Source of the DNA: an uncultured virus (IMG/VR IMGVR_UViG_3300023371_004674)
Lineage: Duplodnaviria; Heunggongvirae; Uroviricota; Caudoviricetes
DNA: 64,000 bases
Virus record (IMG/VR): IMGVR_UViG_3300023371_004674
Direction: 5' to 3' (one strand)
Each line of letters begins with the position of its first letter. Position 1 is the first letter of the stretch. Under the pieces are notes generated by a model. That model saw nothing but the letters and a program-made list of their open reading frames with translations. It had not been told where the DNA came from and made no database searches. The translations under genes were made by a program, and so were the position numbers. Shown in pieces: positions 1 through 64,000 of this stretch.

Positions 1-3000
1 TTATTCTATCAGCATCGCGTCGCCAAATCTCACGTTCTTTTGAAAAATGTCTGCAACCTCTTGCGGTGTAGCCACATCGAATAGCTTTTCTTCTTTGCAT
101 CTCTCCGCAAAATCTTTGTCATACACGAGGATCTCGTCGGTCATTTTTTCAACCAGCTCTACCTCCGATACAAGACCGCTTCCTTTTCGGTAAAGGTCTC
201 CCACGTTCTCGGTAAAACCATCTTCATATCTGACGGTCGCCTGATACTTTTCTTCGTGGGTATCCGTTCTTCCTTCGGGATAACGATGATACTTGTGGAG
301 CCATACAATCACTCCCACTTGGTTATTGTGAGGGTTGCGGTCCGATATATACGGGATTCTTACCTTATCTCCGAGACTAAACATTACCAATCCTCCTGTT
401 GAATAACATCACGCTTTGCCCTCTCGAAAGCGTCTTTGAGCTTCGGATCAGCCTCGATCTCATCGTATGTCAAGCCGAGTGCTTCAACCGTATCATCGGT
501 ATCGTATGTATAGCCGTATTCGTGATTCGCCAGCTCGTAGCGGAACATATCGTAGGCGAAATCAGGAATCGTCTCCATCAGCTCTTTTTCTTCGTTACGA
601 TGTCGTTCGATCATTTCAAGAAAGGCAGGAACGTCGGACTTTCTCATAAATCCGAAACCTGTGTTCGGGATCTTGCAGATTTTCTTGGTGTCGGTCGGCT
701 CCAAGCCCCAATCACGCATCATCTTGTCGAAGCTCTCATCTGTGAGGGCGAAGCCAAGGGGAAATGCGTTGAATTCTTTCTGGTGCAGCTCTTTCATTTG
801 CTGGTATGCGTTCATTTTCTCGTCTCCTTGTAATACTTGATAAATTCGTCAAGGGTTCGGTCTGCGTATGCCTGAATGTAGCCTTCTTCCGAGTGGGATT
901 GAATGTCAGCCCAATCCATTTCAGGCTTATGCTGATACCTTTCATTCCACGTCGTTTCTACGAGAATGGCAATCTGTGCCAAGTCTTCATAGTCAAGATC
1001 CTCGGCGTCGGGATGCTTGCCGAGCATAGCCATCACCTTCATCTGCTCGTAGTTGTACTGGTATGCGTAAACTGATTTGTTCATTCTTCCACCTCCGTTT
1101 TACCGGCGTATCCTACCGAACGAGTCGTTTTCTTTCTTGCAAAGGGTGCGTTTCTTGCCATATGCAAGACCTTATCAACACCTTCGCATCTCAAAATTCC
1201 TTCCAACCAATACTCGATTGCTTCCTTATCGTATGGAACTCCTTCCTGCAAGCAACGCTCACGAATGATTTCGTGTGCCTGATCGAGAGCTTCCACCTCG
1301 CTGTTGTCAAGGTGAATGATGTCGGTTATCTCGCCGAACTTTCCGATCTTGCGTTCAACCCTCATTCTTTGTCTCCTCTTTCTTTTTGGAAAGAACAAGT
1401 GCGGTGTATATGACGCCTTCTTCCGATCCCACGTATGCAACCGGCTTATACTGAACCTCAACCTCGTATCCTTTTCCTTGCATCTTTCCGATAGCATCTC
1501 CGAGCATATCCAAAAAATCTTTGCTCTTCGAGCTGGATACTATCTGACCTTCCGTAATCATTTGCTTTTCTCCTTTTCTTCTTTTTCTTTTTTGGCTCTT
1601 TCGTATCCGTAGTCCTTTGGGCTGTAAACAAACAGCTCAAAGTCGAACAGGTATCTTTTCTCGATTTCGAGGATATTTCGTTTCACAACGTACTTGCTTA
1701 TCGGCTCGCATCCTCCGATGGTGGTTAAGCCACCCGCTGTTTCCATCGTCCAACTGTACGCTCCCGCACTCCTCAACCAATGTCCTGCGTAGGTTCTTTT
1801 GAAAGATTCGGGAAGCACTTCAAATCCGAATTCTTTCTTTATTCTTTCAGCAAGAGCCTTGACGTTCTTGCTTACCATCAGACAACAGTTCCTTCCGAGA
1901 TTTCTTCAATCGAAATCACATCTCCGAGTGGAACTCTTGTTTCGATGAGCTGATTCCAAGCTTTTTCGCTTTCGTAGATGATGTGCGTACTGGTCTTGCG
2001 TACATTCGCTGCAACGTAGTCATTCACGACGCCTCTTCGTGTTACTCCTCTCTTGATCGTCTCCTGCGAGTAGTGCCTGATGATATGCGTATATTTCAGA
2101 TCGAACAATCTTGATCTTCCGTTCTCGTATTTCATTTCTGAACCTCCTTTTTAGGTTTCTTTTTCGGTTCGAAGCACTCCCTTGTGAGAGGTTTCGGTCT
2201 TTCTCCCGTATCGTCAAACAGTTGGCAGCACGGGAACGGGTTGTATCCGCTGTCTTTTACCATCACCCTGTAAAAGTGGGTGCAGTTCTTGCATTCCTTT
2301 TTCATTCCAATCTTTACCTTTCTACCGTTCCTGTTATCGTGTGATGCCAAGGAACTGTAACTCTTGTGAAATTCAGGCTCTCCGTTTGCACTTTGTAGGT
2401 GATCCATTCTCCTGCCAAATACCCGTCAGGGCTGGCTGTGAAAAACGGACCGAGTTTTACGAATTCATTCGCCTTTACATCTCGATATCCGATGTACAAG
2501 GTCGGGATGTTCTTTACGATCATATTCTACCTCCTCAATGGATGCAAGCAAGGATGTCGTTCCATTCCTCACGTGTCAGCTCGAAATCCTGACCGTTGCA
2601 ATCAAGATGCTCGATCACGCACACGAGGGCGTCTTCCTTTGTGTACTCTCTGTTCTTATTCTTGATGTACTGCCACTTCGCCTGTGCGAGAGGAAGAATG
2701 TCTTCCTTCCTCGATCTACAATGACCGAGGCGATCCCAAACATCCGCAGGGAGCGAATCTCCCCATTGGCTTCTTGGATCTGTTCTTCCAAAAGTTCTTA
2801 CCATATCAAGCACTCCTTTCAAATTCAAAAAGGCAGGAACACACATATCGTCGTTCCTGTCCCGAAAAACTTATCACGATCAACCCTTATGCGTTTCTCG
2901 CAATGCTTTGTCTTTGTATAGACGAGGAACGTCAATCCGAACAGATGGATTTCATAAGTGTACCTGTCCTCGCCGTGTACCGTGTACTTGCCTTTGCTTC

Positions 3001-3290
3001 TGCTAAAAACCTTCATAAGCTACTCCTTTCAAGCTCTTTCAATCACGCACAGGTAAATGCAACCATCCTCGATGTCAAGATGCAACGCCCAAGTCCATTC
3101 AGTGTTTCTGACACGATTTGCTTTGTCGAACCACTCGTTGCTTTCGTGATCCACACCGTTCTCTGCCATATACTCGAACATCTCCTTCCAGTAATCCAGT
3201 TCAGGATGCTTTCCGAAGAACTTTTCAATCGCTTTCTGTACCGAGTTGGTTCTTACTGTCATTTCAGCTTCGATGGTTCTTGTCATTTTA
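1..3290 (-). other. Operon of about 12 small hypothetical phage early genes (e.g. 1..390, 384..815, 812..1084, 1355..1561, 1558..1878, 1878..2135, 2314..2523, 2825..3016)
   Basis: Tightly packed or overlapping ORFs with GGAGG/AGGAG ribosome-binding sites, downstream of the promoter at 3380-3407. Confidence 0.75.
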
Positions 3291-3370
3291 CCTGCTCCTT
3301 TGTTTGAGAGATTCGGGCGGTGGCTTTCCGAAACTATTGCTCCGGCTACCACTCGCCCTTGTTTTGTGGT

Positions 3371-3450
3371 CTTTACTTTATTATACACACCTATCGGCAA
3401 AAGTCAATAGTTTTTGCGGATTTTTTCAAAATATTTTTCAAAAATAATTA
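3371..3450 (-). promoter_or_regulatory. sigma70/sigmaA-like promoter (repeated family, copy 1)
   Basis: Minus strand TTGACT (3407-3402), 16-nt spacer ending TGTG, TATAAT (3385-3380), then AAAGTAAAG; AT-rich UP-like tract upstream. Confidence 0.85.
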
Positions 3451-3470
3451 TTTTTATTGATATTCCGCAA

Positions 3471-3580
3471 GAGGCTGAATTTTGCTTTATGGCGGTTGTT
3501 AGCTTTGCGATAGGTAAGTGATAGGGTAAGTCAAGAAAACCAAAATTTGAGGGTTTGGCGAGGTATGGCAGGGTGTTTTG
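3471..3580. repeat. Dispersed ~110-bp intergenic element, copy A
   Basis: agaaaacc..gagggtttggcgaggtatggcagggtg matches copy D agaaaacc..gagagttttgcgaggttatgcagggtg. Confidence 0.55.
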
Positions 3581-3637
3581 CCCTATCTAATAGGGTAACT
3601 CGAAATCCAACTATGAAATTCCGAGTTACAATTTGAC

Positions 3638-3686
3638 AAAAAGAAAAATCCCCCGACCATCTCGGTCGAGGGATCTCTTTTCTTAT
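3638..3686. terminator. Intrinsic terminator, possibly bidirectional
   Basis: atcccccgacc-atctc-ggtcgagggat stem-loop flanked by A- and T-tracts at the end of gene 3683..4273. Confidence 0.75.
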
Positions 3687-4273
3687 TCGTCTGTCTTCGG
3701 CTTTTTGTCAAGCTCGGTTCCGTACTTCTCGATGAATGCCGCCGCCTCTGCTGCGGACACGGGGCTGATGCGATCCTTGCCGCCTTCCCAGTTGGAATAC
3801 TCGGCAAAAAAGTATCTGCCTTCCTTGTCGATGTAAAGCTCCATTGCTTTTCCGTCGGTATATTCATTCACGCCATCGGCGTAGAAATTGTTCGAGATTG
3901 CATTCGATGCTGCGGTGTCGTAGGTAACACGGTCAACCATAGCCTTTACTCGTCTGCCAGCACCTTTGACATAGACACGGACGGGGTTGCCGGTGTCTCT
4001 GACTGTCAGGGTTACTTCGATGCCGATTGCTTCGAGCAAAGACAGGAAATCGTCTGCTCTGATCGAATTGCGAACAATTCTCTGGCTCAACTGCTGGGGC
4101 ATCCAACCTACTTTCGTAGCGGCTTCCGCCTGCGTTGTCTTCGTTTCACGAAGGGCTGCCAAGAGCATATCCTTTGCGTTCATTCCTTCTCCTCCATTCG
4201 ATGTTTCGGTGTCATTGCTATCATCATACACCAAATTGGAGATTTTGTCAATACTTTCTTCGAAATCAACCAT
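3683..4273 (-). CDS. XRE/Cro-like HTH protein with C-terminal domain of unknown function (alternative start at 4183)
   Basis: TTQAEAATKVGWMPQQLSQRI resembles an HTH; both Met starts have an RBS. Confidence 0.6.
   Translation of the reverse strand: MVDFEESIDKISNLVYDDSNDTETSNGGEGMNAKDMLLAALRETKTTQAEAATKVGWMPQQLSQRIVRNSIRADDFLSLLEAIGIEVTLTVRDTGNPVRVYVKGAGRRVKAMVDRVTYDTAASNAISNNFYADGVNEYTDGKAMELYIDKEGRYFFAEYSNWEGGKDRISPVSAAEAAAFIEKYGTELDKKPKTDE
4223..4251 (-). promoter_or_regulatory. sigma70-like promoter upstream of the 4183 start
   Basis: TTGACA-17 nt-TATGAT on the minus strand. Confidence 0.7.
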
Positions 4274-4330
4274 TTTATTTTTTCTCCTCTCAAATTTTCA
4301 AAAGTAAACAAATCCGTTTATATCTGCGTG

Positions 4331-4939
4331 TCAATCTTTATACGGGGTATCGCAGAACAGGAATGGGAATACGTCTGCTTTCGTAAGGAAGCTGACTCCG
4401 AAGAATGTCAATGCGAGCGTTTCCATCAGCCATACCTTGATTCTGAAATCAGGCAGGAGCAGAATGAGGAACGAAGCGAGCATACCTACGCCGCACACTC
4501 GATAGATAATGTTGCGGATTTTCTTTTTATCGGTCATATCTCCCGAACTCTTGGTGAACAGGAAGAACGAGTTGTAGGCGAGCAGAGCAAAGAAAATTAC
4601 TGCGGCGATGCAGTGAATCGTATTGCTTACACTCTGATCTATCATAAATGTACCGACCTTAATATCCGCTCCTGAAATCGCACACGGGAACAAGCAGATG
4701 AGGAAACCTGCGATTCCTGAGCAAGTCAGGATTATATCGTCGATCAGCTCGTAGCCCTTGTAACAAATCAGGGTTCCTGAAGCCCATCCGAGAATAATCA
4801 TAAACGCCGCTCCAGCGTTTGTGTAGTAGGTTGCCGAAATGGACTGCGGGATCTTTCCTATCAGGAGTGCTACAATCCAAGGCAGAAGCATACCCAATGC
4901 TCCGATAACGACTCTCAATCTAATGGTGTTAATTCTCAT
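4331..4939 (-). CDS. Multi-pass membrane protein (DUF998-like)
   Basis: About 6 hydrophobic segments; SISATYY and H..AAVIFF motifs. Confidence 0.6.
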   Translation of the reverse strand: MRINTIRLRVVIGALGMLLPWIVALLIGKIPQSISATYYTNAGAAFMIILGWASGTLICYKGYELIDDIILTCSGIAGFLICLFPCAISGADIKVGTFMIDQSVSNTIHCIAAVIFFALLAYNSFFLFTKSSGDMTDKKKIRNIIYRVCGVGMLASFLILLLPDFRIKVWLMETLALTFFGVSFLTKADVFPFLFCDTPYKD

Positions 4940-4954
4940 TTTTCTTTCTCCTTT

Positions 4955-5716
4955 TCAAAAATTCATCCAAAGTTTTTCTGTTCTGTGAAGCCCAAGCTGA
5001 ACGGTTGTTACAGCCTCATCGGTTCTCCAACCTTTCAGCATTTCGTTGTATAGGGTGCTGTCGTATCCGCTCACGATAACCTTTGCTTCGCTTTCGAGCA
5101 AGGCTTCGAGCATCTCCACGTGCTTTTCTTCGCTCATCTCGTGTGCGTACATACATTTCTTCCGAAGTGTTTGGAGATACGGAGGATCGCAGTATATCAG
5201 GGCTTCCTTTTTGCTATATCTGCGAATGAGGGAAATCGCATCAGTGTTCTCGATCTGTGCGAGCTTCAGACGTTCTCCGCACTCGATAACGCTTTCGGGG
5301 AGATAGTTCCAAACCGTTTCAGGTCTCGGTCCTCCAGCGGTCTGGATATTTCTCCACGATTTCTTGGTGCTGTTGCTTGTGCCGAACGATTGGTGAAATC
5401 TGACGAGAGTTCTTCTTGCTCTCTCGACAGGATCCTCGACATCCACGTTCTCGCAGGCCTCAAACTCTTCTCTCGAAAACGGTGTCAGGTTGATTGCTGC
5501 CGCAAGCTCGGCGGGGTGCTCTCGACATACACGGAACAGGTTTACGATGTCGCCATCTATGTCGTTTACCGTTTCTATGTAAACGGGCTTCTTTTTGAAG
5601 AACACCGCTCCAGAGCCGAAAAAGGGTTCGAGGTAAATCCTGTGTTCGGGCAGATGCTCGATCACCCAATCTGCCGTTTTCCACTTTGCTCCGGGGTATT
5701 TGAGGATAGCTTTCAT
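4955..5716 (-). CDS. DNA adenine methyltransferase (Dam/D12 class)
   Basis: LKYPGAK, YLEPFFGSGAV, VNDID and YCDPPY motifs. Confidence 0.92.
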   Translation of the reverse strand: MKAILKYPGAKWKTADWVIEHLPEHRIYLEPFFGSGAVFFKKKPVYIETVNDIDGDIVNLFRVCREHPAELAAAINLTPFSREEFEACENVDVEDPVERARRTLVRFHQSFGTSNSTKKSWRNIQTAGGPRPETVWNYLPESVIECGERLKLAQIENTDAISLIRRYSKKEALIYCDPPYLQTLRKKCMYAHEMSEEKHVEMLEALLESEAKVIVSGYDSTLYNEMLKGWRTDEAVTTVQLGLHRTEKLWMNF

Positions 5717-5731
5717 AGACGGTGCATCCTC

Positions 5732-6283
5732 CTATACCTCATTTCCAAAGCAATCCCAGCCCTCGGCTTCCTGACGGGCGAACAGCTCGATAAGGTGTAC
5801 CCCCCCCGCAATTTTGACTATTCGATCACGGATCTCGTCGGGCTTCTTTGAATGCTCGGCTACTCTTGCATCGCATATCTGGCTGACCGATCTCGACTTG
5901 ACTTTCGGGTGTCCTTTTGTGCCTATCAAGCAAATCTCTGCGTTGGCTCTCGTGTAATGTCCGAGACCGAAGAACCAACTGTCCGATTTCTTGTTACGCT
6001 TCACCCATACGAAACCGCAGGTCTTATACTTAAAGCCCCACGCTTCCATAAGTTCAAGCCCTTCCTTCAGGCAGGGGAAAGTCACCCACATAAAGAGCAT
6101 ACAATCCTTCTTGGCGATTTTCTTTACGGGCATCTCTTTGAGGTCTTTCAGCTCCATACAGTCGTAATGGTTCTCGGCAGTTCGTTTTCCTTCGCCTTTG
6201 CCCGAATACTTTCGGTATTTCCAAGGCGGATCTGCGTATATCACATCGTACTGCCGATCTGTGTGGTAGATGTCAATTTTCAT
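5732..6283 (-). CDS. MT-A70 family N6-adenine methyltransferase
   Basis: VIYADPPW, LFMWVT, WGFKYKT, HSKKPD and IELFAR motifs. Confidence 0.92.
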   Translation of the reverse strand: MKIDIYHTDRQYDVIYADPPWKYRKYSGKGEGKRTAENHYDCMELKDLKEMPVKKIAKKDCMLFMWVTFPCLKEGLELMEAWGFKYKTCGFVWVKRNKKSDSWFFGLGHYTRANAEICLIGTKGHPKVKSRSVSQICDARVAEHSKKPDEIRDRIVKIAGGVHLIELFARQEAEGWDCFGNEV

Positions 6284-6593
6284 CAGGAACTCCTTTCATC
6301 CTTGCTCCGCATTCGGGGCATAGCTTATATTCCAAGACAATTCTCCCGAACATCGTTTTGCAACAAGAGCATACAGGCATCAATGCTTTGGTTGGTTTTC
6401 CCGTTCTCAAACTCTCTTCCATACCAGAGATCCAGAACGCCTCTTTCTCAACAAATTCCCATTCTCCTTCGATCTGCTTGTGGTATCCCTTGGCAACCAT
6501 CTTTTCTGCTGTTGCCTCCGCATCGAACGTGGCGTCGTGATCCACGTAGCACTCGCACAGGTCTCTCGCCATCTCTTTTACGTTTTCGTTCAT
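6273..6593 (-). CDS. Zn-ribbon-containing phage protein (resembles 21217..21552)
   Basis: GEW..CSCC..CPECGARM motif. Confidence 0.6.
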   Translation of the reverse strand: MNENVKEMARDLCECYVDHDATFDAEATAEKMVAKGYHKQIEGEWEFVEKEAFWISGMEESLRTGKPTKALMPVCSCCKTMFGRIVLEYKLCPECGARMKGVPDEN

Positions 6594-6979
6594 TTCTTCT
6601 CCTCCAAGTCCATAAGGTAGGCGTCACATTTACAATTCGGGCATCCCCTGAAAATCACTTCTCCTTCTTCCAGCGGCTCTCCTCTGATATACTTCCGAAT
6701 ATATACATCATCGGGGGCAATTTGTGCCTCCACGAACCTTTGCAACTCGTCTTCGTCTTTGAATTTTCTTCCGCACTTGTTGCAAACAATCTTATCAGGC
6801 GTTTCCTTGATGGCGTAACAGATACGCCCTTGCTCCATCATCCTCTTTGTGTAACCGAACTGCCAGCTCTGGAACCATCCGCAATGCGTAATCTTATGAT
6901 CTACGTACACGAACTCCTGCCTTGCAAGCTCGTCAAGGCTGAGGATAGGACCGCCCTTTCTGTATTTTCTCTTACTCAA
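6590..6979 (-). CDS. Hypothetical protein with Zn ribbon
   Basis: CNKC..CPNC; translationally coupled to neighbours. Confidence 0.55.
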   Translation of the reverse strand: MSKRKYRKGGPILSLDELARQEFVYVDHKITHCGWFQSWQFGYTKRMMEQGRICYAIKETPDKIVCNKCGRKFKDEDELQRFVEAQIAPDDVYIRKYIRGEPLEEGEVIFRGCPNCKCDAYLMDLEEKK

Positions 6980-7191
6980 AACGGAACCTCCACTTCTTGC
7001 TTGATCTCTGTCACCATCGCCGCACTGTCTATGGTAACGCTGTTTCCGCCCTTGTCTTCGAGTTCTGCCTGAATGTACTTTCTGCCATCTCTCTTGCGAT
7101 AGATGACCGCCGATACCTTCTTATACTGGATGCCTTTGCATTCAACAGGACACTCTCGACCAAGAGCACTCATTATCTCCCGCTCATCCAT
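6976..7191 (-). CDS. Hypothetical protein
   Basis: Coupled 71-aa ORF. Confidence 0.55.
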   Translation of the reverse strand: MDEREIMSALGRECPVECKGIQYKKVSAVIYRKRDGRKYIQAELEDKGGNSVTIDSAAMVTEIKQEVEVPF

Positions 7192-7709
7192 TACTTTGCC
7201 ACCATTCTTTCGAACAGACTTTCATAGAGAGCCTTGTACGTATCTCTTTCTGCGGTGATCTTGGCAATTTCGATTGCCGTTTCAGGAGCTGGTGCCTTCT
7301 TGGGTTCTTCCTTCGGTGCAACTTTGGGAGCCGGTGCTGCGGATACCGCCTTTTCCTTCGGCTTTTCAAATTCAAGACCAAGGCTGATAGCGAGTGCCGC
7401 ATCCACCATTGTCATCTCGTAGGGAGTACAGGTAGCAACATATTCTCCGACTCTCTGAACTGATACCGAATTGATCTGTTCGCAGAGGGCGACCGATGCT
7501 CTCTGTGTGCTTCTGATGTCGATATGGGTAGGCAGGTCGTTCTTGGGCTGTGTAGTGAGGTAAACAACCTCGATGACATCGCTGAAGGCGTTGCACTTAT
7601 CGTTGCTTACCACGATAGCAGGTCTCCCTGATCTCTGTTCCGAACCGACCTCGTATCCACCCATCTTCTCTATGTAGAAAATCTTGCCTCTCTTGATTTC
7701 TTCGATCAT
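7191..7709 (-). CDS. PemK/MazF-family endoribonuclease-like protein with C-terminal coiled coil
   Basis: RGKIFY..GSEQRSGRPAIVVSND..LTT..ALCEQINSVS motifs. Confidence 0.85.
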   Translation of the reverse strand: MIEEIKRGKIFYIEKMGGYEVGSEQRSGRPAIVVSNDKCNAFSDVIEVVYLTTQPKNDLPTHIDIRSTQRASVALCEQINSVSVQRVGEYVATCTPYEMTMVDAALAISLGLEFEKPKEKAVSAAPAPKVAPKEEPKKAPAPETAIEIAKITAERDTYKALYESLFERMVAK

Positions 7710-8146
7710 ACCTGTTCATCCTTTCTTGTAATCTCCACGTTGTATCCGAGCTTATCGAGCAGCTCTTTTGCGTACTTGATACCGTTTTCGATGTTGGAGA
7801 GCCAACTACTGTCTTCGCTTTCCTCGACGCACACCCATTGACCGATGTGGCAACTGAAATCATCGTAGTCGAGAAGAAACATTCTGTTCAGCATTTCGGC
7901 ATCCTCTTCATTTCTTACGAACACCCAAGTATATCCGTGATGCTCGACGTACTCGCCTCCGTCGATGTTGGGCTTGCCTTCGAGCTCATCGCAGGTGATG
8001 ATTTTACCTTTCGCCTCTTCTCTTGCTTTATCCAACTCATACTGGATACAATCGCTCTTGTGGACGAACTCCTTTCCATCGTCTGCTATGTAAACCATAG
8101 TGTCGTAAACCTGCGTGTGCGTATAAGATCTCTTTTCTTGTCTCAT
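7706..8146 (-). CDS. Hypothetical protein
   Basis: 146-aa ORF with RBS. Confidence 0.6.
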   Translation of the reverse strand: MRQEKRSYTHTQVYDTMVYIADDGKEFVHKSDCIQYELDKAREEAKGKIITCDELEGKPNIDGGEYVEHHGYTWVFVRNEEDAEMLNRMFLLDYDDFSCHIGQWVCVEESEDSSWLSNIENGIKYAKELLDKLGYNVEITRKDEQV

Positions 8147-8166
8147 AACCTTGTCCTTTCTTTATA

Positions 8167-8188
8167 GGGGCGGCTTATCAGCCACCCC
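8167..8188 (-). promoter_or_regulatory. DGR target-recognition hairpin downstream of VR2
   Basis: Minus strand GGGGTGGCT-GATA-AGCCGCCCC, preceded by AAACTGAT as at VR1. Confidence 0.75.
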
Positions 8189-8204
8189 ATCAGTTTGTCA
8201 GTAA

Positions 8205-9329
8205 TCAGTTTACAGTTTTTCTGCGGAAATAAGCGGAGCGGAAGCCGAGGTAGTGACACGTAGCGGAACGGGCATTGTGGCCATACAAGTCGAAGACACC
8301 GTAGTAGGAACTGTAGCTCCAGTGACCGCCACGAGAGGCGAACCATTCGCCTTCGGATCCGTCGATATAGCAGTACGCATTCGGCTCTCCGGGGTAAAGG
8401 GCGAGTTCCTTCATCTCTTCGGTGTACCCGATGTCCGATTTCACGTCTTCCCATCTGCAACCCGTGTAATCTTCCTCTTCGTTCTCCGCCGTGGTGAACT
8501 TGATACCATCTGTACAATCGACTCTGATGGTTTCATCGCTGACAGGATCAATCAGACTTCTCCACTCAGAACTGTTCATAGACAAATCCACGTCGAGTGC
8601 CGCATTGTCAGCAACCTGAACCTTTCCGTCCTTGAAGCGAAGACCTCTCACCATTTCCCATACATTGCCGCACAGATCGTGAACGCCCGTCACCGTATGG
8701 TCGTGCGTCCAAGTGGCGGGACCTGTTCCTGTCAAGGTCATTCCCGAAGAACCCTCGACCAAGATACCTTTCTCATCGGGGTTTGCGTGATACTTACCGA
8801 AATCGGTGTTGCCGTGGGGGAGGGTTCCGTTCTTCAGGCTGAGGTTTGCAAGCAAGCCCCATTCCTGAGCTGTCATAAGGTGCCAGCCTTCACCCTTGCT
8901 GAAACAAGCTCTTGCCGCATCGTCGTTGGTGATGTTCGTCCAAGGCTTCATTCCCGGAAGAGAGTAAGGCTTTCCGTTGATATTGCAGTTCGGATATACC
9001 GAGATGTAGATCTCATCGAAATCCTCGTCGCCTGCTTTGAAAGCCGAATGAATCTTCGAGCTTCCGCCTTCGAAAAGGTCGCAGTTGCGAACGACCGAGA
9101 AGCGTCTCATAATCGAGGGGATACCTGCGTTATCGTAGATAACAACAACCTCGTGCTTGATGTCGGGTTCGGGAGGTTCGAGCTCCATAAGCACTTCTTC
9201 TGTGCCTGCTTTCTGGGGATTCGGTTTCACGTCCTTATCGCAAATCTTCATAAGGACCGTTTCGAGAAATCTTTCATTCCCCGATGCTTCCAGCTCTGTG
9301 CCGGGCATTCTGATTTTCAACTCTGCCAT
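8205..9329 (-). CDS. Second (remote) DGR target: C-type-lectin/FGE-sulfatase fold protein
   Basis: Paralog of 31228..32292 (IYD..G.PSIM, YSLP, GWH....EW, GTGP.TW.H, DL.GNV.E, RGG.W, GFR); C-terminus is VR2. Confidence 0.93.
   Translation of the reverse strand: MAELKIRMPGTELEASGNERFLETVLMKICDKDVKPNPQKAGTEEVLMELEPPEPDIKHEVVVIYDNAGIPSIMRRFSVVRNCDLFEGGSSKIHSAFKAGDEDFDEIYISVYPNCNINGKPYSLPGMKPWTNITNDDAARACFSKGEGWHLMTAQEWGLLANLSLKNGTLPHGNTDFGKYHANPDEKGILVEGSSGMTLTGTGPATWTHDHTVTGVHDLCGNVWEMVRGLRFKDGKVQVADNAALDVDLSMNSSEWRSLIDPVSDETIRVDCTDGIKFTTAENEEEDYTGCRWEDVKSDIGYTEEMKELALYPGEPNAYCYIDGSEGEWFASRGGHWSYSSYYGVFDLYGHNARSATCHYLGFRSAYFRRKTVN
8232..8344 (-). repeat. DGR variable repeat VR2
   Basis: 113-nt ungapped match to TR 30538-30650; 15 mismatches, all at coding-strand adenines of the TR. 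Confidence 0.97.
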
Positions 9330-10755
9330 TTCATTTACTTCCTTTCATCATTCTTGAAATTTCTTTGAGTTCGTCTTTTGAAGCGTAAGGTCCTGCCATT
9401 GCACTCATAAGTCCGAGTGTTTGGAGGGCAAGCCTCGCTCTTTTGGACGACGCTTTCTTTTCTGCGAGGTGCTTTTCCTTTTCTTCTTCTGAAAGGGATT
9501 CGAACCATTTCAGGTATTCCTCGTGCCGCTTCTTTGCTTCTTCTTCGGCTATTCGATCTCTGCCACGCTGGGCTTGTCTTCCGAGTGCTTTCACTTGCAA
9601 TGCACCTCCTCTTCCGTAATCACGCATTCTTCCTTTTTGGCTTTCAGGTAAATGAACCACGTTTCGTCCCAAACATAGTTATCCAAGAAGCGTTTGAGGT
9701 CAACGCCTTCTCGGTTATGGAAGCCATCCATTCTTTCGAGGACATCTACGAGCCATTCCTTTTCAACCACGAAGCCCTTGCAGTAATCATCGTCGCTGTC
9801 AGGGAACGTGCATAAGTAAATACCATTATCGTCTCCCGAATCTTCTTCAGTTTCTTTCAATTCGAGGCTGTCTTTGATACGCCACCAACTGTACTCCTCC
9901 TCGCACAAGAGGGACTTCATATACTCTTCGTCCTGAAATTCGTTGTCCTCGAACTCTTCCATACAGACGAAGCATTCTCCGTTGATGCCGACTTCCTCAT
10001 TGACATCTTCGGGCTTGCAGCCTCGATCCTTGCACCATTGCCACTTGTATCTACCGTAGAACTTACGGAGCAAATACTCATACGTTACCATTCGGTTTCA
10101 CCTTCTTTCAATAGTCGGAGTCGATGCACTCATCGGCTTCCGTGTAATACTCTCCGTCGTAGCCTTTGCTTAACATAATCTTTTCGTAGCAAGCGTGGCA
10201 AACAAATCTGAACGGGATCCCGTGACAATCATACGTTCTGCACATCTTGTGGTGGCTTACGGTCTTATTGCATTCAGGGCATTGTTCCTGCTGGAACAAG
10301 TGAGCCGACAACCTCTGTCTGAATCCGGTCGCTGGTTCGAAAATGATGAAATCTTCGTCTTTGTAATCTGGGCTTGCGGCTATCTTGTCTGCCGCATCGT
10401 AACATTTTTCGTATGTAGTGAACTCGCCCTTGTCGATAAAGTCATATCGGGTTCTGCCTTCCATTTGAAGAACATACAGTTCCGGTCTTTTCTCATCCAT
10501 TGTTTTCTTCGACCTCCTTTTTCATCCAAGCAAGCATACGAAGTTTCTCTCTAACCTCGTCGAGCTGTCTTCTGGTATCGTTGATTCTGTCGAGCTCTCC
10601 CGGAAGAAACGTGCCAATATCATAGATAGTGTACTTTGCTGCGTTCTCCCTGAACTCCTTCACTTTGGCTTCGAGTCTTTCGCTTAATTCAAACTCTTTC
10701 TGTTCGAGTTTTGCGATTTCTCTTCCGATTACTACTGCTTCCATTCATTCACCTC

Positions 10756-10784
10756 TTGACTTTCTCCTGCCGATGTGTTATAAT
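10756..10784 (+). promoter_or_regulatory. Near-consensus antisense sigma70 promoter
   Basis: TTGACT-17 nt (ending TGT)-TATAAT on the plus strand, opposite to the genes. Confidence 0.85.
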
Positions 10785-10787
10785 CAA

Positions 10788-10901
10788 GGGGCAAGCGGTG
10801 GCAGGAATGTTCCGCTCGCCCCTCCCTCTCACACGAGAGGGGTTTTACTGGGTTTGCCGAGTTCTTTCTTTAAGGGGGAGAGAGCTCGGCTTTTCTTTTT
10901 C
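10788..10901 (+). ncRNA. Putative ~110-nt antisense small RNA
   Basis: Own promoter; hairpins ggggcaagcgg/ccgctcgcccc and ccctctc/gagaggg; terminator gccgag../ctcggc-TTTTCTTTTT; overlaps the 3' end of ORF 10845..11051. Confidence 0.65.
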
Positions 10902-11094
10902 TACCGCGTTTTCGGTAGTGGTAATTAAGGGGACGCCTGCTATGTAGTGGATACATTCATCGAAATCTTCTGCTGTAAGTCCCTTGGATTTCAACCAATC
11001 AGACAAACGAGCATATTGTTTTGGAGTCATAAATTTTGGTCTCACTTTCAATTAACACCTCCTGCCGCCTGTGTTATTTGTAGGTTTGTAACCT

Positions 11095-11175
11095 ACATAC
11101 TTATCTTACAATAGACCGAGCCAAAAGTCAATAGTTTTGCAGATATTTTTCAAATATTTTTCTAAAATATCTGTT
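11095..11175 (-). promoter_or_regulatory. Repeated promoter, copy 2
   Basis: TTGACT (11131-11126)-17-TAAGAT (11108-11103) with AT-rich upstream tract. Confidence 0.8.
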
Positions 11176-11195
11176 TTTATTTTCAAACAGAACAA

Positions 11196-11240
11196 AACAA
11201 AGGCGTTTCGCTACCAATCGGTAACGGAACGCCCTTTCGT
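11196..11240 (-). terminator. Probable terminator
   Basis: aggcgtttcg-ctacc-aatc-ggta-acggaacgccc stem with a T-rich tail on the minus strand. Confidence 0.55.
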
Positions 11241-14200
11241 TTAGAGATAAACCTGCTCGCCGCATCCGATCTCGTGGAACCAACCGGAAATTGCTTCTGC
11301 GAGATCCGTCGAGTCCGTATCGTCTTTGAGGTCATAGCACATCGGACAGCCACCGCCGTAGTAGTTCCCGATAACCAAAAGCGAATCTGCGAAGTTCACT
11401 ACCGCAACGCTGAAATTCCAGTTGTCGATGTCTGCCTGAAAGTCAACCGTGGGGAGCTTATCTTTACGCTCGAACAAATACTCAGCAAGCTCGTCTGCTG
11501 TTGCCGTGATCTTTTTCTCCTGTGTCATAACGTCGTCCTCCTTTCTATTGTTCAATCGAGTAAAAATCTTCATCGCATCCGAAGCACTGATACTTGTATC
11601 CCGGAAGCAAGCTACGGAAGAGGGGACCGCCGCAACGCTTGCACGTTCCAAGTCTGCGGAGATACTTCATTCTCTTTACCTGTTCGGGCGTTGCTCCGTT
11701 TTCTTCGAGATACATTCTTGCCTGCATAACCGAGTCGAAGATCAAAACATCTCCGAACTCTCCTTCGAGGAGTGCGTCCTCACAAGCAGGGTTGAAGACA
11801 ACGAATTTCTTATAGTCCTTGCTCTGAGTATCAACCTTTTCGGTTCGGTTCTTTTCTCTCTGCTCCATACATTCGAGGATCTCATTCGGCTCAAAGCCGA
11901 TGCCCCTGAAAATGTCGATGGCGATTTCGCCTGTTCCTGCGGTTTCATAAACGTAATCGAACATTTTTGCAAACAGTTCAACTCGTCTTTCGCTCGTCAT
12001 CTTTCAGGCCTCCTTACAGCTCGCAACAGAATCCAGCGAGCTTGTGCCAAAGAGCGAGAGTGGTAGGCTTCATTACCACCTCATCAGGAACTCCTTTGTG
12101 GAGATACCACGTTCTCGCCTGTGCGTGAAGACGGTTGCAAGCGTTTCTCTCGCTCTCCGTGAACCACTCACGCATCAAACGCTTTCTTCTGCCGGTGTTC
12201 CACCGAGAACTGCTCATAGTCTCGCATACCACGGCATACGGGACCATCTCTCTGATCTCGTCGGCTGTCAGCTTGATGTAAACTTCCATCTCATTCCTCC
12301 TTGCTATCGTTGATGAGTTCTACGAATATCTCCTTCGTATCGTCGTATGTATGGGCGGACAATTCCGTGTGGGTGAACCAAATATCGTACAGAGCTTTCA
12401 GGAGAGGGGATACGTTTCTCAGGCATTCAACCTCCCACTCTTCAAAATCGAGCGAAAGCTGATCCTGAATGTATCCGAGCAATCCCTTGTAGAACACGAT
12501 GTCGTAACAAGCATCGTAAATCTCGCAGGGTTCCTTCTGGAGCATCATCTGCTCGTATTCTTCGAGCTCCTTGAACGCCCTCTCTTCGAGGACTTCATAA
12601 ATCTGTTTCTTATCAGCCATTTATTCGGCTCCTTTCTTTTCTTTCGGTGCGTGGATTTTCTTTATGACATCTCGATAAATCGAGGAGTCTGTGCCGTAAA
12701 CATTTCTGATGGAGTACCCGTCGCCTCCATCTACGGTTGCAGAGCGAATGAAGCGAATCGGGAGTCTGACATCCTTTTCGAGCTGGAGTTCAAGGATGCT
12801 ACCGCCGCCTCCCCAAAGGTCATACAAGCCGCACTCCACTTTCTTGTCGATAAGGACATATCCGCAGTACGGACGCTTCTCCGCATCGTAAAAGTGTCCG
12901 TTTCTGTCTTGCAGCTTCAGCAGTTCGTTCAGCTCGAAGATCTCTTCGAGAGTCATTCGCACGAGGAACGTCAGGATTGCCATATGCGAGCCGTGGTTGA
13001 TAACCTCCTGTCGCATTGATTCGAGGAAGCCGTGCGGATCTTTGATGTCTCCCTTACGGAGAGCCTTGTTCAAATCGGTCTTGGTGTAACCCTGCTGGCG
13101 AGTGAGCCAAAGGATACTTGCCTTATCGTCGATGGTTTCTCCACATCTTCCGTTGTAGTGCGGATACACGCAGTTGAGAACATAATCGTAGTTGCCATCG
13201 CCGGTATCTACGAAGATGTTCACGCAGAACTCTTGCTTCAGGAAATGCTCATACGGATAATCAATGGAAACGAGCTCTCGGATATAGTCCTTTACCTCAT
13301 CCTCGTAGCACTCCGCATCCTGTATTCCCATTTCGACGGTAGCCATCACGTGCTTGAACAGGTCGTGCTCAATCTGCCACTCCGCATCCTGATACCACTC
13401 GAACATTTTATCATAGAAGCGTTGCTCAGGATCAGGAGCTTCCATAATCTCTTGCAGAGTTTTGTCGTCCATTTCGTCACGGTAGTCTGCGTAGATCTCT
13501 TCGTGATAATAACCATCGGATTTCTTCTTCCAATGACACATCTTACTGTCAATGGCTTCTCTCACGAGCTGCTTGATTACTTCTTTCATATTCGTTCCTC
13601 CTATCAGTACGGGCTGTCGCCATCTACTATCTGGTCGAGCTGTTCCACGATCTCATTCGAGTCGATGAGGTCGGGCAGGAGCTTTTCAAGGTCGTATATC
13701 AGTTCAACGAGCTTCGCATACGCCTTGTCTCCGTTTCTGCTGATGTAACGGTAATGCTTCCATTCAATCCCCTGATCTACCACAATCGGGTTCTTCAGGA
13801 ACGGGCTCTTGCAACCAAAGTGCTTTTTCAGGATAGTTTCGAGATCGACTATCTTTTCTGACATCTTATACCTCCATAAAACTTACGAACCAAGACAAGC
13901 ATTCCGTTCTGTCAGGGAACTCTTCTTCCCAACGGTCAACTCCGTCTGTGATTACGCCTATTACTTCGATGCCGGTGTCGAACAGGTAGAATCCGCACAT
14001 TCCTTTTACAAGACCTACTCTCTTGTAACCAGCCTCATCCACGACCTTGTACCAAGAGTCGTCCATATGTACTGAGCCGCATTCGGGGCATACCCAAATT
14101 GCCTGTCTGTTCTGGTCGATCTGGATCTTCTTGTTCACGAACTGCTCGCAATCGGGACAAACGGTTGTCAATCGTACCATTGTTCTTCGACCTCCGCTTT

Positions 14201-14722
14201 CACGTCAACCAGTGCGTCCGAAAGAGTTTCAAGCATCTCGACTATTTCATCCGCATCATTTACGAGCGTTCTGATTGATGGGATGCTGTTTCTGTTCGGG
14301 TTGTCCGAGTTCGTCTTCGCCTGCACCCACATCTCCACGTGTTCTTCAGGATCCCAATCCCTTGCATATTCAACCACGCCTTTCACGAGGTCTTCGTCTC
14401 CGTGAATGTAGAAAAGAAAATCCTCTCCCGCAGGACTGAACTGCTCGAATTCTACGCCGCCCCGCTCATCCTCGTAGGTAATCCATCCGAGGTCTCTTGC
14501 CTTTTCGAGTGCTCGTCTTCTGATCTCCAATTTGAGAGCCGCTTCGTCTGCCGCCTCCTGTTCTTCTTCGGTCTTGGCTTCCCAAGCCTTGTAATACTCC
14601 CTCGCCATAAGGTCGGCGGTCTTTCTATCCACGCCTTTCTTCTCGATGGCTTTGTAAACCTTTTCTTTTTCTTCAGGTTCGTGCTCCAATTCGAGCAATC
14701 TCAAAATCAACTCATTGAGCAT
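11241..14722 (-). other. Operon of hypothetical genes (11241..~11530, 11545..12000, 12014..12289, 12291..12620, 12621..13589, 13604..13864, 13866..14180, 14168..~14722)
   Basis: Coupled, mostly acidic ORFs with RBSs downstream of the promoter at 14816-14843. Confidence 0.7.
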
Positions 14723-14804
14723 TTCCGATAACTCCTTTCTGACTATCCAATCGGTAACTGTTGCTGTTAAAAACAAGCGGTCTGCACCGCTCCCGATGTG
14801 GATT

Positions 14805-14885
14805 TACTTTACTTTATCTTACAACACCTACCGCCTAAGTCAATAGGTTTTTCAAAAGTTTTCGAAAAAATTTTCGAGAATATCT
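14805..14885 (-). promoter_or_regulatory. Repeated promoter, copy 3
   Basis: TTGACT (14843-14838)-16-TAAGAT (14821-14816)-AAAGTAAAG. Confidence 0.8.
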
Positions 14886-16468
14886 GTTTTCATTTATCCG
14901 ACGTAATTTTTGCCGAATTCCAGCAGTTCTTCGTAGCTGTTGACTTGCAAGGAAAACAGGTTCGGCTTATCGGTAATCTTCCAATGTCTTCCTGTCATAA
15001 AGATGTGAGCCGGAAACGGAAACGTCTTTGCTGCTTCGAGCAGTATCGCAAACGATTTTTTCTCGATCTCTCTCAGCTCTTCGAGCGTAGGCGGGACTTC
15101 CTCGCACTTTCCATCGCCGAAATAGCCACTGCATTGCTGACAGTGGCGGTCTTTTCTGTGGTTTCGGTAATGCTTCATATGCTGTTCGTATGACATATCA
15201 TTCTCCCTCCTCGCAATCTTCGAGCATCCTGCTGAAAACCCATTCGTCGTTCCTCTCGCAAAAATCAGCCAGCTCTTTGACGGACATATTGTTGTCAGCC
15301 ATAAATTCTACGAGCCAACGGTAGCATCGGTTCGTTTCCTCGACTGTCTGATCTTTCTTTCGGGGCAGACTGTTCTGAACAGAGCGGACGGTAGGCACTC
15401 CACGGATTCCGGCTCTTTTCTCTATGCGTTCCATCAGTTCGCTCATAAGCGTAAACAGCTCGTTCTCCGAGAGGTGCTTCGTTTCGAAGGAATGACAGTC
15501 TTTGCCGTTCATATCATCAACCACGTACAGCTCGTAGTAGTCCTTGTCGATTCTCCCTGCAACGATACGCTCGATGAGCTGCACGTTCAGGTATTTCCAA
15601 CTGTCTCCTACCTTCTTCTTGGCGATTTGGAAAAACGAGCTCGTTCTGTCTCCTGCGTCTGTCTTTTCTCCGTTTCCGAGATCGGCGATCATCACATTGA
15701 CAATCGAGGGATAGGCGAGAACGAGAGGGGCGGAAAGGTGTGCTTTCGTCTCGAATCTCTCGTAAGACATAGGCGATTCTCCCTTTCGGTCAAAATCCTC
15801 TGCACGTTCCAACGCCCACTCAAACAGGTAGTTGATGTATCGCTCCCAAACGGAGTCGTCGTCACCATCGGCGATCACGGCTTTCCCAAGGGTAAATCCG
15901 CTCTGTTCGAGCCAACCGAATTCCTTTTCGAGATGGTCGATGGGCGTCGGCTCATCCAAGCCGTTGGTTTCTGCGTATCGGTCTGCAACCTCTTGGTCGA
16001 ACTCGATCTCTGCGTAAATCTTCCTTAACATTCTTTTTTCTTCCTTTCTCAATCGTTAGGGTACAGTGCCAGCGACCAAGCGTATCCCTGCTCGTAATAG
16101 CAACCGTACTTTCCGAAGATCTTCATAAGACCTTCGACCACTTTATTACCATATGCTCCGCTGTATCCGTTGATGCACTCGTAAAGCGGTCCCTCGAAAG
16201 TCATACAGAGGATTTCTCCCGTGTATTCGAGGCAACGCTTGGGATCTGCGTCCTCGATTACGATGAGGTCATTCGGATCGTTGTATGCGAAGTGTTCTCC
16301 GCTCTTATCGTTCGTGCTGAACGCCTTTCCGTTGAAATAGATAGTCACGTCGATCCAAAGCTGCTTATCAAGCAAGAACTTTCTGACTTCGACCGCCATC
16401 TTCTCAATCTGTTCCGGTGTCAATTTCTTTGCCATCTGTTTCTCCTTCCATATCCGTCTGGTAACTGA

Positions 16469-16600
16469 ATGCCCGTAGATGCCTCAAATTTCGCTTGTGC
16501 GGGGTTTTGTTTTCGGTAGGGTATTTGGTGGTTCGCCCAAAGAAAACCTCTTGGCGAGAGTTTTGTGCGATTTTCGAGGGTGTTTAAGGGTGTTTGGGAG
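16469..16600. repeat. Dispersed intergenic element, copy B
   Basis: Shares atgcccgt..gcggggttttgtt with copy C and tttggtggt..agaaaacc..gagagttttg..agggtg..ggtgtttg with copy D. Confidence 0.6.
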
Positions 16601-16817
16601 GTCGCAGGTCAATACGCCTCTCCATAGTAAATATCAGGTCGGCTCGTTACATTGTAGATCCACGAACCACATCGAACGAGCAGGGCGTCTTTGCCGTAAT
16701 ACTTTTCTTTCATACCGATAACGCTTCCGGTGACGCTGAAATTCGGGAACTGCTGGATGCCGATTTCGAGACCTCTCTTTCTCGGCAAATACTTCACTCT
16801 TGCCATAGTCGCTCCTT

Positions 16818-17138
16818 TCAATTCGTGGTGTCGTAGTAATACTGCAATTCTTCGCCCTTCAGGTTTTCGAGGGCGTATGTCTCCGCCTGCTCAAACAACT
16901 GCTGGTACAGTGCGGCGAGATCGGGAAACGTGCGGTAGTGCTGGGCGACCTTGTGATTGAGAACCATTACAAGCTCCGTCAGATACTTGTAATTGTGCTT
17001 CCATTCCTTCATCGCTCTGCGGAAGGTGTCAATAACACCCGACTTACTGTACTGCTCGGCAATGCTGAAATCCATCCAAAAGGTCGTGATGGGCTTATAT
17101 CCGAGCTCTGATTCGATGTTTCATTTGCTGAATGTCAT
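16818..17138 (-). pseudogene. Hypothetical gene with an in-frame TGA at codon 6
   Basis: RBS GAGGTG, then ATG ACA TTC AGC AAA TGA AAC ATC GAA..., continuing in frame into the 85-aa ORF 16818..17075. Confidence 0.55.
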
Positions 17139-19807
17139 ATCTTTCACCTCACACTTTGAATTCGTAAATCGCTTTCATAGCGTCTTCCTGTTCCGATACT
17201 GCCGTGTTGAGTCTGCACTTGATGTCGAACCAGTTCTTGACAAAATCGAGCATAAACTCAGGATACTCGGTGATTCTGTTAATGCTGGATGCGAGGTTTC
17301 TTGAACCCTTTTCTCCAAAGTTTCCGTATGGACCGAACTTTACGGCATATTCGATACACTTCGGCGTAACCTTCAGATGATACTCGTCTGTAACGGAACC
17401 ACTTCTGATACAAGTGTGCTTGCCCCCGAAGTGAACCTCGATCTCGTCGTTCACTCTTGGCTGGATGCTTTCCTTGATGTAGGCAACCATCTCTTCGATG
17501 TTGCTGATTAGCTTCTCCTTGTCTGCTTCTGTGAAAACCATACTTTCTTTCTCCTTTATGCCAATTCGATATTGAGGACGCTCTTTTCTTTGTCAACCTC
17601 GAACAGATGGGGTTCCATATCTCCCCATACAACGAACTTGCTGGGGACATCGGTTCTGACGATCTTCGTTACCATAACGAACTCATCTCTGTCACGGTAT
17701 TCTCCGTTCTTCTCGATCAAAACCTCTACAAAGCATTCGGTGTCGCCGATGCCTTCGATCTCGATAGCCTGCCAAAGCAGATCCTTGATGTCCTTCGCCT
17801 GTTCGAGCGTATCGCACTCCTTAACGTAGGTGTAGGCTCCCGTGTCGAAGTTGCCGCCGAGCATCTTCTCGTGAATATCAACCGTTGTCTTGAACATTTT
17901 CTTTCTTGCCATTTTCTTATCTCCTTAATCTTCTTTTTCTGCCGTGAGGAAATCGTACATATCGTCATTGATGAAGCGGTACACGGCTTCACCGCCATCA
18001 TCTGTGATGTCAACCTTGCCTTTCGGTGTCTTGGTGAGCTGAGCTTTCAAATAGTTCTTCCATTCGATGTCATCGTAGTTGTCATCAAGATACTTCGTGA
18101 TCTCGGTCGGGTGAAAAATCGCCTTTCTGCGAAGGAACTGTGTGAGCTTACACACAATCAGGTCTTTCGAGATTCTTACAACCTCGATCTCCTTCAGGTA
18201 ATCTTGCCTGATCTCGTCGAGCTCTATGTAGAAACTGGCGTCGATCTCGTCATCTGCGATGTCGAAGGTGAAATCAATCACGCCTTTCAAATCGAATAGT
18301 GTCATCGCTGTCTCTCCTTTCGTAAAGGTATCCATCTGCCTTGTACAACTCTCCGCCCAGTGCATAACAAACCACGGGACCGATTATCGAACCGTCGCAT
18401 ACGTAATATCGAGTGTCTTTGCATTTTCTACTGCTTTCAAGAACAGCCTTTTTAGCGTCTCTTAACTGAACAAAACGCTTCCAGCCATTCAGCGTATTCG
18501 CAACGTAATAACCCACATCTTTCTCCTTTCAGTTCAGTGCCGAGAGGGCGGACATAGGGATAATTGCATCCCACTCCCAACTCTCGTGTTCATCCATCAG
18601 GTGTCCGATGATGTTGTCTGCAAATTCATCGCAGGAGCAGGTCTTGCGAACTTCTTCCCAGAGCCATCTCCACGTCAACTCAATAGGCTTCAGGTGGTCT
18701 TCCGGGAACTCACGAGCAATGCCGGGGAATGCTGCGGGCTTGCACTCGTAGTAGTTCACTCCGTCCTCGCCCTCTCCCATATCGACTACGATTGCTACGA
18801 AATTGTCGTGGGTTACTACCGTGTCATTCTTCTTGAACTTGAACTTTGCCATATCGTTTCTCCTTTCAATCGAAACAAGTGAATTCTTTTACTTCTTTTT
18901 CGGTGATGCGGGTGCTCCACATAAAGCCGGGCTCCCATTTCGCATCCTGTTTAGCCTTGATCTCTTCGGCTGTTTTTCTGTCTTCTGAGCTACCTATCAG
19001 CTCGGTTCCGTAGGGACTATCCATATACACGTAGAACATCTGTCATCCCTCGCTTTCCACGTAACAGAACGCCACGTACTCGGAGTCTTTCATCCGAACC
19101 TTATCAACCGCCTGCTGCTTGGTGTCAGCCATTGCGGTTGCATTTCTTACTCTGCCTGTATCTGCATTTACGATTCGAACAACCCATTTCTTCATTTTCG
19201 TTCTCCTTTCAAATAGCAAGCTCGATGCGGATGCTGTACCCGTAATCTTTCAGGTAATCCGCTCCGTACTTCTTAACGATTTCTGCGACTTTTTCTTCGG
19301 CTTCTGCCTGATCTTTGGCGAAGCCGAGGAGTTTCTTGAACTCCTCGTGCTTCCACAGGGACAATGCAAACATTTCTTTACCTCCTGTCAGTTCTGGTAC
19401 ACCTCGCACTGGTAGTTATACCCGATAACAAATCTGAACTGAGGGAGCAACTTTGCAAGGTCGTGTGCTAACATTTCGTGGCACGTTCTTCCGGTAACTC
19501 CGTAGCTCGCTTCTGCTTCTCCGTACTTCTCTACGGTTGCGATGAGCTCCTCGACCTTTCCTTCCTCGTTGGAGTTGAACCCCATATGTACTGACTTTCT
19601 TGTTTGGCTTGCGTAAAGCTCTCCGTTTCTGGTGTTCCTGTAAACCTGACACCACTTACCGTCAACTTCTTGCTGTCTTTCGATGTCGAGAAAATCTCTG
19701 CCGGTCCTTTCTTCCTCGTCGAACATCTTGTAGAGTTCCTCTTTGCTGATAATCTTGATTTCTGCCATTTCTTTTCTCCTTTTCTATTCCAACTGGTGTT
19801 GGTTTAT

Positions 19808-19885
19808 CTTTACTTTATCTTACAATAAACCGAAACATTTGTCAATAGTTTTACGGATATTTTTTCAATATTTTTTCAAAATAAA
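19808..19885 (-). promoter_or_regulatory. Repeated promoter, copy 4
   Basis: TTGACA (19845-19840)-17-TAAGAT (19822-19817)-AAAGTAAAG. Confidence 0.85.
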
Positions 19886-19924
19886 CAATTTTATTTATAA
19901 TCAAAGCAAAACAAGGCGGAGCGA

Positions 19925-19975
19925 CAACCACTCGGCAACCGTTTTTCAACCATTTCGTCAACCAAATCGTCAACC
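19925..19975. repeat. Five phased CAACC repeats
   Basis: CAACC at 19925, 19936, 19947, 19959 and 19971 (11-12 bp spacing). Confidence 0.6.
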
Positions 19976-19988
19976 GCTTGGTAAACAG

Positions 19989-20022
19989 AAAAGGCGACCT
20001 TTTCAATCCGAAGAGGTCGCCT
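19989..20022 (-). terminator. Intrinsic terminator
   Basis: aggcgacctt../agaggtcgcct inverted repeat with TTTT on the minus strand. Confidence 0.7.
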
Positions 20023-20088
20023 ATATCAAATAGAGCAAGGTCAAATGGGGTATTGTAGGTTCGGAGGTCGTAGAATTACTCCTACGAG

Positions 20089-20328
20089 TCAAATTTCACG
20101 CTTGAATCCTGCAAATACTGCCAACCCTCCACTTCCGTCTTTACAACGGTGAGGCAAGTACATTTGTGCCTGATGCAGAGCTGGATTTCCGGCAAAAAGC
20201 TGATTTTGCTGAACTACTTTGCCGAGAAGTTGGGGTATCGCTTCGGGTGGCAAGTCAGCCGATTCTCCGTATTTGATAACCGCCCCGCACATCTGGCATT
20301 TGTACATTGCGAAATATTTACTCATCAT
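20089..20328 (-). CDS. Small Cys/His-containing hypothetical protein
   Basis: YKCQMCG..HRC. Confidence 0.55.
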   Translation of the reverse strand: MMSKYFAMYKCQMCGAVIKYGESADLPPEAIPQLLGKVVQQNQLFAGNPALHQAQMYLPHRCKDGSGGLAVFAGFKREI

Positions 20329-20540
20329 TCGCTCCTTTGAGTTCGCTCATCTTGTGAGTTGCATTCCAAAGAGCTACAATCTTGCCCTCTTTCTGATCTA
20401 CGAAGCCGATCTTACCTTCGTAAATAGTAATGTTCAAGCCGAACTCAATTGCCGCTTCCTGAATTCTGGTAATCATTCCGCCGACTCTTTCTTCCTTCGT
20501 CATTTCATTCACCTTCTTTTTCATTTCCACGCCTCCTTTC

Positions 20541-21215
20541 TTACTTTGTTCCGGTGGAGCCGAAGCCACCACGATCTGCGTTTCCGAGGCGTTCCACGGA
20601 TTCAAATTCAAGTGTTTCTGGCGACTTGTAGATGGCGAGCTGTGCGACTCTCGTGCCTTTCTCGATAGTCGTGTCACGGAGAGCCTTGGCTACGAATCCG
20701 AGGATGTCGTTATCGCCGCCGTAGGACTGGTCGATGACGCCCATACTGTTTACCATCTGGATCCCGAACTTCTTGGGTGTGCTGCTTCTCGGCAAGATGT
20801 ACGCCGTGTATCCCTTCGGGATCTCAATCGAAATACCGAGAGGGATAATCTTCAGCTCGCCTTCCTTCAGGGAAACGTCTTCCGAAGTGCGAAGATCATA
20901 CCAATCTCCGCCCTCTGCCTTTTCGGGTACGGGGTTGCCGTGTGTGTTGATTCTTACTTTCATTGCTTTTTCTCCTTTGCTTTGCAAATATTCTTCTACG
21001 GTTTTGAGGGGACACCATTCTTCCTTATGGTCGCAAGTCCATTCGAGATCTCTCCACGGATCCTCGATCTCTTCGGGTGCTAACAGGCATCGGCAAATCT
21101 TCTTGTAAACACCTCTGCCCGCAGGGATCTCCTCCGATTTAGAGCGGAACGGGCATTCCGCACAGCATTCGAGGATTTCTTCCGGGACGACATATCCTTT
21201 GACGTGTTTTCCCAT
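20541..21215 (-). CDS. dut: Trimeric dUTPase (own RBS and ATG at 20963), in frame with an upstream Cys-rich domain
   Basis: DL, PRSS, GVIDQSYGG, RVAQL and RGGFGSTG dUTPase motifs. Confidence 0.9.
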   Translation of the reverse strand: MGKHVKGYVVPEEILECCAECPFRSKSEEIPAGRGVYKKICRCLLAPEEIEDPWRDLEWTCDHKEEWCPLKTVEEYLQSKGEKAMKVRINTHGNPVPEKAEGGDWYDLRTSEDVSLKEGELKIIPLGISIEIPKGYTAYILPRSSTPKKFGIQMVNSMGVIDQSYGGDNDILGFVAKALRDTTIEKGTRVAQLAIYKSPETLEFESVERLGNADRGGFGSTGTK

Positions 21216-21216
21216 A

Positions 21217-21552
21217 TCAATCGCCCCATTTCAGCTTCGCCCCGCAATCAGGGCAGTGGCTTGGCGGCTCGTCTCCGTGGTATTCGTTGCCGCATACCGA
21301 GCATTCGTACACGTCATATACAGGAACACCATCGGCGTATCCGTCATATTCTGTGCCGATCCACTCACCCTTGACCTCGAATCTGCATCCAGCCTTATAG
21401 AGCTTTTCTGCATATCCTTGCATAATTTCTCTATACCTTTGGCGTGTGGTCTTGAGATCGTGACCTGTTGGAGTGATGCGAGAGCTTTTCAGAGCGTGTT
21501 CGGTCATTATATCGACCATTCTTTCGATGTCCTTGCTTGCTTCAGGTGTCAT
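21217..21552 (-). CDS. Zn-ribbon phage protein
   Basis: GEW..CSVCG..CPDCGAKL. Confidence 0.6.
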   Translation of the reverse strand: MTPEASKDIERMVDIMTEHALKSSRITPTGHDLKTTRQRYREIMQGYAEKLYKAGCRFEVKGEWIGTEYDGYADGVPVYDVYECSVCGNEYHGDEPPSHCPDCGAKLKWGD

Positions 21553-21883
21553 ACGTTTCCTCCATCATTTGCTTGTATGAAATTCCTCCTGCGAGTCCGC
21601 AGGATTTGTCGCTGTCGGTAGGGGTGTATTCCGCATCCGAGAATGACGGGTGCATATACTCCAGCATTGCAAAGTTCGCAACGTCCACGAGATACTCTGT
21701 GTTATGCGTCTTGCGGTACATTTCGAGTCTCTCCTCGATGCACTTGTACGCCTGAGCGAGTTCGGGGTAGGTGTCGCTCGACCAACCGTACTTATAGTGC
21801 GACATCTCGATTGCATTCTCCATCTTTCTGACGAACTCAGCCGAAAAATCACGTCTCAGGATCTCTTCACGAGTGTTACTCAT
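21542..21883 (-). CDS. Hypothetical protein, possibly an all-alpha NTP pyrophosphohydrolase (MazG-like)
   Basis: KYGW and EYLVDVANFAMLE motifs; next to dUTPase. Confidence 0.4.
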   Translation of the reverse strand: MSNTREEILRRDFSAEFVRKMENAIEMSHYKYGWSSDTYPELAQAYKCIEERLEMYRKTHNTEYLVDVANFAMLEYMHPSFSDAEYTPTDSDKSCGLAGGISYKQMMEETYDT

Positions 21884-22488
21884 CGTAAATCTCCTCTCCC
21901 ATTTCCAAAGCTGTTTCGTCTATCAGCTCTTCAACCTCCGAGCATTCAAACGTGCCATCAATGGAAACGAACTTTTCTTTTGCCCTCTTTTGAAAATCCT
22001 TGATCGTGTCATCTCTCGCCGATGCCAGCCTGTCAGAGAGCTGCTGGTTCTTCGTGAGCATCTCCTGCATCCAATCCTCTTTCTTCAGGATTGCATTTGC
22101 GAGATCTTCGTTGGTTCCTTGGAGTCTGTCAATGAGGGCAATGGCATCATTCGCAAGACGTTCCGAACATAACTCATCGTCTGCCAGCTCGATGATTGCA
22201 TACGGGCAATTATCGCACTTGGTTTTCTCGGTGAGGTTGCAGTGCGTCAACCCTTCTTTGATGATGTCAGCCGTTATCTTCATCTTCCAACCACCTCAAT
22301 ATTTCTCCGACCACTTCATCTACCGCATAGATGCTAACAGAACAAGCCGCTTTGTCCTCTCTTTCGTGCAAAAACTCCTGAATCTTCAAGGCTGTTTCTC
22401 TTGCTCCGCTAATGTAGCCTTGCCTACGCCACGCTGCTGCTCGGAGCATTGTTCCGGGTTCTTTGATTTCTCTCTTTTTTACACTCAT
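21876..22488 (-). other. Two hypothetical genes (21876..22283, 22267..22488)
   Basis: Coupled ORFs; the first has C..CPY followed by a coiled coil. Confidence 0.55.
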
Positions 22489-23081
22489 TTCTTTTCCTCC
22501 GTCCCTGCCTCGTCGATGCTGGTAGCGAGCAGGTCAGCCACGTGCGTCAGAACCGCAAGAGGATATTTTTCGAATGCTGCTCCGAGAGCCATTGCTGCAC
22601 TTCCTTCGGCTTCATATTTTCCCATATGCCAGCGAATTGCCATCGCCTCATCTCTTGCGAGCTTCATAAAGCTCGAAATGATATAAACCGATTTCTCGCC
22701 GTGACCGTAGGGGAGCTTGTCATCTACGATGTAGAACGGGACTTTCTCCCAAAAACCTTGATCGTTCTTCTTGTTTCTCATCTCAACTCCGTAGAAGTTA
22801 GCCTTGCAAACGTCGTGGAGCAGACCGCAGATAGCGATGGTTTCCATTGCTTCCTCGTCTGTCTGCTCGTTCTTTTCGTTCAGGCCTTCGTGGTAGTAGA
22901 GGTCTTTCAGTCGGTTGAATACTCCGATGCTGTGCTCGACCAAGCCGCCCTCTCTCGACAGGTGGAAACGGGTGCTTGCGGGAGCTGTGAAGAAATCGGT
23001 GGTCTTCAGCCATTCAAGGAGCTTGTCAGCTCCGGGGCGTTTGATGTACTTAGTGTAGATCTCGATAAACTGTTCTTTCAT
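22485..23081 (-). CDS. HD-domain phosphohydrolase
   Basis: APASTRFH..GGLVEHS, LLHDVCK, GHGEKS, AIRWHMG and HVAD motifs. Confidence 0.9.
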   Translation of the reverse strand: MKEQFIEIYTKYIKRPGADKLLEWLKTTDFFTAPASTRFHLSREGGLVEHSIGVFNRLKDLYYHEGLNEKNEQTDEEAMETIAICGLLHDVCKANFYGVEMRNKKNDQGFWEKVPFYIVDDKLPYGHGEKSVYIISSFMKLARDEAMAIRWHMGKYEAEGSAAMALGAAFEKYPLAVLTHVADLLATSIDEAGTEEKK

Positions 23082-23262
23082 TCTGTTCTCCTTTTAGGGT
23101 AAAATTCGGGATACTGCTTCTGCGGCGATGAACAACACGCCAGCTACGGCGGAAATCCAAAGACCGTATTTCTTTTCGATCTCTTCCTTGCCTCCCATAC
23201 CGTACAGTGTGGCAATAGCAAAAGCGATGATCGTCAAGATCTTGAATGCTATGAGCATAGTC

Positions 23263-23457
23263 TTATCTCCTTTCCGAGCTTTCGCTCTTTTCTATCATCT
23301 CCAGTGCGGACGGAAACAGAATCTCGATTTTCTTCGTGTCCTCGTCGAAGGTGATGTAGCACTCACCGTCGTAGATCCCGCCCGCAGCGGTAATGTACTC
23401 CTTTGGTATGAACACTCGATTTTTCTGATCGAGGTTTCTTTTGGATACCAATTTCAT
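23263..23457 (-). CDS. AbrB/SpoVT-like DNA-binding protein
   Basis: KRNLDQKNRVFIPKE resembles the AbrB RKVD.LGR.VIPKE motif. Confidence 0.65.
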   Translation of the reverse strand: MKLVSKRNLDQKNRVFIPKEYITAAGGIYDGECYITFDEDTKKIEILFPSALEMIEKSESSERR

Positions 23458-23478
23458 CGGGTTATCTCCTTTCTTGGC

Positions 23479-26400
23479 TCAACGCCATTTCAGTTGTCTT
23501 ACATAGGGCAGAGCGTCTTCCACGCACTTAACCCAATAGGACTGCTTCTTGCTTTTCTTATGCCTTTTAACGAATGCTTCCATTTCGTCAAGCGTTCCCG
23601 CACAGCTCGCTCCTTTGAGAATAATCTGTGCTTCAGGAATACGGATGGCTTTCAGAGTGTCAGGTTCGATGCTGCAACCGCCCTCGAACTCCTGAACTGC
23701 TTTGAGCCGGCAGAGTGGGAGATACCCTTCGGGCATATTCTTTCCGATGTTCCAAATCGTATATCCGAGCGGGACGAAATCTACGATCTCGAAAACGTGA
23801 TCGGGGTGTCCGAGCTGATGCGTATAAAGGAAACCGTCCTTTTCGTAAAAACTAACCATCTTCTTCTACCTCCAAGAGCATTTTCATTTCGTAATCGGTG
23901 AAGCCGATACAGCGAAGCGTGTTATGGATTTCCGAGCGTCCTGCCAGCTCGGTAAGATGGGCGATTGCATTGTCAAGCAATTCTGCTTTTCTGGAAGGGA
24001 GAACTCTGCCTTCGGGATTGCGGTAGCAGGAGCAACGCTCTCCGTCGTAATCGCAAGGTCCGTCTCCTTCGTTTCCGTCTCGGTGGAAGCATTCGTCGCA
24101 GAGCATCATCGTTTCTCCGCAGTACGGGCAGTGAGCCACGTATCCATCTTCCTCGATGCTCCATCTCATATAAACCTCACGGTCGCAGAACGGGCAAACC
24201 TCGACGATGAAATCATCCTTGCCTTTGAGCAACTGCTCCCATTCTCCGTCGTCGATGGCGTTCACTTCCTGAACATACAGGCAAACGTGATTGTTGGCGT
24301 GGTCGCCTTCTGCGTTAGCTTCAAACAAGACGTCCTCATCAACCTCGACCGTCCAGTTGTTATTCTCTGCGTTCTCCCTCTCGGTGGCAACCTGTTTGTC
24401 GTACTCCGATTTTGCCGCTTCGGGCGAATGGAAAACGCCAAGCACGTCGGAGCCAGCATCTCCATCGGTTGCGTAATCGACTGTCAGTACGTAGTGCTTC
24501 ATACTTCCTTCAACTCCTTTTCGTCATATACTTTGAGGTTCACGAGGCTCGTTCCCTTATACTCCTCGGTTTCATCCTGAACATCTCTGCTCAAAAAGTC
24601 TTTGCCATCAAGGTCGATGATGCCGTCGTTGCAAAGGTTCTCGACGAACTCAACCGCATCGTCTGCGGTAGCTTCGTCATCTTCGAGTCTGACAACGACA
24701 TTTCTGCTCAGGGTTTCTGTGATGGCGATAACAAATTCTTTCATAGCATTTCCTTTCTTTTTCTGATTTTGAGTTCCGTCAAATCTGCGATAACATCAAT
24801 ATCTGCGATGCTATCTTCGAGAGGGTAGTTCTGATCTTCGCCTCTCTTGATGATGTCGAGCTGGGCTTTCGTGATAGCCCTTTCATACGCCGCTTCGTTC
24901 ATTTCTCGCACATCCTTTCCTTAACTTTCTTGAACAGTGCCGATACCGTCCATCCGCACATATCCATAAGCACGTCGGGACCGCTGTTTTCAAGCAGGTG
25001 TCGAGCAAGGTTTCTGCCCTTGGTTGCGAGCTTTTCATCGTCCGAGTCGATTTCTTCGAGCAGGATCTCTACAAAGGTTTCTGCAATTTCGTCGTCGTTG
25101 ATGATTGCTTTCAGCATATCCTTTTCTCTATCCGATAAGGTGAGCATCCGTAACTCCTTTCTCAACCGATACCGACTCGGTTGCTATTCGATTTTCTGTA
25201 TTCGGTGTCGATGATGTCTTTCTCGAAATATCGTTCGATTCTACACCACCCATTTTCCTGACAAACTGTGAGCTGATAGAAATTGCCGAGCTCGGCATCC
25301 TTTCCGCCTTCGATGATGATGCTCTCATTCAGCTCGTTAAAGGTAACGCAAGGGAGCGACACGCCCCCGCATCTTTTCTTGATCTTTTCGTATGTATCCA
25401 ACTGCATTTACGCCTCCTCTCCGAGAAGCGGGCAAAACGAGGTGTACAGGTTCACGTCGAAGCACTCATTGTAAACAGACACATCACAAACGATGTCGCC
25501 CTGTGCCTCGATTGCGTATCTTATCATCTCGACCATCTCGGCATCTTCCGAGAGCTCCGTGTCGAACTTCTCGTCGATCTCTTCAAAGTACGTGCAGTAA
25601 TTGCCCGAATAGGTCTTGGCTGCCGACTCTCCGATTATCCAGCCTGAAATCAACTCTGCGTACAGTTCTTTGTCAACCTTTTTCATTTTCGATTCTCCTT
25701 TCAATATCGTTCAAGGGCGTAACAGATAATGTCCCTGACAGATCTTGCGATGGACTGTTCAAGGGTATCATCTGTATCCCAACTCTTATCTCCAAAGAAA
25801 CGAAGCTCTATCATTTCTCCGTCGGGTGTCTTGGTCTTGATTGCGTTCCAAAGCTCCTCGTCCTTCGGATACTCGCATTCGATAACGAAGCAGTTCTTCG
25901 GGAACTTCTCCTCGCAGTAGTCGAGGTAGGTCCATCTGATGAGAACCTTATGCTTGGTTACTGACTTGACCGACCATCTCCAATTCTTATCCCGGAAGCC
26001 GTTGTCGGCGATGGCTTTTCTGATGAGCTTCTTGTGCTGTCTGAAATCAACTTCGAACACTTTCAAGCACCTCCTGAAATTTTCTTTCGAGCGTATGTAT
26101 TTCGGGCAATCTCTCCTCGATAATGCCGAGACGTTTCTTTTCATCCTCGATGTCGATGCTCTTGAACTTCGATAGACTGTCAATCCGCATCTCCAACTGA
26201 TACTTCTCGATCTCCAAATTCTTGCCCTCGATTCCGAGAACGCATCTTACTACAAGCAATTCACGCTCGTTCAATTCTACTTTCACTTCTTAACCTCCTC
26301 ATAAGGAACGATTTCTGCTTCGATGCCTTGCTTATTGCAAATCTTAACAAGGTCTGCCGCATCCTTCTTCGTCTTAAACTTCATTGCGTTTTCTTTCTGC

Positions 26401-27205
26401 CCGAAATCAAGGAACGGACATCCGAACAAGCGTCCCACGTTCACGTATCCACGGGGTTTTCCATCTCTTCTTGCAACAACTATGTACGCCATCTCAACCT
26501 CCGATCCCGACGATCCAACGCATAACCGATTCAACCTCTTCGTCGATGGTTCTGTTCTTCAGGTCATATTCGATGTGCTTCTCATCTTCGAGGAACTTAA
26601 CAATGCGTCTTGCTCTGTCGAGAATTTCATCCTTGATGAGCTTCTGGGACTGCTTGCGGTTCCGTTCGTCAATTCTTTGGGTTTCCATCAGGTACTCCCT
26701 GATGAGTCTTTCGAGGGAATAGTGTCTGTAATCGCTTGCGAGTGGTTCCATTTTCGCTCCTCCTTATTTCGTGTAATACCACGCTATGAATTTGTGTTCG
26801 GTTCTGTCTTGGCTGGTCCAAGGCGTATAGTGTGCCGGGTGGTTCTTCTTCAGGTATCTGTTCTGATTCTCTCTGTCGCAGAATGATTTCGCCTGATCCT
26901 CTGTATCGAAGAACTGACAGGTCAATCTGTATCTTGCCATCTCTGCCTCCTTACTTTTTGATGAGCTTCTTGGCGTCCTTCCAATCATCGAGGACTGCTT
27001 CGTATTCTTCTCGGTCAGCAACTTCGATGGACGCCCAATTATAAACGCCCGTGTCGATGTTCCAACCTTGCTGCTTCAGGTATTCGGCTATCTTGAAGAA
27101 CCGCTCTTCCTCGTGGTCTTCGTAGGAGAATTCAGCGAATCTCTTACCCTTACAGTAGTGACCGACCTTTTCATTTGCGACCGTTCCTCTGTAACTGATT
27201 GTCAT
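23479..27205 (-). other. Operon of about 12 small hypothetical genes downstream of promoter copy 5
   Basis: Coupled ORFs (23479..23859, 23852..24502, 24899..~25147, 25162..25407, 25408..25704, 26047..26286, 26283..26534, 26494..26751, 26951..27205). Confidence 0.65.
24499..24744 (-). CDS. DpnD/PcfM-like small protein
   Basis: F.IAITETLSR.V.V....DAVE.VE....GII.L...DF pattern. Confidence 0.55.
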   Translation of the reverse strand: MKEFVIAITETLSRNVVVRLEDDEATADDAVEFVENLCNDGIIDLDGKDFLSRDVQDETEEYKGTSLVNLKVYDEKELKEV

Positions 27206-27250
27206 ATCGTCTATCTCCTTTCAACCCTGTTTGTGGTGTTTTGTGGTGGG

Positions 27251-27330
27251 CTTTACTTTATTATACATACCGAGCGTCAAAAGTCAATAGGTTTTTCGAT
27301 ATTTTTTCAAATTTTTTCAAAAATATTTAT
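27251..27330 (-). promoter_or_regulatory. Repeated promoter, copy 5 (first promoter of the early region)
   Basis: TTGACT (27287-27282)-16-TATAAT (27265-27260)-AAAGTAAAG. Confidence 0.85.
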
Positions 27331-27352
27331 TTATGTTGATTTTCAAAAACAG

Positions 27353-27462
27353 ATGCCCGTGAGAGCCTAAAAATCAGTTTAGCGGGGTTTTGTTGTTCAG
27401 GGGTATAGATGTATCAAAAGTTTCTGAAAAGGGCGAGGGACTTGATTTGTCAAAAACGAGGT
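27353..27462. repeat. Dispersed intergenic element, copy C
   Basis: atgcccgtgagagcct..gcggggttttgttgttcaggggtat aligns with copy B. Confidence 0.5.
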
Positions 27463-27509
27463 CTATTTTTTGTGCATTATTCTTGCAGATAAAATACCAA
27501 TCGGTAAAA

Positions 27510-27908
27510 TAAAAAAGCCCTCTCACAACGCACACATCGAGCGAAGCGAGAGGGGGAGAACGTATTTATACGTTCTTTCTGTTACTGTTATTATTAGTGT
27601 TAATGTTAGTGTTAGTGTTAGTGTTAGTGTTTACGCTGGATTTTCCGCAGAATGTCCGCAGGACTGTCCCGTGGACTGTCCGCAGGACACGGAACGAGGC
27701 GAGGATTTTCATAAACATTTTCGTTTATGCCGAGCGAATATTCGCCGATTATCCTTATTTTCGAGATTTCTTTCGATTTCTGGTTCAAGGTTGGTACAAG
27801 GTCGGTTCAAGAATCGTTGCGGGATTTTGCTTGGGACTGTCCTATACCTTTATTATGGAATGTCCCGTGGACTGTCCTGTGGAATGTCCCGTGGACTTTC
27901 CGTGGGAC
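27510..27908. repeat. Repeat-rich non-coding region, candidate replication origin
   Basis: (TGTTAG)n at 27580-27631; 12-mers TGTCC-N3-GGA(C/A) at 27653, 27665, 27677, 27861, 27873 and 27885; 11-mer GGT(T/A)CAAGGT(T/C) x3 at 27782. Confidence 0.6.
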
Positions 27909-27958
27909 AAAAAGAAAAACCCCAGCTCTGACCTTTTACAGCCAAAACTGGGGTTCTT
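27909..27958 (-). terminator. Terminator ending the late operon
   Basis: aaccccag../ctggggtt inverted repeat followed by TTTTTCTTTTT on the minus strand. Confidence 0.7.
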
Positions 27959-28067
27959 TATATAACCGCACCCGCTTTCTGCCAAAGCATACTCACGGAT
28001 GCGGACGAAATCGGGCTGGAGGTTTACCCGATAACGCCTTATTTATTTTCTCCCGTAGGAGAGCCTG

Positions 28068-28442
28068 CTACTGTCCTGTCGGTTTGTTGTCGGCAGTAAG
28101 TGATTCAGGGCTATCTGTGATAACGTCGATTACCTGCTGTACCGAATTATCGAGTTGCTTTACAGCACTCTCGATGTAGGCTTCGGTTTCGGTTGTAACG
28201 ACAATGCCTTTTTCGTGGAGCAGATTCACAACGTACTGTTTCTTGTCGATCTGGTGGTTTTCCGAATACTTTTCGGCAGCTTCGACAAAGTGCTGTACCA
28301 CCGTATAGAGCCGTTTCTCCTGAAGCCACGGGATAACCGTCTTCTTGATCCACGGAACTACGAATACGGATACAACACCTGCGATTGCGGCGAGTACGAG
28401 TTCCAACAGGTTCGACAAAAGGATTTCGAGAAAGTCATTCAT
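28068..28442 (-). CDS. Phage holin (LL-H family-like)
   Basis: N-terminal TM segment, V.AAE...K..KKQYV...IESAV motif; GGAGG RBS. Confidence 0.75.
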   Translation of the reverse strand: MNDFLEILLSNLLELVLAAIAGVVSVFVVPWIKKTVIPWLQEKRLYTVVQHFVEAAEKYSENHQIDKKQYVVNLLHEKGIVVTTETEAYIESAVKQLDNSVQQVIDVITDSPESLTADNKPTGQ

Positions 28443-28583
28443 TGGGGTTTCCTCCGTTTCTCTCGTTTTTGCAATTATTTTGTCAAAGATTATCAGTACA
28501 CTGACAATCTTTCTCAACAAAAATGCTACTTTCAGGGTTGAAAGTGCGATTTCTGTTCTTTGTTCGCACATAGGCATAGCATA

Positions 28584-28955
28584 TTACTTCTGCCCGTGTG
28601 CCTTCTGATTCAGATACTTTTCAAGGGCGGTGTGTGCTTTTGTAACCTCACCGTTACAACCTTGCTGTTTCAAACCGTCAAGGACAGCGAGAACTGCGTA
28701 GGATATAACACAGAGTTCGTCCTCAACCCTCTGTATTCTCTCGCTCTCTTCCGAGCGGAGAAGGTCGATGTCTTTTTTCTCTTGATCGAGAAGTCTTTGA
28801 GTATCTGTATCGTGCTTTTTTTCGAGCTTTTCAATATCGGTGGATTGCGAGTTCTGCTTATGCACCCACTTGGTAAGACCATATACAAGTCCCCAAATTG
28901 CCGCAATAGCAGTTGCTACTCCACCGATGGTGATTATGATTTCGACTGCTTCCAA
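28584..28955 (-). CDS. Holin-like membrane protein
   Basis: N-terminal TM segment, coiled coil, LAVLDGLKQQGCNGEV motif typical of lysis-module genes. Confidence 0.6.
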   Translation of the reverse strand: MEAVEIIITIGGVATAIAAIWGLVYGLTKWVHKQNSQSTDIEKLEKKHDTDTQRLLDQEKKDIDLLRSEESERIQRVEDELCVISYAVLAVLDGLKQQGCNGEVTKAHTALEKYLNQKAHGQK

Positions 28956-28972
28956 AGATACCTCCTTTCCGA

Positions 28973-29176
28973 CTATGCGTTCAAGCTGACGAAAGGAGAA
29001 CCTTGTCCCAATAGCTTCAGCTCATCTTCGGCTTTTCGGCGGTCGTCATCAAATTCTTTTTTGGTTTCTTCATCCACCGCACTCATCTCCGCTATGAACA
29101 ATGCCTGCCTGTTGATGATCTCGGCTTGCATCTTCACAACTTCGCAAAGGCGGTCGATTGTTTCGATGGCATTCAA
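28973..29176 (-). CDS. Small coiled-coil protein overlapping the RT 3' end
   Basis: GGAGGT RBS and TTG start; IETIDRLCEVVKMQAEII. Confidence 0.55.
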   Translation of the reverse strand: MNAIETIDRLCEVVKMQAEIINRQALFIAEMSAVDEETKKEFDDDRRKAEDELKLLGQGSPFVSLNA

Positions 29177-30386
29177 CTGTCTGTACCTCCGTTTTGGTTT
29201 CTTTTGGTTCAGGCACAACTACTTGGGATAGTCCAATGCCGTTTTGCTCCAGCGTTTTCACGTAGGAGCAGTAGATCCTGTTCAGCTCGGTGCAGAGCCC
29301 GTGGCTGTTACAGTGAATGAGGATGCCGTGATACGAAGCGGCTCTCCTCTTGAATTCATCCTTTGTCATCTCGCCTATGGATAACTGATAGCATATCACC
29401 TTGACTTTACGGATGATCTTCCGTGCGGTTGACTTCTTTAACTTTCTATGGGTAGCCCATATCTTGTAGCCTACAAAGTCGATACCGAGAGTTATCGGTC
29501 GAATAGCTGTCTTGTTATTCAAGCTGAGAGCGAGACATTCATTAAGGAATCGTTCGATGCAATCTTTCCATCGGTGCAGTTCCTCCTTGCTTTCCGATAG
29601 AATGATAACGTCGTCCATATACCGTATGTAGTGGCTGATTCCGAGGGTGTGCTTACAGAACTGGTCGAGCTGGTCGAGATAGATGTTCGCAAACATTTGC
29701 GATGTGAGGTTGCCGATAGGCATACCCGTATCATCGAGCCAATCTTCATACGGACAATCTTCCGGGCTGAAGCCAGCGGGAAGACCGAACTTCTGGTTAG
29801 GATTGTTGATAATCCTTTCCAGTAGCGTCATCATCTTCTCATCGTGAATACGTACACGCAGAATGTCAAGCAGGATCTCGTGATTGACACGATAGAAATA
29901 CTTACTGATGTCGAGCTTCAGATAATAGCATTTCTTGTCGGGGTTTTCGAGTTCCTTTCGGTGAGCTTGACGAAGCCAATACTGCAACTTGTCGGCAGCG
30001 GCGTGTGAGCCTTTGTCTTTTCTGCAAGCATACGAGTCTTCGATGAACTGTTTGTCATAGAACGGAAAAAGATACCGATATATGCTCCATTGAACGATAC
30101 GGTCACGAAACGGAATCGACATCACGAGCCGTAGCTTCGGTTCGTGAACGTAGAACATTCTGTATCTACCCATCTCATAGACCTGCTCGTTTAATTCAAA
30201 CAGAAGCAGATCCAGCCCCGTTTCCAGCTTATCTGAAAATTTGAGGATTTCAGGTCTGTATCGTTTACCTTTACGAGCCTCTCGATACGAGATTTCGAGG
30301 TCTTCGTAGGAACACATCTTGTCATATACATCGGTGAGGACAGACATACCCTCGACGTACTGTTCTATTTGGTATTCGTTTTCCAT
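29070..30386 (-). CDS. DGR reverse transcriptase
   Basis: GMPIGNLTSQ (DGR-type SQ), YIRYMDD, LKLDISKYF and GIDFVGY motifs; likely start MENEY at 30386. Confidence 0.97.
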   Translation of the reverse strand: MENEYQIEQYVEGMSVLTDVYDKMCSYEDLEISYREARKGKRYRPEILKFSDKLETGLDLLLFELNEQVYEMGRYRMFYVHEPKLRLVMSIPFRDRIVQWSIYRYLFPFYDKQFIEDSYACRKDKGSHAAADKLQYWLRQAHRKELENPDKKCYYLKLDISKYFYRVNHEILLDILRVRIHDEKMMTLLERIINNPNQKFGLPAGFSPEDCPYEDWLDDTGMPIGNLTSQMFANIYLDQLDQFCKHTLGISHYIRYMDDVIILSESKEELHRWKDCIERFLNECLALSLNNKTAIRPITLGIDFVGYKIWATHRKLKKSTARKIIRKVKVICYQLSIGEMTKDEFKRRAASYHGILIHCNSHGLCTELNRIYCSYVKTLEQNGIGLSQVVVPEPKETKTEVQTVECHRNNRPPLRSCEDASRDHQQAGIVHSGDECGG

Positions 30387-30537
30387 AAACCTTAAAAAAA
30401 GAATGAGCCGAGCGGGGCGTCTCCGTCTTCTCGGCAATTTACTCTTTCTCCTTGCGGAACGGCGGCGAGTCCCTTTGGGCCTGACACTTTTCGGTCTCCG
30501 TAGAGAGCCATTCGTATCGTAGGTATGCCAGACGCAG

Positions 30538-30653
30538 AGCGGAGCGGAAGCCGATGTTGTGATTCGTATTGGAACGGGCATTGTTGCCATTCAAGTTGAA
30601 GACACCGTTGTTGGAACTGTTGTTCCAGTTACCGCCACGATAGGCGAACCGCT
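30538..30653 (-). ncRNA. DGR template repeat (TR)
   Basis: Lies between avd and RT; in the target frame reads RFAYRGGNWNNSSNNGVFNLNGNNARSNTNHNIGFRSA (12 AAY codons, 29 adenines); matches VR1 and VR2. Confidence 0.97.
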
Positions 30654-30686
30654 AATATAAAATAGACTCGTCCCTATGAAAACGGC

Positions 30687-31160
30687 TTACTTGTTCAGGT
30701 GGTTCAAATAACCTCCGATCAATCTGCCGATCTCATCTAAATATTGACTGTTCCACACGTATTTCTTATGCAGGGAAAGAGGCGGAGAAACAGATACAGT
30801 GATGAGCTTTCCTTGCTCGTCATATACCTTGTTGCCGTTCTTATCTTTCTTTGGAACCTCCTGATCATAATAATCTTTGTCTGCGGCAATTCTTACGAGA
30901 TGCCGCAAAACCTCCAGTTCCTCATCCAACTCCTGCAATGTGGACTTCTTGTAATATTTCTTCTCGATTTTGACGACAAGTCGGAACATCGTCAGCATCG
31001 ACTGCCTTATTTCGCTTGCCAATTCCTTGTCTCGACCGGGAAATCTATCCACAATCTTCTTGCCGTATCTATACATATCGGCAATCCGCTCTTTGAGGAT
31101 AAACGCCTTTTGGTCGTCTCGACGGTTGGGGCTATTCATTTGGATTTCTTCGTTTTCCAT
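30687..31160 (-). CDS. avd: DGR accessory variability determinant
   Basis: bAvd-type helical motifs (RFP..K.LA..IR, KKSTLQELD.EL..LR, EIGRLIGG); lies between VR1 and TR. Confidence 0.9.
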   Translation of the reverse strand: MENEEIQMNSPNRRDDQKAFILKERIADMYRYGKKIVDRFPGRDKELASEIRQSMLTMFRLVVKIEKKYYKKSTLQELDEELEVLRHLVRIAADKDYYDQEVPKKDKNGNKVYDEQGKLITVSVSPPLSLHKKYVWNSQYLDEIGRLIGGYLNHLNK

Positions 31161-31185
31161 AGCATCTCCATAGCCTTAAAAGATA

Positions 31186-31205
31186 GGGCGGGCTACCGCC
31201 CACCC
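31186..31205 (-). promoter_or_regulatory. DGR target-recognition hairpin downstream of VR1
   Basis: Minus strand GGGTGGGC-GGTA-GCCCGCCC. Confidence 0.75.
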
Positions 31206-31227
31206 CATCAGTTTAACAGCGAACAGT

Positions 31228-32292
31228 TTACAGTTCTACAAAAGCGGTGCGGAAGCCGAAGTTGTGATGCGTATGGGAACGGGCATTGCTGCCAAGCAAG
31301 TTGAAGACACCGCCGTAGGAACCGCCGCTCCAGCTACCGCCACGAGAGGCGAACCGCTCTGCGGCACCGTTGTTCATATAGAAGTAGTCGCCTCCGTGAT
31401 TTCCGCTATCTGCGGGGAACAGAGCGAGAGCCTTCATAATCTCAGGGCAGGTAACTCCGTCCGCAAGTGCAAGAGCATTAAAGCTTGTTGACTTGTAGGC
31501 GTCTTCCTGCAATGTGAACTCGGTTGCAAGCGTGATTTTGCTGTTTGCATAATCCCACTTCAAGGTTCCTGCCGTGCCGGGATCTACGAGAGAACCGTCA
31601 GGCATAATCGCCTTCCAGAGAGTGCTGTCAACCGTCTGCGGATTGAGCTTGTTTGCGGCGTTGTTGTAAGGGATAATCTGGATTTCTCCAGCTACGGTTC
31701 TGTAACCGCCCATCCACTCGTAAACATTGCCGTTCAAATCCCACACACCGCTTGCATCGTTGTTATGAGCCCAAGACTTAGGACCGGAGCCCGTAGCAAC
31801 TCTTCCGTTGTAGAGCGTCCCATTGTCAATGTAGGTGTAGGTAACGATACCTTTCTCGTCAGGTCTCGAATGATCCTTGCCGTAGTTATTGTTACCTCTC
31901 GGCATAAAGCCGTTCTTTCTGCACTGAAGGGCAATCCAAGCCCATTCAGCGTTGGTTGCAATGTGCCAACCGTTGCCCTTGTTCTCGCAGTATCCTCTTG
32001 CAACATCGAAGTTGATGCCCGTTTTAGGATCCTGCAAGGGTAGCGAATAAGCTCTGTACAAGCCATCCGCACATCTGATTGCCACGTTCTGATATTTGGA
32101 ATACCAGAATGCGGCTTTTTCTGCATTATCTACCGAGAATGCGGGGTGCGTGTTCTCCGAACCGCCCGTGATAACATCGGCGATATTGCCTTTGTCAAAA
32201 CGAACCATAATGGAGGGCATACCCACATCGTCGTAGATGACTTTGTTGGTTTCGCCGCCCAAGAGCTGAACGGCAACTTCAAGATCTGTCAT
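31228..32292 (-). CDS. DGR target 1: Mtd-like C-type-lectin/FGE-sulfatase fold receptor-binding protein
   Basis: End of the tail module; DLNGNVYEW, RGGSW and GFR motifs; C-terminus is VR1. Confidence 0.93.
   Translation of the reverse strand: MTDLEVAVQLLGGETNKVIYDDVGMPSIMVRFDKGNIADVITGGSENTHPAFSVDNAEKAAFWYSKYQNVAIRCADGLYRAYSLPLQDPKTGINFDVARGYCENKGNGWHIATNAEWAWIALQCRKNGFMPRGNNNYGKDHSRPDEKGIVTYTYIDNGTLYNGRVATGSGPKSWAHNNDASGVWDLNGNVYEWMGGYRTVAGEIQIIPYNNAANKLNPQTVDSTLWKAIMPDGSLVDPGTAGTLKWDYANSKITLATEFTLQEDAYKSTSFNALALADGVTCPEIMKALALFPADSGNHGGDYFYMNNGAAERFASRGGSWSGGSYGGVFNLLGSNARSHTHHNFGFRTAFVEL
31243..31358 (-). repeat. DGR variable repeat VR1
   Basis: 116-nt ungapped match to the TR; 15 mismatches at TR adenines plus one non-A difference at the 3' (IMH) end. 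Confidence 0.97.
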
Positions 32293-32296
32293 AGAA

Positions 32297-33540
32297 TTAT
32301 ACCTCCTCCGTTACAGGTACGCCATCAGGCTCGATGGTAGGCAGAGCCCACAGACAGAGGGTTACTCTATCCATATTGAAGGGGACGGGAGTGGTCTTCT
32401 CTTCGTCCTCATAGGCTCTTGCGGGAATGATGATGTTCGCAACGAAATACTTGGAAAGACCGGCGATAAGGATCATATCGTCATCAGTGCAGATGTCGAT
32501 TGTTACCTCCTCGTCTCTCTCGTACTTTTTGAGGTTGAGCATAAGCTCATCGTCCCCAAAATATAGGCGAGTGCCTTCCTCTGCGTATGCGACCTTTACG
32601 CCCTCATTCACTTCTTTGATAATCATAGCCGTATTCCTCCTTTATCTTTTGTTGGCGTTCTGAGCAGAATACTCAGCGGATCTGCGAGCGATAACCTCTG
32701 CCGCCTCTCTCTGCTCTTTGGTGGGTTGGCTCCCCTGTGTTCTTACCTTGTGGAAGTCACGGAGAACCCTCTCTTCGTAGCGTCTCTGCTCGTCAGATTT
32801 GATGATTACGTTTGCCATTACAGAATACCTCCCATAACGATGAACGTAACCGTTCCCGAACCGTCAGCCGTAGCTTTGAAGCCGTTCGCCTGCTTCGAGC
32901 TGATTACGATGTTGCCGGGAGCTCCGCTCGTAATCATAGCTTGAACCACATAGTCTGTGGCGTTTCTGGTCTTGGCAGCGGGAATCGGGATAAGATCGGT
33001 AAGCGAATCAGCGGTCAATTCAATACCTGTGATAATCACGGGCTCTGCGTGAGCCGCTTCTCTCGCATTGAGCCTGTTCATAATGGCATTGATGTCCTGC
33101 TCGATACCAGCCTCGAATACGCCCAACTCGATTTTGTTGAAGTTATCCTGCGACAAGTTCGTGCCTTGCTGAATCACATTGCCACTACCGTCGGTAACGT
33201 GGTCCAGCCAAAAGGTTCTGTTGTACATATCGCTTTATACCTCCTGTATCGGAAATTCAAAAGTGGCAAGAACGCCCTGCGTAGCCGTTCTTTCCAGCGA
33301 GATCTCTTGGGAACCAGCCACGGTCCCCTCAATGTCGATAATCCGCAAGCCCCTGATGGTGTGACCGCTCGCAGGTACGTTCGGTATGTGAACCGTAAAC
33401 ATAACCTTTGTGCCGCTCACCTCACGCTTGTTGATTACAGCATCGTACCAAGTGCCGGATACCTGATACTGAAACTTTACAATGGAATCCATCCACTGCT
33501 TTCTGCGTTTTGCGAGAAAATCATTTGCGAAAAATCCCAC
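32297..33540 (-). other. Four small tail-associated genes (32297..32626, 32642..32818, 32818..33228, 33235..33540)
   Basis: GGAGG RBSs; lie between the baseplate wedge and the DGR target; W.DHV...IQQGT.LS..NFN.IE.G is a tail-fibre N-terminal-like motif. Confidence 0.65.
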
Positions 33541-33553
33541 AATCGTTTACCTC

Positions 33554-34708
33554 CTAAAAATATTTACCACACTTGATCTTACCAGAAACCGTGTAGTCGG
33601 TCTTGATGACCGTCGTGGTTTCGGCAGACGTTATGCTGGAACTGGATTGCGTTCCCGAAGATGCTTTGGACGGAGCGGTTCCTGCGATAACGCCAGAACC
33701 AACCGCATCGTACTCACTTCCTTCGAGTTCGATTTCGGACGATGCCTCAATTTCATTTGCATAAGATGTTCCTACCGATGCCTTATCGGGAATCGTACCC
33801 GTTGCCTCGTAGTCGTTTGCGTTCAGCTCGGTATCTGCCGAAGCATCAACCTCTGCGGAAGCAGAAACGCCAAGCGAAGCGATTTCAGGCGTAACTCCCA
33901 TCACCGTGTCATCTCCCATAAATCCATACTGGTTTTCGTCGAGTGCAATTTCGGACGATGCCTCAACTGCTTTCTCGTTCGTCATTCCAATCGTGGCGGT
34001 TTCGGGGTATGTTCCGGCGAGGTCGTATTCGTGGGTATGCTCGCTATGAGCGTCAGAAACAATAACGCCGTTTTCGTGGCTGGAACCGAGAGTTGCAACG
34101 GTCGGATAAACGCCGCAAACAACCGCCCCACACATAGGCTGTTCATAGCCGTATAGCGTGAGGAGCTTTCCTACCTGAATGACATATTTCAGTCGGTAGC
34201 GATACAAAAAGCCGACACCGGCAGGGTGAACCGACGGGACATACGAGATGTCCGCAGGTCCGCCTTCAGGTGTCAACAGTGATGCGGTTACGATAATCGT
34301 TGCGGGGTAAAGCTCATCCTCTTCGTATTGGATCTCATCAACACCCCACACCGTCTGCAACTGCTGGATCAGGTCGTAATAGGTGCAGTTGTTCGAATTC
34401 TTATACGCCTTGTATTTGAGATATTGGCGGTAACGTCTATCCTCCAAGATCGGGAAGAAGATCTCGTCACCGCACAACAAGCCCGCCTCAGCCCTCGTAA
34501 GTCCTACGATGTCGCCTATAAGGTCGAGCTGCTTTCCCTCAGCGTGGTCGAGCGAAAGGTCTGTCTGGAGCTGTTGAAAAACTCCAAGCAACTCACCCAA
34601 CTGCTTGTCGAATGCTCTCGTAAGACCGAGGATCAGTTTCTTTTCCTTAAACTGCTCAGGAAAATCATTTATCAAGGGAAATTCCTTGACGAGAGTTTCA
34701 ATGCTCAA
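33554..34708 (-). CDS. Baseplate wedge protein (DUF2612-like) with repetitive C-terminus
   Basis: AEGKQLDLIGDIVGL.R motif; follows baseplate J. Confidence 0.75.
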   Translation of the reverse strand: MSIETLVKEFPLINDFPEQFKEKKLILGLTRAFDKQLGELLGVFQQLQTDLSLDHAEGKQLDLIGDIVGLTRAEAGLLCGDEIFFPILEDRRYRQYLKYKAYKNSNNCTYYDLIQQLQTVWGVDEIQYEEDELYPATIIVTASLLTPEGGPADISYVPSVHPAGVGFLYRYRLKYVIQVGKLLTLYGYEQPMCGAVVCGVYPTVATLGSSHENGVIVSDAHSEHTHEYDLAGTYPETATIGMTNEKAVEASSEIALDENQYGFMGDDTVMGVTPEIASLGVSASAEVDASADTELNANDYEATGTIPDKASVGTSYANEIEASSEIELEGSEYDAVGSGVIAGTAPSKASSGTQSSSSITSAETTTVIKTDYTVSGKIKCGKYF

Positions 34709-36167
34709 TCAGCGTCACCTCGATTCTGTCCGTGTCTATAACGGCTTTCTGCCGAGATGTAACGAACACGTTCCTCTCGGTATAGTCGCCCTCGGTCGGA
34801 ACGGAATCGCTTTCGGTTGTGCTGAATGCGGATATGTCTATATAGGCAATACCCGAACACTTTGCCTTGATACCTTCGTAGAAATCCTGCGTGAGAACAG
34901 CACTTCCAGCCTTCAGGTCTGTGGATTTCTCCACGATAGCCTGCTTGATGAGGTCTGTGTAGTTCGGGGGCATAGGCTGTGACGGGTTCTTCGTTACATT
35001 TACCTTCAACCATACATAGACAGGCTGAGGTCTGTTGAAGCGAACCACCACAACGCCACCAAACAAATCGGGAACATCTACTTCTACGCTTCCGTAGGTT
35101 GCGATGCCCGCAGCCTTATTCTTCAGGATCTGTGCGGCAATATCGACGTCCGAACCGCCATCAACGACAATTTCTATCGAGTGGGGCGGTCTGCCTTCCG
35201 CATCCGTTTCTGACGAATCGTTTTCGTATCCCGAAGCACTGCTTACGTTTTCCACGTTTTCAAGGATACCTGCAACAACGCTCTCCAGCATCATAGTCGA
35301 GCGGGAGGCGATTTTCTGCAAGTAAGACTGGCGGAATTCGATGTCGGTTTCCCGAAGTCGTCCGTATGTGGGGGAAGAAAGGTTCGAGCAAGACTCGAAG
35401 CCGACAATCGTTGTAACGATCTCGGTAATGGAGCCTGCCGGAAGGACGATTTTTCCGAACTCCTCACTGTGGAATGTAAACAGGCAGGAAACGGTCTCGG
35501 TTGTCAGGTTTTCCGAAAGCGAAAGATGGTTTGTCTTTCTATCGCTCTTGCACGTGATCTTCAATACAGAATCCTCTGCAACTGCCTCGAAATCGTCTCC
35601 AACCGTAGCGGTTATCTGTTCTTGGAGTCCGAGCAAGATTTCGGATGCTGTGGCACTTACGCCAGAGCGATAAACACAGGCATCGCCGTTTATCGTTACG
35701 GTATATACTGTGTCATCTGATGCCGAAACCACGGAAACAGATGCTTTGTTGAAGGCTTCTCTTGTCAATTCGAAGTCCTGCATTGCTTTGAAGAAAATCT
35801 GGGGTGTCGTGTTCGATGCGATACGTGTACCGTCACCGATGAGCGTCCCATCTTTGCCTGTGCAAAGAACCGTGTAGGCTGTTTGCTGATCTCTTTCTCT
35901 CGTTAAGCCGCCGAACTGTGCGGCGAAGTCGAGGTTTACTCCTTCTGCGGTGGAAGGATAGTGTGCGAAGTACGTTTGCTCCGCCACCTCCCAGAGCTGT
36001 GCGAGTCTATCAGCGAAATTCGTGGTAAGAACATTCAAGAAGGATTGAGGATTGAGTGCTACATCGAATCCGAATTCTTCGGTAAGGTCTTGCTGAAGCT
36101 CGGCTAAGATCTCATCAAGCCTTTTCTTCACAAAACCGTTCGGTGTTACACCTCTTTGGTTATACAT
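34698..36167 (-). CDS. Baseplate J/gp47-like protein
   Basis: AEGVNLD, GR.RETD.EFR, PPHSIE.VV.GG and KAAGI.TYG motifs. Confidence 0.9.
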   Translation of the reverse strand: MYNQRGVTPNGFVKKRLDEILAELQQDLTEEFGFDVALNPQSFLNVLTTNFADRLAQLWEVAEQTYFAHYPSTAEGVNLDFAAQFGGLTRERDQQTAYTVLCTGKDGTLIGDGTRIASNTTPQIFFKAMQDFELTREAFNKASVSVVSASDDTVYTVTINGDACVYRSGVSATASEILLGLQEQITATVGDDFEAVAEDSVLKITCKSDRKTNHLSLSENLTTETVSCLFTFHSEEFGKIVLPAGSITEIVTTIVGFESCSNLSSPTYGRLRETDIEFRQSYLQKIASRSTMMLESVVAGILENVENVSSASGYENDSSETDAEGRPPHSIEIVVDGGSDVDIAAQILKNKAAGIATYGSVEVDVPDLFGGVVVVRFNRPQPVYVWLKVNVTKNPSQPMPPNYTDLIKQAIVEKSTDLKAGSAVLTQDFYEGIKAKCSGIAYIDISAFSTTESDSVPTEGDYTERNVFVTSRQKAVIDTDRIEVTLIEH

Positions 36168-36513
36168 CGAGTGTCAACCTCCCTTCTATTGAACTTTGTC
36201 CTGCGTGAACCTTGTACGAAACGCTTAACTTTCTCAGGTATCGGTCAAGGGTGAGAACCAAATTCTCTACGTCCGTGACTTCCTCCACGTCGAGTATCGC
36301 ATCTCGCATCAGGTCTTCGAGCAGAACCAAACTCGGATTCTTCACAAAGGCTTCCTCGTAATACGGGATGCCAAGTTCAGGTCCGAGCTTCCATTCGTTT
36401 TGAAACCACCGCAGTCGGATTGCGATTGCTTGCTTCACGCTGTCGGTGAACTGAATATCTCCCGTTTCCGAGAGCTTCAGGTCGCCTTTGTCGTCGAGCA
36501 AAATATCTTTCAT
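36160..36513 (-). CDS. Baseplate wedge / sheath initiator (gp25/gp46-like)
   Basis: QAIAIRLRWFQNEW....GIPY motif and position. Confidence 0.75.
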   Translation of the reverse strand: MKDILLDDKGDLKLSETGDIQFTDSVKQAIAIRLRWFQNEWKLGPELGIPYYEEAFVKNPSLVLLEDLMRDAILDVEEVTDVENLVLTLDRYLRKLSVSYKVHAGQSSIEGRLTLDV

Positions 36514-36531
36514 CGCCTATCCTCCTTTCGG

Positions 36532-37086
36532 TCAACTGTTAAATGGATTGAGTAGCAACTGGTGCTCGCTCACAGATCCAGACACCTTGACGTCGCCTCG
36601 AATCTTCACGTCACCGTCGATGCCAATGTGCTTTTCCGAGATAACCATTTTCAAGTTCTTGTTGGTTACAATGATGCAATCATCCTCGATTGCGTCCTTG
36701 ATTTCCTTCGGTGGCTTGCTGAATAGTCCCGGAAGAGCTACGGCGTTCGAGAGGGCGTATTTCATTTCCGAAAACTGCTCTCCCTCTCCTCTCCACATAT
36801 CAAGCGTTTGCTCGCTCACGATGAGCAGGCATCCGTCGCCTTTCTTTACGGGGAAAACGACAGAAACATCCCGCCCTGCTCCTTGCTGGAACATAACGGG
36901 AACATCTGTGATTTGCGGATAGTCGATGACCTTTCCGTTTGTGAGCACCATTTTTGCCAACGGCAGAACCGTTGCGGTACAATCTTTGGGATCGAATTCC
37001 ACAATCTCTGCCGGTAATGCTGTGTGGACTTCGTTAAGCATAGACGTTACGGTATCCGTAATCGCCTTTACGAGATCTTGCATCAT
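36532..37086 (-). CDS. Baseplate spike (Gp138-like)
   Basis: HTALPA.IV, DVPV.F and FPVKKGDGCL motifs; C-terminal beta-repeat. Confidence 0.8.
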   Translation of the reverse strand: MMQDLVKAITDTVTSMLNEVHTALPAEIVEFDPKDCTATVLPLAKMVLTNGKVIDYPQITDVPVMFQQGAGRDVSVVFPVKKGDGCLLIVSEQTLDMWRGEGEQFSEMKYALSNAVALPGLFSKPPKEIKDAIEDDCIIVTNKNLKMVISEKHIGIDGDVKIRGDVKVSGSVSEHQLLLNPFNS

Positions 37087-37985
37087 ACGCTTCCTACCTC
37101 CACAAGCTGTGCCGTACATTGCCAATCTCCTTCAAGGTTGTCACCTTGGATTGTCAACTTATAGACACGGAATATACCCGTAACTACTTCCGATTGGAGC
37201 TTCACAAGGTCGTTGACGTTAATGGCTCCGTTCAAAAAGAACACAACCTCATAACCAAAAAGGCTATCCTGCAACGTGCTTCCGGTGTCTTCACCAGCCG
37301 CAACCGCACTGTTGTATATCTTCTTCGGGATGCCGATAAGCCCTGACGTTTTGTCGAGCACCTGTGCTATGGTGGAGATCGGCTCGTTCTTCTGCGTTAC
37401 CTGCAACGTACCATTCTGTATCGTCCAAGCGATGCTCGCAAGTCTGCAAGCTGCATCGAGAGCGTTTTTGGCGGCTCCAACATAACTGTAACCACGGGAA
37501 AAGAAACGGCGTAGAGCAACGCTCCTCGCCTTTGACGAGTATCTTACAGGAAGCCCCATCTTCTTTGCCGCATCGTCAATAACCGTCTTTACAGCCGTTT
37601 TTCCACGATAGGAAATGGAAACAAAGGTGTCTTTGGTCTCTGCGAAACCGTCAATCGCCTCTATATCCGTCATTCTGTCCGCACCATCAAGGTCGGTCTG
37701 CACGTTGCTTACCGTACCTTTGAAAATGCAAGGTCGGCTATCGCCGTATCCTGCATTCAACTCGATCTGGCAGTTGGTTCTTGCCAGCGTGTTAAGGTGT
37801 GCTTGGTTCAGGTTCCATATCTGGATCTTTGCGGTATTCAGGGTAGATGAGTCTGTCCTTTCGAGCGAAAAGTTGATATGCAGAGCTTTGTTGGTGTCCG
37901 ATGACGGTTGCCCGATTTCGAACCCAACAGAGCCCGCTACACCAGCCTTTAACCTGTACTGTCGGTCGAAGAACTTAATCGACAT
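37083..37985 (-). CDS. Baseplate hub protein
   Basis: A.IQIWNL, AGY, W.IQNG.L and SGLIG.P motifs; position. Confidence 0.75.
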   Translation of the reverse strand: MSIKFFDRQYRLKAGVAGSVGFEIGQPSSDTNKALHINFSLERTDSSTLNTAKIQIWNLNQAHLNTLARTNCQIELNAGYGDSRPCIFKGTVSNVQTDLDGADRMTDIEAIDGFAETKDTFVSISYRGKTAVKTVIDDAAKKMGLPVRYSSKARSVALRRFFSRGYSYVGAAKNALDAACRLASIAWTIQNGTLQVTQKNEPISTIAQVLDKTSGLIGIPKKIYNSAVAAGEDTGSTLQDSLFGYEVVFFLNGAINVNDLVKLQSEVVTGIFRVYKLTIQGDNLEGDWQCTAQLVEVGSV

Positions 37986-38313
37986 ATTCTTTCGCCTCCT
38001 CGATCAATTCTTCAGAGGGAATGAATACGAACTGAGCCTCGCCGTTCTTGAACGCATCACGCCCAACACGTTCGAGGTTCGTAAGCACTCCGAAGATCCC
38101 ATCGGGCATTTCGCTCGTATGGAAATACCGATTGAGAGGAAAGGACGGAACGATCTTTATCTCGGTGATGATCGGCGTATCCTCTGACGTGTAGATGCCA
38201 AAGGTCCAAAAATCTCCCGTTGAGTTATACGTCAAGCGGAGCAGATACTCCTTTCCCCGCAAGACAACCCTTGAAAAGCTGTCGTTCATATCGGGTAGGG
38301 ATATGATTGTCAA
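37975..38313 (-). CDS. Baseplate/tail protein
   Basis: Position and coupling; L.YN...FW motif. Confidence 0.6.
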   Translation of the reverse strand: MTIISLPDMNDSFSRVVLRGKEYLLRLTYNSTGDFWTFGIYTSEDTPIITEIKIVPSFPLNRYFHTSEMPDGIFGVLTNLERVGRDAFKNGEAQFVFIPSEELIEEAKEYVD

Positions 38314-38330
38314 TGTTCCTTCCTCCTCTC

Positions 38331-38885
38331 TTATTTCTTAAACAAGCCGAACAAAAGCGAGCAGGCTTTGGAGAGAAAGCCTTCTTTCTTCTCCTCTGTC
38401 GTGCTCGCCGTACCTCCACTTTCGCCGGTTGTGCCGCTCGCTCCATAAGAAGCAGGAATCGTGGTGGTCTTGGATTTTGTTATCTCGACCTGTTGCAATT
38501 GAAACGAAACCTCAACGGCATTCATCATCTCGGCGTTTTCGGGAATCGTCAAGCTGACAAGTGCCATATTTCGGTAAACTTTGTTACCCGATGTAAAGGT
38601 AACAGGATCTCCTGAGAAGTAGAGCTTTTCGAGTTGCTTACACACTCTGCTAACCCTATTCTGAGAATTTCCTAACTGTCTCCTCCAAGTAATCGGCGAG
38701 TTCGAGATGAACGCAGTAACGCTCAAAGAGAGCGGGCCTCGAAGAACAGCGTCACTCACTTTGTAACCGTCTTCGACGGGGTAGGTGGGAACTTCTGCTT
38801 CGTAGGCTCGATCTCTGCTGATGATTGCGTCAAATTGTACTCCTCCGAGATTGGAAGGCGTATAAACTTTTGCCACGTTCATCAC
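38331..38885 (-). CDS. Distal-tail-like / tube initiator baseplate protein
   Basis: YPVEDG..VSD motif directly after the tape measure gene. Confidence 0.7.
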   Translation of the reverse strand: MMNVAKVYTPSNLGGVQFDAIISRDRAYEAEVPTYPVEDGYKVSDAVLRGPLSLSVTAFISNSPITWRRQLGNSQNRVSRVCKQLEKLYFSGDPVTFTSGNKVYRNMALVSLTIPENAEMMNAVEVSFQLQQVEITKSKTTTIPASYGASGTTGESGGTASTTEEKKEGFLSKACSLLFGLFKK

Positions 38886-41800
38886 CTCGCATACGACAAT
38901 GCACGTGCCATTTCAGCCGTTGCATCGCTGGAAGATTTCTTCATAGCTTTCGCTCCATCCTTTTGAGCCTGAGCAGGACCTCCATTAAACTGGTTGGTGA
39001 TGTTCACGTTCTGCGTGATGGTTCGATTGCTTGAATCTTGATTAAGGGTTTGTGCTGCTTGGGCGGGCTGTCTTGCTCCTGCGAATACGCTCAAAGCATC
39101 GAGCATCGTGTTCTTCATCTTGCTGATAGGAGATACGATCTCGCCCTCGTTCTTGTTATCACCGATAACTACGGGGGTGGGCTTGTTTGCCCCGATGTAA
39201 CCACCATTTGCAAGACCGAAGAAACTGCCGAGCTTCTTCAATCCGCTGGATACGGCACTCTTGGCTTTGCTTACCGCTCCGCCTACCGCCTTTCCAACAC
39301 TACTGTTTTTGACCGAGCTAACTACGTTGCTGACGGTCGATTTTGCTTTGTCCACAACAGAGCTGACGGTGCTCTTGACGTTGCTTGCTATCTCGGATAC
39401 CTTCGCACCGACGTTCGATGCTACGCTACTGATGGCAGACTTAGCGGTTTCCACCGCCTTGCTCACGCCTTCCTTTGCTGTGCTGACCGCAGACGATACC
39501 GCCTTGCCGATTGCACTATCCTTGACAGCGGTTACTGCCTTGTTCACCGTATCGCTTACTGCATTTTTGATACCCGATACGGCATTGCCGATACCGGTCG
39601 ATACCTTTTCTGCTACACCGCTTGCAAAATCCTTGACTTTGCTTGCCGCTCCGCTCAGGGCGTCTCCAACCTTGCTCGTCATACTCTGGAAGCCACTCGA
39701 AATAGAGGTCCAAGCGTTTTGTGCTCCGCTCTTCACGCTATCCCAAGCGTTGCCAGCCCACTCGCCGATTTTCGATGCTGCACCTGAAATCGTTTCGCCG
39801 ATTTTACCGGCGATGTTTTTGGCTCCTTCCCAAATACTCTTAACTCCGTCGAGTATCTTCGAACCGATGTCCGAAAGAATATTGAGTACAGAACCGAGAG
39901 CGTTTTTCAATCCCTCTCCAAGTCCCTGCATAAGCATTGAGCCGAGTTCTGCGAATACAGTTGACGGACTGTGGATCCCGAACAACTTCTTGAAGCCGTT
40001 GACAAAAGGATCGAAGATGTTCTTCTTAATCCAACTGCCGATGTTCGAGAAGAAATCGGTGATGCCTTTTCCGAAACCGCTTACTATGTCCTTCGCTCCC
40101 TGAGCGAAATTCTTAGTCCAGTTGGAAATGGCATTCTTGAACGACGAGGTGACGTTGCTCATCCACCCCGTAACCTTTTGACCGAGACCTCCGATGCCTT
40201 TTGTCAAGTTGCCGGTCACAGAGGACGTGAAATCCTTGAACTTGCTTGCCGCTCCTTCAAGGGGACCGACTATTGCCCCTATCAATTTGTCGAACAATCC
40301 GATTATCCAAGAGAGTGCATCAATCAATGGCTGTAACAGCGTTGTGATGAACGAAATTACGCCTCCGAGCGTTCCCGAAAGAATGTCGATTATGACCGTG
40401 AGAACGTCGATGATGGGGGACAAAATCAGATTTAGGAGGCTCGAAAGCATATCCAAAAGCGGTGTCAGGATAGACAAAACGCTCTCGATTATGCCGAGCA
40501 CAGGGGCTAACAACTGATTCACCATATTAAGCACCGGAACGAGCACAGAGTTGAGCAGGTTGCAGAGCAACTTAATTATGGAGATTACAGGCTTCAGGGC
40601 GAGGTTTACGAGGTTTACTACAATGTCGATGATCGGGTTCAGGATGTCAAGGATCGGCAACACTGCATCGACTATCATCACGACGAGATCGAGTATAGGT
40701 TCAAGAACCGCTATGAGCAAGTCGAGAATTGGTACGATTATATCCAGCAAGGATACGATAATTTTCAATACCCCATTCATCAGCTTTTCGAGTATGTTGA
40801 ATAGGGACTGCATCAACTTATTGATTACGGGCATTATTTTGTCCATAATCATTTGAAGCAACGAGCATACAGGATCGAGAACCTCGACCAGTATTTCCAA
40901 CGCACCTACGAGAGCACCGCTGATTACCGTGGCAGCAAGACCGATTACCTGAGACACCACCGAGAAAACGTCCGAGAAGACGGAGCCGAGTTTTTCAACT
41001 ATGCCCGCTATCTTGTTTTTCATATCCTCGGCGGACTTTCCAATTGTGGCGAAAAATCCTCCTGCGATACTATCGTTTCCGTTGAAGAATGCTATCAGGT
41101 CTTCGAGTGCAACCATTAGGGCGGCAATAATTGCTATGATGAGTAGCACCCAAGGACACGCCTTTGCCACCATTGGAGCTATTTTGCCGATTGCGGCTCC
41201 AAGCCCCTTGAAGCCAGCAAAAGCACCTCCAGCACCCGCTCCCACCGTTCCCAGCGTTTCTGCGAGTTTCTGGAGTGCCGAATTACCCATCATAACATTG
41301 CCGACTATTTTAAGACCGGCAGTAGCACCTGCTATGCTTCCAATGGTTATCAGGATAATCTTCAGGAGATTTCCTATGCCCCCCACCTTCGACGATAGCC
41401 TTTCAACCCAAGCCGTCGCTTTCTTCACCACGTTCATAATCCCGTCGAATGCACGAGTCATAAACTTGGCTACTTTCTGGGTGATTTGGTGCGTTTCGTT
41501 AAGCTGAACCAACCAAAGACCGAATTCGTTTTTGATGTACTTCATCGCATCCGTTATGGTGAATGCGAGTTGACCGTAATCCGATTCTATGGCGGCGGAA
41601 TTGCTGTTGAATGCCGTGTATAGCTGATTTGCGGTTATAGCACCTGCGGTTCCGAGTGCCTTGACTTGCTGCTCGGTTACGCCGAGCGTTTTGGAAAGGT
41701 AGGTTATCACCTTCGGGCAGGACTTCATTATCGTCTGAAAGCTTCCTGCACTGACCTTTCCTGTTGTAAATGCGTTTTGGATCGCTCCGTTCAAGGAGCT

Positions 41801-42208
41801 GATTTCTGACTCATTTGCTCCTGCGGACTTGAATGCTTTGTTGGTAAGTTCTGCAAAAGCGGCGGTATCCTCCACCGTTTTGAACAACTTGTTGTGGGTG
41901 TTCATCAGGTCGGTTACTGTCGTAGCCATAGCAGCGTAGGTCTGCCTCGTTGCGTTTGCCGCATCTCCAACTGCACGTTGCAATTCTTCCTGATTTGCAA
42001 TGTTGTTGGTAGCATACTTGATCTGCTGATTTACCTCTTGGAACTCCTCAACAATAGCGTTCAGTTGAGTAAGAGAAACACCGACGCCGATAGCACCGAG
42101 GGCTTTCGTTGCAAAACTTTTAAGGGAGTTAATGCTTTTCTTTACACTTGCTTCGGTGCCTTTGTTGACCTCGTAGCCAAATGCAATAGCAATGTCCCTT
42201 ATTGTCAT
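38882..42208 (-). CDS. Tail tape measure protein
   Basis: 1108 aa, Ala/Gly-rich, with amphipathic repeats and an FGIHSPS motif. Confidence 0.92.
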   Translation of the reverse strand: MTIRDIAIAFGYEVNKGTEASVKKSINSLKSFATKALGAIGVGVSLTQLNAIVEEFQEVNQQIKYATNNIANQEELQRAVGDAANATRQTYAAMATTVTDLMNTHNKLFKTVEDTAAFAELTNKAFKSAGANESEISSLNGAIQNAFTTGKVSAGSFQTIMKSCPKVITYLSKTLGVTEQQVKALGTAGAITANQLYTAFNSNSAAIESDYGQLAFTITDAMKYIKNEFGLWLVQLNETHQITQKVAKFMTRAFDGIMNVVKKATAWVERLSSKVGGIGNLLKIILITIGSIAGATAGLKIVGNVMMGNSALQKLAETLGTVGAGAGGAFAGFKGLGAAIGKIAPMVAKACPWVLLIIAIIAALMVALEDLIAFFNGNDSIAGGFFATIGKSAEDMKNKIAGIVEKLGSVFSDVFSVVSQVIGLAATVISGALVGALEILVEVLDPVCSLLQMIMDKIMPVINKLMQSLFNILEKLMNGVLKIIVSLLDIIVPILDLLIAVLEPILDLVVMIVDAVLPILDILNPIIDIVVNLVNLALKPVISIIKLLCNLLNSVLVPVLNMVNQLLAPVLGIIESVLSILTPLLDMLSSLLNLILSPIIDVLTVIIDILSGTLGGVISFITTLLQPLIDALSWIIGLFDKLIGAIVGPLEGAASKFKDFTSSVTGNLTKGIGGLGQKVTGWMSNVTSSFKNAISNWTKNFAQGAKDIVSGFGKGITDFFSNIGSWIKKNIFDPFVNGFKKLFGIHSPSTVFAELGSMLMQGLGEGLKNALGSVLNILSDIGSKILDGVKSIWEGAKNIAGKIGETISGAASKIGEWAGNAWDSVKSGAQNAWTSISSGFQSMTSKVGDALSGAASKVKDFASGVAEKVSTGIGNAVSGIKNAVSDTVNKAVTAVKDSAIGKAVSSAVSTAKEGVSKAVETAKSAISSVASNVGAKVSEIASNVKSTVSSVVDKAKSTVSNVVSSVKNSSVGKAVGGAVSKAKSAVSSGLKKLGSFFGLANGGYIGANKPTPVVIGDNKNEGEIVSPISKMKNTMLDALSVFAGARQPAQAAQTLNQDSSNRTITQNVNITNQFNGGPAQAQKDGAKAMKKSSSDATAEMARALSYAR

Positions 42209-42489
42209 CGCTTACTCACCTCGCTTTTCAAGTCTTCCGCTTGAAGCCTCTCAATATCCACGTCTCTCTTGTACAAAGCATACAGTTTCAATGCCTCATC
42301 AAGCGTGTACCACGCTTCGAGTTCCATTTTCGATGCGAGCTGTGCCTTGATTAACGTGTACATTCTGAGTTCAAGTTCGGAAAAAGCGGTCAGGTCGAGG
42401 TTTCCGTATTTCTCAATCCCGCCGCTTTCGTCAAGGTCGATACTTTCTCGGTTACAGAGCCAGATAGGTTTCCGAGCTTCTTGAAAAAA
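42205..42489 (-). other. -1 programmed frameshift extension of the tail assembly chaperone
   Basis: Slippery T TTT TTC at 42489-42483; the -1 frame stays open to a TGA at 42205 overlapping the tape measure ATG. Confidence 0.7.
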
Positions 42490-42896
42490 CCGCCGTAGTT
42501 CGTCTTGATGACCTCAAAAGCGAGCATATAGATACCCATAATATCGCAACAGAAGATCTCATTCATAAGCTCCTCCGTGAGATATACGGTTTCGTCTTCG
42601 TAATCTACGGAGACGTTCTTGTTGAGAACGAGCTTTCTCAACAGGTTTTCTACCTTATCGCCAGACAAGGAATCGAAAGCCCCCGACAGTGCAGGGGCAA
42701 TCTTTTCCAAATCTGCGTCAAGCGGATCTTCTCCTTCTCCCGTGGGGAGAGCCGAAATGCCTGCAATGAGCGGAATGGCGAGCTGTGCAAGCTCACCACT
42801 CAGGTTGGCAGCCTTGAACGCTCCGAACGGGAAAATGTGAAACTGTGTACCGGAGACTGTTACATCTCTCGGCGTAAACATCTTAGACTCTTGCAT
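42390..42896 (-). CDS. Tail assembly chaperone
   Basis: Lies between tube and tape measure; NYGGFF slippery region. Confidence 0.8.
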   Translation of the reverse strand: MQESKMFTPRDVTVSGTQFHIFPFGAFKAANLSGELAQLAIPLIAGISALPTGEGEDPLDADLEKIAPALSGAFDSLSGDKVENLLRKLVLNKNVSVDYEDETVYLTEELMNEIFCCDIMGIYMLAFEVIKTNYGGFFKKLGNLSGSVTEKVSTLTKAAGLRNTETST

Positions 42897-42932
42897 CGTT
42901 TAATACCTCCTTGACGCAAATACTTTTATTTT

Positions 42933-43355
42933 TTATTCGGTGAATTCGCCTTCACCGGTTTCGATGGACCACTCCTGATTGTTCGTGTCCTTACCTCTTA
43001 CCCAAGAGGGCTGCTTCTGTACCCACGCATTGTCGGTAGAGAAAACAACGCCGCCTCTGAGGTCTTTTACGAGAATGGGAAACAAACCGTCACCTGTGGT
43101 TTTGTCCTTCTTGTACATAGAGCGAAGCCACTTTGCGGTGTCGGACATCTGCAAGAGTGCGAGCTTCACCGTGTACTGCTTGTTGGGATCGACCGCTCTT
43201 GCGATCTCACCGTCACAGCCGGTTTTGGAGAGAACGCCCTCGCCCTTCTCTTCGATGGTTACGAAAGAGTCGTCAGCGAGACCGGAAACGGCGTGAGTGC
43301 CGAAGGTAATGATGACCTGTCGGCTGTTATAGGTTTTTACAGTTCCTGCTGCCAT
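42933..43355 (-). CDS. Tail tube protein (DUF3277-like)
   Basis: 140 aa directly after the sheath; TY....V...G, G.DGE and L.Q.S motifs. Confidence 0.8.
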   Translation of the reverse strand: MAAGTVKTYNSRQVIITFGTHAVSGLADDSFVTIEEKGEGVLSKTGCDGEIARAVDPNKQYTVKLALLQMSDTAKWLRSMYKKDKTTGDGLFPILVKDLRGGVVFSTDNAWVQKQPSWVRGKDTNNQEWSIETGEGEFTE

Positions 43356-43369
43356 TTGTTATACCTCCG

Positions 43370-44413
43370 TTAAGATACGAGGGTTCCGTTTACCTCGACG
43401 AGATGGATTGCTCCAGCAAGTCTTGCGGTAAACTTACAGCCCTTCAGCGTTCTTGCTGCCTTATCAGCGTCGCTGACGCTTGCAGCGGTAGGAACAGAAG
43501 TGGTGAATCCGACGATTTCGTTTCCGTCAGCGTCGTACTCGGTCTCGGCAATGCCGCCCTTCGTCTGTCCCTTTTTCAACGAGGCGATCATCTGGTTCTG
43601 AATGAGCGTGATACCTTTCGAGGTAAAGGGAACCTTCGGGTTCATAATGAACAGGTTGTAGATACCCTTCTGCATATCATTCTGGAGCCAATCACGGAAG
43701 CGGATAACGTCGATCCACTCGCCGGATACCGTTCTGCCGTCCAGCGTGATGTTCTTGCCAGCACAGTGAACGTAGCAGTTGAGGTTTTCTGCTTTGAGGG
43801 CAGCGATCTCGGTCTGGGTGTAAGGCTCAGGCTCGATACCGTTGAGCGTCTTGTACGCCCAAGTCTCAGAGCCAGCCTCGTAGCTCAAACCGGTTGCCAT
43901 CATAGCAACGTGGGTGTAAATGTTGTTGGGATAGGTCTGCGAACTCTTGGTGCTAAATCCATACGCACGAGCGTAGGACGTACCAACGGGGTTCTCTCCA
44001 TCGGTTACAGTGAAGCCGAGGAACTTAGTGTTCGCATCAGCCCAAAGAGCGATGTCGGCAAGCTCATCGGTAGAAACACCGCAAGGAGCGATGCCATACC
44101 AGCCGGGCGTCTCGATAGCTCTGTCGAGTGCATCGGTAGCATTCTCGTCGAGCTTGATGACCGCAATGTAAAGAGGAGCCGAAGGATTGTTCGCAAATGC
44201 GATAGAGGCTCCGATATATACGGGATCCGTCTTGCCCCATCCAGCGGAAGTCAGCTCACCGATTTCGGTATAAACACCTACATCGGGGGGAGTCGTGGCA
44301 CCGCCAGCGGCAGGAGCAGGACCAACGATGAGCATATTGTCGAAGCTCTCCGAATCAGCAGCGGCTGTGCTGATCGAAATGTCCATCTTTACGAGAGTGT
44401 CGATTAAAGCCAT
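43370..44413 (-). CDS. Tail sheath protein (DUF3383-like)
   Basis: TWAYKTL.G, GEWIDVIRFRDWL, KVPFT..G and LAGAIH motifs. Confidence 0.85.
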   Translation of the reverse strand: MALIDTLVKMDISISTAAADSESFDNMLIVGPAPAAGGATTPPDVGVYTEIGELTSAGWGKTDPVYIGASIAFANNPSAPLYIAVIKLDENATDALDRAIETPGWYGIAPCGVSTDELADIALWADANTKFLGFTVTDGENPVGTSYARAYGFSTKSSQTYPNNIYTHVAMMATGLSYEAGSETWAYKTLNGIEPEPYTQTEIAALKAENLNCYVHCAGKNITLDGRTVSGEWIDVIRFRDWLQNDMQKGIYNLFIMNPKVPFTSKGITLIQNQMIASLKKGQTKGGIAETEYDADGNEIVGFTTSVPTAASVSDADKAARTLKGCKFTARLAGAIHLVEVNGTLVS

Positions 44414-44416
44414 AGG

Positions 44417-45016
44417 TTATTCCTCCTGTGTTTGTTCGATGTCGAGCGTTAAGGGATCGACATCGTTAATCTGAAGATTTGCAAGCTCTTCCGTACCGCC
44501 TCCGCTTGCGGTCTGTTTCCAATTAGGTCTGCTGATGCCAGCGTAACCCTCTGCCTCTCCCATAAAGGAAACGAGAAATTCTTGCTTTGCCCGATACTCA
44601 TAGTCTTGATCTCGGACTGCGGATGTCGGCAGAATATCACCTTCAGGACGGACATTTATGTTCAGACGTTCGTAATGATCGTCGGCATAATCCGATGTCA
44701 TAAAGTTTACGAAGTCCATCATATCTGCCTCTGCCGTGTCCTCAAAGTACGAATCACCCTCTTCGTCAACAACCTCTCTACCGTGGGTAAAGAGTTCGGT
44801 CGAGAGTATCACTGTGCAAGGAATAAGGCTTCGTGATGCCTCGTTTGTGATTTCGAGGAGTGAATGTTGGCTTCTGTGAACCTTGCCCATTGTGAGGCTT
44901 AAAAACGGGTTTATGGGCTTGGTTGCGTTTTGGCGTGGTCCCCACGCTACATCTGCTCCGGCAAAATATCCTTGGATAAATTCGAACAGAACGTCACGAA
45001 GTTCGTCTATTCTCAT
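44417..45016 (-). CDS. Tail terminator/neck protein
   Basis: Position immediately before the sheath gene. Confidence 0.6.
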   Translation of the reverse strand: MRIDELRDVLFEFIQGYFAGADVAWGPRQNATKPINPFLSLTMGKVHRSQHSLLEITNEASRSLIPCTVILSTELFTHGREVVDEEGDSYFEDTAEADMMDFVNFMTSDYADDHYERLNINVRPEGDILPTSAVRDQDYEYRAKQEFLVSFMGEAEGYAGISRPNWKQTASGGGTEELANLQINDVDPLTLDIEQTQEE

Positions 45017-45417
45017 TCATTGCCTCCGTCTTCTGCGGGTTCGCTGTCGGTCGATGAAGGCGGCTTCTTGTCGGATTCGGGGATCGCCTCTGTTACGAGG
45101 GTGAACTCCGATTCGTAGTGGAACAGTGGCGTGTGCTCCCACATCTGGCTCTGCACACACTCGTACCAAGCACCCTGATAAAACAAACGGTCAGCGTTAA
45201 TGCCCTTGGTCGTATCAACTGTGCGGATGGGGAATGTGCCGAACGCCTTGATGCGTTTGGGGCATCTCTTTCCTTCTGCCGTGACCTCGACCTGTGCGGA
45301 CATAGGCTGAACATTCAGCTTCACAACGGTATCGGTGTAGTTGCGTGTAACATAACCTTTCTTTTTCTTCTGCGGATTATATCTCCGCAGGGTGTACGGG
45401 ATTTTCCAAATATTCAC
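45013..45417 (-). CDS. Head-closure/neck protein
   Basis: NVQP..ADRL.Y.G.WYE motif; position. Confidence 0.6.
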   Translation of the reverse strand: MNIWKIPYTLRRYNPQKKKKGYVTRNYTDTVVKLNVQPMSAQVEVTAEGKRCPKRIKAFGTFPIRTVDTTKGINADRLFYQGAWYECVQSQMWEHTPLFHYESEFTLVTEAIPESDKKPPSSTDSEPAEDGGNE

Positions 45418-45887
45418 TTGTCGTTACCTCCTTTCTTCGTGACTGCGAAATTAACAGATTGCCTCATTGTGCCGGTGTCGATAAGGGGCTTGTCGGAGCC
45501 TTTCTTGGCGATGGTGCTTGGAGCGTTTGGCTCAAAATCACCAGACTTGATCTTCTCCTGTATCAAGCCTTTTTGGAAGACACCGATGGCTTTCAAGATC
45601 CCTTCTGCCGTAGTCCTTCCTTGTGCGAGCAATTTGAGTTGCCCCTTCAGGAAAGCGTTTATCTTGTCGGCGTTGTCATCAACGCTCATAGCCAAGAACG
45701 GTCGAGAGGGAGTGGATGACGTTCCGAGTTCGTTCCACATCGCAACATCGCAGATGTCGGTTCCATCTTCCTCCTGTGCGGTTCCTTGCTGGAAACCTAC
45801 TCGAACCTGCAATTTCTTCAGCTTTTCGATTTCCGCATAGAACTTCTCGCCATCGGGTGTCAATTTGTCCTTTGCCTTTGCAGCCAT
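45414..45887 (-). CDS. Neck/tail-completion morphogenesis protein
   Basis: NELGT...PSRPF and PNAPSTIAKKGSDKPLIDTG motifs. Confidence 0.75.
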   Translation of the reverse strand: MAAKAKDKLTPDGEKFYAEIEKLKKLQVRVGFQQGTAQEEDGTDICDVAMWNELGTSSTPSRPFLAMSVDDNADKINAFLKGQLKLLAQGRTTAEGILKAIGVFQKGLIQEKIKSGDFEPNAPSTIAKKGSDKPLIDTGTMRQSVNFAVTKKGGNDK

Positions 45888-46267
45888 TAACGACGCTCCC
45901 CGGCTGAATGGATAGATATGATTTTCAGGCGGCGGATCGTGAGATACCGCAAGCCGTAAACCGTCAGAGTGTACTCCGCATCAACTGCGAGGTTGTTGCT
46001 CTGTGAGGTCGAAAATCCTATCGAGGTGCTACCCTCCGAGTACGAACTGACACGAAGGGAGTCATCTACCGTTCCAACCGAAGTGTCGCCGTATCCTGAC
46101 ATTTTGAGATTGTGAGCCGCAAGGAGAGCAAGGCACTGTTCGTAGGTCTCCTTGAACACTCTCTTGCTGATAAGAGGCGTTACAAGTTCGATCCACTTCT
46201 GAACCTCACTGTCCTCCAGATCGTCAAACTCTTTGGCGGTCATACGGAATACTTCGAGAGCGGTCAT
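45887..46267 (-). CDS. Head-tail adaptor (DUF4054-like)
   Basis: LLAAH, SEGSTSI and T.YG..Y motifs. Confidence 0.7.
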   Translation of the reverse strand: MTALEVFRMTAKEFDDLEDSEVQKWIELVTPLISKRVFKETYEQCLALLAAHNLKMSGYGDTSVGTVDDSLRVSSYSEGSTSIGFSTSQSNNLAVDAEYTLTVYGLRYLTIRRLKIISIHSAGERR

Positions 46268-46279
46268 AAGGAAGCCTCC

Positions 46280-46537
46280 TTATTCGGCTTTCGCCTTTGC
46301 GGGAGCTTTCTTGGGAGCAGGCTTAGGAGCTTCCGTGGTCTCCTCAGCAGTCTCTTCAACGGTCTCGGCTACGGGAGCCTCAACCTTCTCTTCGATAAGC
46401 TGAACGAAGCCAAGGCGAACGTAAGCCTTAACAGCGGCACTCTCTGCAATTTCCTTGCTGATAGGCAAGGACTCGTCAGGCATCAGCACCGTCTTTCCGA
46501 TGCCGATGATCTTCGATTTGATATTCTTGATAATCAT
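46280..46537 (-). CDS. Small hypothetical head-associated protein
   Basis: RBS GGAGG before MIIKN; follows the capsid gene. Confidence 0.55.
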   Translation of the reverse strand: MIIKNIKSKIIGIGKTVLMPDESLPISKEIAESAAVKAYVRLGFVQLIEEKVEAPVAETVEETAEETTEAPKPAPKKAPAKAKAE

Positions 46538-46589
46538 TTCTTTACCTCCAAAAATTTGATTTTGCCGTAGCATTTATTTGACAAGAATG

Positions 46590-46630
46590 TACGGAGAGAT
46601 TGCCGATTGGCAACCCCTCCGTAAAAAAAT
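46590..46630. terminator. Hairpin/terminator after the capsid gene
   Basis: tacggag..ttgcc-gatt-ggcaa..ctccgta inverted repeat. Confidence 0.55.
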
Positions 46631-46638
46631 ATCCTCGA

Positions 46639-47667
46639 TTATACGCCTACTGCGATGAGGCAGGAGAGAGGATAGTAAACGATCACGCCTGCGGTGCGAG
46701 CCTCGCAAGGAATGATAGTCTCCAGCTTCTCGACCTGAAGAGGATACTGGTAGAACGGCATAGGATTCTCCAGAGAGAGCTTTCTCTTGTCGTTCTTGAA
46801 AAGGAACGCAACACCTGCACCGTTCTGCGCTGCTGCGTAGGGGTTGGTGTCAACGCTGTCTGCATCAAGCTCTGCCGCAGGAACGACATTCTTGATGAAG
46901 GGAGCGTGCTCAAGCACGAATGCGAGAACCGTGGTGTTGGTGTGGTCGATACGACGGGTGGAGATGTCCATATAAACATCTGCGGGAACGCAGAGAGTGT
47001 CGGGACGCTCTACGTTCTTGGTCGTTCTTGCGACCTGCTTTGCCATACCGTTGATGTCTGCGAGGATCTCATCAGCGGTCTTTTCAGCCCAAGTCGTGCC
47101 ACCGCCTGCACCTGCAACGATGGTGTAAAGAGGAATGTTCTGACCTGCGGAGAGAACACCCATAAGACCGGAATTCACATCGCCAGCCCAAGCGATCTGG
47201 TTGGTGAGGCGGTCGATCTGGTAACGAGCGGACTCTGCCTTACGAGCGTCGAGGGACTTGCCTGCAAGACGGGAAGCTCTCATCTCCTGTGCGGAGTAGC
47301 CGTAGGAAGCACCAACGGACTTGATCTTCGCATAAGAGGGAGTGCCGTTTACGTCTGCACGAGGAAGGTCGGTCGAGTAGTTGTCGATGACCTTTGCAAG
47401 ACCGGTCTTGTCGTAGGTGTAGTACGTGATAGTCTCTGCACCTGCGTCTGCCTCGGACGAGATGGGGAAAAGGTTGAGAGCGGTGAGTTCGGGATACTCG
47501 ACATCGTAAGACTGCTGCTTTACGTAGTCGAGCTCACGAGCGAAGAATACGGAAGCGTCCTCTGCACTGTCGAAGCGGACGCCTTCGGAAGCAAGAATTG
47601 CGGAAGGGATAGAAGAACCTCTGAGGGTTTCCATCTCTCTGTTATCGTAATGAGTGTGCTTTTTCAT
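46639..47667 (-). CDS. Major capsid protein (DUF2184 family)
   Basis: FFARELDYV...YD..YPEL, DLPRAD and GVIVYYP motifs. Confidence 0.9.
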   Translation of the reverse strand: MKKHTHYDNREMETLRGSSIPSAILASEGVRFDSAEDASVFFARELDYVKQQSYDVEYPELTALNLFPISSEADAGAETITYYTYDKTGLAKVIDNYSTDLPRADVNGTPSYAKIKSVGASYGYSAQEMRASRLAGKSLDARKAESARYQIDRLTNQIAWAGDVNSGLMGVLSAGQNIPLYTIVAGAGGGTTWAEKTADEILADINGMAKQVARTTKNVERPDTLCVPADVYMDISTRRIDHTNTTVLAFVLEHAPFIKNVVPAAELDADSVDTNPYAAAQNGAGVAFLFKNDKRKLSLENPMPFYQYPLQVEKLETIIPCEARTAGVIVYYPLSCLIAVGV

Positions 47668-48188
47668 TCTGCTGTACCTCCTTGATTAAGGTCGATTACT
47701 TCCTGAGCCTGATTGAAAAGCTCAATAGCTGCGATTGCGGCAGTTGCGTCCTTGCCGCCGACGAAACGAGCCTTGATAGCAACATTGCCCTCGGCTACGT
47801 TGGTGAAGAAACCAGCCTCATCACCGGAAGTGATGAGGTAAGCAGCCTCGCCATAAGCGGGCTCGATACCGTCAGCGAGACGGACGTAAACACGACCGTA
47901 ACGCATAACACCAAGAGCTGCCTTGGTCTTGATGTGCATATTGCCTTCGAGGTCGAGCTCGGTGGTTCTGTTGTTTACAACAACGCCCTCGAAGTTGGCA
48001 GCAGTAGCACCTGCTGCGGGGAGCTTTACGTTAGTACCGGGGGTGGAACCTGCAACAACACCAACGCCGTGAAGCATTACACCCGTAGCTTCCTCGTTGA
48101 TGAAAGTGTCGATTGCGTAGGGAGCGATGTCAAGGATACCACCTGCACCGCCCTTGGGGGTGGAAAAACCGTATCTGGTCTGTGCCAT
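47664..48188 (-). CDS. Capsid decoration/cement protein
   Basis: Lies between protease and capsid; VMRYGRVYV motif. Confidence 0.7.
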   Translation of the reverse strand: MAQTRYGFSTPKGGAGGILDIAPYAIDTFINEEATGVMLHGVGVVAGSTPGTNVKLPAAGATAANFEGVVVNNRTTELDLEGNMHIKTKAALGVMRYGRVYVRLADGIEPAYGEAAYLITSGDEAGFFTNVAEGNVAIKARFVGGKDATAAIAAIELFNQAQEVIDLNQGGTAE

Positions 48189-48206
48189 AATCTTTATCCT
48201 CCTTAA

Positions 48207-49691
48207 TTATCTGGACTGTTTTGCGATCATTCTCGCACGAGCCGCCTCAGCAGAATCGCCGTCGGACTCGTCAGCACGAGAATCTTTGTTGAACATCTGC
48301 TTTCTCTGGAAGCTGGTGTCCTTCTTGGAGCCGGCATTGATGTCGGCAACTGCGAGATCGAACATCGCATTTACATAGGTCTCGCTCTTACCGTCAAGAC
48401 GGACAGAGGGACGATGTGCAAGCACGATTGCCTTCTTCGCATCGGTGATGCTCATATTTTCAAGACCATCAAGGTTGATGATTCTGCCGAGCATTCCGAG
48501 CTGGATACGCTGACGAACAATTGCATCAACTGCATCTGCGTTCATCTGGGAAGTGGACTTCACTTCGGGCATAACGATTTCGGGCTTCTTCTCCTCTTCC
48601 TCATCGGAATCGGTCTTCTCGCCTTCCTCGGTTGCACCCTCTGCGGGCTTGCCTTCCTCGCCGCCCTCTTCATCGGTGTTGCCCTTGGCGTTCTCATCGT
48701 CACCGTCGGTGTTCTCCGCACCCTCGGTTCCGCATCCGTCAGCCTTAGCACCGAAATCTCTCTCTGCAAGGAGAGTGTCGATGATGTCGTAGAGAAGGTT
48801 CATATCCTCGTCCTTCTTGGCAAGAACTTCGGTTGCTTCCTCTACGGTAGCGGGTTCGTTGTCTCCGTTGTTGCGGTCCTTGATCATCTGGACCTTCTCT
48901 TCAACGGAAGCAGCTTCCTCGACAGCGGGCTCGTTCTCAGCACCGGTGTCAGCGGCATTTACTTCAGGCTCGGTCGATACTACCTTGCCCTCATCGGGAG
49001 TGCCTTCGTCCCCGTTGGCTTCCGCACTTGCGGCACGGCGAGCCATATACTCATCAATTGCCTTGGCAAGCTCCTCTTTGGTGAGTACGCCATCAGCACG
49101 ACGAGCATCTTTCGTGGTCTTTTTGCTCATTGCTTTTCCTCCTTTAAGGATTGTGTTAGAGTCACGACTGTCGATATTCAGCCGTGCTTGGTCTCCGGCT
49201 CTCGCCTCACGGACGAGTGCCAAGTGGTTGATGCGGATGTTCCGCTGAATTGCATCGTAGGGCTGACCGTTCCACTCGCCTGATGTCTCCTCCAAGTCGA
49301 GATCATAACCGAGCGAAAGTTCTTTGAGCCTGCAACGCTTCATCTTATCTGTATCGTGGATAATGATTTCGCCTCGCACGTCGTCTCCGCTACGATAGCC
49401 GTCGGTCAGGATCGTACCGATCTGATGCTTACTCACGTTGTCCTTTGTAACAAGTCCAGCGTCGTGGGTAATGATGATCGGCTTACCCTTGTATGACTTC
49501 AGGCTTTCTTCAGCAAAAACCTCCTCTGGGAGCCGAAGCTCCCTCCTGATGCTGCCATCAGGATTTCTATACTCAAAGATGCCCGTACTCGTAAGAATAG
49601 GGCGATCTTTCAAGTATCCTTCTTCTGTGTAGTACGTCGTTGCGACAGGAAAACTGTCAAGACGAACTACTCTGGTAAGCGTAGGGGGCAT
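48207..49691 (-). CDS. Prohead protease/scaffold (DUF2213 family)
   Basis: EGYL..TGIFEY, ELSLGY and NHLALV..ARAG motifs, followed by an acidic scaffold region. Confidence 0.85.
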   Translation of the reverse strand: MPPTLTRVVRLDSFPVATTYYTEEGYLKDRPILTSTGIFEYRNPDGSIRRELRLPEEVFAEESLKSYKGKPIIITHDAGLVTKDNVSKHQIGTILTDGYRSGDDVRGEIIIHDTDKMKRCRLKELSLGYDLDLEETSGEWNGQPYDAIQRNIRINHLALVREARAGDQARLNIDSRDSNTILKGGKAMSKKTTKDARRADGVLTKEELAKAIDEYMARRAASAEANGDEGTPDEGKVVSTEPEVNAADTGAENEPAVEEAASVEEKVQMIKDRNNGDNEPATVEEATEVLAKKDEDMNLLYDIIDTLLAERDFGAKADGCGTEGAENTDGDDENAKGNTDEEGGEEGKPAEGATEEGEKTDSDEEEEKKPEIVMPEVKSTSQMNADAVDAIVRQRIQLGMLGRIINLDGLENMSITDAKKAIVLAHRPSVRLDGKSETYVNAMFDLAVADINAGSKKDTSFQRKQMFNKDSRADESDGDSAEAARARMIAKQSR

Positions 49692-49755
49692 TTCTGTCCG
49701 CCTCCTTTCTGTGTGATGACATAAAAATAAGGTGCTGATTGCACCTTACCTTCGA

Positions 49756-50348
49756 TTATTCGGCTTTCTCTACCGTCTTTTCTTCGGTGAGTTCACCCTC
49801 GACAAAAACGCTGTCATCGGCGTTTGCCTCCGTTTTCTCTCCCTCTCCGTTGGAAGCACCCTCGACTACGAGGCTTGTGAGCGAAAGAACGAGCTTCTGC
49901 ACGTGTTCCAACTCTTCGAGAGCGAGATCTTCAAACATAATGGCGAGTGCCTCGTGGTTCTGGCTTTCAAAACCCTCGGTGTCGCTCGCCATTGTTTCGA
50001 TTCTCTCGCAGGTCTTGATGATCTGTCGGCATACTCCGCCGATTGGATAAGCATTTTTCATAATAGCAATTTCCTTTCTGTTCTATGAGCCGGAGGTCCT
50101 GTCTCCATTGGGGGAGAGTCACGGCTCTTTCCAGCAACATATACTTTCATTTATCGAGAACCTTTCGATTTTCCGTATTTGTCAACCTTGAAGCAATCCT
50201 CCCAACCACGATACGGATCTCGTTCGACCACTTCGGGAGTACACTTCTTGTTGCACTTCTTCTTGTATCGCAGACACATACACTTCGGTCTGCAAAACTC
50301 ATCAAAGTCAATAAAGACCTTGATGTGCTGCTTGTATCCGTCCGACAA
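49756..50348 (-). other. Two small hypothetical genes (49756..50061, 50151..50348)
   Basis: RBS-preceded ORFs within the head module. Confidence 0.5.
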
Positions 50349-50389
50349 TCAGTGTTTCCTCCTTTCAAGCCTTCGAGAATAGTCGGGCC

Positions 50390-51322
50390 TCATACTTCAT
50401 CGGCTTGCTGTATCGGAATATCTATTGTCTCCAAATTGAAATAGGGTATTGCCACACATCGGCAGCAATAGTCCTCTCCGGGATGGCAACGACGTCCGGT
50501 ATAGACGATGCCTTTTGATTTGGTCTTGTACCACATTTCAGGCGGGTTATCCCACCTGAAGCGTTTACCGTCGAGCGAATGGTGGCAATCACGAACACGT
50601 GAGTCTCCCGAATCCGACCAGATGTATTCCTCGCACCCTGCATCTTCCTGTTGCATACGGGTAAGCTGTGCATTCAGCGTGGAAACCTGATCTCGTGCAA
50701 GAGCCTCGGCTTTGTTCTTGGTTACTCCAAACTCTTTTTGGATCTCTTTCGTAATATCCCTTATCGTTCTACCGTTTTGGTATCCCTCTCGAATGATGCC
50801 TTGCATCTCATCGAGAGCCTCATTCGGTATGCTCTTGATTTTCAGGACATTCTCATCAATCCATTTTCGCAACGCTCGGTCATAGGCTTCACCGTTATAG
50901 TAGTCATCCATAAGGTCAACGCCGAGCGTGTTGCGTATGACACGTTTCCATTCACGAACGGAAGCGTTCTTTGTCAATTTGCCAGCCTTTTCGACCAGCT
51001 CTTCCAAGCCGTGCTGAGAAACCTTCCGCTCCAGCTCTTGGGCGATGGCAGCGAACTGTTGACGGATTTCTCTGTCAAGGTCCATCGCATCATCAAACCG
51101 AGAGTCGCCGTGCCTTTCCTTTTTGTAGGCAGACATCATTTCAGGCAGATGGTCTTTCAGGATGGCGTAGAACATCTTGGTATATCCTCGTGCGATTCGT
51201 TGCAATTCACGTTCGCACGAATCGGGATACCGAGGGATAACCTTGCTTTTAAGAGGCTGGGTACCTCGAAATTTCTTGCTTACCGCCTCTTTTACGAGTT
51301 GGTGGTGTGTTTGTTTGTTCAA
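50390..51322 (-). CDS. Head morphogenesis protein (MuF/SPP1 gp7 family)
   Basis: ARDQ, YIW..SGDSRVRDCH and HPGEDYCCRC motifs. Confidence 0.9.
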   Translation of the reverse strand: MNKQTHHQLVKEAVSKKFRGTQPLKSKVIPRYPDSCERELQRIARGYTKMFYAILKDHLPEMMSAYKKERHGDSRFDDAMDLDREIRQQFAAIAQELERKVSQHGLEELVEKAGKLTKNASVREWKRVIRNTLGVDLMDDYYNGEAYDRALRKWIDENVLKIKSIPNEALDEMQGIIREGYQNGRTIRDITKEIQKEFGVTKNKAEALARDQVSTLNAQLTRMQQEDAGCEEYIWSDSGDSRVRDCHHSLDGKRFRWDNPPEMWYKTKSKGIVYTGRRCHPGEDYCCRCVAIPYFNLETIDIPIQQADEV

Positions 51323-51367
51323 GGGCTTGCCCTCCTTTCCCGAAGGTTTTGCGAGGTTTGGCGGGAC

Positions 51368-51745
51368 TTAAATGATCCAGCTCATACCGTGCTCTTCGAT
51401 GATGTCCGAGAAATCCTCGACATCGTGAGGGACGATAAAGAAGCGACCATCCTTAATGCCGATGTGCTTCAGCTCGTGCCTCATAAGAATCTCCATCTTT
51501 TCAGGCGAGAGCAACACACAGCTCGGCTTGTAGAACGTGATGATGAAATCATACGGAGCAACCGCTTTCATCTTATCGGACACCTTCATAGTGTCGGCAT
51601 AGACCGTCTTGCCGCCGCTTTTCTTCTCCTTATCGGCGTACTGATAGGCGATGCGGCAACCGCTGTCTGTGATGGGCTTGAACTCTTTGACCTTGGCAAA
51701 TACCTTGTCAGCGAGTTCCTTCAACTCTGTGCTGATCTCAAACAT
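51368..51745 (-). CDS. Putative phage metallopeptidase
   Basis: HELKH zincin motif and PHDVEDF. Confidence 0.75.
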   Translation of the reverse strand: MFEISTELKELADKVFAKVKEFKPITDSGCRIAYQYADKEKKSGGKTVYADTMKVSDKMKAVAPYDFIITFYKPSCVLLSPEKMEILMRHELKHIGIKDGRFFIVPHDVEDFSDIIEEHGMSWII

Positions 51746-51918
51746 AATCGCTCTCCTTCGGCTCTACCTTCTTCCATTTCCAATAGGCAATGAAACGAAG
51801 GCGAGAGGGACGACCTTTCTCCCACGCTCCGTGAGCATAAGCAAATTTTGCTCTGCCCTCAGCACGTAAGCGTTTTGCTTTCTTCTGGTTCATAACGTAC
51901 CTCCTGTATTACGGCATC

Positions 51919-51950
51919 AAAAAAGCAGAGCACCCGTCAAGGTGTTCTGC
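51919..51950 (-). terminator. Intrinsic terminator after the portal partner gene
   Basis: GCAGAACACC-TTGACG-GGTGCTCTGC-TTTTTT. Confidence 0.75.
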
Positions 51951-51972
51951 TCATTCGATATTCTGTTGTGGA

Positions 51973-52146
51973 TTATTCTTCGACGATCTCAAAATCTTCG
52001 GGATCAAACAGGTAGTCATCGCCCGTCTCATCGACGATGCGATACCAGCCGCTTTCCTCATCAACTTCGATTACGTCATATTCTTTGCCGTTAAGCAATT
52101 CGAGCGGATCATCTTCTCCGATAAATCTTACCTTCATAGCAGTCAT
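51973..52146 (-). CDS. Small acidic protein, candidate immunity/antitoxin
   Basis: ATGA-coupled to the portal stop; L.NGK.Y.V...GWYRIVDETGDDYLF.PEDF motif. Confidence 0.65.
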   Translation of the reverse strand: MTAMKVRFIGEDDPLELLNGKEYDVIEVDEESGWYRIVDETGDDYLFDPEDFEIVEE

Positions 52147-55100
52147 CCTTTCTTGAACTTTTTGATTTTCCACTTGGTCTGACCTACTCCTTCGCATTCA
52201 AACCAATGGATCTCTGCATTCTTTTCTGTACCGTCAGACAATTTAATCTTGCCGTTTCCGGTCGAATGCGTCCAATCTTCAGGCTTACCACCGTAGGTAT
52301 GAGCGAACTTATCAGCAAGGTCGAGCGGTTTCTTACCGCCCTTACCCGCAAAGACCTCGACATCTGTAATGTCTCCAGCCATAATCTTGGCTGAACCCTT
52401 GCTTCCGAGTCTGGCTTTTGTTTCGTCGGTGACTTTCATTGTGCCGTTGACGGTTTCAAACTGTGTCACCTTCGTTTTCTTTACGCCTTCCTGAGCAGGC
52501 TCATCTTCTTTGCCTTTATGCTCGCCCCATTTCATACCGGGAACGCCATAGTCTTCATTGGTGGTTTCCTTTGACTTTATTATATCCGAAAATGCGGATT
52601 TGTCAATAGGATTTTCAGAAATAAACGGAATTGTTGATGAATTATTTTCATCAGCGGAGTCATTCTTGTTCTCGCTTCTTGTATAAATCAGCCCGTACTC
52701 GTGAGCGTGGAGCTGCATATACATATCAGCTTCTCGAATCAAGTCATCTTTGGAAAGCGTTCCGTCTTTGTGCTTCTTTTCAAGCAGGTCGATATGAGAT
52801 GCGAGAGACTTGATCTGATAGTCGTCGCAATCCTTGGTTCTAACCAGCGAATACATCTCCGTTTTAGAGGTCATATACATCGCCTGTTCGCCTCTCGTGG
52901 CAAACGTCCTGATGTCAGAACCCGAAAACGAGCTTGCTTCGTGTCCGGGGTGGTTATGGAGCGTTGCGAAAGCCTTCTGTTCTCCGAGCGATACGCTCTC
53001 CTCATCACCTTCGTTTCTTGCTATCTCGCTTCCACTTTCGTCATAGGCAACGAGGATCTCTACATCCGAGTTTTTGATCTCTGCTATGTCTGCCAAAGCC
53101 CTTCTTTTGGATGACGAATCATCGACCGCTCCCTTGGCGACTTCGACCTTTTGAGCTGTAACCGCCTCGAAATGCTTGTCGATATGCTCATCGAGCGTAC
53201 CTTCGGATATTGCCTTGTTCACGTCACGAAAACTCATACCAGCTTCCGAGAAAAGGAACTCTGCCTTTTGGTCTTCGGACATTCCGTGAGCGTGTTCACG
53301 AACCGAAGCAGATATTGACGGAGCAGAGCCTCCTATTTGACCGGGGACTCCCTCGTGTCCGTGGTTTCCGCTTCCGGGACCGCCATCAGATTTCTCCGTG
53401 TGGTCGTCTCCTTTGAAGCGGAGCATATAAGCACCAAGATCTTCAACCCAATGCCACTCCATATCGTCATCTTTGCTGTCCGTTCTGAACAGAACCGCAT
53501 CGAGCAGTTTAAGACCGTCTGCAAAAGGCTGGAACAAAGCGTGTTCCATTTCCTTGATCTGTTCGAGATCGAGGAAGCGGATCTGCGTCATTTCGAGGTC
53601 TATGGACTTGGGTTCACCCTCAAATTCAGTGCAGAGGAAGATAACGGGCGTGATACCCGTGTCTGGTTCCTTCGGTCCGTAACCGAGCTGTACCATTTTC
53701 GTAGGGGTGATGCCGAACTCCTCGTATGCCTCACGCTTGGCGGCTTCTTCGGGAGTTTCTCCCTCCTCGATGTGACCGCCGGGACCGCAGAGCAAGCCGT
53801 AGCCAAAATCATTGTGCCGAGTGCCGCAGAGGATTTTGCCCTCCTTAGCCACAATAACGCCCACACCGCCCCTTTGAGGCTTGGGTGTGGTATCTTGTGA
53901 GTCGGCGTTGTTCTCGCCCTCTCGCTCTTTTTGTGCTTTTTCCTCATCGGTCATATCTTGGGGGAGCTTGGTAGCGGCAGGAGCCGTGTCGGACGAATTG
54001 CCTTCTTCTGTGAGAGGGTTCTCCGTACCGCTTTCTTCTCCTTCAGGAGCATTTGCTTCGGCTTCCTGTTCAAGCCTCTCCTCGATTGCCGCCATCAGCT
54101 CTTCCTCGTCGTACTGATCGAGAATGTTCTCAACATCGAACTGCTCATCACGAGCAAGACCGTTGCGGACTTCGGAAGGATCGAGAGCGCCCATATCCAC
54201 GTAGGTCTTGGCGGTTGCCGCATTCGTGGACTTGATGGTTGCTTTCTGCTGTTCAAGCTGAACCTGCTCGGACTCACTCATAGACCAAAGCGGGTTGAAC
54301 TTAACCTTAATGGGCGGAACTTCTGCAAGCTCTCCCGTTGCCACGCCAGCCTGAGCTATGATGGAGAACAGGTAGCGGAGGTTCTTCTTTACCATTCTAC
54401 GCTGAATACGCTCAACGTAGTTGTACCAGTTCTCCATAGACGTATCGTCCGTGGTGGAAAGACCGCCCGCTCCCGCACCGAACAAGATCGTTTGCGGAAT
54501 AGAAGAAATCGCTGACAGGAACGCACAGCTCTTGTCGATGATCTCTGACACGCCTGAGAATTGGAACTGCTTGAAATCGTAATCCTCGCCCTCGCTGTCA
54601 ATCGTGATGCTGTTGAGAAGCCCTCTCGCCATATCAATCACTTCAAGACGTTTGAGAACTGCGTCCTCACCGTCCGATGTCGAAAGAATGTCGGCGAGGT
54701 TCTTCATCTTGTAGATTGCCTGAACGGAGCGGTCGAGCATTTTCGGTCCGCTACCGTATGCCAACTCTGCATCACGGATTGCACGTTTGAGTCTTACGTA
54801 TTCGGGCATACCCCAGAACTGATACACGGAATTCGTGCATTTCTCAGGGAGAATGCCGTTCTGAAAGACCAGACATCTGCTTTCGTGTACGGTGAAGTTA
54901 CCGTACTTACTGAAAACAGAATAATATTCAGGCATACCAAGGCGACTGCCTCGTGTCCTGAATGGATCTTCGGGGTTGTAGGAGAACATACTGCTGTAAT
55001 CGGGCTGAATCAACGAACGGTCATAGATGCGGATGTCATCAATCGACTGAATGTTCTTCCAGTCGAGCGGTTCATCCACGCCTCTACCGTCATTTATCAT

Positions 55101-55556
55101 CATAACAGCAATAGCACCTCCGAAGAGGCGTCCCCATTTGAGAGATGTCATAAACATCTCATCGCCATCAAGCTCGTCGTATGCCTCACGGAAGAACGAC
55201 TGAATGTCGGGATCGGAGATCCCTTCGAGTTCGAAGCCGTGTTTGATGGCTTCTTCCGCAGGGCTGTCGATGATTTTTGAGAACAGACCGTTGCCCTCAT
55301 AAAACATCGAAAGAACCGTGTCATCCACGGCGGGTTCGGGTTGGAAGCGGTAGTGCTCGCTCGTATCCTTCGATGTGCCGTACCTATTCAAGACATTTAC
55401 ATATCCGTCTTCACGGAACTCTGCGTTCTGGGGAAGCGGACTGTTCGCTCTATACGGGCGTACCGCTCTGCCTGTCTGCTTTTGAATGATACGAGCGTAC
55501 CGCTCGATACTGTCAAGCCTTGCCGCCTTGTTTTCGTTTGTACTCAATTCATTCAC
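52143..55556 (-). CDS. Portal protein (DUF1073-like) fused to NUDIX, JAB/MPN-like and C-terminal toxin-like domains
   Basis: Follows TerL; GRLFGGA, VHESR, IPQTILFG and FNPLW portal motifs; Nudix box GGHIEEGETPEEAAKREAYEEFG; HNHP..FSGSD; AEIHWFE.EGVG. Confidence 0.9.
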   Translation of the reverse strand: MNELSTNENKAARLDSIERYARIIQKQTGRAVRPYRANSPLPQNAEFREDGYVNVLNRYGTSKDTSEHYRFQPEPAVDDTVLSMFYEGNGLFSKIIDSPAEEAIKHGFELEGISDPDIQSFFREAYDELDGDEMFMTSLKWGRLFGGAIAVMMINDGRGVDEPLDWKNIQSIDDIRIYDRSLIQPDYSSMFSYNPEDPFRTRGSRLGMPEYYSVFSKYGNFTVHESRCLVFQNGILPEKCTNSVYQFWGMPEYVRLKRAIRDAELAYGSGPKMLDRSVQAIYKMKNLADILSTSDGEDAVLKRLEVIDMARGLLNSITIDSEGEDYDFKQFQFSGVSEIIDKSCAFLSAISSIPQTILFGAGAGGLSTTDDTSMENWYNYVERIQRRMVKKNLRYLFSIIAQAGVATGELAEVPPIKVKFNPLWSMSESEQVQLEQQKATIKSTNAATAKTYVDMGALDPSEVRNGLARDEQFDVENILDQYDEEELMAAIEERLEQEAEANAPEGEESGTENPLTEEGNSSDTAPAATKLPQDMTDEEKAQKEREGENNADSQDTTPKPQRGGVGVIVAKEGKILCGTRHNDFGYGLLCGPGGHIEEGETPEEAAKREAYEEFGITPTKMVQLGYGPKEPDTGITPVIFLCTEFEGEPKSIDLEMTQIRFLDLEQIKEMEHALFQPFADGLKLLDAVLFRTDSKDDDMEWHWVEDLGAYMLRFKGDDHTEKSDGGPGSGNHGHEGVPGQIGGSAPSISASVREHAHGMSEDQKAEFLFSEAGMSFRDVNKAISEGTLDEHIDKHFEAVTAQKVEVAKGAVDDSSSKRRALADIAEIKNSDVEILVAYDESGSEIARNEGDEESVSLGEQKAFATLHNHPGHEASSFSGSDIRTFATRGEQAMYMTSKTEMYSLVRTKDCDDYQIKSLASHIDLLEKKHKDGTLSKDDLIREADMYMQLHAHEYGLIYTRSENKNDSADENNSSTIPFISENPIDKSAFSDIIKSKETTNEDYGVPGMKWGEHKGKEDEPAQEGVKKTKVTQFETVNGTMKVTDETKARLGSKGSAKIMAGDITDVEVFAGKGGKKPLDLADKFAHTYGGKPEDWTHSTGNGKIKLSDGTEKNAEIHWFECEGVGQTKWKIKKFKKG
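52579..52606 (-). promoter_or_regulatory. Promoter inside the portal ORF
   Basis: CTATTGACA-16-TATAAT-AAAGT, same family as the early promoters; translated as IDKSAFSDIIK. Confidence 0.7.
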
Positions 55557-55572
55557 CTCTTTCCAATTCCAA

Positions 55573-56978
55573 TCAAATCAAGTTTCTGGGATTGAATGTA
55601 TTCTTGGTTTCAAGCTCGGCAAATGCGTTTGCGGCGGCATCGACCATATCCTTGAATTTACCATCAGGGAAATTTTCCAACTGGTGCAGGAACGGTTCGT
55701 TCCAATCACCATAGACAATATCAAAATTGCCTACTTGCCATTGAGCCGCCATCGGCTCGGCTCTTGCTTCCTTGCTTCCTGTCTCGGCTACCGTTACCAC
55801 GTTAAAGCCAGCGAGGAACTTGACATAGGATTCTGCCTGCTCCTTACCCGCTTGACCGGGATCCTTCGGAAGCCTTACTTTCACTCTTTGGTAACGGGCT
55901 TTGTCAGCCTGTGCCGTGAGCTTTATGGTTTGGCGGACATCCGATGCGGACATCTGCTTATTGATAACATCAGCAACTACATATCGACCATTCTTTCTCT
56001 TACCCATCAGGACGCCTGCGGTGAATGCAGGATCGCCTGAATCGACGGTCTTTTCTGTTGCCGCCAAGTCCCAGCATCGCACCCATTCGATAACATCGAG
56101 AGGGACGGATTGCAGAATGTCGCCGACCTGTGTTCTCTTGAAGAACAGACCAGCCGCCGCCTTGATCTTCCAGTTACCGTGTAGCAGTCGCTCACGCTCG
56201 ATCTGCGAGAGGGCTTTCAGGTTGGCGAGATACTGAGGGTTGACCTTCAGGAGCTCTTGGTTATCTTGGAGCTTCGACATTATAAAAGTGACCGAGCGGG
56301 GCTCGGCTCTTTCTTCGTCTGTCACAAGGTTGAACCTCTCCCAAAGCTCTTGCTTGGTGTTCGCCCAATGTAAGATCTCGTCACGTCTGATGAACCAGCG
56401 TATCTTGCCGCTTCGTTCTGGGATAGGATAGCCTGTTTCTTGGTCTATCCACCATTCGATGAACTTTGCCACCCAACTGTCTGCGTCAGGGTTACAGGTC
56501 GCTCGAACAAACGGAGTAACACCACAGGTGGAACGGTTACGAGATAGCATATAAAAAAAGACCTTCTCCGAAAAGTGCGTCAACTCATCGAAGCCGATCT
56601 CACAAATCTGTGAACCCTGCCACTTGTTCAATTCATCTTCTCGCTCGATGTGGGCGAACTTTACAGAGGAAATCGTTCTGCCTTTCTCATCCGTAAATTT
56701 CCATCGACCGAGGGAAAGCTGGGGCTGAGCCCCTTTTATACCGGCATAGATCTTTGACGATTCATCCCAAAGACCGCCTTGCGAGAATATCTGGTTGAAA
56801 TTCCTACGGAAAATCGTACAGCCAAAGCCCTTGACGTTTTTATAGCGGAGAGGGGATAACAGGAGTCCGTATGACTTACCGCCTCCCGCCGCTCCTCCGT
56901 AAATGCAAATCTGAGCAGGTGTTGCCACTACATAAACTGCTCTTGCGGTCCCTTTTGGGGTTTAAGAACAGTTGCCAT
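55573..56978 (-). CDS. terL: Terminase large subunit (first 16 codons separated by a 5-nt insertion; main ORF 55573..56928)
   Basis: Walker A GGAAGGGKS, Walker B IGFDELTHF, ATCNP, nuclease WDLA and DMVDA. Confidence 0.92.
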
Positions 56979-56991
56979 AGCACATCACCTC

Positions 56992-57657
56992 CTATTCGTC
57001 ACCGTCAGGAGTTTCTTCCGTATCGCCCTCGGCGGTTGTGGATTTTTCAGGCTGCTCTTGGCAACTTTCTTCGCTTGCGATTTGAGGCATATAGATCACA
57101 ACATCATCGTGATTGTCCTCGTCATCGAGTGCGATTGAGATGTCAGCGGTTGGAGCTCCACGCCCAAGTGCCGCAATCTTCGCTTCAAGCTCCAGCTCTC
57201 TGCGACGGTCGGATGCAAGGCTCTCTCTTTCCTTGCGTTCCTCTTCAGGATCGTAGCCTGCAATTTTGAGCAGTGCGAAATAGGTATCCAAGTCAGCCTT
57301 TTGCATTGCCGCTGTAAGCATTCTTGCGTGGAGAGCCATCATATTGGTACACTCATCATCAGGAAGACCGAGCTCTCGGAGATTATCTTTCAGTTTGCCT
57401 TTGGCGGCGAGCTGGAGAAGATACCTTGCGGCATCACGAGCATCTCTCTGTCGCTGAGCTTTCTCTCTGCGAACCTCTCCCGATTTGACTCCGCCCTTGC
57501 TTCCTTTTGCCTTGGCGGTCTCGGTATCGGTGATCGTGTTCTCCCTGAATTCCTTACTTCGTTTGTGCCGTTTTTTCGGTACAACTTCCGAGGTCTCCGA
57601 AACATCTGCTTCGTTTCCGCTTTGTAAGCCCAAATTTTCGGTATTCTGTTCGCTCAA
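56992..57657 (-). CDS. Terminase small subunit (probable)
   Basis: Immediately upstream of terL; KGGVKSGEVRR motif. Confidence 0.65.
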   Translation of the reverse strand: MSEQNTENLGLQSGNEADVSETSEVVPKKRHKRSKEFRENTITDTETAKAKGSKGGVKSGEVRREKAQRQRDARDAARYLLQLAAKGKLKDNLRELGLPDDECTNMMALHARMLTAAMQKADLDTYFALLKIAGYDPEEERKERESLASDRRRELELEAKIAALGRGAPTADISIALDDEDNHDDVVIYMPQIASEESCQEQPEKSTTAEGDTEETPDGDE

Positions 57658-57720
57658 TTTTAAGCCCTCCTTTCTGCAAGCAAAAACAGCCCTTTCACAG
57701 AAGCGAAATAAGGCTGTTTT

Positions 57721-57820
57721 TAGGCTTTTATTTTCAATGTGGGTGTTTGGTGGTGGAAGCCGAGAAAACCGCTTCCTGAGAGTTTTGCGAGGTTATGCAG
57801 GGTGATAAACGGTGTTTGAT
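57721..57820. repeat. Dispersed intergenic element, copy D
   Basis: Aligns with copies A and B (see findings). Confidence 0.6.
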
Positions 57821-57822
57821 GC

Positions 57823-58050
57823 CTACGCATACAATTTACACACCGTTTGCACCGCCTTTTCGACCGCCTCGCTGGTGTTGACTCCGATTTGACGGTAGAA
57901 ATCAGGATAGAGCATACACTCATATCCACGTTTCATCGTGTCGGAGTCTTCCTTACTGATCCCAAGACGGAATCCTTTGGCGATACGGAGGGCAGATTTG
58001 AAATCACCCTCCGCTACCATTCTTCTTACGGTGTCACTCTTGCGTTCCAT
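57823..58050 (-). CDS. Hypothetical protein
   Basis: GGAGG RBS; ALRIAK.FRLG..YPDFYRQIG. Confidence 0.6.
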   Translation of the reverse strand: MERKSDTVRRMVAEGDFKSALRIAKGFRLGISKEDSDTMKRGYECMLYPDFYRQIGVNTSEAVEKAVQTVCKLYA

Positions 58051-58984
58051 ATTTCTCCTCCGGTCTGCGTTTACCGTCGTCATAAGGCAAGCGGTAATGC
58101 TTCGGATTGTGTTTCAGGAGGCAAGCGTTGATGTCTCTGTTCCAAGTGCAATCATCAAACAGGTTCTCTTCGAGCGGTGTGAGGAGTCGTTGGTCGTTCT
58201 CGATTGCGTGAACCGCATCTCTGCCGAGCGTGTACTTGCCACGGTAGGTATGCCAGTTGTACGCCCAATCAGGAAAGAAGCCCTTGATCTTCGTACACTC
58301 GTCGAGCGGTTTGATAATCGGGATGTCTTCGGGATTGAGCAGGAAATCGAAGTCCATCTTCTCCCAGCCGAGCGTTCTCTCAATGGGATCTTTGCAGGTC
58401 CACATCAAGCAGATCGCTTTTGCGGCGAATACCGTTTCCGTAGAGGGAGTCGATACTCGGTCATTGGAGATTTGCAATGCCGCAAATTCCGATTCGAGAT
58501 GCTGGTAATACATTCTCGCCATATCGTTCAAGAGCTGCCACAGATATTTGCGGTTCTTCTTGAACAGAGCCATAGCGAAATGTCCCGCTTTCACGACATC
58601 TTTCTGTCGGATAGCGGTGAACAGATGCTTTCCCAATTCCTGTTTGTCTCCGTCGATAGGGACATCGTTGTACATCAGGTTGCAGACGAAGTAATCCGCA
58701 TCCCTGTTCTTTTTCGCCAAGCAGATAAGGGCGAGGGCTTTTTCCATAGCGTCCTCAGTTCCAATATCACACAAGGCGAGGATTTCTTTTGTTATCACCC
58801 CGAAGCAGTCTTCAGCGGAAATAACAAGGAGCCGCTTCCGCAAGTATCCGAGATACTCCGGCAACAGCTCCCAAACGCAGTAACCTGCTAATTCGTAATC
58901 TCCTTTTCGGATGGCGTTCTGCATTGCAGAAGTCACCTCCCAAAAATTTCTTCCCGTTCTCGTAGGTTTCATTTCGTAAGCCAT
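58034..58984 (-). CDS. Protein resembling the RarA/MgsA C-terminal helical region (no ATPase domain)
   Basis: SAMQNAIRKGD..LRKRLLVISAEDC, repeated helical unit, AYNWHT.RG; start MAYEM overlaps the HNH stop. Confidence 0.55.
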   Translation of the reverse strand: MAYEMKPTRTGRNFWEVTSAMQNAIRKGDYELAGYCVWELLPEYLGYLRKRLLVISAEDCFGVITKEILALCDIGTEDAMEKALALICLAKKNRDADYFVCNLMYNDVPIDGDKQELGKHLFTAIRQKDVVKAGHFAMALFKKNRKYLWQLLNDMARMYYQHLESEFAALQISNDRVSTPSTETVFAAKAICLMWTCKDPIERTLGWEKMDFDFLLNPEDIPIIKPLDECTKIKGFFPDWAYNWHTYRGKYTLGRDAVHAIENDQRLLTPLEENLFDDCTWNRDINACLLKHNPKHYRLPYDDGKRRPEEKYGTQE

Positions 58985-59532
58985 TAAACCACCGCCTTTC
59001 TCCAAGTGTAACCACCGGCACTTTTTCTTTCTCCGTTGAGGCATCTGACAATGTGCGAACCATACGTTTTGCACCGTCTCGCTGCTTCGTTAATAGATTC
59101 AAACTCAACCTCTTCGTTCGTTTCGACATTTGTTCCGATAACAGGAATTTTCATTTTGTCTATCCGACCGATGTGTTCTTTGATTGCCGGTTCGTACAAT
59201 CCATTTTGCATAGCGTGTGCTACATTCGCTTGCCTTGTGGACCATTCGAGATTGCTTGCTTCATTGTTTCTCTTGTTTCCATCACGATGGTTTACTTCGG
59301 GAAGGTTCAAGGGGTTAGGCACGAACGCCTCCGCAACCAAACGATGAACCTTTGCAGTTTTTTTCATCGGCTTGTTGTAGAGGTGTACCATTAAATACCC
59401 TTTTTCGTTCGGATGAGGCGTAAGCCGTTTTCCTTTGTGACCGCCGGGAGAATCGTAGGATTCTACATTCCCTTTGTCGCTCACTCGGTATCGACCTTCC
59501 CATCCGGTGATGTCTTTCCATTTCTCTTCCAT
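58984..59532 (-). CDS. NUMOD4-HNH homing endonuclease
   Basis: WKDI.GWEGRYRVS (NUMOD4), VHRLVAEAF, VNHRDGNKRNN..NLEW, and NUMOD1-like F.SI.EAAR..AGGYTW. Confidence 0.92.
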   Translation of the reverse strand: MEEKWKDITGWEGRYRVSDKGNVESYDSPGGHKGKRLTPHPNEKGYLMVHLYNKPMKKTAKVHRLVAEAFVPNPLNLPEVNHRDGNKRNNEASNLEWSTRQANVAHAMQNGLYEPAIKEHIGRIDKMKIPVIGTNVETNEEVEFESINEAARRCKTYGSHIVRCLNGERKSAGGYTWRKAVV

Positions 59533-59580
59533 TTTACCGCCCTTTCTTGTATATAGTAGCCAAACCTTGGGTTGATTTGG

Positions 59581-59650
59581 CTTTACTTTATTATACAATA
59601 TTGCGGCGTAAAGTCAATAGATTTGCGGATATTTTTGAAATATTTTTTCG
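59581..59650 (-). promoter_or_regulatory. Repeated promoter, copy 6 (drives the HNH gene)
   Basis: TTGACT (59617-59612)-16-TATAAT (59595-59590)-AAAGTAAAG. Confidence 0.8.
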
Positions 59651-59653
59651 TAA

Positions 59654-60376
59654 TCAACGCTTTACGTTGATGTGAGGCACATTCGTCTTCAAATTGTAAG
59701 AGAAGTATTTGCCCCACTTGGCTTTCATCAGGTTGATGCTGGCAATCTGGTCGCCACGCTTCTTTCCTGAAGCTCCGCCCTCGTTCGTGTCGGTCAAGCC
59801 TTTCGAACAGAAGTATTTCGGTTTGAGAATGATTCTGTTGTAGATCAGCTCCTGAAGCACGAGGTCGAGGTCGTAGTTGTATTCGAGCTCCTTGACGCAC
59901 TTCGCTTTGAATGTCTGGCGGTTTACCCAACGGACTGCTCCTGCACATCCTTTGAATGCGAACTCACAATCGTAGTTCCACGGACGGATGGTTGCATCGG
60001 TAGCACCGAATCCTATGCCGAGGTCGGACATAAGCTGTCCTACTCTTTCAAGCTCGCTCGTGATGAGTTCGGGATCCGTAATGGAAACCGTCTCGAACAT
60101 TCTATAATAGAAATGGTGGATGTCATCGTCGAGAATGGCGATAACATCTTCGGGAGCGTTGTCGATGAGCCATTGGTTTACCTCTGTCAATCCGCAGATG
60201 AGGTGGTCGGGTACGCCCTGAACCTTGATGTGCTCGAATTCTTTGAGAGCCTCACAGTATTCGTCGTATTCGCTCTCACGGACGATGTACGTTCCGTATT
60301 CGAGGAAATGATGAGCGTAGCAGGTTCCGGCTCTCTTGTAACTGGGTATATAGATACCAAACGTGGGTTCACTCAT
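59654..60376 (-). CDS. GREB1/TET-associated (TAGT)-like GT-A glycosyltransferase
   Basis: IYIPSYKRA, Y.VRESE..EY, ILDDDI, DLD..LQ, N.GG and KWGKY motifs. Confidence 0.75.
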   Translation of the reverse strand: MSEPTFGIYIPSYKRAGTCYAHHFLEYGTYIVRESEYDEYCEALKEFEHIKVQGVPDHLICGLTEVNQWLIDNAPEDVIAILDDDIHHFYYRMFETVSITDPELITSELERVGQLMSDLGIGFGATDATIRPWNYDCEFAFKGCAGAVRWVNRQTFKAKCVKELEYNYDLDLVLQELIYNRIILKPKYFCSKGLTDTNEGGASGKKRGDQIASINLMKAKWGKYFSYNLKTNVPHINVKR

Positions 60377-61167
60377 TTGGTTTCCTCCTTCCTGTCGTAT
60401 GCGTTTCGTTTCCATTCTTGCGGAAGAACGAAACCGCAGTTCATAACGTAGTCGATGACGCACATATTGATAGCCGACCGTTTGCCTACCTGCGGATAGA
60501 CAACCGGTTCGTAATCTGAATAAATGAGGTCAATGCCGTGTGCTCGGTAGTCTTCCTCGATATGATAATCCTTGGCGGCAACTCCGCTGTAATATGCGGT
60601 TGCTCCGAGGTATTCGCACATTTCTATAATGCGAGGATCTCTGCGTTTTGTCAAAGGCAGGTCGGACGAGGTAAGAAACAATACTCTGTCATTCAACCCG
60701 AACCTGTCGCAAAAGGCAAGGATGCAAGTCTTGTTGAAGAAAGCAAGATCGCCTGCTTTGGTAGCTGTGCGGAGAAGCGACTCGATGAACGGGTATGCTT
60801 CCTCGTAGTGAGCCGCCTTGCTGTATTCCTGACGGAGCGTTTTCAGCATTTTCTCTACAACGAATTCGTCGGCGGCAAGCTCCAACTCATTCAGGTTGAC
60901 AGGGTGATAATGGATCGGGAGCGTGAACTTCATCGGTCCGTTGCCTGTCAATATCTGATTGTAGTTGTGTCTGCCGCTTTTACTGTATTGCACGTTATCC
61001 GAGAACACGAAAACGTCGCTTTGGAAAATCTTATAGAAATATCCCATCCAAGGGAAGAAATCGGGCTGATGCGATGCGAGTATGAGCTTGCCGCCGTTGT
61101 CCTTTTTGATGCTCTGTTCGAGAGCTTCTTTCAGGGTGAGTTCTTTTTGAACGGTTTCGGTCATCAT
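60373..61167 (-). CDS. WbqC-like protein (putative glycyl/acyl transferase)
   Basis: HQPDFFPWMGYFYKI..SDVFVF.DNVQY, Y.KA..Y and Y.SG..AKDY motifs. Confidence 0.88.
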   Translation of the reverse strand: MMTETVQKELTLKEALEQSIKKDNGGKLILASHQPDFFPWMGYFYKIFQSDVFVFSDNVQYSKSGRHNYNQILTGNGPMKFTLPIHYHPVNLNELELAADEFVVEKMLKTLRQEYSKAAHYEEAYPFIESLLRTATKAGDLAFFNKTCILAFCDRFGLNDRVLFLTSSDLPLTKRRDPRIIEMCEYLGATAYYSGVAAKDYHIEEDYRAHGIDLIYSDYEPVVYPQVGKRSAINMCVIDYVMNCGFVLPQEWKRNAYDRKEETK

Positions 61168-61847
61168 ACGTCAACCTTTCTGAAAACGCACTCGAAAGCC
61201 TCTGCGTATTGAGAACCGCACTGTGCTCCACGGAGAACGGGCAAGGATCTCAACGCCTCCTCTGAACGAGGGTGAGGAACGGGACGGATGACATTCTCGT
61301 ACATACCGAGTGCGGCGATCTTTGCGTCAACCGCTTGGGAAGATACGGGAATGAACGTATTTGGCTGGAAAACCTTGATAGCGGGGTTTAACGCCCAATC
61401 GGTAGAGGATTGAACCTCCATAAGATAAAGTGCCTTGATGGGCTTGATTTGCTCTCTACCACGTTGCCACAGGCGGAATGCTTCCATACAGGTAGCCGCC
61501 GTCCAGTAATGGTCGGTGTTGATGTCTCCGGGGGATTGAGTGAAAATCGTGTCGGGCAAGAACTCCCTGATGACTGCTTCGATTTTCTGTACCATTTCTC
61601 TGTGGTCTGCGTTGTGGAAATTGCTGTCGAGATATTCGCACCCGTAATAGTGCTTGATGCCGAGGATCTTATGCGATTCGAGCAGATCTTTCACGATCTT
61701 GGTTCTGTCATCTTCGTACCGAGTGGTATCGCAGGTGTTGAGAACCATAACGCCGATTTCGTCTCCACGTTTTGCCGCATCATAGATAAATGCACCCGCT
61801 CCGAGAACCTCGTCGTCTGGGTGAGCTACTACAAAGAGATGTCTCAT
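61164..61847 (-). CDS. PIG-L/LmbE family deacetylase
   Basis: AHPDDEVLGAG, D.NTDH and YAEAF motifs. Confidence 0.9.
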   Translation of the reverse strand: MRHLFVVAHPDDEVLGAGAFIYDAAKRGDEIGVMVLNTCDTTRYEDDRTKIVKDLLESHKILGIKHYYGCEYLDSNFHNADHREMVQKIEAVIREFLPDTIFTQSPGDINTDHYWTAATCMEAFRLWQRGREQIKPIKALYLMEVQSSTDWALNPAIKVFQPNTFIPVSSQAVDAKIAALGMYENVIRPVPHPRSEEALRSLPVLRGAQCGSQYAEAFECVFRKVDV

Positions 61848-62821
61848 TACTTGACACCTCCCTTGAACACGCTTTCGATGAGGTGGAGAACATCGTCCTC
61901 GCTCATACGCTCCGCCTTATCCGAGGTGTAGGGTACGTTCAGCCCTGTGCCGATGGTCTTCTTTCCAACCACCATATACTCGCCTTTGAGGATTGCGTTG
62001 TCCGCCTCCTCCTCCGAGAGCAGAGCCTCGTGCATTTTCTCTCCCTTTCTCGCCCCGATGATCTCTACGGGGTAGTCCTTCGGGAGATTGAGGTATCTGC
62101 ACACGGCGTTTGCGAGGTCGCCCGTTGTGCAGGCCTTGGACTGTTTTACGAGCAGGTCGCCGTTCCGTCCCACGATGAATGCTTTCTCGACCAAATCGGT
62201 GGCTTCATCGACGGTCATCATAAAGCGTGTCATATCGGGATCGGTAATGGTAATCGGGAGTCCGTTCTGTACCTGCTCTATAAAGAGCGGTACAGCACTG
62301 CCTCTCGATGCTACGAGGTTTCCGAATCTCGTAACGCAGATCTCTGTGCGGTTTTGGTCTGCCGCCCTTTGCAGAGCGAGCTTTTCCATATATGCTTTCG
62401 TCATACCCATAGCGGACGTGGGGTAAACTGCCTTGTCGGTTGATAAACAGACAATCTTCTTTACCTTCTTCTGAACCGCCGAGGTTATGACGTTGTTGCT
62501 TCCTTCGATGTTCGTTCTTACAGCTTCCATAGGGAATGCTTCGCAAGAGGGGACTTGCTTCATAGCGGCGGCGTGGAATACGTAATCAACGCCGTACATC
62601 GCCACGTCTATCGAATGCTTATCCCTGACATCTCCGAGATAGAATTTGATGTTATCGTACTGACGGTAACGCTGTGCCATATCGTACTGCTTTTTCTCGT
62701 CTCGGCTGAAGATGCGAACCTCCGCCGCACCCTGTTCCAAGCATTTGTCGAGAAAGGCGTTGCCGAACGTGCCTGTTCCGCCGGTGATGAGGATAACCGA
62801 GTTTGCAATTCCTACGCTCAT
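61847..62821 (-). CDS. UDP-sugar 4,6-dehydratase (CapD/FnlA-type SDR)
   Basis: ITGGTGTFG, SRDEKKQ, HAAAMKQVPSCE, LSTDKAVYP, TRFGNL.ASRGS and GEKMHE motifs. Confidence 0.93.
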   Translation of the reverse strand: MSVGIANSVILITGGTGTFGNAFLDKCLEQGAAEVRIFSRDEKKQYDMAQRYRQYDNIKFYLGDVRDKHSIDVAMYGVDYVFHAAAMKQVPSCEAFPMEAVRTNIEGSNNVITSAVQKKVKKIVCLSTDKAVYPTSAMGMTKAYMEKLALQRAADQNRTEICVTRFGNLVASRGSAVPLFIEQVQNGLPITITDPDMTRFMMTVDEATDLVEKAFIVGRNGDLLVKQSKACTTGDLANAVCRYLNLPKDYPVEIIGARKGEKMHEALLSEEEADNAILKGEYMVVGKKTIGTGLNVPYTSDKAERMSEDDVLHLIESVFKGGVK

Positions 62822-64000
62822 ACTTCTCTCACCGCCTTTACAATAGCATCAACGATGTATCTCTGCTGTTCCTCTGTCAGCTCCGTGTGATAGGGGATAG
62901 TGAGCAGATTCTTGAACATCTCGTATGCGTTCGGATAATCGGCGATGTCGAAGCCGATCTCCTTATATGCGGTCATCATCGGGAGGGGCTTGTAATGGAC
63001 GTTGCAAGGAACGCCAACCTCTCTCAATGCGTGATATACCTTATCCCTGCCGCTTTCCGCTCCTTCCGGGAGGTTGAGGCGTACAGGGTACAAGTGCATA
63101 GCGGATTGATAATCCTCTCCGAAATGCTTGATGAGGGGAGTGGCTTCTGCGACATTGGCGAACAGAGCATCGAAGCGTTCCGTAACTTCTCTGCGTTTGC
63201 TCTCGATCTCATCAAGCCTGTCAAGCTGAGCTACGCCCATCGCCGCATCAATGTTCGTCATAATGCTGTTATAACCGAACAGGGCGATGTCGTATTCCCA
63301 ACCCTTGCTTTTATCCCTCGATGTCTGCCCGTGATCTCCGAGCAGGCGGAGGGTTTCTTCCATCTTCTCATTATCGAAATGAGGGAAGTCCTTCCAAACG
63401 AGAGCACCGCCCTCTCCGCCCGTCGTGATGTTTTTCAGCACGTGGAACGAGAAGCAGGTGAAGTCCGCCCATTCTCCGCTCTTGGCGTTGTAGGACGAAG
63501 CACCAAAACTGTGAGCTGCATCGGCAACCACGGCGACTCTGCCGATTGCTTTTTGCAGCTCATTTGAGGGTGTGAATATATCTCGTTTGGAGGCTACGGC
63601 GGACAGGAGACTATAATAATCACACAGCTTACCGCCAATGTCAACGGGCATAACCGCCTTGGTTTTCTCCGTGATCGCCGCCGCAACCTTTTCGTAATCC
63701 ATCTCGAACGTCTTGCCGTCGAGGTCCACAAATACGATTGTTGCACCTACATTGCGGATGACCTCCGCTGTGGCTGAGTAGGTATAAGGTGTCGTAATCA
63801 CCTCATCGCCGGGACCGATACCGAGAACACGGAGAGCCATTTCCATTGCCGCCGTGCAACTGTCGAATGCAACCGCTCTGCTTGCGTTGCAGATCTTGGC
63901 GATTTTCTGTTCAAACTCACGGACTATGGGACCGTTCGTGAGCCATCTTGTCTCGGCAGCCTTGCCGATGTTATCTACTTCCGCTTTGGTAATGTCGGGA
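62818..64000 (-). CDS. DegT/DnrJ/EryC1/StrS sugar aminotransferase (5' end outside the window)
   Basis: DAAHSFG and FSFHVLKNITTGGEGG PLP motifs; frame stays open to the window edge. Confidence 0.93.
   Translation of the reverse strand, partial: PDITKAEVDNIGKAAETRWLTNGPIVREFEQKIAKICNASRAVAFDSCTAAMEMALRVLGIGPGDEVITTPYTYSATAEVIRNVGATIVFVDLDGKTFEMDYEKVAAAITEKTKAVMPVDIGGKLCDYYSLLSAVASKRDIFTPSNELQKAIGRVAVVADAAHSFGASSYNAKSGEWADFTCFSFHVLKNITTGGEGGALVWKDFPHFDNEKMEETLRLLGDHGQTSRDKSKGWEYDIALFGYNSIMTNIDAAMGVAQLDRLDEIESKRREVTERFDALFANVAEATPLIKHFGEDYQSAMHLYPVRLNLPEGAESGRDKVYHALREVGVPCNVHYKPLPMMTAYKEIGFDIADYPNAYEMFKNLLTIPYHTELTEEQQRYIVDAIVKAVREV

Follow-up and report, generated by a model that had tools for sequence, protein, structure and literature searches.

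To our knowledge, bacteria and phages have no natural means of targeted protein hypermutation other than DGRs, and phage DGRs have been interpreted almost wholly as tropism switches. The adjacent-plus-remote target layout of prophage DGRs is a known architecture, published from 2017 to 2025, and the novelty of a two-target layout that was implied in a preliminary description of the DNA analysed here gives way to these reports (PMC5758913; bioRxiv 10.1101/575076; PMC11792537; PMC12629997). PMC5758913 defines the class, namely DGRs of phages that have two targets within 50 kb, one adjacent and the other not; the available text of that survey describes no conserved clade of remote paralogs. In Roseburia phage Shimadzu, virion sequencing and mouse isolates are reported to show that both VR1 and VR2 are mutagenised (bioRxiv 10.1101/575076). 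In phage Lagaffe, a single VR was described at first (PMC5883640), and both VRs were later reported to vary among cognate genomes (PMC11792537). According to PMC12629997, second VRs are linked to methyltransferase and counter-defence neighbourhoods.

We analysed a 64,000-nt stretch of DNA from an uncultured virus of the Caudoviricetes (hereafter, the window), whose element fits the class of PMC5758913 as described there: a second, non-adjacent VR shares one TR with the adjacent VR, and TR and VR2 lie 22 kb apart on one prophage. Comparison with the described systems revealed that (i) BPP-1 shares with the window the Avd-TR-RT order, adenine mutagenesis, a C-type-lectin fold whose C-terminus holds the VR and, as reported in PMC3240598, a GRNA hairpin 3′ of the VR, but has one target only, the three-domain trimer Mtd, which matches the model of target 2 weakly (TM 0.31); (ii) TaqVP of a Thermus aquaticus prophage DGR (PDB 5VF4, PMC6328139) matches target 2 best in both structure and sequence and, like it, is described as a single-domain protein with the FGE-type C-type-lectin fold, but is the only target of its DGR, located next to it, and has no N-terminal extension of the kind found in the remote clade; (iii) Lagaffe (Lagaffe_CP) has the same order of baseplate, three small ORFs, local target, Avd, TR and RT (checked on NC_047911.1) and, according to PMC11792537, a second FGE/Mtd-like target ~9 kb downstream, its two targets being ~40% identical, but these targets have 42–45% protein identity to those of the window, the virion module has a lambda-GpA terminase and a P2-like baseplate, and the remote ORF continues past the VR with no clear hairpin after it; and (iv) Shimadzu, compared by description, carries VR1 in a predicted tail gene that precedes RT, with VR2 in a gene of no known function (10.1101/575076). 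PMC12629997 makes the observation of the preliminary description and interprets it in the same way; its DGR-bearing prophage species, likewise compared by description, are reported to be mostly in Bacteroidota.

TR, the two VRs and their 3′ marks

The DGR and its recipient sites comprise the following features:

29070–30386, minus strand, DGR reverse transcriptase (RT), Pfam RVT_1, E 2.4e-21
30538–30653, minus strand, template repeat (TR), between avd and RT
30687–31160, minus strand, Avd accessory protein, Pfam bAvd, 69 bits (cut-off 40)
31182–31235, minus strand, 3′ target mark of VR1, with three AACTG copies (31209–31235) and a hairpin (31182–31209)
31243–31358, minus strand, VR1, 15 A-site changes and one T>A relative to TR
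8167–8217, minus strand, 3′ target mark of VR2, with AACTG/TACTG copies (8191–8217) and a hairpin (8167–8188)
8232–8344, minus strand, VR2, 15 of 15 mismatches at TR adenines

The motif xGxxxSQ is a mark of DGR RTs. The RT, which adjoins TR, is of this type: it contains IGNLTSQ and YMDD and is 44–69% identical to the RTs of Lagaffe, Saumur, Dulem virus 37 and the viral contigs that bear TR and VR. Its open frame extends to 30590 and overlaps TR, with translation probably starting from the ATG at 30386, and the alignments of homologues begin at about residue 38–60 of the 29070–30500 translation. The Avd assignment follows from the Pfam match, and the score against NCBIfam DivGenRetAVD was 65.9 bits, under its cut-off of 80.

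The full 116-nt TR has 30 adenine sites, 29 of which are among the 113 sites of VR2. In frame, 29 TR adenines lie in 17 of the 38 codons, as in the preliminary description, with 15 at codon position 1, 14 at position 2 and none at position 3. The codons include 8 AAC and 4 AAT; because the adenines are confined to codon positions 1 and 2 (AAY), no stop can arise, and the number of reachable stops was indeed 0. Neither a second TR nor a third VR was found across the 2.1-Mb assembly.

TR and the VRs were compared ungapped on the minus strand. VR1 differs from TR at 16 of 116 nt, 15 of them TR adenines (8 A>G, 4 A>C and 3 A>T); the sole non-adenine mismatch is a T>A near the 3′ end. VR2 differs at 15 of 113 nt, all on TR adenines, with 0 of 84 non-A sites changed, and the match to TR is lost in the next 3 nt upstream. 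Chance is excluded as the source of this adenine bias (hypergeometric P = 4.3e-11 for 15 of 15 VR2 mismatches on 29 adenines among 113 sites, and 7.8e-10 for at least 15 of 16 in VR1). Both VRs are located at the 3′ ends of their ORFs, ending 15 nt (VR1) and 27 nt (VR2) from the stop codon, and all changed codons are non-synonymous (13 of 13 in VR1 and 14 of 14 in VR2). Nine of the 30 adenine sites are changed in both VRs (three to the same base), 6 in VR1 only, 6 in VR2 only and 9 in neither; the changes are thus mostly different, and the VRs were therefore written independently. Our recount agrees with the preliminary description on the mismatches of VR1 (15 adenine-specific and 1 at the 3′ end) and VR2 (15, all at TR adenines), and the site tallies bear out its claim of independent mutagenesis.

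VR1 and VR2 have similar 3′ flanks over ~60 nt. The VR1 hairpin, GATGGGGTGGGC-GGTA-GCCCGCCCTATC, has a 12-bp stem and the loop GGTA; the VR2 hairpin, GGGGTGGCT-GATA-AGCCGCCCC, has a 9-bp stem and the loop GATA. The sequence 3′ of TR has neither AACTG repeats nor a GRNA hairpin. Homing in BPP-1 is reported to need a hairpin with a GC-rich stem of 7–10 bp and a GRNA loop (PMC3240598); by the criteria given there, the recipient mark, composed of a GC-rich IMH-like end and such a hairpin, is present at both VRs and absent at TR, with the hairpins ~43–45 nt from the VR ends, beyond the reported range of 4–34 bp.

Target 1, target 2 and their genomic setting

The two targets and the genes around them are as follows:

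31228–32292, minus strand, target 1, local type, 354 aa, phrog_2889 (E 2.6e-119), weak FGE-sulfatase match, local clade
32297–33540, minus strand, three small ORFs (32297–32626, 32818–33228 and 33235–33540), phrog_8734, phrog_9010 and phrog_7177
8205–9329, minus strand, target 2, remote type, 374 aa, phrog_2889 (E 6.8e-97), paralog of target 1
7706–8146, minus strand, ORF without a family match, directly downstream of target 2
7191–7709, minus strand, MazF/PemK-like gene (profile match), with ORF 7706–8146 directly downstream of target 2
5732–6283, minus strand, MT-A70 methyltransferase (profile match)
4955–5716, minus strand, D12 class adenine methyltransferase (profile match)

Target 1 directly follows the baseplate genes and the three small conserved ORFs. 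In tblastn searches, Dulem virus 37, Lagaffe and L014 showed all three ORFs, with their order retained, upstream of the local target, and Saumur showed two of the three. They are candidate adaptor or fibre parts accompanying target 1.

Target 2 is 39% identical to target 1 over 335 residues. Residue 63 of target 2 pairs with residue 18 of target 1; the N-terminus of target 2 is therefore ~45 residues longer, that is to say, it is the diverged paralog with an extra N-terminus that had been described. It consists of a clade-specific N-terminal extension (residues 1–59; pLDDT <50 in the AF2 model) and a TaqVP-like C-type-lectin body (residues 60–374; pLDDT ~90). The body is predicted to adopt the TaqVP-type C-type-lectin fold of the FGE subtype, in which the VR would encode the C-terminal binding surface; the model matches 5VF4 with a Foldseek E of 2e-30, a TM of 0.75 and 29–30% identity over 362 columns (phmmer E 1.6e-32). 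No signal peptide was found in the sequence of target 2. The NFDDLKLAVEAL-type N-terminus, kept in 13 of 13 local targets, is absent from target 2, and the N-terminal profile of target 2 showed no likeness to the three small ORFs beside target 1.

Gene order places target 2 outside the virion module and near the MazF-like (7191–7709) and methyltransferase genes (5732–6283 and 4955–5716), as the preliminary description had it. Its assignment to an early-type operon stands in part. In the window, target 2 belongs to a block of ~22 kb whose genes are co-directional and which lies downstream of the genes for tail, DGR and holin; this block adjoins the host junction (miaA at L076:1507, beyond which host genes start), and the core genes of recombination and replication (RecT, DnaC-like, RusA and SSB) are at the opposite prophage end. 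In seven related viral loci, by contrast, the remote gene does lie in replication/DNA-metabolism modules. Because the remote gene is co-directional with and downstream of the late genes, late read-through is possible.

Remote paralogs in other phages

The survey of related phages that had been proposed revealed the same adjacent-plus-remote pair in 12 other genomes, namely Lagaffe, Saumur, Dulem virus 37 and nine uncultivated viral contigs. Mismatches at TR adenines account for 16 of 21 in the remote VR of Dulem virus 37 (which has 5 non-A mismatches), 15 of 17 in Saumur and 11 of 11 in Lagaffe (by inspection), and for 9/9, 12/12, 13/14, 15/16, 12/12, 12/13, 19/19, 11/11 and 16/17 in the nine contigs. 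An RT is present elsewhere on 8 of the 10 viral records with a remote-type gene, and the remote gene is 14–25 kb downstream of RT on the same strand in 8 of 8 records. No clear hairpin was found after the remote VR in Lagaffe or in G009.

In a tree computed without the VR-encoded residues (quick search, LG+G4), 23 remote and 13 local rows are parted by one branch with an SH-aLRT of 100; Saumur and Lagaffe have long branches among the remote rows. Local and remote targets form two very old paralog clades, and target 2 belongs to the remote one by tree position, by its own N-terminus and by its location away from RT. An N-terminal extension of 55–75 aa occurs in 18 of the 23 remote rows, the exceptions being Saumur, Lagaffe and a subgroup of 332 aa. 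The remote gene is outside the structural module in the window, the 3 deposited phages and 7 of 7 annotated viral loci, in all seven of which it is among DNA-metabolism/modification genes, and it adjoins a MazF-like gene in L012, L013, L014 and L023. What is new here is this split between local and remote clades, together with the remote clade's own N-terminus and DNA-metabolism setting, often beside a MazF-like gene.

Among 11 cognate genomes of a related phage, the remote VR varies at 27 of 27 TR-A columns versus 6 of 85 non-A columns; outside the remote VR, 42 variable codons are synonymous and 23 non-synonymous. The mutable adenines of VR2 in the window span 8249–8335. A ~98% identical contig from another study, read at block level, is colinear except for 8251–8326, which is equal in length but diverged, and in a third sample the contigs end at 8248 and resume at 8336. 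In the probable source sample, one contig across VR2 showed no difference from the window, and no VR1 variation was found in three IMG/VR contigs that are 100% identical to the window over 25073–34500, VR1 included, and possibly all derive from one campaign; therefore, no ongoing activity was seen in the source population.

One DGR, two targets and the role of target 2

We consider it probable (about 0.85) that one DGR (avd, TR and RT), carried by a contractile-tailed prophage, diversifies two paralogous TaqVP-type C-type-lectin proteins by rewriting their C-terminal ligand-binding surface. The steps are inferred from the established DGR mechanism: RT with Avd would reverse-transcribe the TR transcript, misincorporating at template adenines, and the cDNA would then replace either VR. 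The recipient status of each VR would be set by the common GC-rich 3′ end, the AACTG repeats and the GRNA-loop hairpin, all three of which TR lacks. Ordinary gene conversion or recombination between the paralogs, or an assembly artefact, could in principle produce the likeness of TR and VR2 without retrohoming, and the VR1 and VR2 flanks are indeed alike over ~60 nt, with nothing more specific in its favour; it is contradicted by the mismatches, which fall on TR adenines only (P 4e-11), as well as by independent runs that yield the same contig and by the same pattern in 12 other phage genomes, and its probability is close to nil. It is also very improbable that VR2 is a frozen relic that the DGR wrote in the past and that has ceased to be a recipient. 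The undisturbed consensus across VR2 in the probable source sample and the invariant VR1 of the three identical IMG/VR contigs would agree with a relic, but none of the 84 non-A positions differs from TR although the proteins are only 39% identical, the VR2 hairpin and repeats are intact, the sole unalignable block in the ~98% identical relative coincides with the mutable span, and remote-type VRs are hypervariable in the related phage and reportedly active by experiment in Shimadzu (10.1101/575076).

Phage DGR targets are described as mostly tail proteins (PMC8144416), which favours a virion role for target 2 a priori, and a doubled tropism function was suggested for Lagaffe by its authors (PMC11792537). 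Target 2 may thus be carried on the virion as a second adhesin or an alternative receptor-binding protein. It would be attached elsewhere than target 1, through an N-terminal domain and flexible linker of its own, and each particle would have two specificities that evolve independently. Target 2 is paralogous to the tail-module target over its full length, and the two have the TaqVP-like body in common; its small N-terminal domain, Pro-rich linker and binding domain resemble a tethered display protein; late read-through is possible in this prophage; and a role outside the cell would require the virion or lysis, since target 2 has no signal peptide. We regard this account as less likely than not: the gene is outside the structural module in the window, the 3 deposited phages and the 7 annotated loci, the protein lacks the NFDDLKLAVEAL-type N-terminus of all 13 local targets, and its N-terminal profile is unlike the small ORFs beside target 1. 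The missing signal peptide and local-type N-terminal motif, the small N-terminal domain and linker of its own and the DNA-metabolism/modification setting lead us to lean, tentatively and at slightly under even odds, to target 2 as a hypervariable binder whose production is separate from the tail programme and which is not attached where target 1 is, in preference to a second adhesin on the virion. A more specific proposal, which we regard as rather unlikely, is that the remote clade has no place in the virion and would act in the cytoplasm as a hypervariable binder of lectin fold, co-expressed with MazF-like genes and genes for DNA modification and anti-restriction. By way of this binder, the DGR would explore sequence space against host factors that vary, such as defence proteins.

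A second target long kept outside the virion genes, near methyltransferase and toxin-like genes, raises the question of whether phages also diversify a non-structural binder. This question is already in print for other gut prophages; therefore, the window is a further case and not a discovery. It adds that the remote targets are one old, recognisable clade with its own N-terminus, that they retain the cis homing marks of the local targets, and that cultivable members exist in Lagaffe, Saumur and, by its published description, Shimadzu. If the cytoplasmic binder were real, it would be the first DGR-diversified intracellular phage weapon, older than the divergence of these phages of gut Clostridia.

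One template and two target genes

Every gene of the two-target diversity-generating retroelement (DGR) is carried by the minus strand.

Features of the DGR in the window
8167–8188, minus strand: VR2 hairpin, GGGGTGGCT-GATA-AGCCGCCCC
8205–9329, minus strand: target 2 (T2, remote), 374 aa, phrog_2889
8232–8344, minus strand: variable repeat VR2, match to TR
29070–30386, minus strand: RT (RVT_1 E 2.4e-21, IGNLTSQ motif, YMDD); its open frame extends to 30590 over TR
30538–30653, minus strand: template repeat (TR), between avd and RT
30687–31160, minus strand: avd, above the Pfam bAvd cut-off
31182–31209, minus strand: VR1 hairpin, GATGGGGTGGGC-GGTA-GCCCGCCCTATC
31228–32292, minus strand: target 1 (T1, local), 354 aa, phrog_2889
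31243–31358, minus strand: variable repeat VR1, match to TR

Comparison of TR with the two VRs revealed that 15 of the 16 mismatches to VR1 (116 nt compared) and all 15 mismatches to VR2 (113 nt compared) are located at TR adenines (hypergeometric P of 7.8e-10 and 4.3e-11, respectively). Among the 30 TR adenines, 9 are altered in both VRs (with an identical base at 3), 6 in VR1 only, 6 in VR2 only, and 9 in neither. Hence, VR1 and VR2 were written separately from the single TR. The 29 in-frame TR adenines lie within 17 of 38 codons, 15 at position 1, 14 at position 2, and none at position 3; the TR codons include 8 AAC and 4 AAT, and a stop codon is unreachable by adenine mutagenesis. All changed codons are non-synonymous (13 of 13 in VR1 and 14 of 14 in VR2). 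This recomparison reproduced all numerical statements of the preliminary description. No further TR or VR was found in the whole 2.1-Mb assembly, and an Rfam search of 28500–31500 with E values allowed up to 0.1 matched no family. The window contains a real and apparently complete two-target phage DGR.

The two VRs have a common GC-rich end (GGCTTCCGC-N-CCGCT), which is followed by 3–4 AACTG-type pentamers and then a hairpin; the examined TR flank has neither pentamers nor hairpin. The hairpins are of the BPP-1 type, in which a GC-rich stem of 7–10 bp with a GRNA loop is required for homing and is also present at other phage DGRs (PMC3240598, partial text). In relatives, a scan with the stop codon as anchor, for stems of 7 bp or longer with a 4-nt GRNA loop, detected a hairpin 3′ of 12 of 13 local targets and of 11 of 15 remote ones. 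In two further remote targets (G001 and G002) the hairpin was recognized by eye within the ORF, and scan and inspection revealed none for the Lagaffe local, Lagaffe remote, and G009 remote targets. The pairing is kept between phages, and the stem sequences vary.

The AACTG repeats (31209–31235 for VR1 and 8191–8217 for VR2) are located between the VR end and the hairpin, partly overlapping the stop codon, and are replaced by ATCTG or TACTG in some phages (3′ flanks of relatives' loci L005–L023 and L068–L075). At least 3 AACTG-type copies within 62 nt occur in 20 of 24 targets (12 local, 12 remote), where the background is 0.32 per 62 nt. These repeats, of which the available part of PMC3240598 makes no mention, may be an additional recipient mark of this DGR lineage.

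Variation at VR2

Four observations together constitute sequence-level evidence for activity at VR2: (i) none of its 84 non-adenine positions is changed relative to TR, despite the 39% identity between the T1 and T2 proteins (across 335 residues); (ii) its recipient marks, repeats and hairpin, are intact; (iii) a 4-kb Logan contig from a run of another study, about 98% identical to the window, is colinear across 7000–9526 except for 8251–8326, compared at the level of the block rather than of single bases and described as "same length, diverged", and in a third Logan run contigs stop at 8248 and resume at 8336, the mutable adenine span of VR2 being 8249–8335; and (iv) the remote VR of a related phage is variable. 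For this phage, 12 genomes were picked and one was excluded for a difference in CDS length. The remote VR differs in each of the remaining 11 genomes, with variable columns at 27 of 27 TR adenines and at 6 of 85 other positions, and the target outside the VR has 42 synonymous and 23 non-synonymous variable codons among 349.

The VR2 comparison relied on Logan assembled contigs, a level at which rare variants are invisible. On the opposing or limiting side, one contig of the probable source run spans VR2 without change. An RT-guided viral scan found three IMG/VR contigs 100% identical to the window over 25073–34500, VR1 included; since they end short of VR2 and VR1 is the same in all, they are uninformative on activity. 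Two of these ends, from independent contigs, fall at about 28021–28029, near a holin-like gene (28068–28577). Searches for closer relatives revealed no near-identical one: megablast of 7500–32400 against the phage collection gave no match, a 33-nt flank pattern had 0 exact matches among metagenome contigs, and scans guided by protein sequence, of viral as well as metagenome contigs, reached at most 63–64% identity. The probable source sample (run X1) also contains short contigs that have the VR2 3′ flank (window 8185–8228) and then continue into a different VR-like sequence, a pattern pointing to another, related DGR phage there.

Remote targets in related phages

The two-target DGR of the window belongs to an already described kind. 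Wu et al. noted "many examples" of phage-associated DGRs that combine an adjacent target with a non-adjacent one within 50 kb (PMC5758913, partial text). In phage Shimadzu, VR1 belongs to a tail gene and VR2 to a gene whose function is unknown; virion reads and mouse isolates showed mutagenesis of both (10.1101/575076, partial text). For Lagaffe, a second VR was reported, the two Mtd-like targets being 40% identical and both VRs varying across 18 cognate genomes (PMC11792537, partial text). Remote targets were undetectable by the survey of Roux et al., as its authors state (PMC8144416, partial text).

The preliminary description had proposed a survey of related phages for the remote target, and the layout recurs in Dulem virus 37, Lagaffe, Saumur, and nine viral contigs. 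A tblastn search of T2 against 50,697 phage records matched 53, and 4 of these matched in two places, representing three phages: Dulem virus 37, FP_Lagaffe (two records), and Clostridium phage Saumur. In all three, the local target, Avd, TR, and RT follow the baseplate genes, and the second target is 9–35 kb off, with methyltransferase, Lar, integrase, recombination, or replication genes as neighbors; the remote VR mismatches fall at TR adenines in 16 of 21, 11 of 11, and 15 of 17 cases for Dulem virus 37, Lagaffe, and Saumur, respectively. T2-like genes with 37–64% identity, each nearer T2 than T1, were found at 17 loci by the viral-contig scan and at 31 by the metagenome scan. A DGR RT is present elsewhere on the contig in 8 of 10 viral records tested (the other two are 58–60% complete), and in all 8 the T2-like gene is on the RT's strand, 14–25 kb downstream counted round the circle. 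For the nine contigs that yielded both TR and remote VR, each of which also has a local VR, the remote mismatches at TR adenines are 9/9, 12/12, 13/14, 15/16, 12/12, 12/13, 19/19, 11/11, and 16/17. Local targets stop no more than about 10 codons after the VR, unlike several remote ORFs that extend well past it (FP_Lagaffe gp40, L006 31798–33060, by 115 codons, and loci L008/L009, L022, and L048).

A tree was built by quick search under LG+G4 from 36 proteins (13 local, 23 remote), comprising the window's pair and 34 of 58 homologous ORFs; the other 24 were omitted by choice, being judged near-duplicates from matching lengths and identities. The tree excluded the last 45 residues, which the VR encodes, and two read-through ORFs were cut. 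A single branch splits local from remote targets (SH-aLRT 100), with the Saumur and Lagaffe remote rows on long branches. The duplication is therefore older than these phages, and both copies have been retained since. The available parts of the DGR literature on multi-target phages hold no statement on a conserved remote-paralog clade, the N-terminal extension, or the AACTG repeats.

Position and architecture of target 2

The window corresponds to C23:111835–175834 (minus strand), C23 being a contig of the 2.1-Mb, 31-contig assembly.

Prophage layout in transcription order
First: large serine recombinase (C23:89.9 kb)
Second: RecT, DnaC-like protein, RusA, SSB, RtcB, and others
Third: sugar-modification cluster, HNH, terminase, then E217/Pam3-like head, tail, and baseplate genes
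Fourth: three small ORFs, T1, Avd, TR, RT, holin-like gene
Fifth: ~22-kb small-gene run with HD, dUTPase, T2, MazF-like, two methyltransferases, DUF7659, DUF4160/DUF2442
Last, beyond the run: host miaA, HlyD-like, QueH, CotJA/B

Taking the serine recombinase as the far boundary would give a prophage of about 87 kb. The small-gene run with T2 follows the late genes, and T2 is therefore in an accessory block outside the core replication module. The label "early-type operon" given to the surroundings of T2 fits this prophage only in part; the nearby MazF-like and methyltransferase genes are as described. A promoter and terminator scan of 6500–12500 gave site numbers no higher than shuffles, so no expression timing can be inferred for T2.

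Several other features of the prophage were observed. The 740-nt gap upstream of the T2 operon contains, on the plus strand (10756–10890), a near-consensus promoter-like TTGACT-17-TATAAT with TG (11 of 12 matches) followed by two terminator-like hairpins (10823–10842 and 10856–10890), which suggests a short independent transcript. The MazF/PemK-like gene (7191–8146 region) encodes 172 aa with a C-terminal extension, and no recognizable antitoxin was seen; the ORF between it and T2 (7706–8146, 146 aa) matches no family, and its conservation is limited to locus L014. No endolysin was recognized between RT and the HD gene, and neither strand at 23–28 kb has an ORF with a family assignment; the reading of this region as an opposite-strand block was dropped, because its GC and AT skew matches that of the flanking minus-strand coding sequence and its plus-strand ORFs lack a family. 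A 1137-aa ORF (52143–55556, minus strand) combines a portal domain (84–440), a NUDIX hydrolase domain (562–670), and a long C-terminal part. The four-gene sugar-modification cluster (59654–63846, minus strand), directly upstream of HNH and terminase, encodes a DegT-type aminotransferase, a Polysacc_synt_2 dehydratase, a PIG-L deacetylase, and WbqC, with a weak match to TET-associated glycosyltransferase, and could serve virion or DNA glycosylation. In the early region, RtcB RNA ligase and an HAD domain of "Swiss Army Knife" RNA-repair proteins (assembly stretch L077:12742–14040 and 17260–17745; C23 about 104.6–109.6 kb) form a pair for RNA repair such as phages employ to counter anticodon nucleases.

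In the AlphaFold (AF2) model of T2, for which 30 sequences were input, residues 60–374 have a pLDDT of about 90 and residues 1–59 a pLDDT below 50. The closest solved structure is TaqVP (5VF4), the variable protein of a Thermus aquaticus prophage DGR (Foldseek E 2e-30, TM 0.75, 29–30% identity; phmmer E 1.6e-32), which was reported as a single-domain monomer (PMC6328139, partial text). By contrast, Mtd matches the T2 model weakly (TM 0.31).

T2 could be a second virion adhesin, a reading somewhat less probable than the one favored here, and against it stand two features of the remote genes. The first is where they consistently lie, surrounded by genes for DNA metabolism and modification: PHROGs annotation of 73 proteins placed the remote gene among DNA-metabolism genes in 7 of 7 viral loci, with neighbors including ParB-like nuclease, PAPS reductase, MazG-like, primase, SSB, DnaC-like, replication initiator, methyltransferase, dUTPase, and resolvase. 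A MazF-like gene directly follows the remote target in loci L012, L013, and L023, and one small ORF lies between the two in L014 and in the window. The other is the N-terminus, which in T2 is ~45 residues longer than in T1. Local targets have a common short N-terminus (M-x-NFDDLKLAVEALSG or a near variant), whereas 18 of 23 remote rows have a 55–75-aa extension predicted as strand-strand-helix followed by a Pro-rich linker. A profile built from 14 extensions matched, among 1.84 billion representative proteins, 7 sequences, each a fragment or variant of a remote-type target; other architectures were absent from the matches. Comparison by hhalign of the extension with the three small ORFs beside T1 gave probabilities below 1%, and an ESM Atlas feature search with the extension gave no usable match. 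Because of the conserved position and the distinct N-terminus, we lean, with a probability of about 0.45, to the reading that T2 would be a binder not mounted at the site of T1.

Follow-up and report, generated by a model that had tools for sequence, protein, structure and literature searches.

Gene content and setting of the locus

The window analysed is a stretch of 64,000 nucleotides from an uncultured virus of the Caudoviricetes (IMG/VR record IMGVR_UViG_3300023371_004674). Directly before the DNA-packaging genes, the minus strand carries a cassette in the order ParB-like protein, aminotransferase, dehydratase, PIG-L, WbqC and glycosyltransferase (GT), followed by an HNH endonuclease, a RarA-C-like protein and the terminase. 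All genes named in the first-pass annotation were recovered on this strand at the coordinates given below, most of them with Pfam and the RarA-C-like gene with a profile. The junctions from the ParB-like gene through the GT gene, and again between the HNH and RarA-C-like genes, are ATGA or 1-base overlaps; the proposed translational coupling is therefore real.

The aminotransferase gene (62818..64000, minus strand) is open at the window edge and runs 23 bases past it, with a likely ATG at 64023 in the contig, and overlaps the ParB-like gene by 8 bases. Its product is a DegT/PseC-like PLP sugar aminotransferase (Pfam DegT_DnrJ_EryC1, E 3.2e-93 over 62818-63999) with chain 6ewj as nearest solved structure (E 1.9e-103). 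The adjoining gene (61847..62821, minus strand) encodes a soluble, short UDP-GlcNAc 4,6-dehydratase of the inverting CapE/FnlA/PseB type (Pfam Polysacc_synt_2, E 1.9e-95), matching 4j2o (E 2.5e-96), CapE 3vvb (E 1.4e-92) and FlaA1/PseB 2gn4 (E 1.8e-57). Both enzymes are thus close to solved members of the PseB/PseC, CapE/FnlA and PglF/PglE pathways, but they score under the NCBIfam equivalog cut-offs (aminotransferase: PseC, 286 bits against 423.5; dehydratase: FnlA, 349 against 730, and PseB, 275 against 408), so that the stereochemistry is not fixed by the scores. The phage lacks the enzymes that act later in those pathways (PseH/G/I, CapF/G and PglD). Judged from sequence, the pair should produce a UDP-2-acetamido-4-amino-2,4,6-trideoxyhexose.

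The PIG-L/LmbE-family zinc deacetylase (61164..61847, minus strand; Pfam PIG-L, E 4.7e-19) is BshB-like, its top NCBIfam match being BshB1 at E 3.7e-15 and 56 bits, under the cut-off of 182.5, and its AHPDDE motif is conserved among relatives. The WbqC-family protein (60373..61167, minus strand; Pfam WbqC, E 8.9e-53) was modelled with AF2 at a pLDDT of 94. The best Foldseek match of the model was BshC (4wbd, E 2.2e-3), on which it was superposed with VIA-align at Z 13.7 (rmsd 3.5, 215 aligned); the next fold matches were class I LysRS (Z 11.4) and then GluRS, TyrRS, CysRS, MshC and PanC. Among 70 related loci with full context, WbqC is present in 64 and missing from L025, L029, L034, L127, L131 and L132; in all four of the latter that were checked (L025, L029, L034 and L132) an ATP-grasp ligase gene occupies its position. 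Because of these fold matches and of the ATP-grasp replacement, WbqC is best read as a predicted adenylate-forming amino-acid or carboxylate-amine ligase, in keeping with the glycyltransferase role suggested for it earlier.

The GT (59654..60376, minus strand) is a GT-A enzyme with a DDD motif, in which D85 and D86 are invariant, and a distant TAGT member: the Pfam TAGT match (E 0.0032, about 18 bits) lies below the gathering cut-off of 27.5 and spans only the N-terminal half. The same profile matched 33 of 33 relatives at E<=0.01 (best 1.8e-12), and phrog_842 matched the GT itself at E 2.7e-8. Over the whole-protein fold, the AF2 model (pLDDT 88) found TAGT-domain proteins in BFVD at TM 0.72-0.82 and the beta-glucosyl-HMC-alpha-glucosyltransferase of Klebsiella phage PKO111 (TM 0.76), while its PDB matches were generic GT-A enzymes at a TM of about 0.55. 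Grouping with the TAGT-type DNA glycosyltransferases is therefore supported by profile and by whole fold, as the first-pass annotation had it. The GTG of the long open reading frame had been taken as the start of the GT gene; it was replaced by the start at 60376. Among 50,697 GenBank phage records the window's GT had no match at E<=1e-5.

Beyond position 64000, where TET/JBP, hydroxymethylase or ParB-like genes had been thought worth seeking, a ParB-like gene was found in the same operon (64016-64654, minus strand; phrog_620, E 1.7e-20), with no Tet_JBP match at E<=1 and no ThyA-family gene in the genome. The ParB-like protein matched 23 host ParB/Noc proteins in hhalign (Prob 56%, E 1.1e-4); with Pfam, ParB_N was barely found, in 2 of 25 relatives and at E 0.026 at best. 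The RarA-C-like protein (58034..58984, minus strand; 316 aa) has no Pfam match and no AAA+ domain. Its label was borne out by a family profile that matches the C-domains of RarA/MgsA-type ATPases (2qw6, E 6e-4; also 2r9g, 3ctd, 8g28, 3bge and 3pvs); it further matches phrog_16866 (E 7.6e-26). Its relatives comprise 2065 representatives at E<=1e-3, the best 150 of which are all 81-425 aa long, and the residues E58, D59, C60, D95, C101, H245, T246 and G249 are invariant. The gene between GT and RarA-C-like protein (58984..59598, minus strand) encodes a free-standing homing-type endonuclease (Pfam NUMOD4, HNH_3 and I-HmuI NUMOD-like). It is a polymorphic insertion, carried by 4 of the 70 full-context loci; a contig from run X19 has 146 different letters in place of the stretch between 58873 and 59560.

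An 86-aa open reading frame (57823..58083, minus strand; phrog_18237, E 3.6e-26 over its full length) lies between cassette and terminase and is possibly a small terminase or DNA-binding protein; frames of 76-91 aa occupy the same place in L025, L028, L030, L036, L043, L049, L051, L056 and L079. The 221-aa protein previously called terS (56992..57657, minus strand; phrog_2412, E 6.3e-7; no Pfam match) is instead homologous to the N-terminal extension of the long TerL proteins of relatives, its tblastn matches falling within frames of 590-675 aa that TerL also matches (L028, L034, L036, L056, L070 and L079). The terminase large subunit itself, upstream of which the cassette had been placed, was confirmed at 55573..56928 on the minus strand (Terminase_6N, E 1.2e-20; Terminase_6C, E 6e-14; phrog_979, E 6.4e-150 over profile positions 163-607 of 642).

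The cassette is carried by a temperate prophage of a gut bacterium. The DNA past 64000, for which a host capsule locus had been considered, is a phage replication and late-regulation module ending with a serine recombinase. The cassette heads the late structural operon and is coupled to packaging there; the attachment site is not nearby. A few kb upstream of the cassette, the phage also encodes RtcB and an RNA-repair domain of the HAD_SAK_2 family. All 17 proteins checked between about 55573 and 68367 are soluble, none having a TM-like segment (Kyte-Doolittle 19-residue maximum 1.36), and no flippase, polymerase, initiating transferase or membrane protein is encoded at the locus. The earlier statement that surface-polysaccharide machinery is lacking thus held.

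Conservation of the cassette

Conservation was counted in the 70 full-context loci, which form 30 clusters. All 70 loci have the ParB-like, GT and RarA-C-like genes, and the ParB-like and RarA-C-like genes were counted in 30 of 30 clusters; this core triad is invariant. PIG-L is present in 68 loci. In 65 of the 70 the cassette immediately precedes terL, at a median of 2.1 kb. Bacteroidales variants can dispense with PIG-L and WbqC, never with the ParB-like and RarA-C-like genes. Since the aminotransferase/dehydratase pair was found in 25 of 70 loci, it is an accessory and not part of the core; of the amino-deoxysugar pathway proposed earlier, the predicted product stands, its central place does not. 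Further tailoring genes vary around the triad (PglD-like acetyltransferase, GFO/DegT-hexapeptide fusion, GLF, GNAT and PLP decarboxylase), with an acetyltransferase added in L030, L043, L049 and L079. The cassette is a widespread set of soluble enzymes, of which no published description was found.

Comparison with known systems and proposed modification

Among the nearest known counterparts are the 5mYOX (TET/JBP) clusters for post-replicative sugar hypermodification of phage DNA, which are described with or without a C5-methyltransferase, with GT-A/TAGT GTs and often with ParB (Burke 2021, PMC8256090; Pyle 2023, preprint 10.1101/2023.12.21.572611; O'Toole 2026, PMC13229309). According to the sections of these sources consulted, they share with the cassette a TAGT-type GT-A enzyme, a UDP-HexNAc donor, variable sugar-tailoring genes, a short ParB homologue without obvious DNA-binding domain and a place near terminase and endonucleases. 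In the consulted parts of these papers, phage GTs adjoining TET add GlcNAc to 5hmC (PMC8256090), phage 5mYOX genes most often have GTs, ParBs and terminases as neighbours, and one dioxygenase is activated on dsDNA by a ParB homologue (both PMC13229309). The cassette differs in that it lacks a 5mYOX gene, as do all five related phage records that are complete, and a C5-methyltransferase, and has the RarA-C-like protein as invariant third partner. The PIG-L deacetylase and BshC-like ligase are additions on which the main texts searched for 5mYOX clusters are silent.

In its chemistry the cassette resembles bacillithiol (BshA/BshB/BshC) and mycothiol (MshA/MshB/MshC/MshD) synthesis, in which GlcNAc is transferred, deacetylated by a PIG-L/LmbE enzyme and ligated, a class-I-synthetase-fold enzyme placing an amino acid onto the freed amine; the acetyltransferase of some variants parallels MshD. 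Unlike in these pathways, the GT is GT-A/TAGT-like and not GT-B, and the acceptor is probably a polymer. Compared with the bacillithiol enzymes, WbqC is half as large as BshC, and PIG-L scores far under the BshB1 cut-off. On account of core gene conservation and of the superposition of WbqC on BshC, the core chemistry is read by analogy as bacillithiol-like: a HexNAc would be added, deacetylated and aminoacylated.

The T-even (T2/T6) beta-glucosyl-HMC-alpha-glucosyltransferase belongs to the same fold family as the GT and, as a TAGT member, works on DNA after replication; in the available text of one report, the second glucose on DNA is assigned to the TAGT of T6-like phages (PMC13390438). T-even phages differ in that a ThyA homologue supplies hydroxymethyl-dCMP before replication and in that UDP-glucose is used, neither of which applies to the cassette phage. 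Cultured phages of three other host phyla (Stenotrophomonas DLP3/DLP5, Vibrio VH2_2019 and Arthrobacter DanielleIgnace) carry PIG-L with WbqC-like and/or sugar aminotransferase, GT and ParB-like genes side by side. Their GTs, however, are larger enzymes from other families (Gtf1 and BshA-like by annotation; that of DLP3 has another fold class), and their proteins are 21-34% similar to those of the window. DLP3 DNA resisted 15 of 15 restriction enzymes, for which the consulted part of the report assigns no cause (PMC7326821); no published account of the nucleoside chemistry of these phages was found.

Taken together, the cassette is most likely a late-expressed, fully cytoplasmic glyco-modification system that acts on the DNA of the phage itself just ahead of packaging, a reading to which we give a probability of about one half. 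Beyond gene content, operon structure and conservation, the following course is inferred. Here UDP-GlcNAc would first pass through the dehydratase and the aminotransferase, which would turn it into the UDP-trideoxyhexose given above, and the GT would move the HexNAc from its UDP-sugar to the target. PIG-L would then strip the 2-N-acetyl group off the attached sugar, and WbqC, using ATP, would join an amino acid or other carboxylate to the free amine; by analogy with bacillithiol and mycothiol, both steps more likely follow transfer than take place on the NDP-sugar. By analogy with the ParB proteins that activate phage thymine dioxygenases, double-stranded DNA may be made accessible to the enzyme by the ParB-like protein, perhaps together with the RarA-C-like one. 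Being bulky and cationic or zwitterionic, the adduct would protect the DNA from restriction and other nucleases.

None of the enzymes known to provide a base with a hydroxyl handle turned up: at E<=1, Tet_JBP matched neither the genome, which is 95% complete, nor any of five related phage records (94-100% complete), ThyA was likewise missing from all six, and ThyX was missing from the genome and exceeded the cut-off in only one of the five records. DNA is therefore put forward as a candidate target, the likeliest of those considered; the earlier proposal of DNA decorated with an aminodideoxy sugar keeps its TAGT-type GT and gains a ParB-like gene in the operon, and lacks the base handle.

Alternative targets

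Glycosylation of a phage protein (capsid, tail, packaging protein or the cassette's own conserved partner) with an aminoacylated amino sugar is a real rival, though clearly the less probable, and could serve stability, host recognition or the shielding of the particle from antibodies or receptors. Giant viruses and mycobacteriophages use sugar pathways of their own to glycosylate virion proteins. A protein target would suit the head position in the late structural operon and the solubility of every enzyme and would need no base-handle enzyme; GREB1, a TAGT relative, is reported in the accessible part of one paper as a protein O-GlcNAc transferase (PMC7968844). DNA is favoured by the GT, whose nearest sequence and fold relatives are phage TAGT proteins and the T-even DNA diglucosyl transferase type, by both invariant partners, ParB-N-like and RarA-C-like, which come from DNA-tied families, and by the cultured phages, in which the PIG-L/WbqC/GT/ParB set lies among replication and not structural genes.

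It is improbable that the product is a soluble small molecule, such as a modified nucleotide sugar or a glycoside resembling bacillithiol or mycothiol, acting as redox buffer, signal or inhibitor. GT, PIG-L and BshC-like ligase, with the occasional acetyltransferase, do mirror the thiol-cofactor pathways step by step, but the GT is not of the GT-B type of BshA and MshA, the dispensable genes of the Bacteroidales variants are PIG-L and WbqC, and a metabolite pathway gives no reason for the ParB-like and RarA-C-like partners or the terminase linkage.

Slightly more doubtful still is an RNA target, in which a sugar and then an amino acid would be placed on a tRNA nucleoside against anticodon nucleases, as in glycosylated or glutamylated queuosine. 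The class I aminoacyl-tRNA-synthetase catalytic fold of WbqC (glutamyl-queuosine tRNA-Asp synthetase, Z 6.3) and the neighbouring RNA-repair genes are consistent with it. RtcB, however, lies beside the cassette only in a minority of 80 loci (L003, L005, L016, L030-L033 and L035), by far the best WbqC match is BshC and not an RNA enzyme, and the ParB-like partner and the fixed pre-terminase position would be left unexplained.

Lysogenic conversion, in which the prophage would change a surface polysaccharide, teichoic acid or flagellin glycan of its host, is very unlikely: the phage is temperate, and dehydratase/aminotransferase pairs and WbqC were, going by the family names, first known from O-antigen and capsule loci, but the membrane-bound machinery is lacking, the GT falls outside the surface-polysaccharide families, and the genes lie in a late operon, coupled to packaging and away from the attachment site.

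Prophage setting of the cassette

The window was found on a 231-kb contig; the genome to which this contig belongs measures 2.1 Mb (completeness 95%). The cassette and terminase genes all lie on the minus strand. According to the contig annotation, a large serine recombinase adjoining host queA lies beyond base 64000, followed by an Xre-type repressor, RecT and a DnaC-like loader. Genes for RusA, SSB, DUF5131, a DUF1492 late regulator, RtcB and a HAD_SAK_2 domain protein fill the stretch between this loader and the cassette. The terminase, a portal-NUDIX fusion, and head and contractile-tail genes follow downstream in this order, TerL being recognized by Pfam and PHROGs. The tail genes are succeeded by a diversity-generating retroelement and a holin gene, and then by an accessory region in which two DNA methyltransferases are encoded. 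The element is a temperate phage. Near-identical DNA was not found among GenBank phages, and ESM Atlas returned family-internal neighbours only.

The cassette itself (58034..64000) comprises the genes named in the first-pass annotation, each of which was recovered with Pfam, PHROGs and NCBIfam. Stop codons overlap the next start, by ATGA or by one base, in the series that begins with the gene preceding the DegT aminotransferase and ends with the glycosyltransferase; the same applies at the junction of the HNH gene and the gene for a 316-aa protein. The same annotation had seen no membrane genes of a surface-polysaccharide locus, and this held: none of the 17 proteins encoded in the cassette and its surroundings had a TM-like segment, and no flippase, polymerase, initiating transferase or membrane protein in a host context, as in an O-antigen or capsule locus, was found. 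A host capsule locus was rejected on these grounds and because phage replication and packaging modules flank the cassette on its two sides.

A constant triad and variable partners

Cassette loci were collected from IMG/VR (80) and from species-representative bacterial genomes (24); the resulting 104 loci formed 43 clusters at 90% glycosyltransferase identity. Full context, defined as at least 4.5 kb on both sides, was available for 70 loci, and 30 clusters had such a member. The ParB-like and the RarA-C-like gene were each present in 70/70 of these loci and 30/30 clusters, PIG-L in 68 loci (29 clusters), WbqC in 64 (25 clusters), and the DegT/dehydratase pair in 25 (10 clusters). TerL was encoded within 6 kb in 65 of the 70 loci (27 of the 30 clusters), at a median distance of 2.1 kb from the glycosyltransferase gene. 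Six full-context loci had no WbqC (L025, L029, L034, L127, L131 and L132), and an ATP-grasp ligase took its place in all four that were examined (L025, L029, L034 and L132). Further variants carried a PglD-like acetyltransferase (L030, L043, L049 and L079) or a GFO/IDH/MocA oxidoreductase with a DegT-hexapeptide fusion (L051). The variant locus of the cultured Parabacteroides faecalis AGMB00274 (L132, 2821-10531) encodes UDP-galactopyranose mutase, GNAT, a ParB-like protein, the ATP-grasp ligase and the TAGT-like glycosyltransferase, followed by a PLP-dependent Orn/DAP/Arg-type decarboxylase, the RarA-C-like protein and the terminase. Based on these counts and variant tailoring genes, the constant part is the triad of glycosyltransferase, ParB-like and RarA-C-like protein, around which the sugar-making and tailoring enzymes vary. 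The carriers are mostly gut Clostridia (Oscillospiraceae, Lachnospiraceae, Ruminococcus), in addition to Treponema and Bacteroidales, and the loci are prophages.

The glycosyltransferase alone scored 18.2 bits against TAGT (PF20691), over residues 9-94 only and below the gathering score of 27.5, and tblastn against GenBank phages gave no match at E<=1e-5. A word-based search yielded 261 relatives, of which 33 were aligned; all 33 matched TAGT at E<=0.01 (best 1.8e-12). A DDD motif, which satisfies the DxD signature, is invariant among the relatives, and so are residues D85 and D86. The AlphaFold model (pLDDT 88) matched nothing closer in the PDB than generic GT-A enzymes (TM about 0.55). In BFVD, a set of predicted viral structures, TAGT-domain proteins ranked first (TM 0.72-0.82, E down to 6e-15); a Klebsiella T-even-like phage protein named 'beta-glucosyl-HMC-alpha-glucosyl-transferase' was also close (TM 0.76). 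At the family level, the enzyme is classified by profile as a distant TAGT member. The TAGT matches of its relatives, the invariant DDD motif and the TAGT proteins among its viral fold neighbours indicate that, as modelled over its whole length, it is distantly but genuinely related to phage DNA-sugar transferases.

A ParB-like gene had been named as one to look for beyond base 64000, and it was found there, outside the window, at 64016-64654 on the minus strand. It encodes 212 aa and overlaps the DegT start by eight bases. The evidence for its assignment is mixed. Pfam ParB_N was detected in 2 of 25 relatives (best E 0.026), and the protein belongs to 'ParB-like partition protein' families of PHROGs (phrog_620, E 1.7e-20; phrog_723; phrog_8071), where the ParB-type N-terminus of a methyltransferase family is matched as well. 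A hhalign comparison of this protein with ParB/Noc, employing 23 chromosomal ParB/Noc proteins drawn from the genome holding the window and from 20 relatives, placed NPRK and GGNQR opposite the motifs of the ParB box (Prob 56%, E 1.1e-4). The family profile retrieved nothing from PDB sequences, and a single-sequence search returned chance matches only. The ParB-like assignment was decided by the PHROGs and hhalign results.

The 316-aa protein had no Pfam match. Its family profile (27 members) matched the C-terminal domains of RarA/MgsA-type ATPases (2qw6, E 6e-4; also 2r9g, 3ctd, 8g28 and 3bge) with E values from 6e-4 to 0.018, and RarA itself with E 1.8. Of the full RarA/MgsA architecture, in which AAA+ precedes MgsA_C, the C-terminal domain alone was recognisable and AAA+ was absent. 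The family is large, with 2065 representatives at E<=1e-3, 645 at 1e-10 and 122 at 1e-30. Fusion to an enzyme was not seen among the best 150 of the 2065 representatives, all of which measured 81-425 aa. Several acidic, Cys and His residues (Glu/Asp/Cys/His) are invariant. A three-chain prediction of the triad with the ParB-like protein as partner, run without controls, scored 0.01 against a mark of 0.32 and gives no verdict on binding either way.

Predicted sugar chemistry and its target

The DegT aminotransferase (Pfam E 3.2e-93) had PseC as best equivalog and was closest, among solved structures, to entry 6ewj (E 1.9e-103), which we take to be a pneumococcal enzyme of the 2-acetamido-4-amino-2,4,6-trideoxygalactose pathway. 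The dehydratase is short and soluble (Polysacc_synt_2, E 1.9e-95), and its nearest solved relatives are the UDP-GlcNAc 4,6-dehydratase/5-epimerase 4j2o (E 2.5e-96) and CapE. Scores stayed below the NCBIfam equivalog cut-offs (FnlA, 349 vs 730; PseB, 275 vs 408; PseC, 286 vs 423.5), and the dehydratase and the aminotransferase are assigned as members of Polysacc_synt_2 and DegT, respectively, at the family level.

A PIG-L/LmbE deacetylase (Pfam PIG-L, E 4.7e-19) is shared with the bacillithiol/mycothiol pathway. The best NCBIfam match of the protein was BshB1, yet with 56 bits against a cut-off of 182.5. To our knowledge, the WbqC family has no tested function. The cassette member was recognized by Pfam (E 8.9e-53); its profile found nothing better than E 0.09 among PDB sequences, and NCBIfam was likewise without a match. 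The structural model (pLDDT 94) gave one clear Foldseek match, BshC (E 2.2e-3), and a fold search independent of Foldseek also ranked BshC first (Z 13.7, rmsd 3.5 Å, 215/234 residues), followed by class I lysyl-tRNA synthetase (Z 11.4) and, at lower ranks, other class I synthetase catalytic domains, MshC and pantothenate synthetase. Because of this ranking, WbqC is a predicted adenylate-forming ligase, coupling an amine to an amino acid or to some other carboxylate. The BshB-like deacetylase as its partner, the ATP-grasp ligases that substitute for it, and the acetyltransferase added in some variants, in parallel to MshD of mycothiol synthesis, fit this prediction. Whatever the target, WbqC would thereby be placed, in concrete structural terms, among BshC-like ligases.

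The following route is proposed by analogy. UDP-GlcNAc would be the donor, converted here first to a UDP-2-acetamido-4-amino-2,4,6-trideoxyhexose; the glycosyltransferase would transfer the sugar to the target, PIG-L would then strip the 2-N-acetyl group, and WbqC would aminoacylate a free amine. PIG-L relatives with known substrates (BshB, MshB and PIG-L) act on GlcNAc glycosides and not on UDP-GlcNAc, and deacetylation is therefore placed after transfer, whereas the first-pass annotation had every step occur on the nucleotide sugar.

DNA is the best guess for the target, with a probability of about 0.5. The relationship of the glycosyltransferase to TAGT/DNA-sugar transferases and the fixed place of the cassette before the packaging genes argue for it. 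Phage glycosyltransferases beside TET enzymes are reported to put GlcNAc on 5hmC (PMC8256090). The commonest neighbours of phage genes for 5mYOX (TET/JBP dioxygenase) were glycosyltransferases (31%), ParBs (27%), terminases (19%) and endonucleases (17%), and a short ParB homologue is described as activating one thymine dioxygenase on double-stranded DNA (PMC13229309). Clusters for post-replicative sugar hypermodification that combine TAGT-type transferases with ParB have already been published. The cassette has the short ParB homologue and glycosyltransferase near the terminase in common with the 5mYOX-ParB-GT clusters, but differs in that no 5mYOX gene was found. Analogous sets of PIG-L, WbqC-like protein or aminotransferase, glycosyltransferase and ParB are found among the DNA-metabolism genes of cultured phages of Vibrio (VH2_2019), Arthrobacter (DanielleIgnace) and Stenotrophomonas, and DNA of Stenotrophomonas phage DLP3 resisted 15/15 restriction enzymes, a resistance with no assigned cause (PMC7326821).

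Glycosylation of a virion or partner protein is a serious rival to DNA. GREB1, a TAGT relative from eukaryotes, reportedly glycosylates a protein (PMC7968844), and searches for Tet_JBP, ThyA and ThyX disclosed no enzyme that would supply a base hydroxyl. Tet_JBP (PF12851) had 0 matches at E<=1 in the genome holding the window, a search that a very divergent enzyme might escape, and 0/5 in related phage records that are 94-100% complete; ThyA (PF00303) was absent from the genome at E<=0.01 and from the same five records. The TET/JBP and hydroxymethylase genes that the first-pass annotation had considered beyond base 64000 were thus not found. In this respect the cassette also differs from the pre-replicative hydroxymethyl/hydroxy-pyrimidine pathway with its ThyA-homologue hydroxymethylase or hydroxylase. 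ThyX (PF02511) is encoded directly upstream of the cassette in two loci (L025:4626-5360 and L043:6151-6888), and weak ThyX-like matches (E 7e-5 to 8e-4), which may represent divergent flavin enzymes, occurred in 3 of 5 complete related phages. It was rejected as the missing enzyme or a core part since it is absent from the genome (E<=0.01) and above cut-off in only 1/5 related records. For the joint absence of ThyA and ThyX from a 95%-complete genome, either a gene in the missing part or dependence of the host on thymidine salvage would account. RNA, small molecules and surface glycans are weaker candidates as targets; the bacillithiol/mycothiol transferases, which act on malate or inositol phosphate, are of the GT-B fold (GT4), whereas the cassette enzyme is of the GT-A fold.

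Phage DNA hypermodifications determine escape from restriction, CRISPR and type IV systems, and are a source of useful enzymes. The glycosyl modifications described in the literature covered all begin with a hydroxyl group that either a TET/JBP dioxygenase or a homologue of ThyA has introduced; the cassette was found with neither, yet is widespread (104 loci, 43 clusters). If DNA is the target, a new way to attach sugars would be implied, with aminoacyl-amino-sugar bases formed by bacillithiol-like steps on the polymer. A stricter version, which we consider unlikely, is that the triad attaches the sugar to double-stranded phage DNA with no need of a TET/JBP or ThyA-type enzyme, and that bacillithiol-type enzymes then rebuild it on the polymer into an aminoacyl-amino-sugar base. 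This could proceed by direct glycosylation of a canonical base or through a new handle-forming activity of the RarA-C-like or ParB-like protein, and would, if true, constitute both a new hypermodification route and the first BshB/BshC-like chemistry on nucleic acid. If the target is protein, the cassette would represent a new system of glycosylation in phages, one whose partners are ParB-like and RarA-like. No publication on a dioxygenase-free cassette with a RarA-C-like partner and BshB/BshC-like tailoring was found, and none linking WbqC, PIG-L or BshC-like proteins to phage DNA modification, although such neighbourhoods may be listed in the supplements of PMC13229309 (Dataset S10 and the Fig. 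3 neighbourhoods) and of the Pyle preprint. Cultured carriers exist, which makes the question of the target testable.

Neighbouring phage genes and the HNH insertion

The 221-aa protein annotated as 'terS' (56992-57657, minus strand) corresponds to N-terminal sequence of TerL ORFs that measure 590-675 aa in relatives, and the alignment of phrog_979 to the TerL of the window begins only at profile position 163; the protein may therefore represent a TerL domain that was split off. Another small-terminase candidate is a conserved ORF of 86 aa (57823-58083, minus strand; phrog_18237, E 3.6e-26). The portal-NUDIX fusion (52143-55556, minus strand; 1137 aa) combines Phage_portal_3 (E 2.9e-67) with a NUDIX hydrolase (E 1.2e-16) and has a long C-terminal region. 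Nucleotide sugars are conceivable in principle as substrates of its NUDIX domain.

The diversity-generating retroelement (29070-32292, minus strand) consists of an RVT_1 reverse transcriptase, a bAvd accessory protein and an FGE-sulfatase/C-lectin-type target, and adjoins the tail-fibre region. The accessory region (4955-7709, minus strand) encodes a D12-class N6-adenine methyltransferase, an MT-A70 methyltransferase and a PemK/MazF-like toxin. The RNA-repair genes for the HAD_SAK_2 domain protein and the RtcB ligase (66253-66741 and 69958-71259 in window numbering) precede the cassette by a few kb, and RtcB is found beside the cassette in some relatives only.

Contigs from two RNA libraries, in which DNA is possible, cover parts of the stretch (27/30 and 13/30 bins). 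The NUMOD4/HNH endonuclease gene (58984-59598, minus strand) was present in 4/70 full-context loci and 1/30 clusters. It is lacking in an otherwise 97-99% identical allele on a contig of sequencing run X19 (RNA library), where 146 other letters replace 686 bases at this site, which agrees with a mobile, polymorphic insertion.
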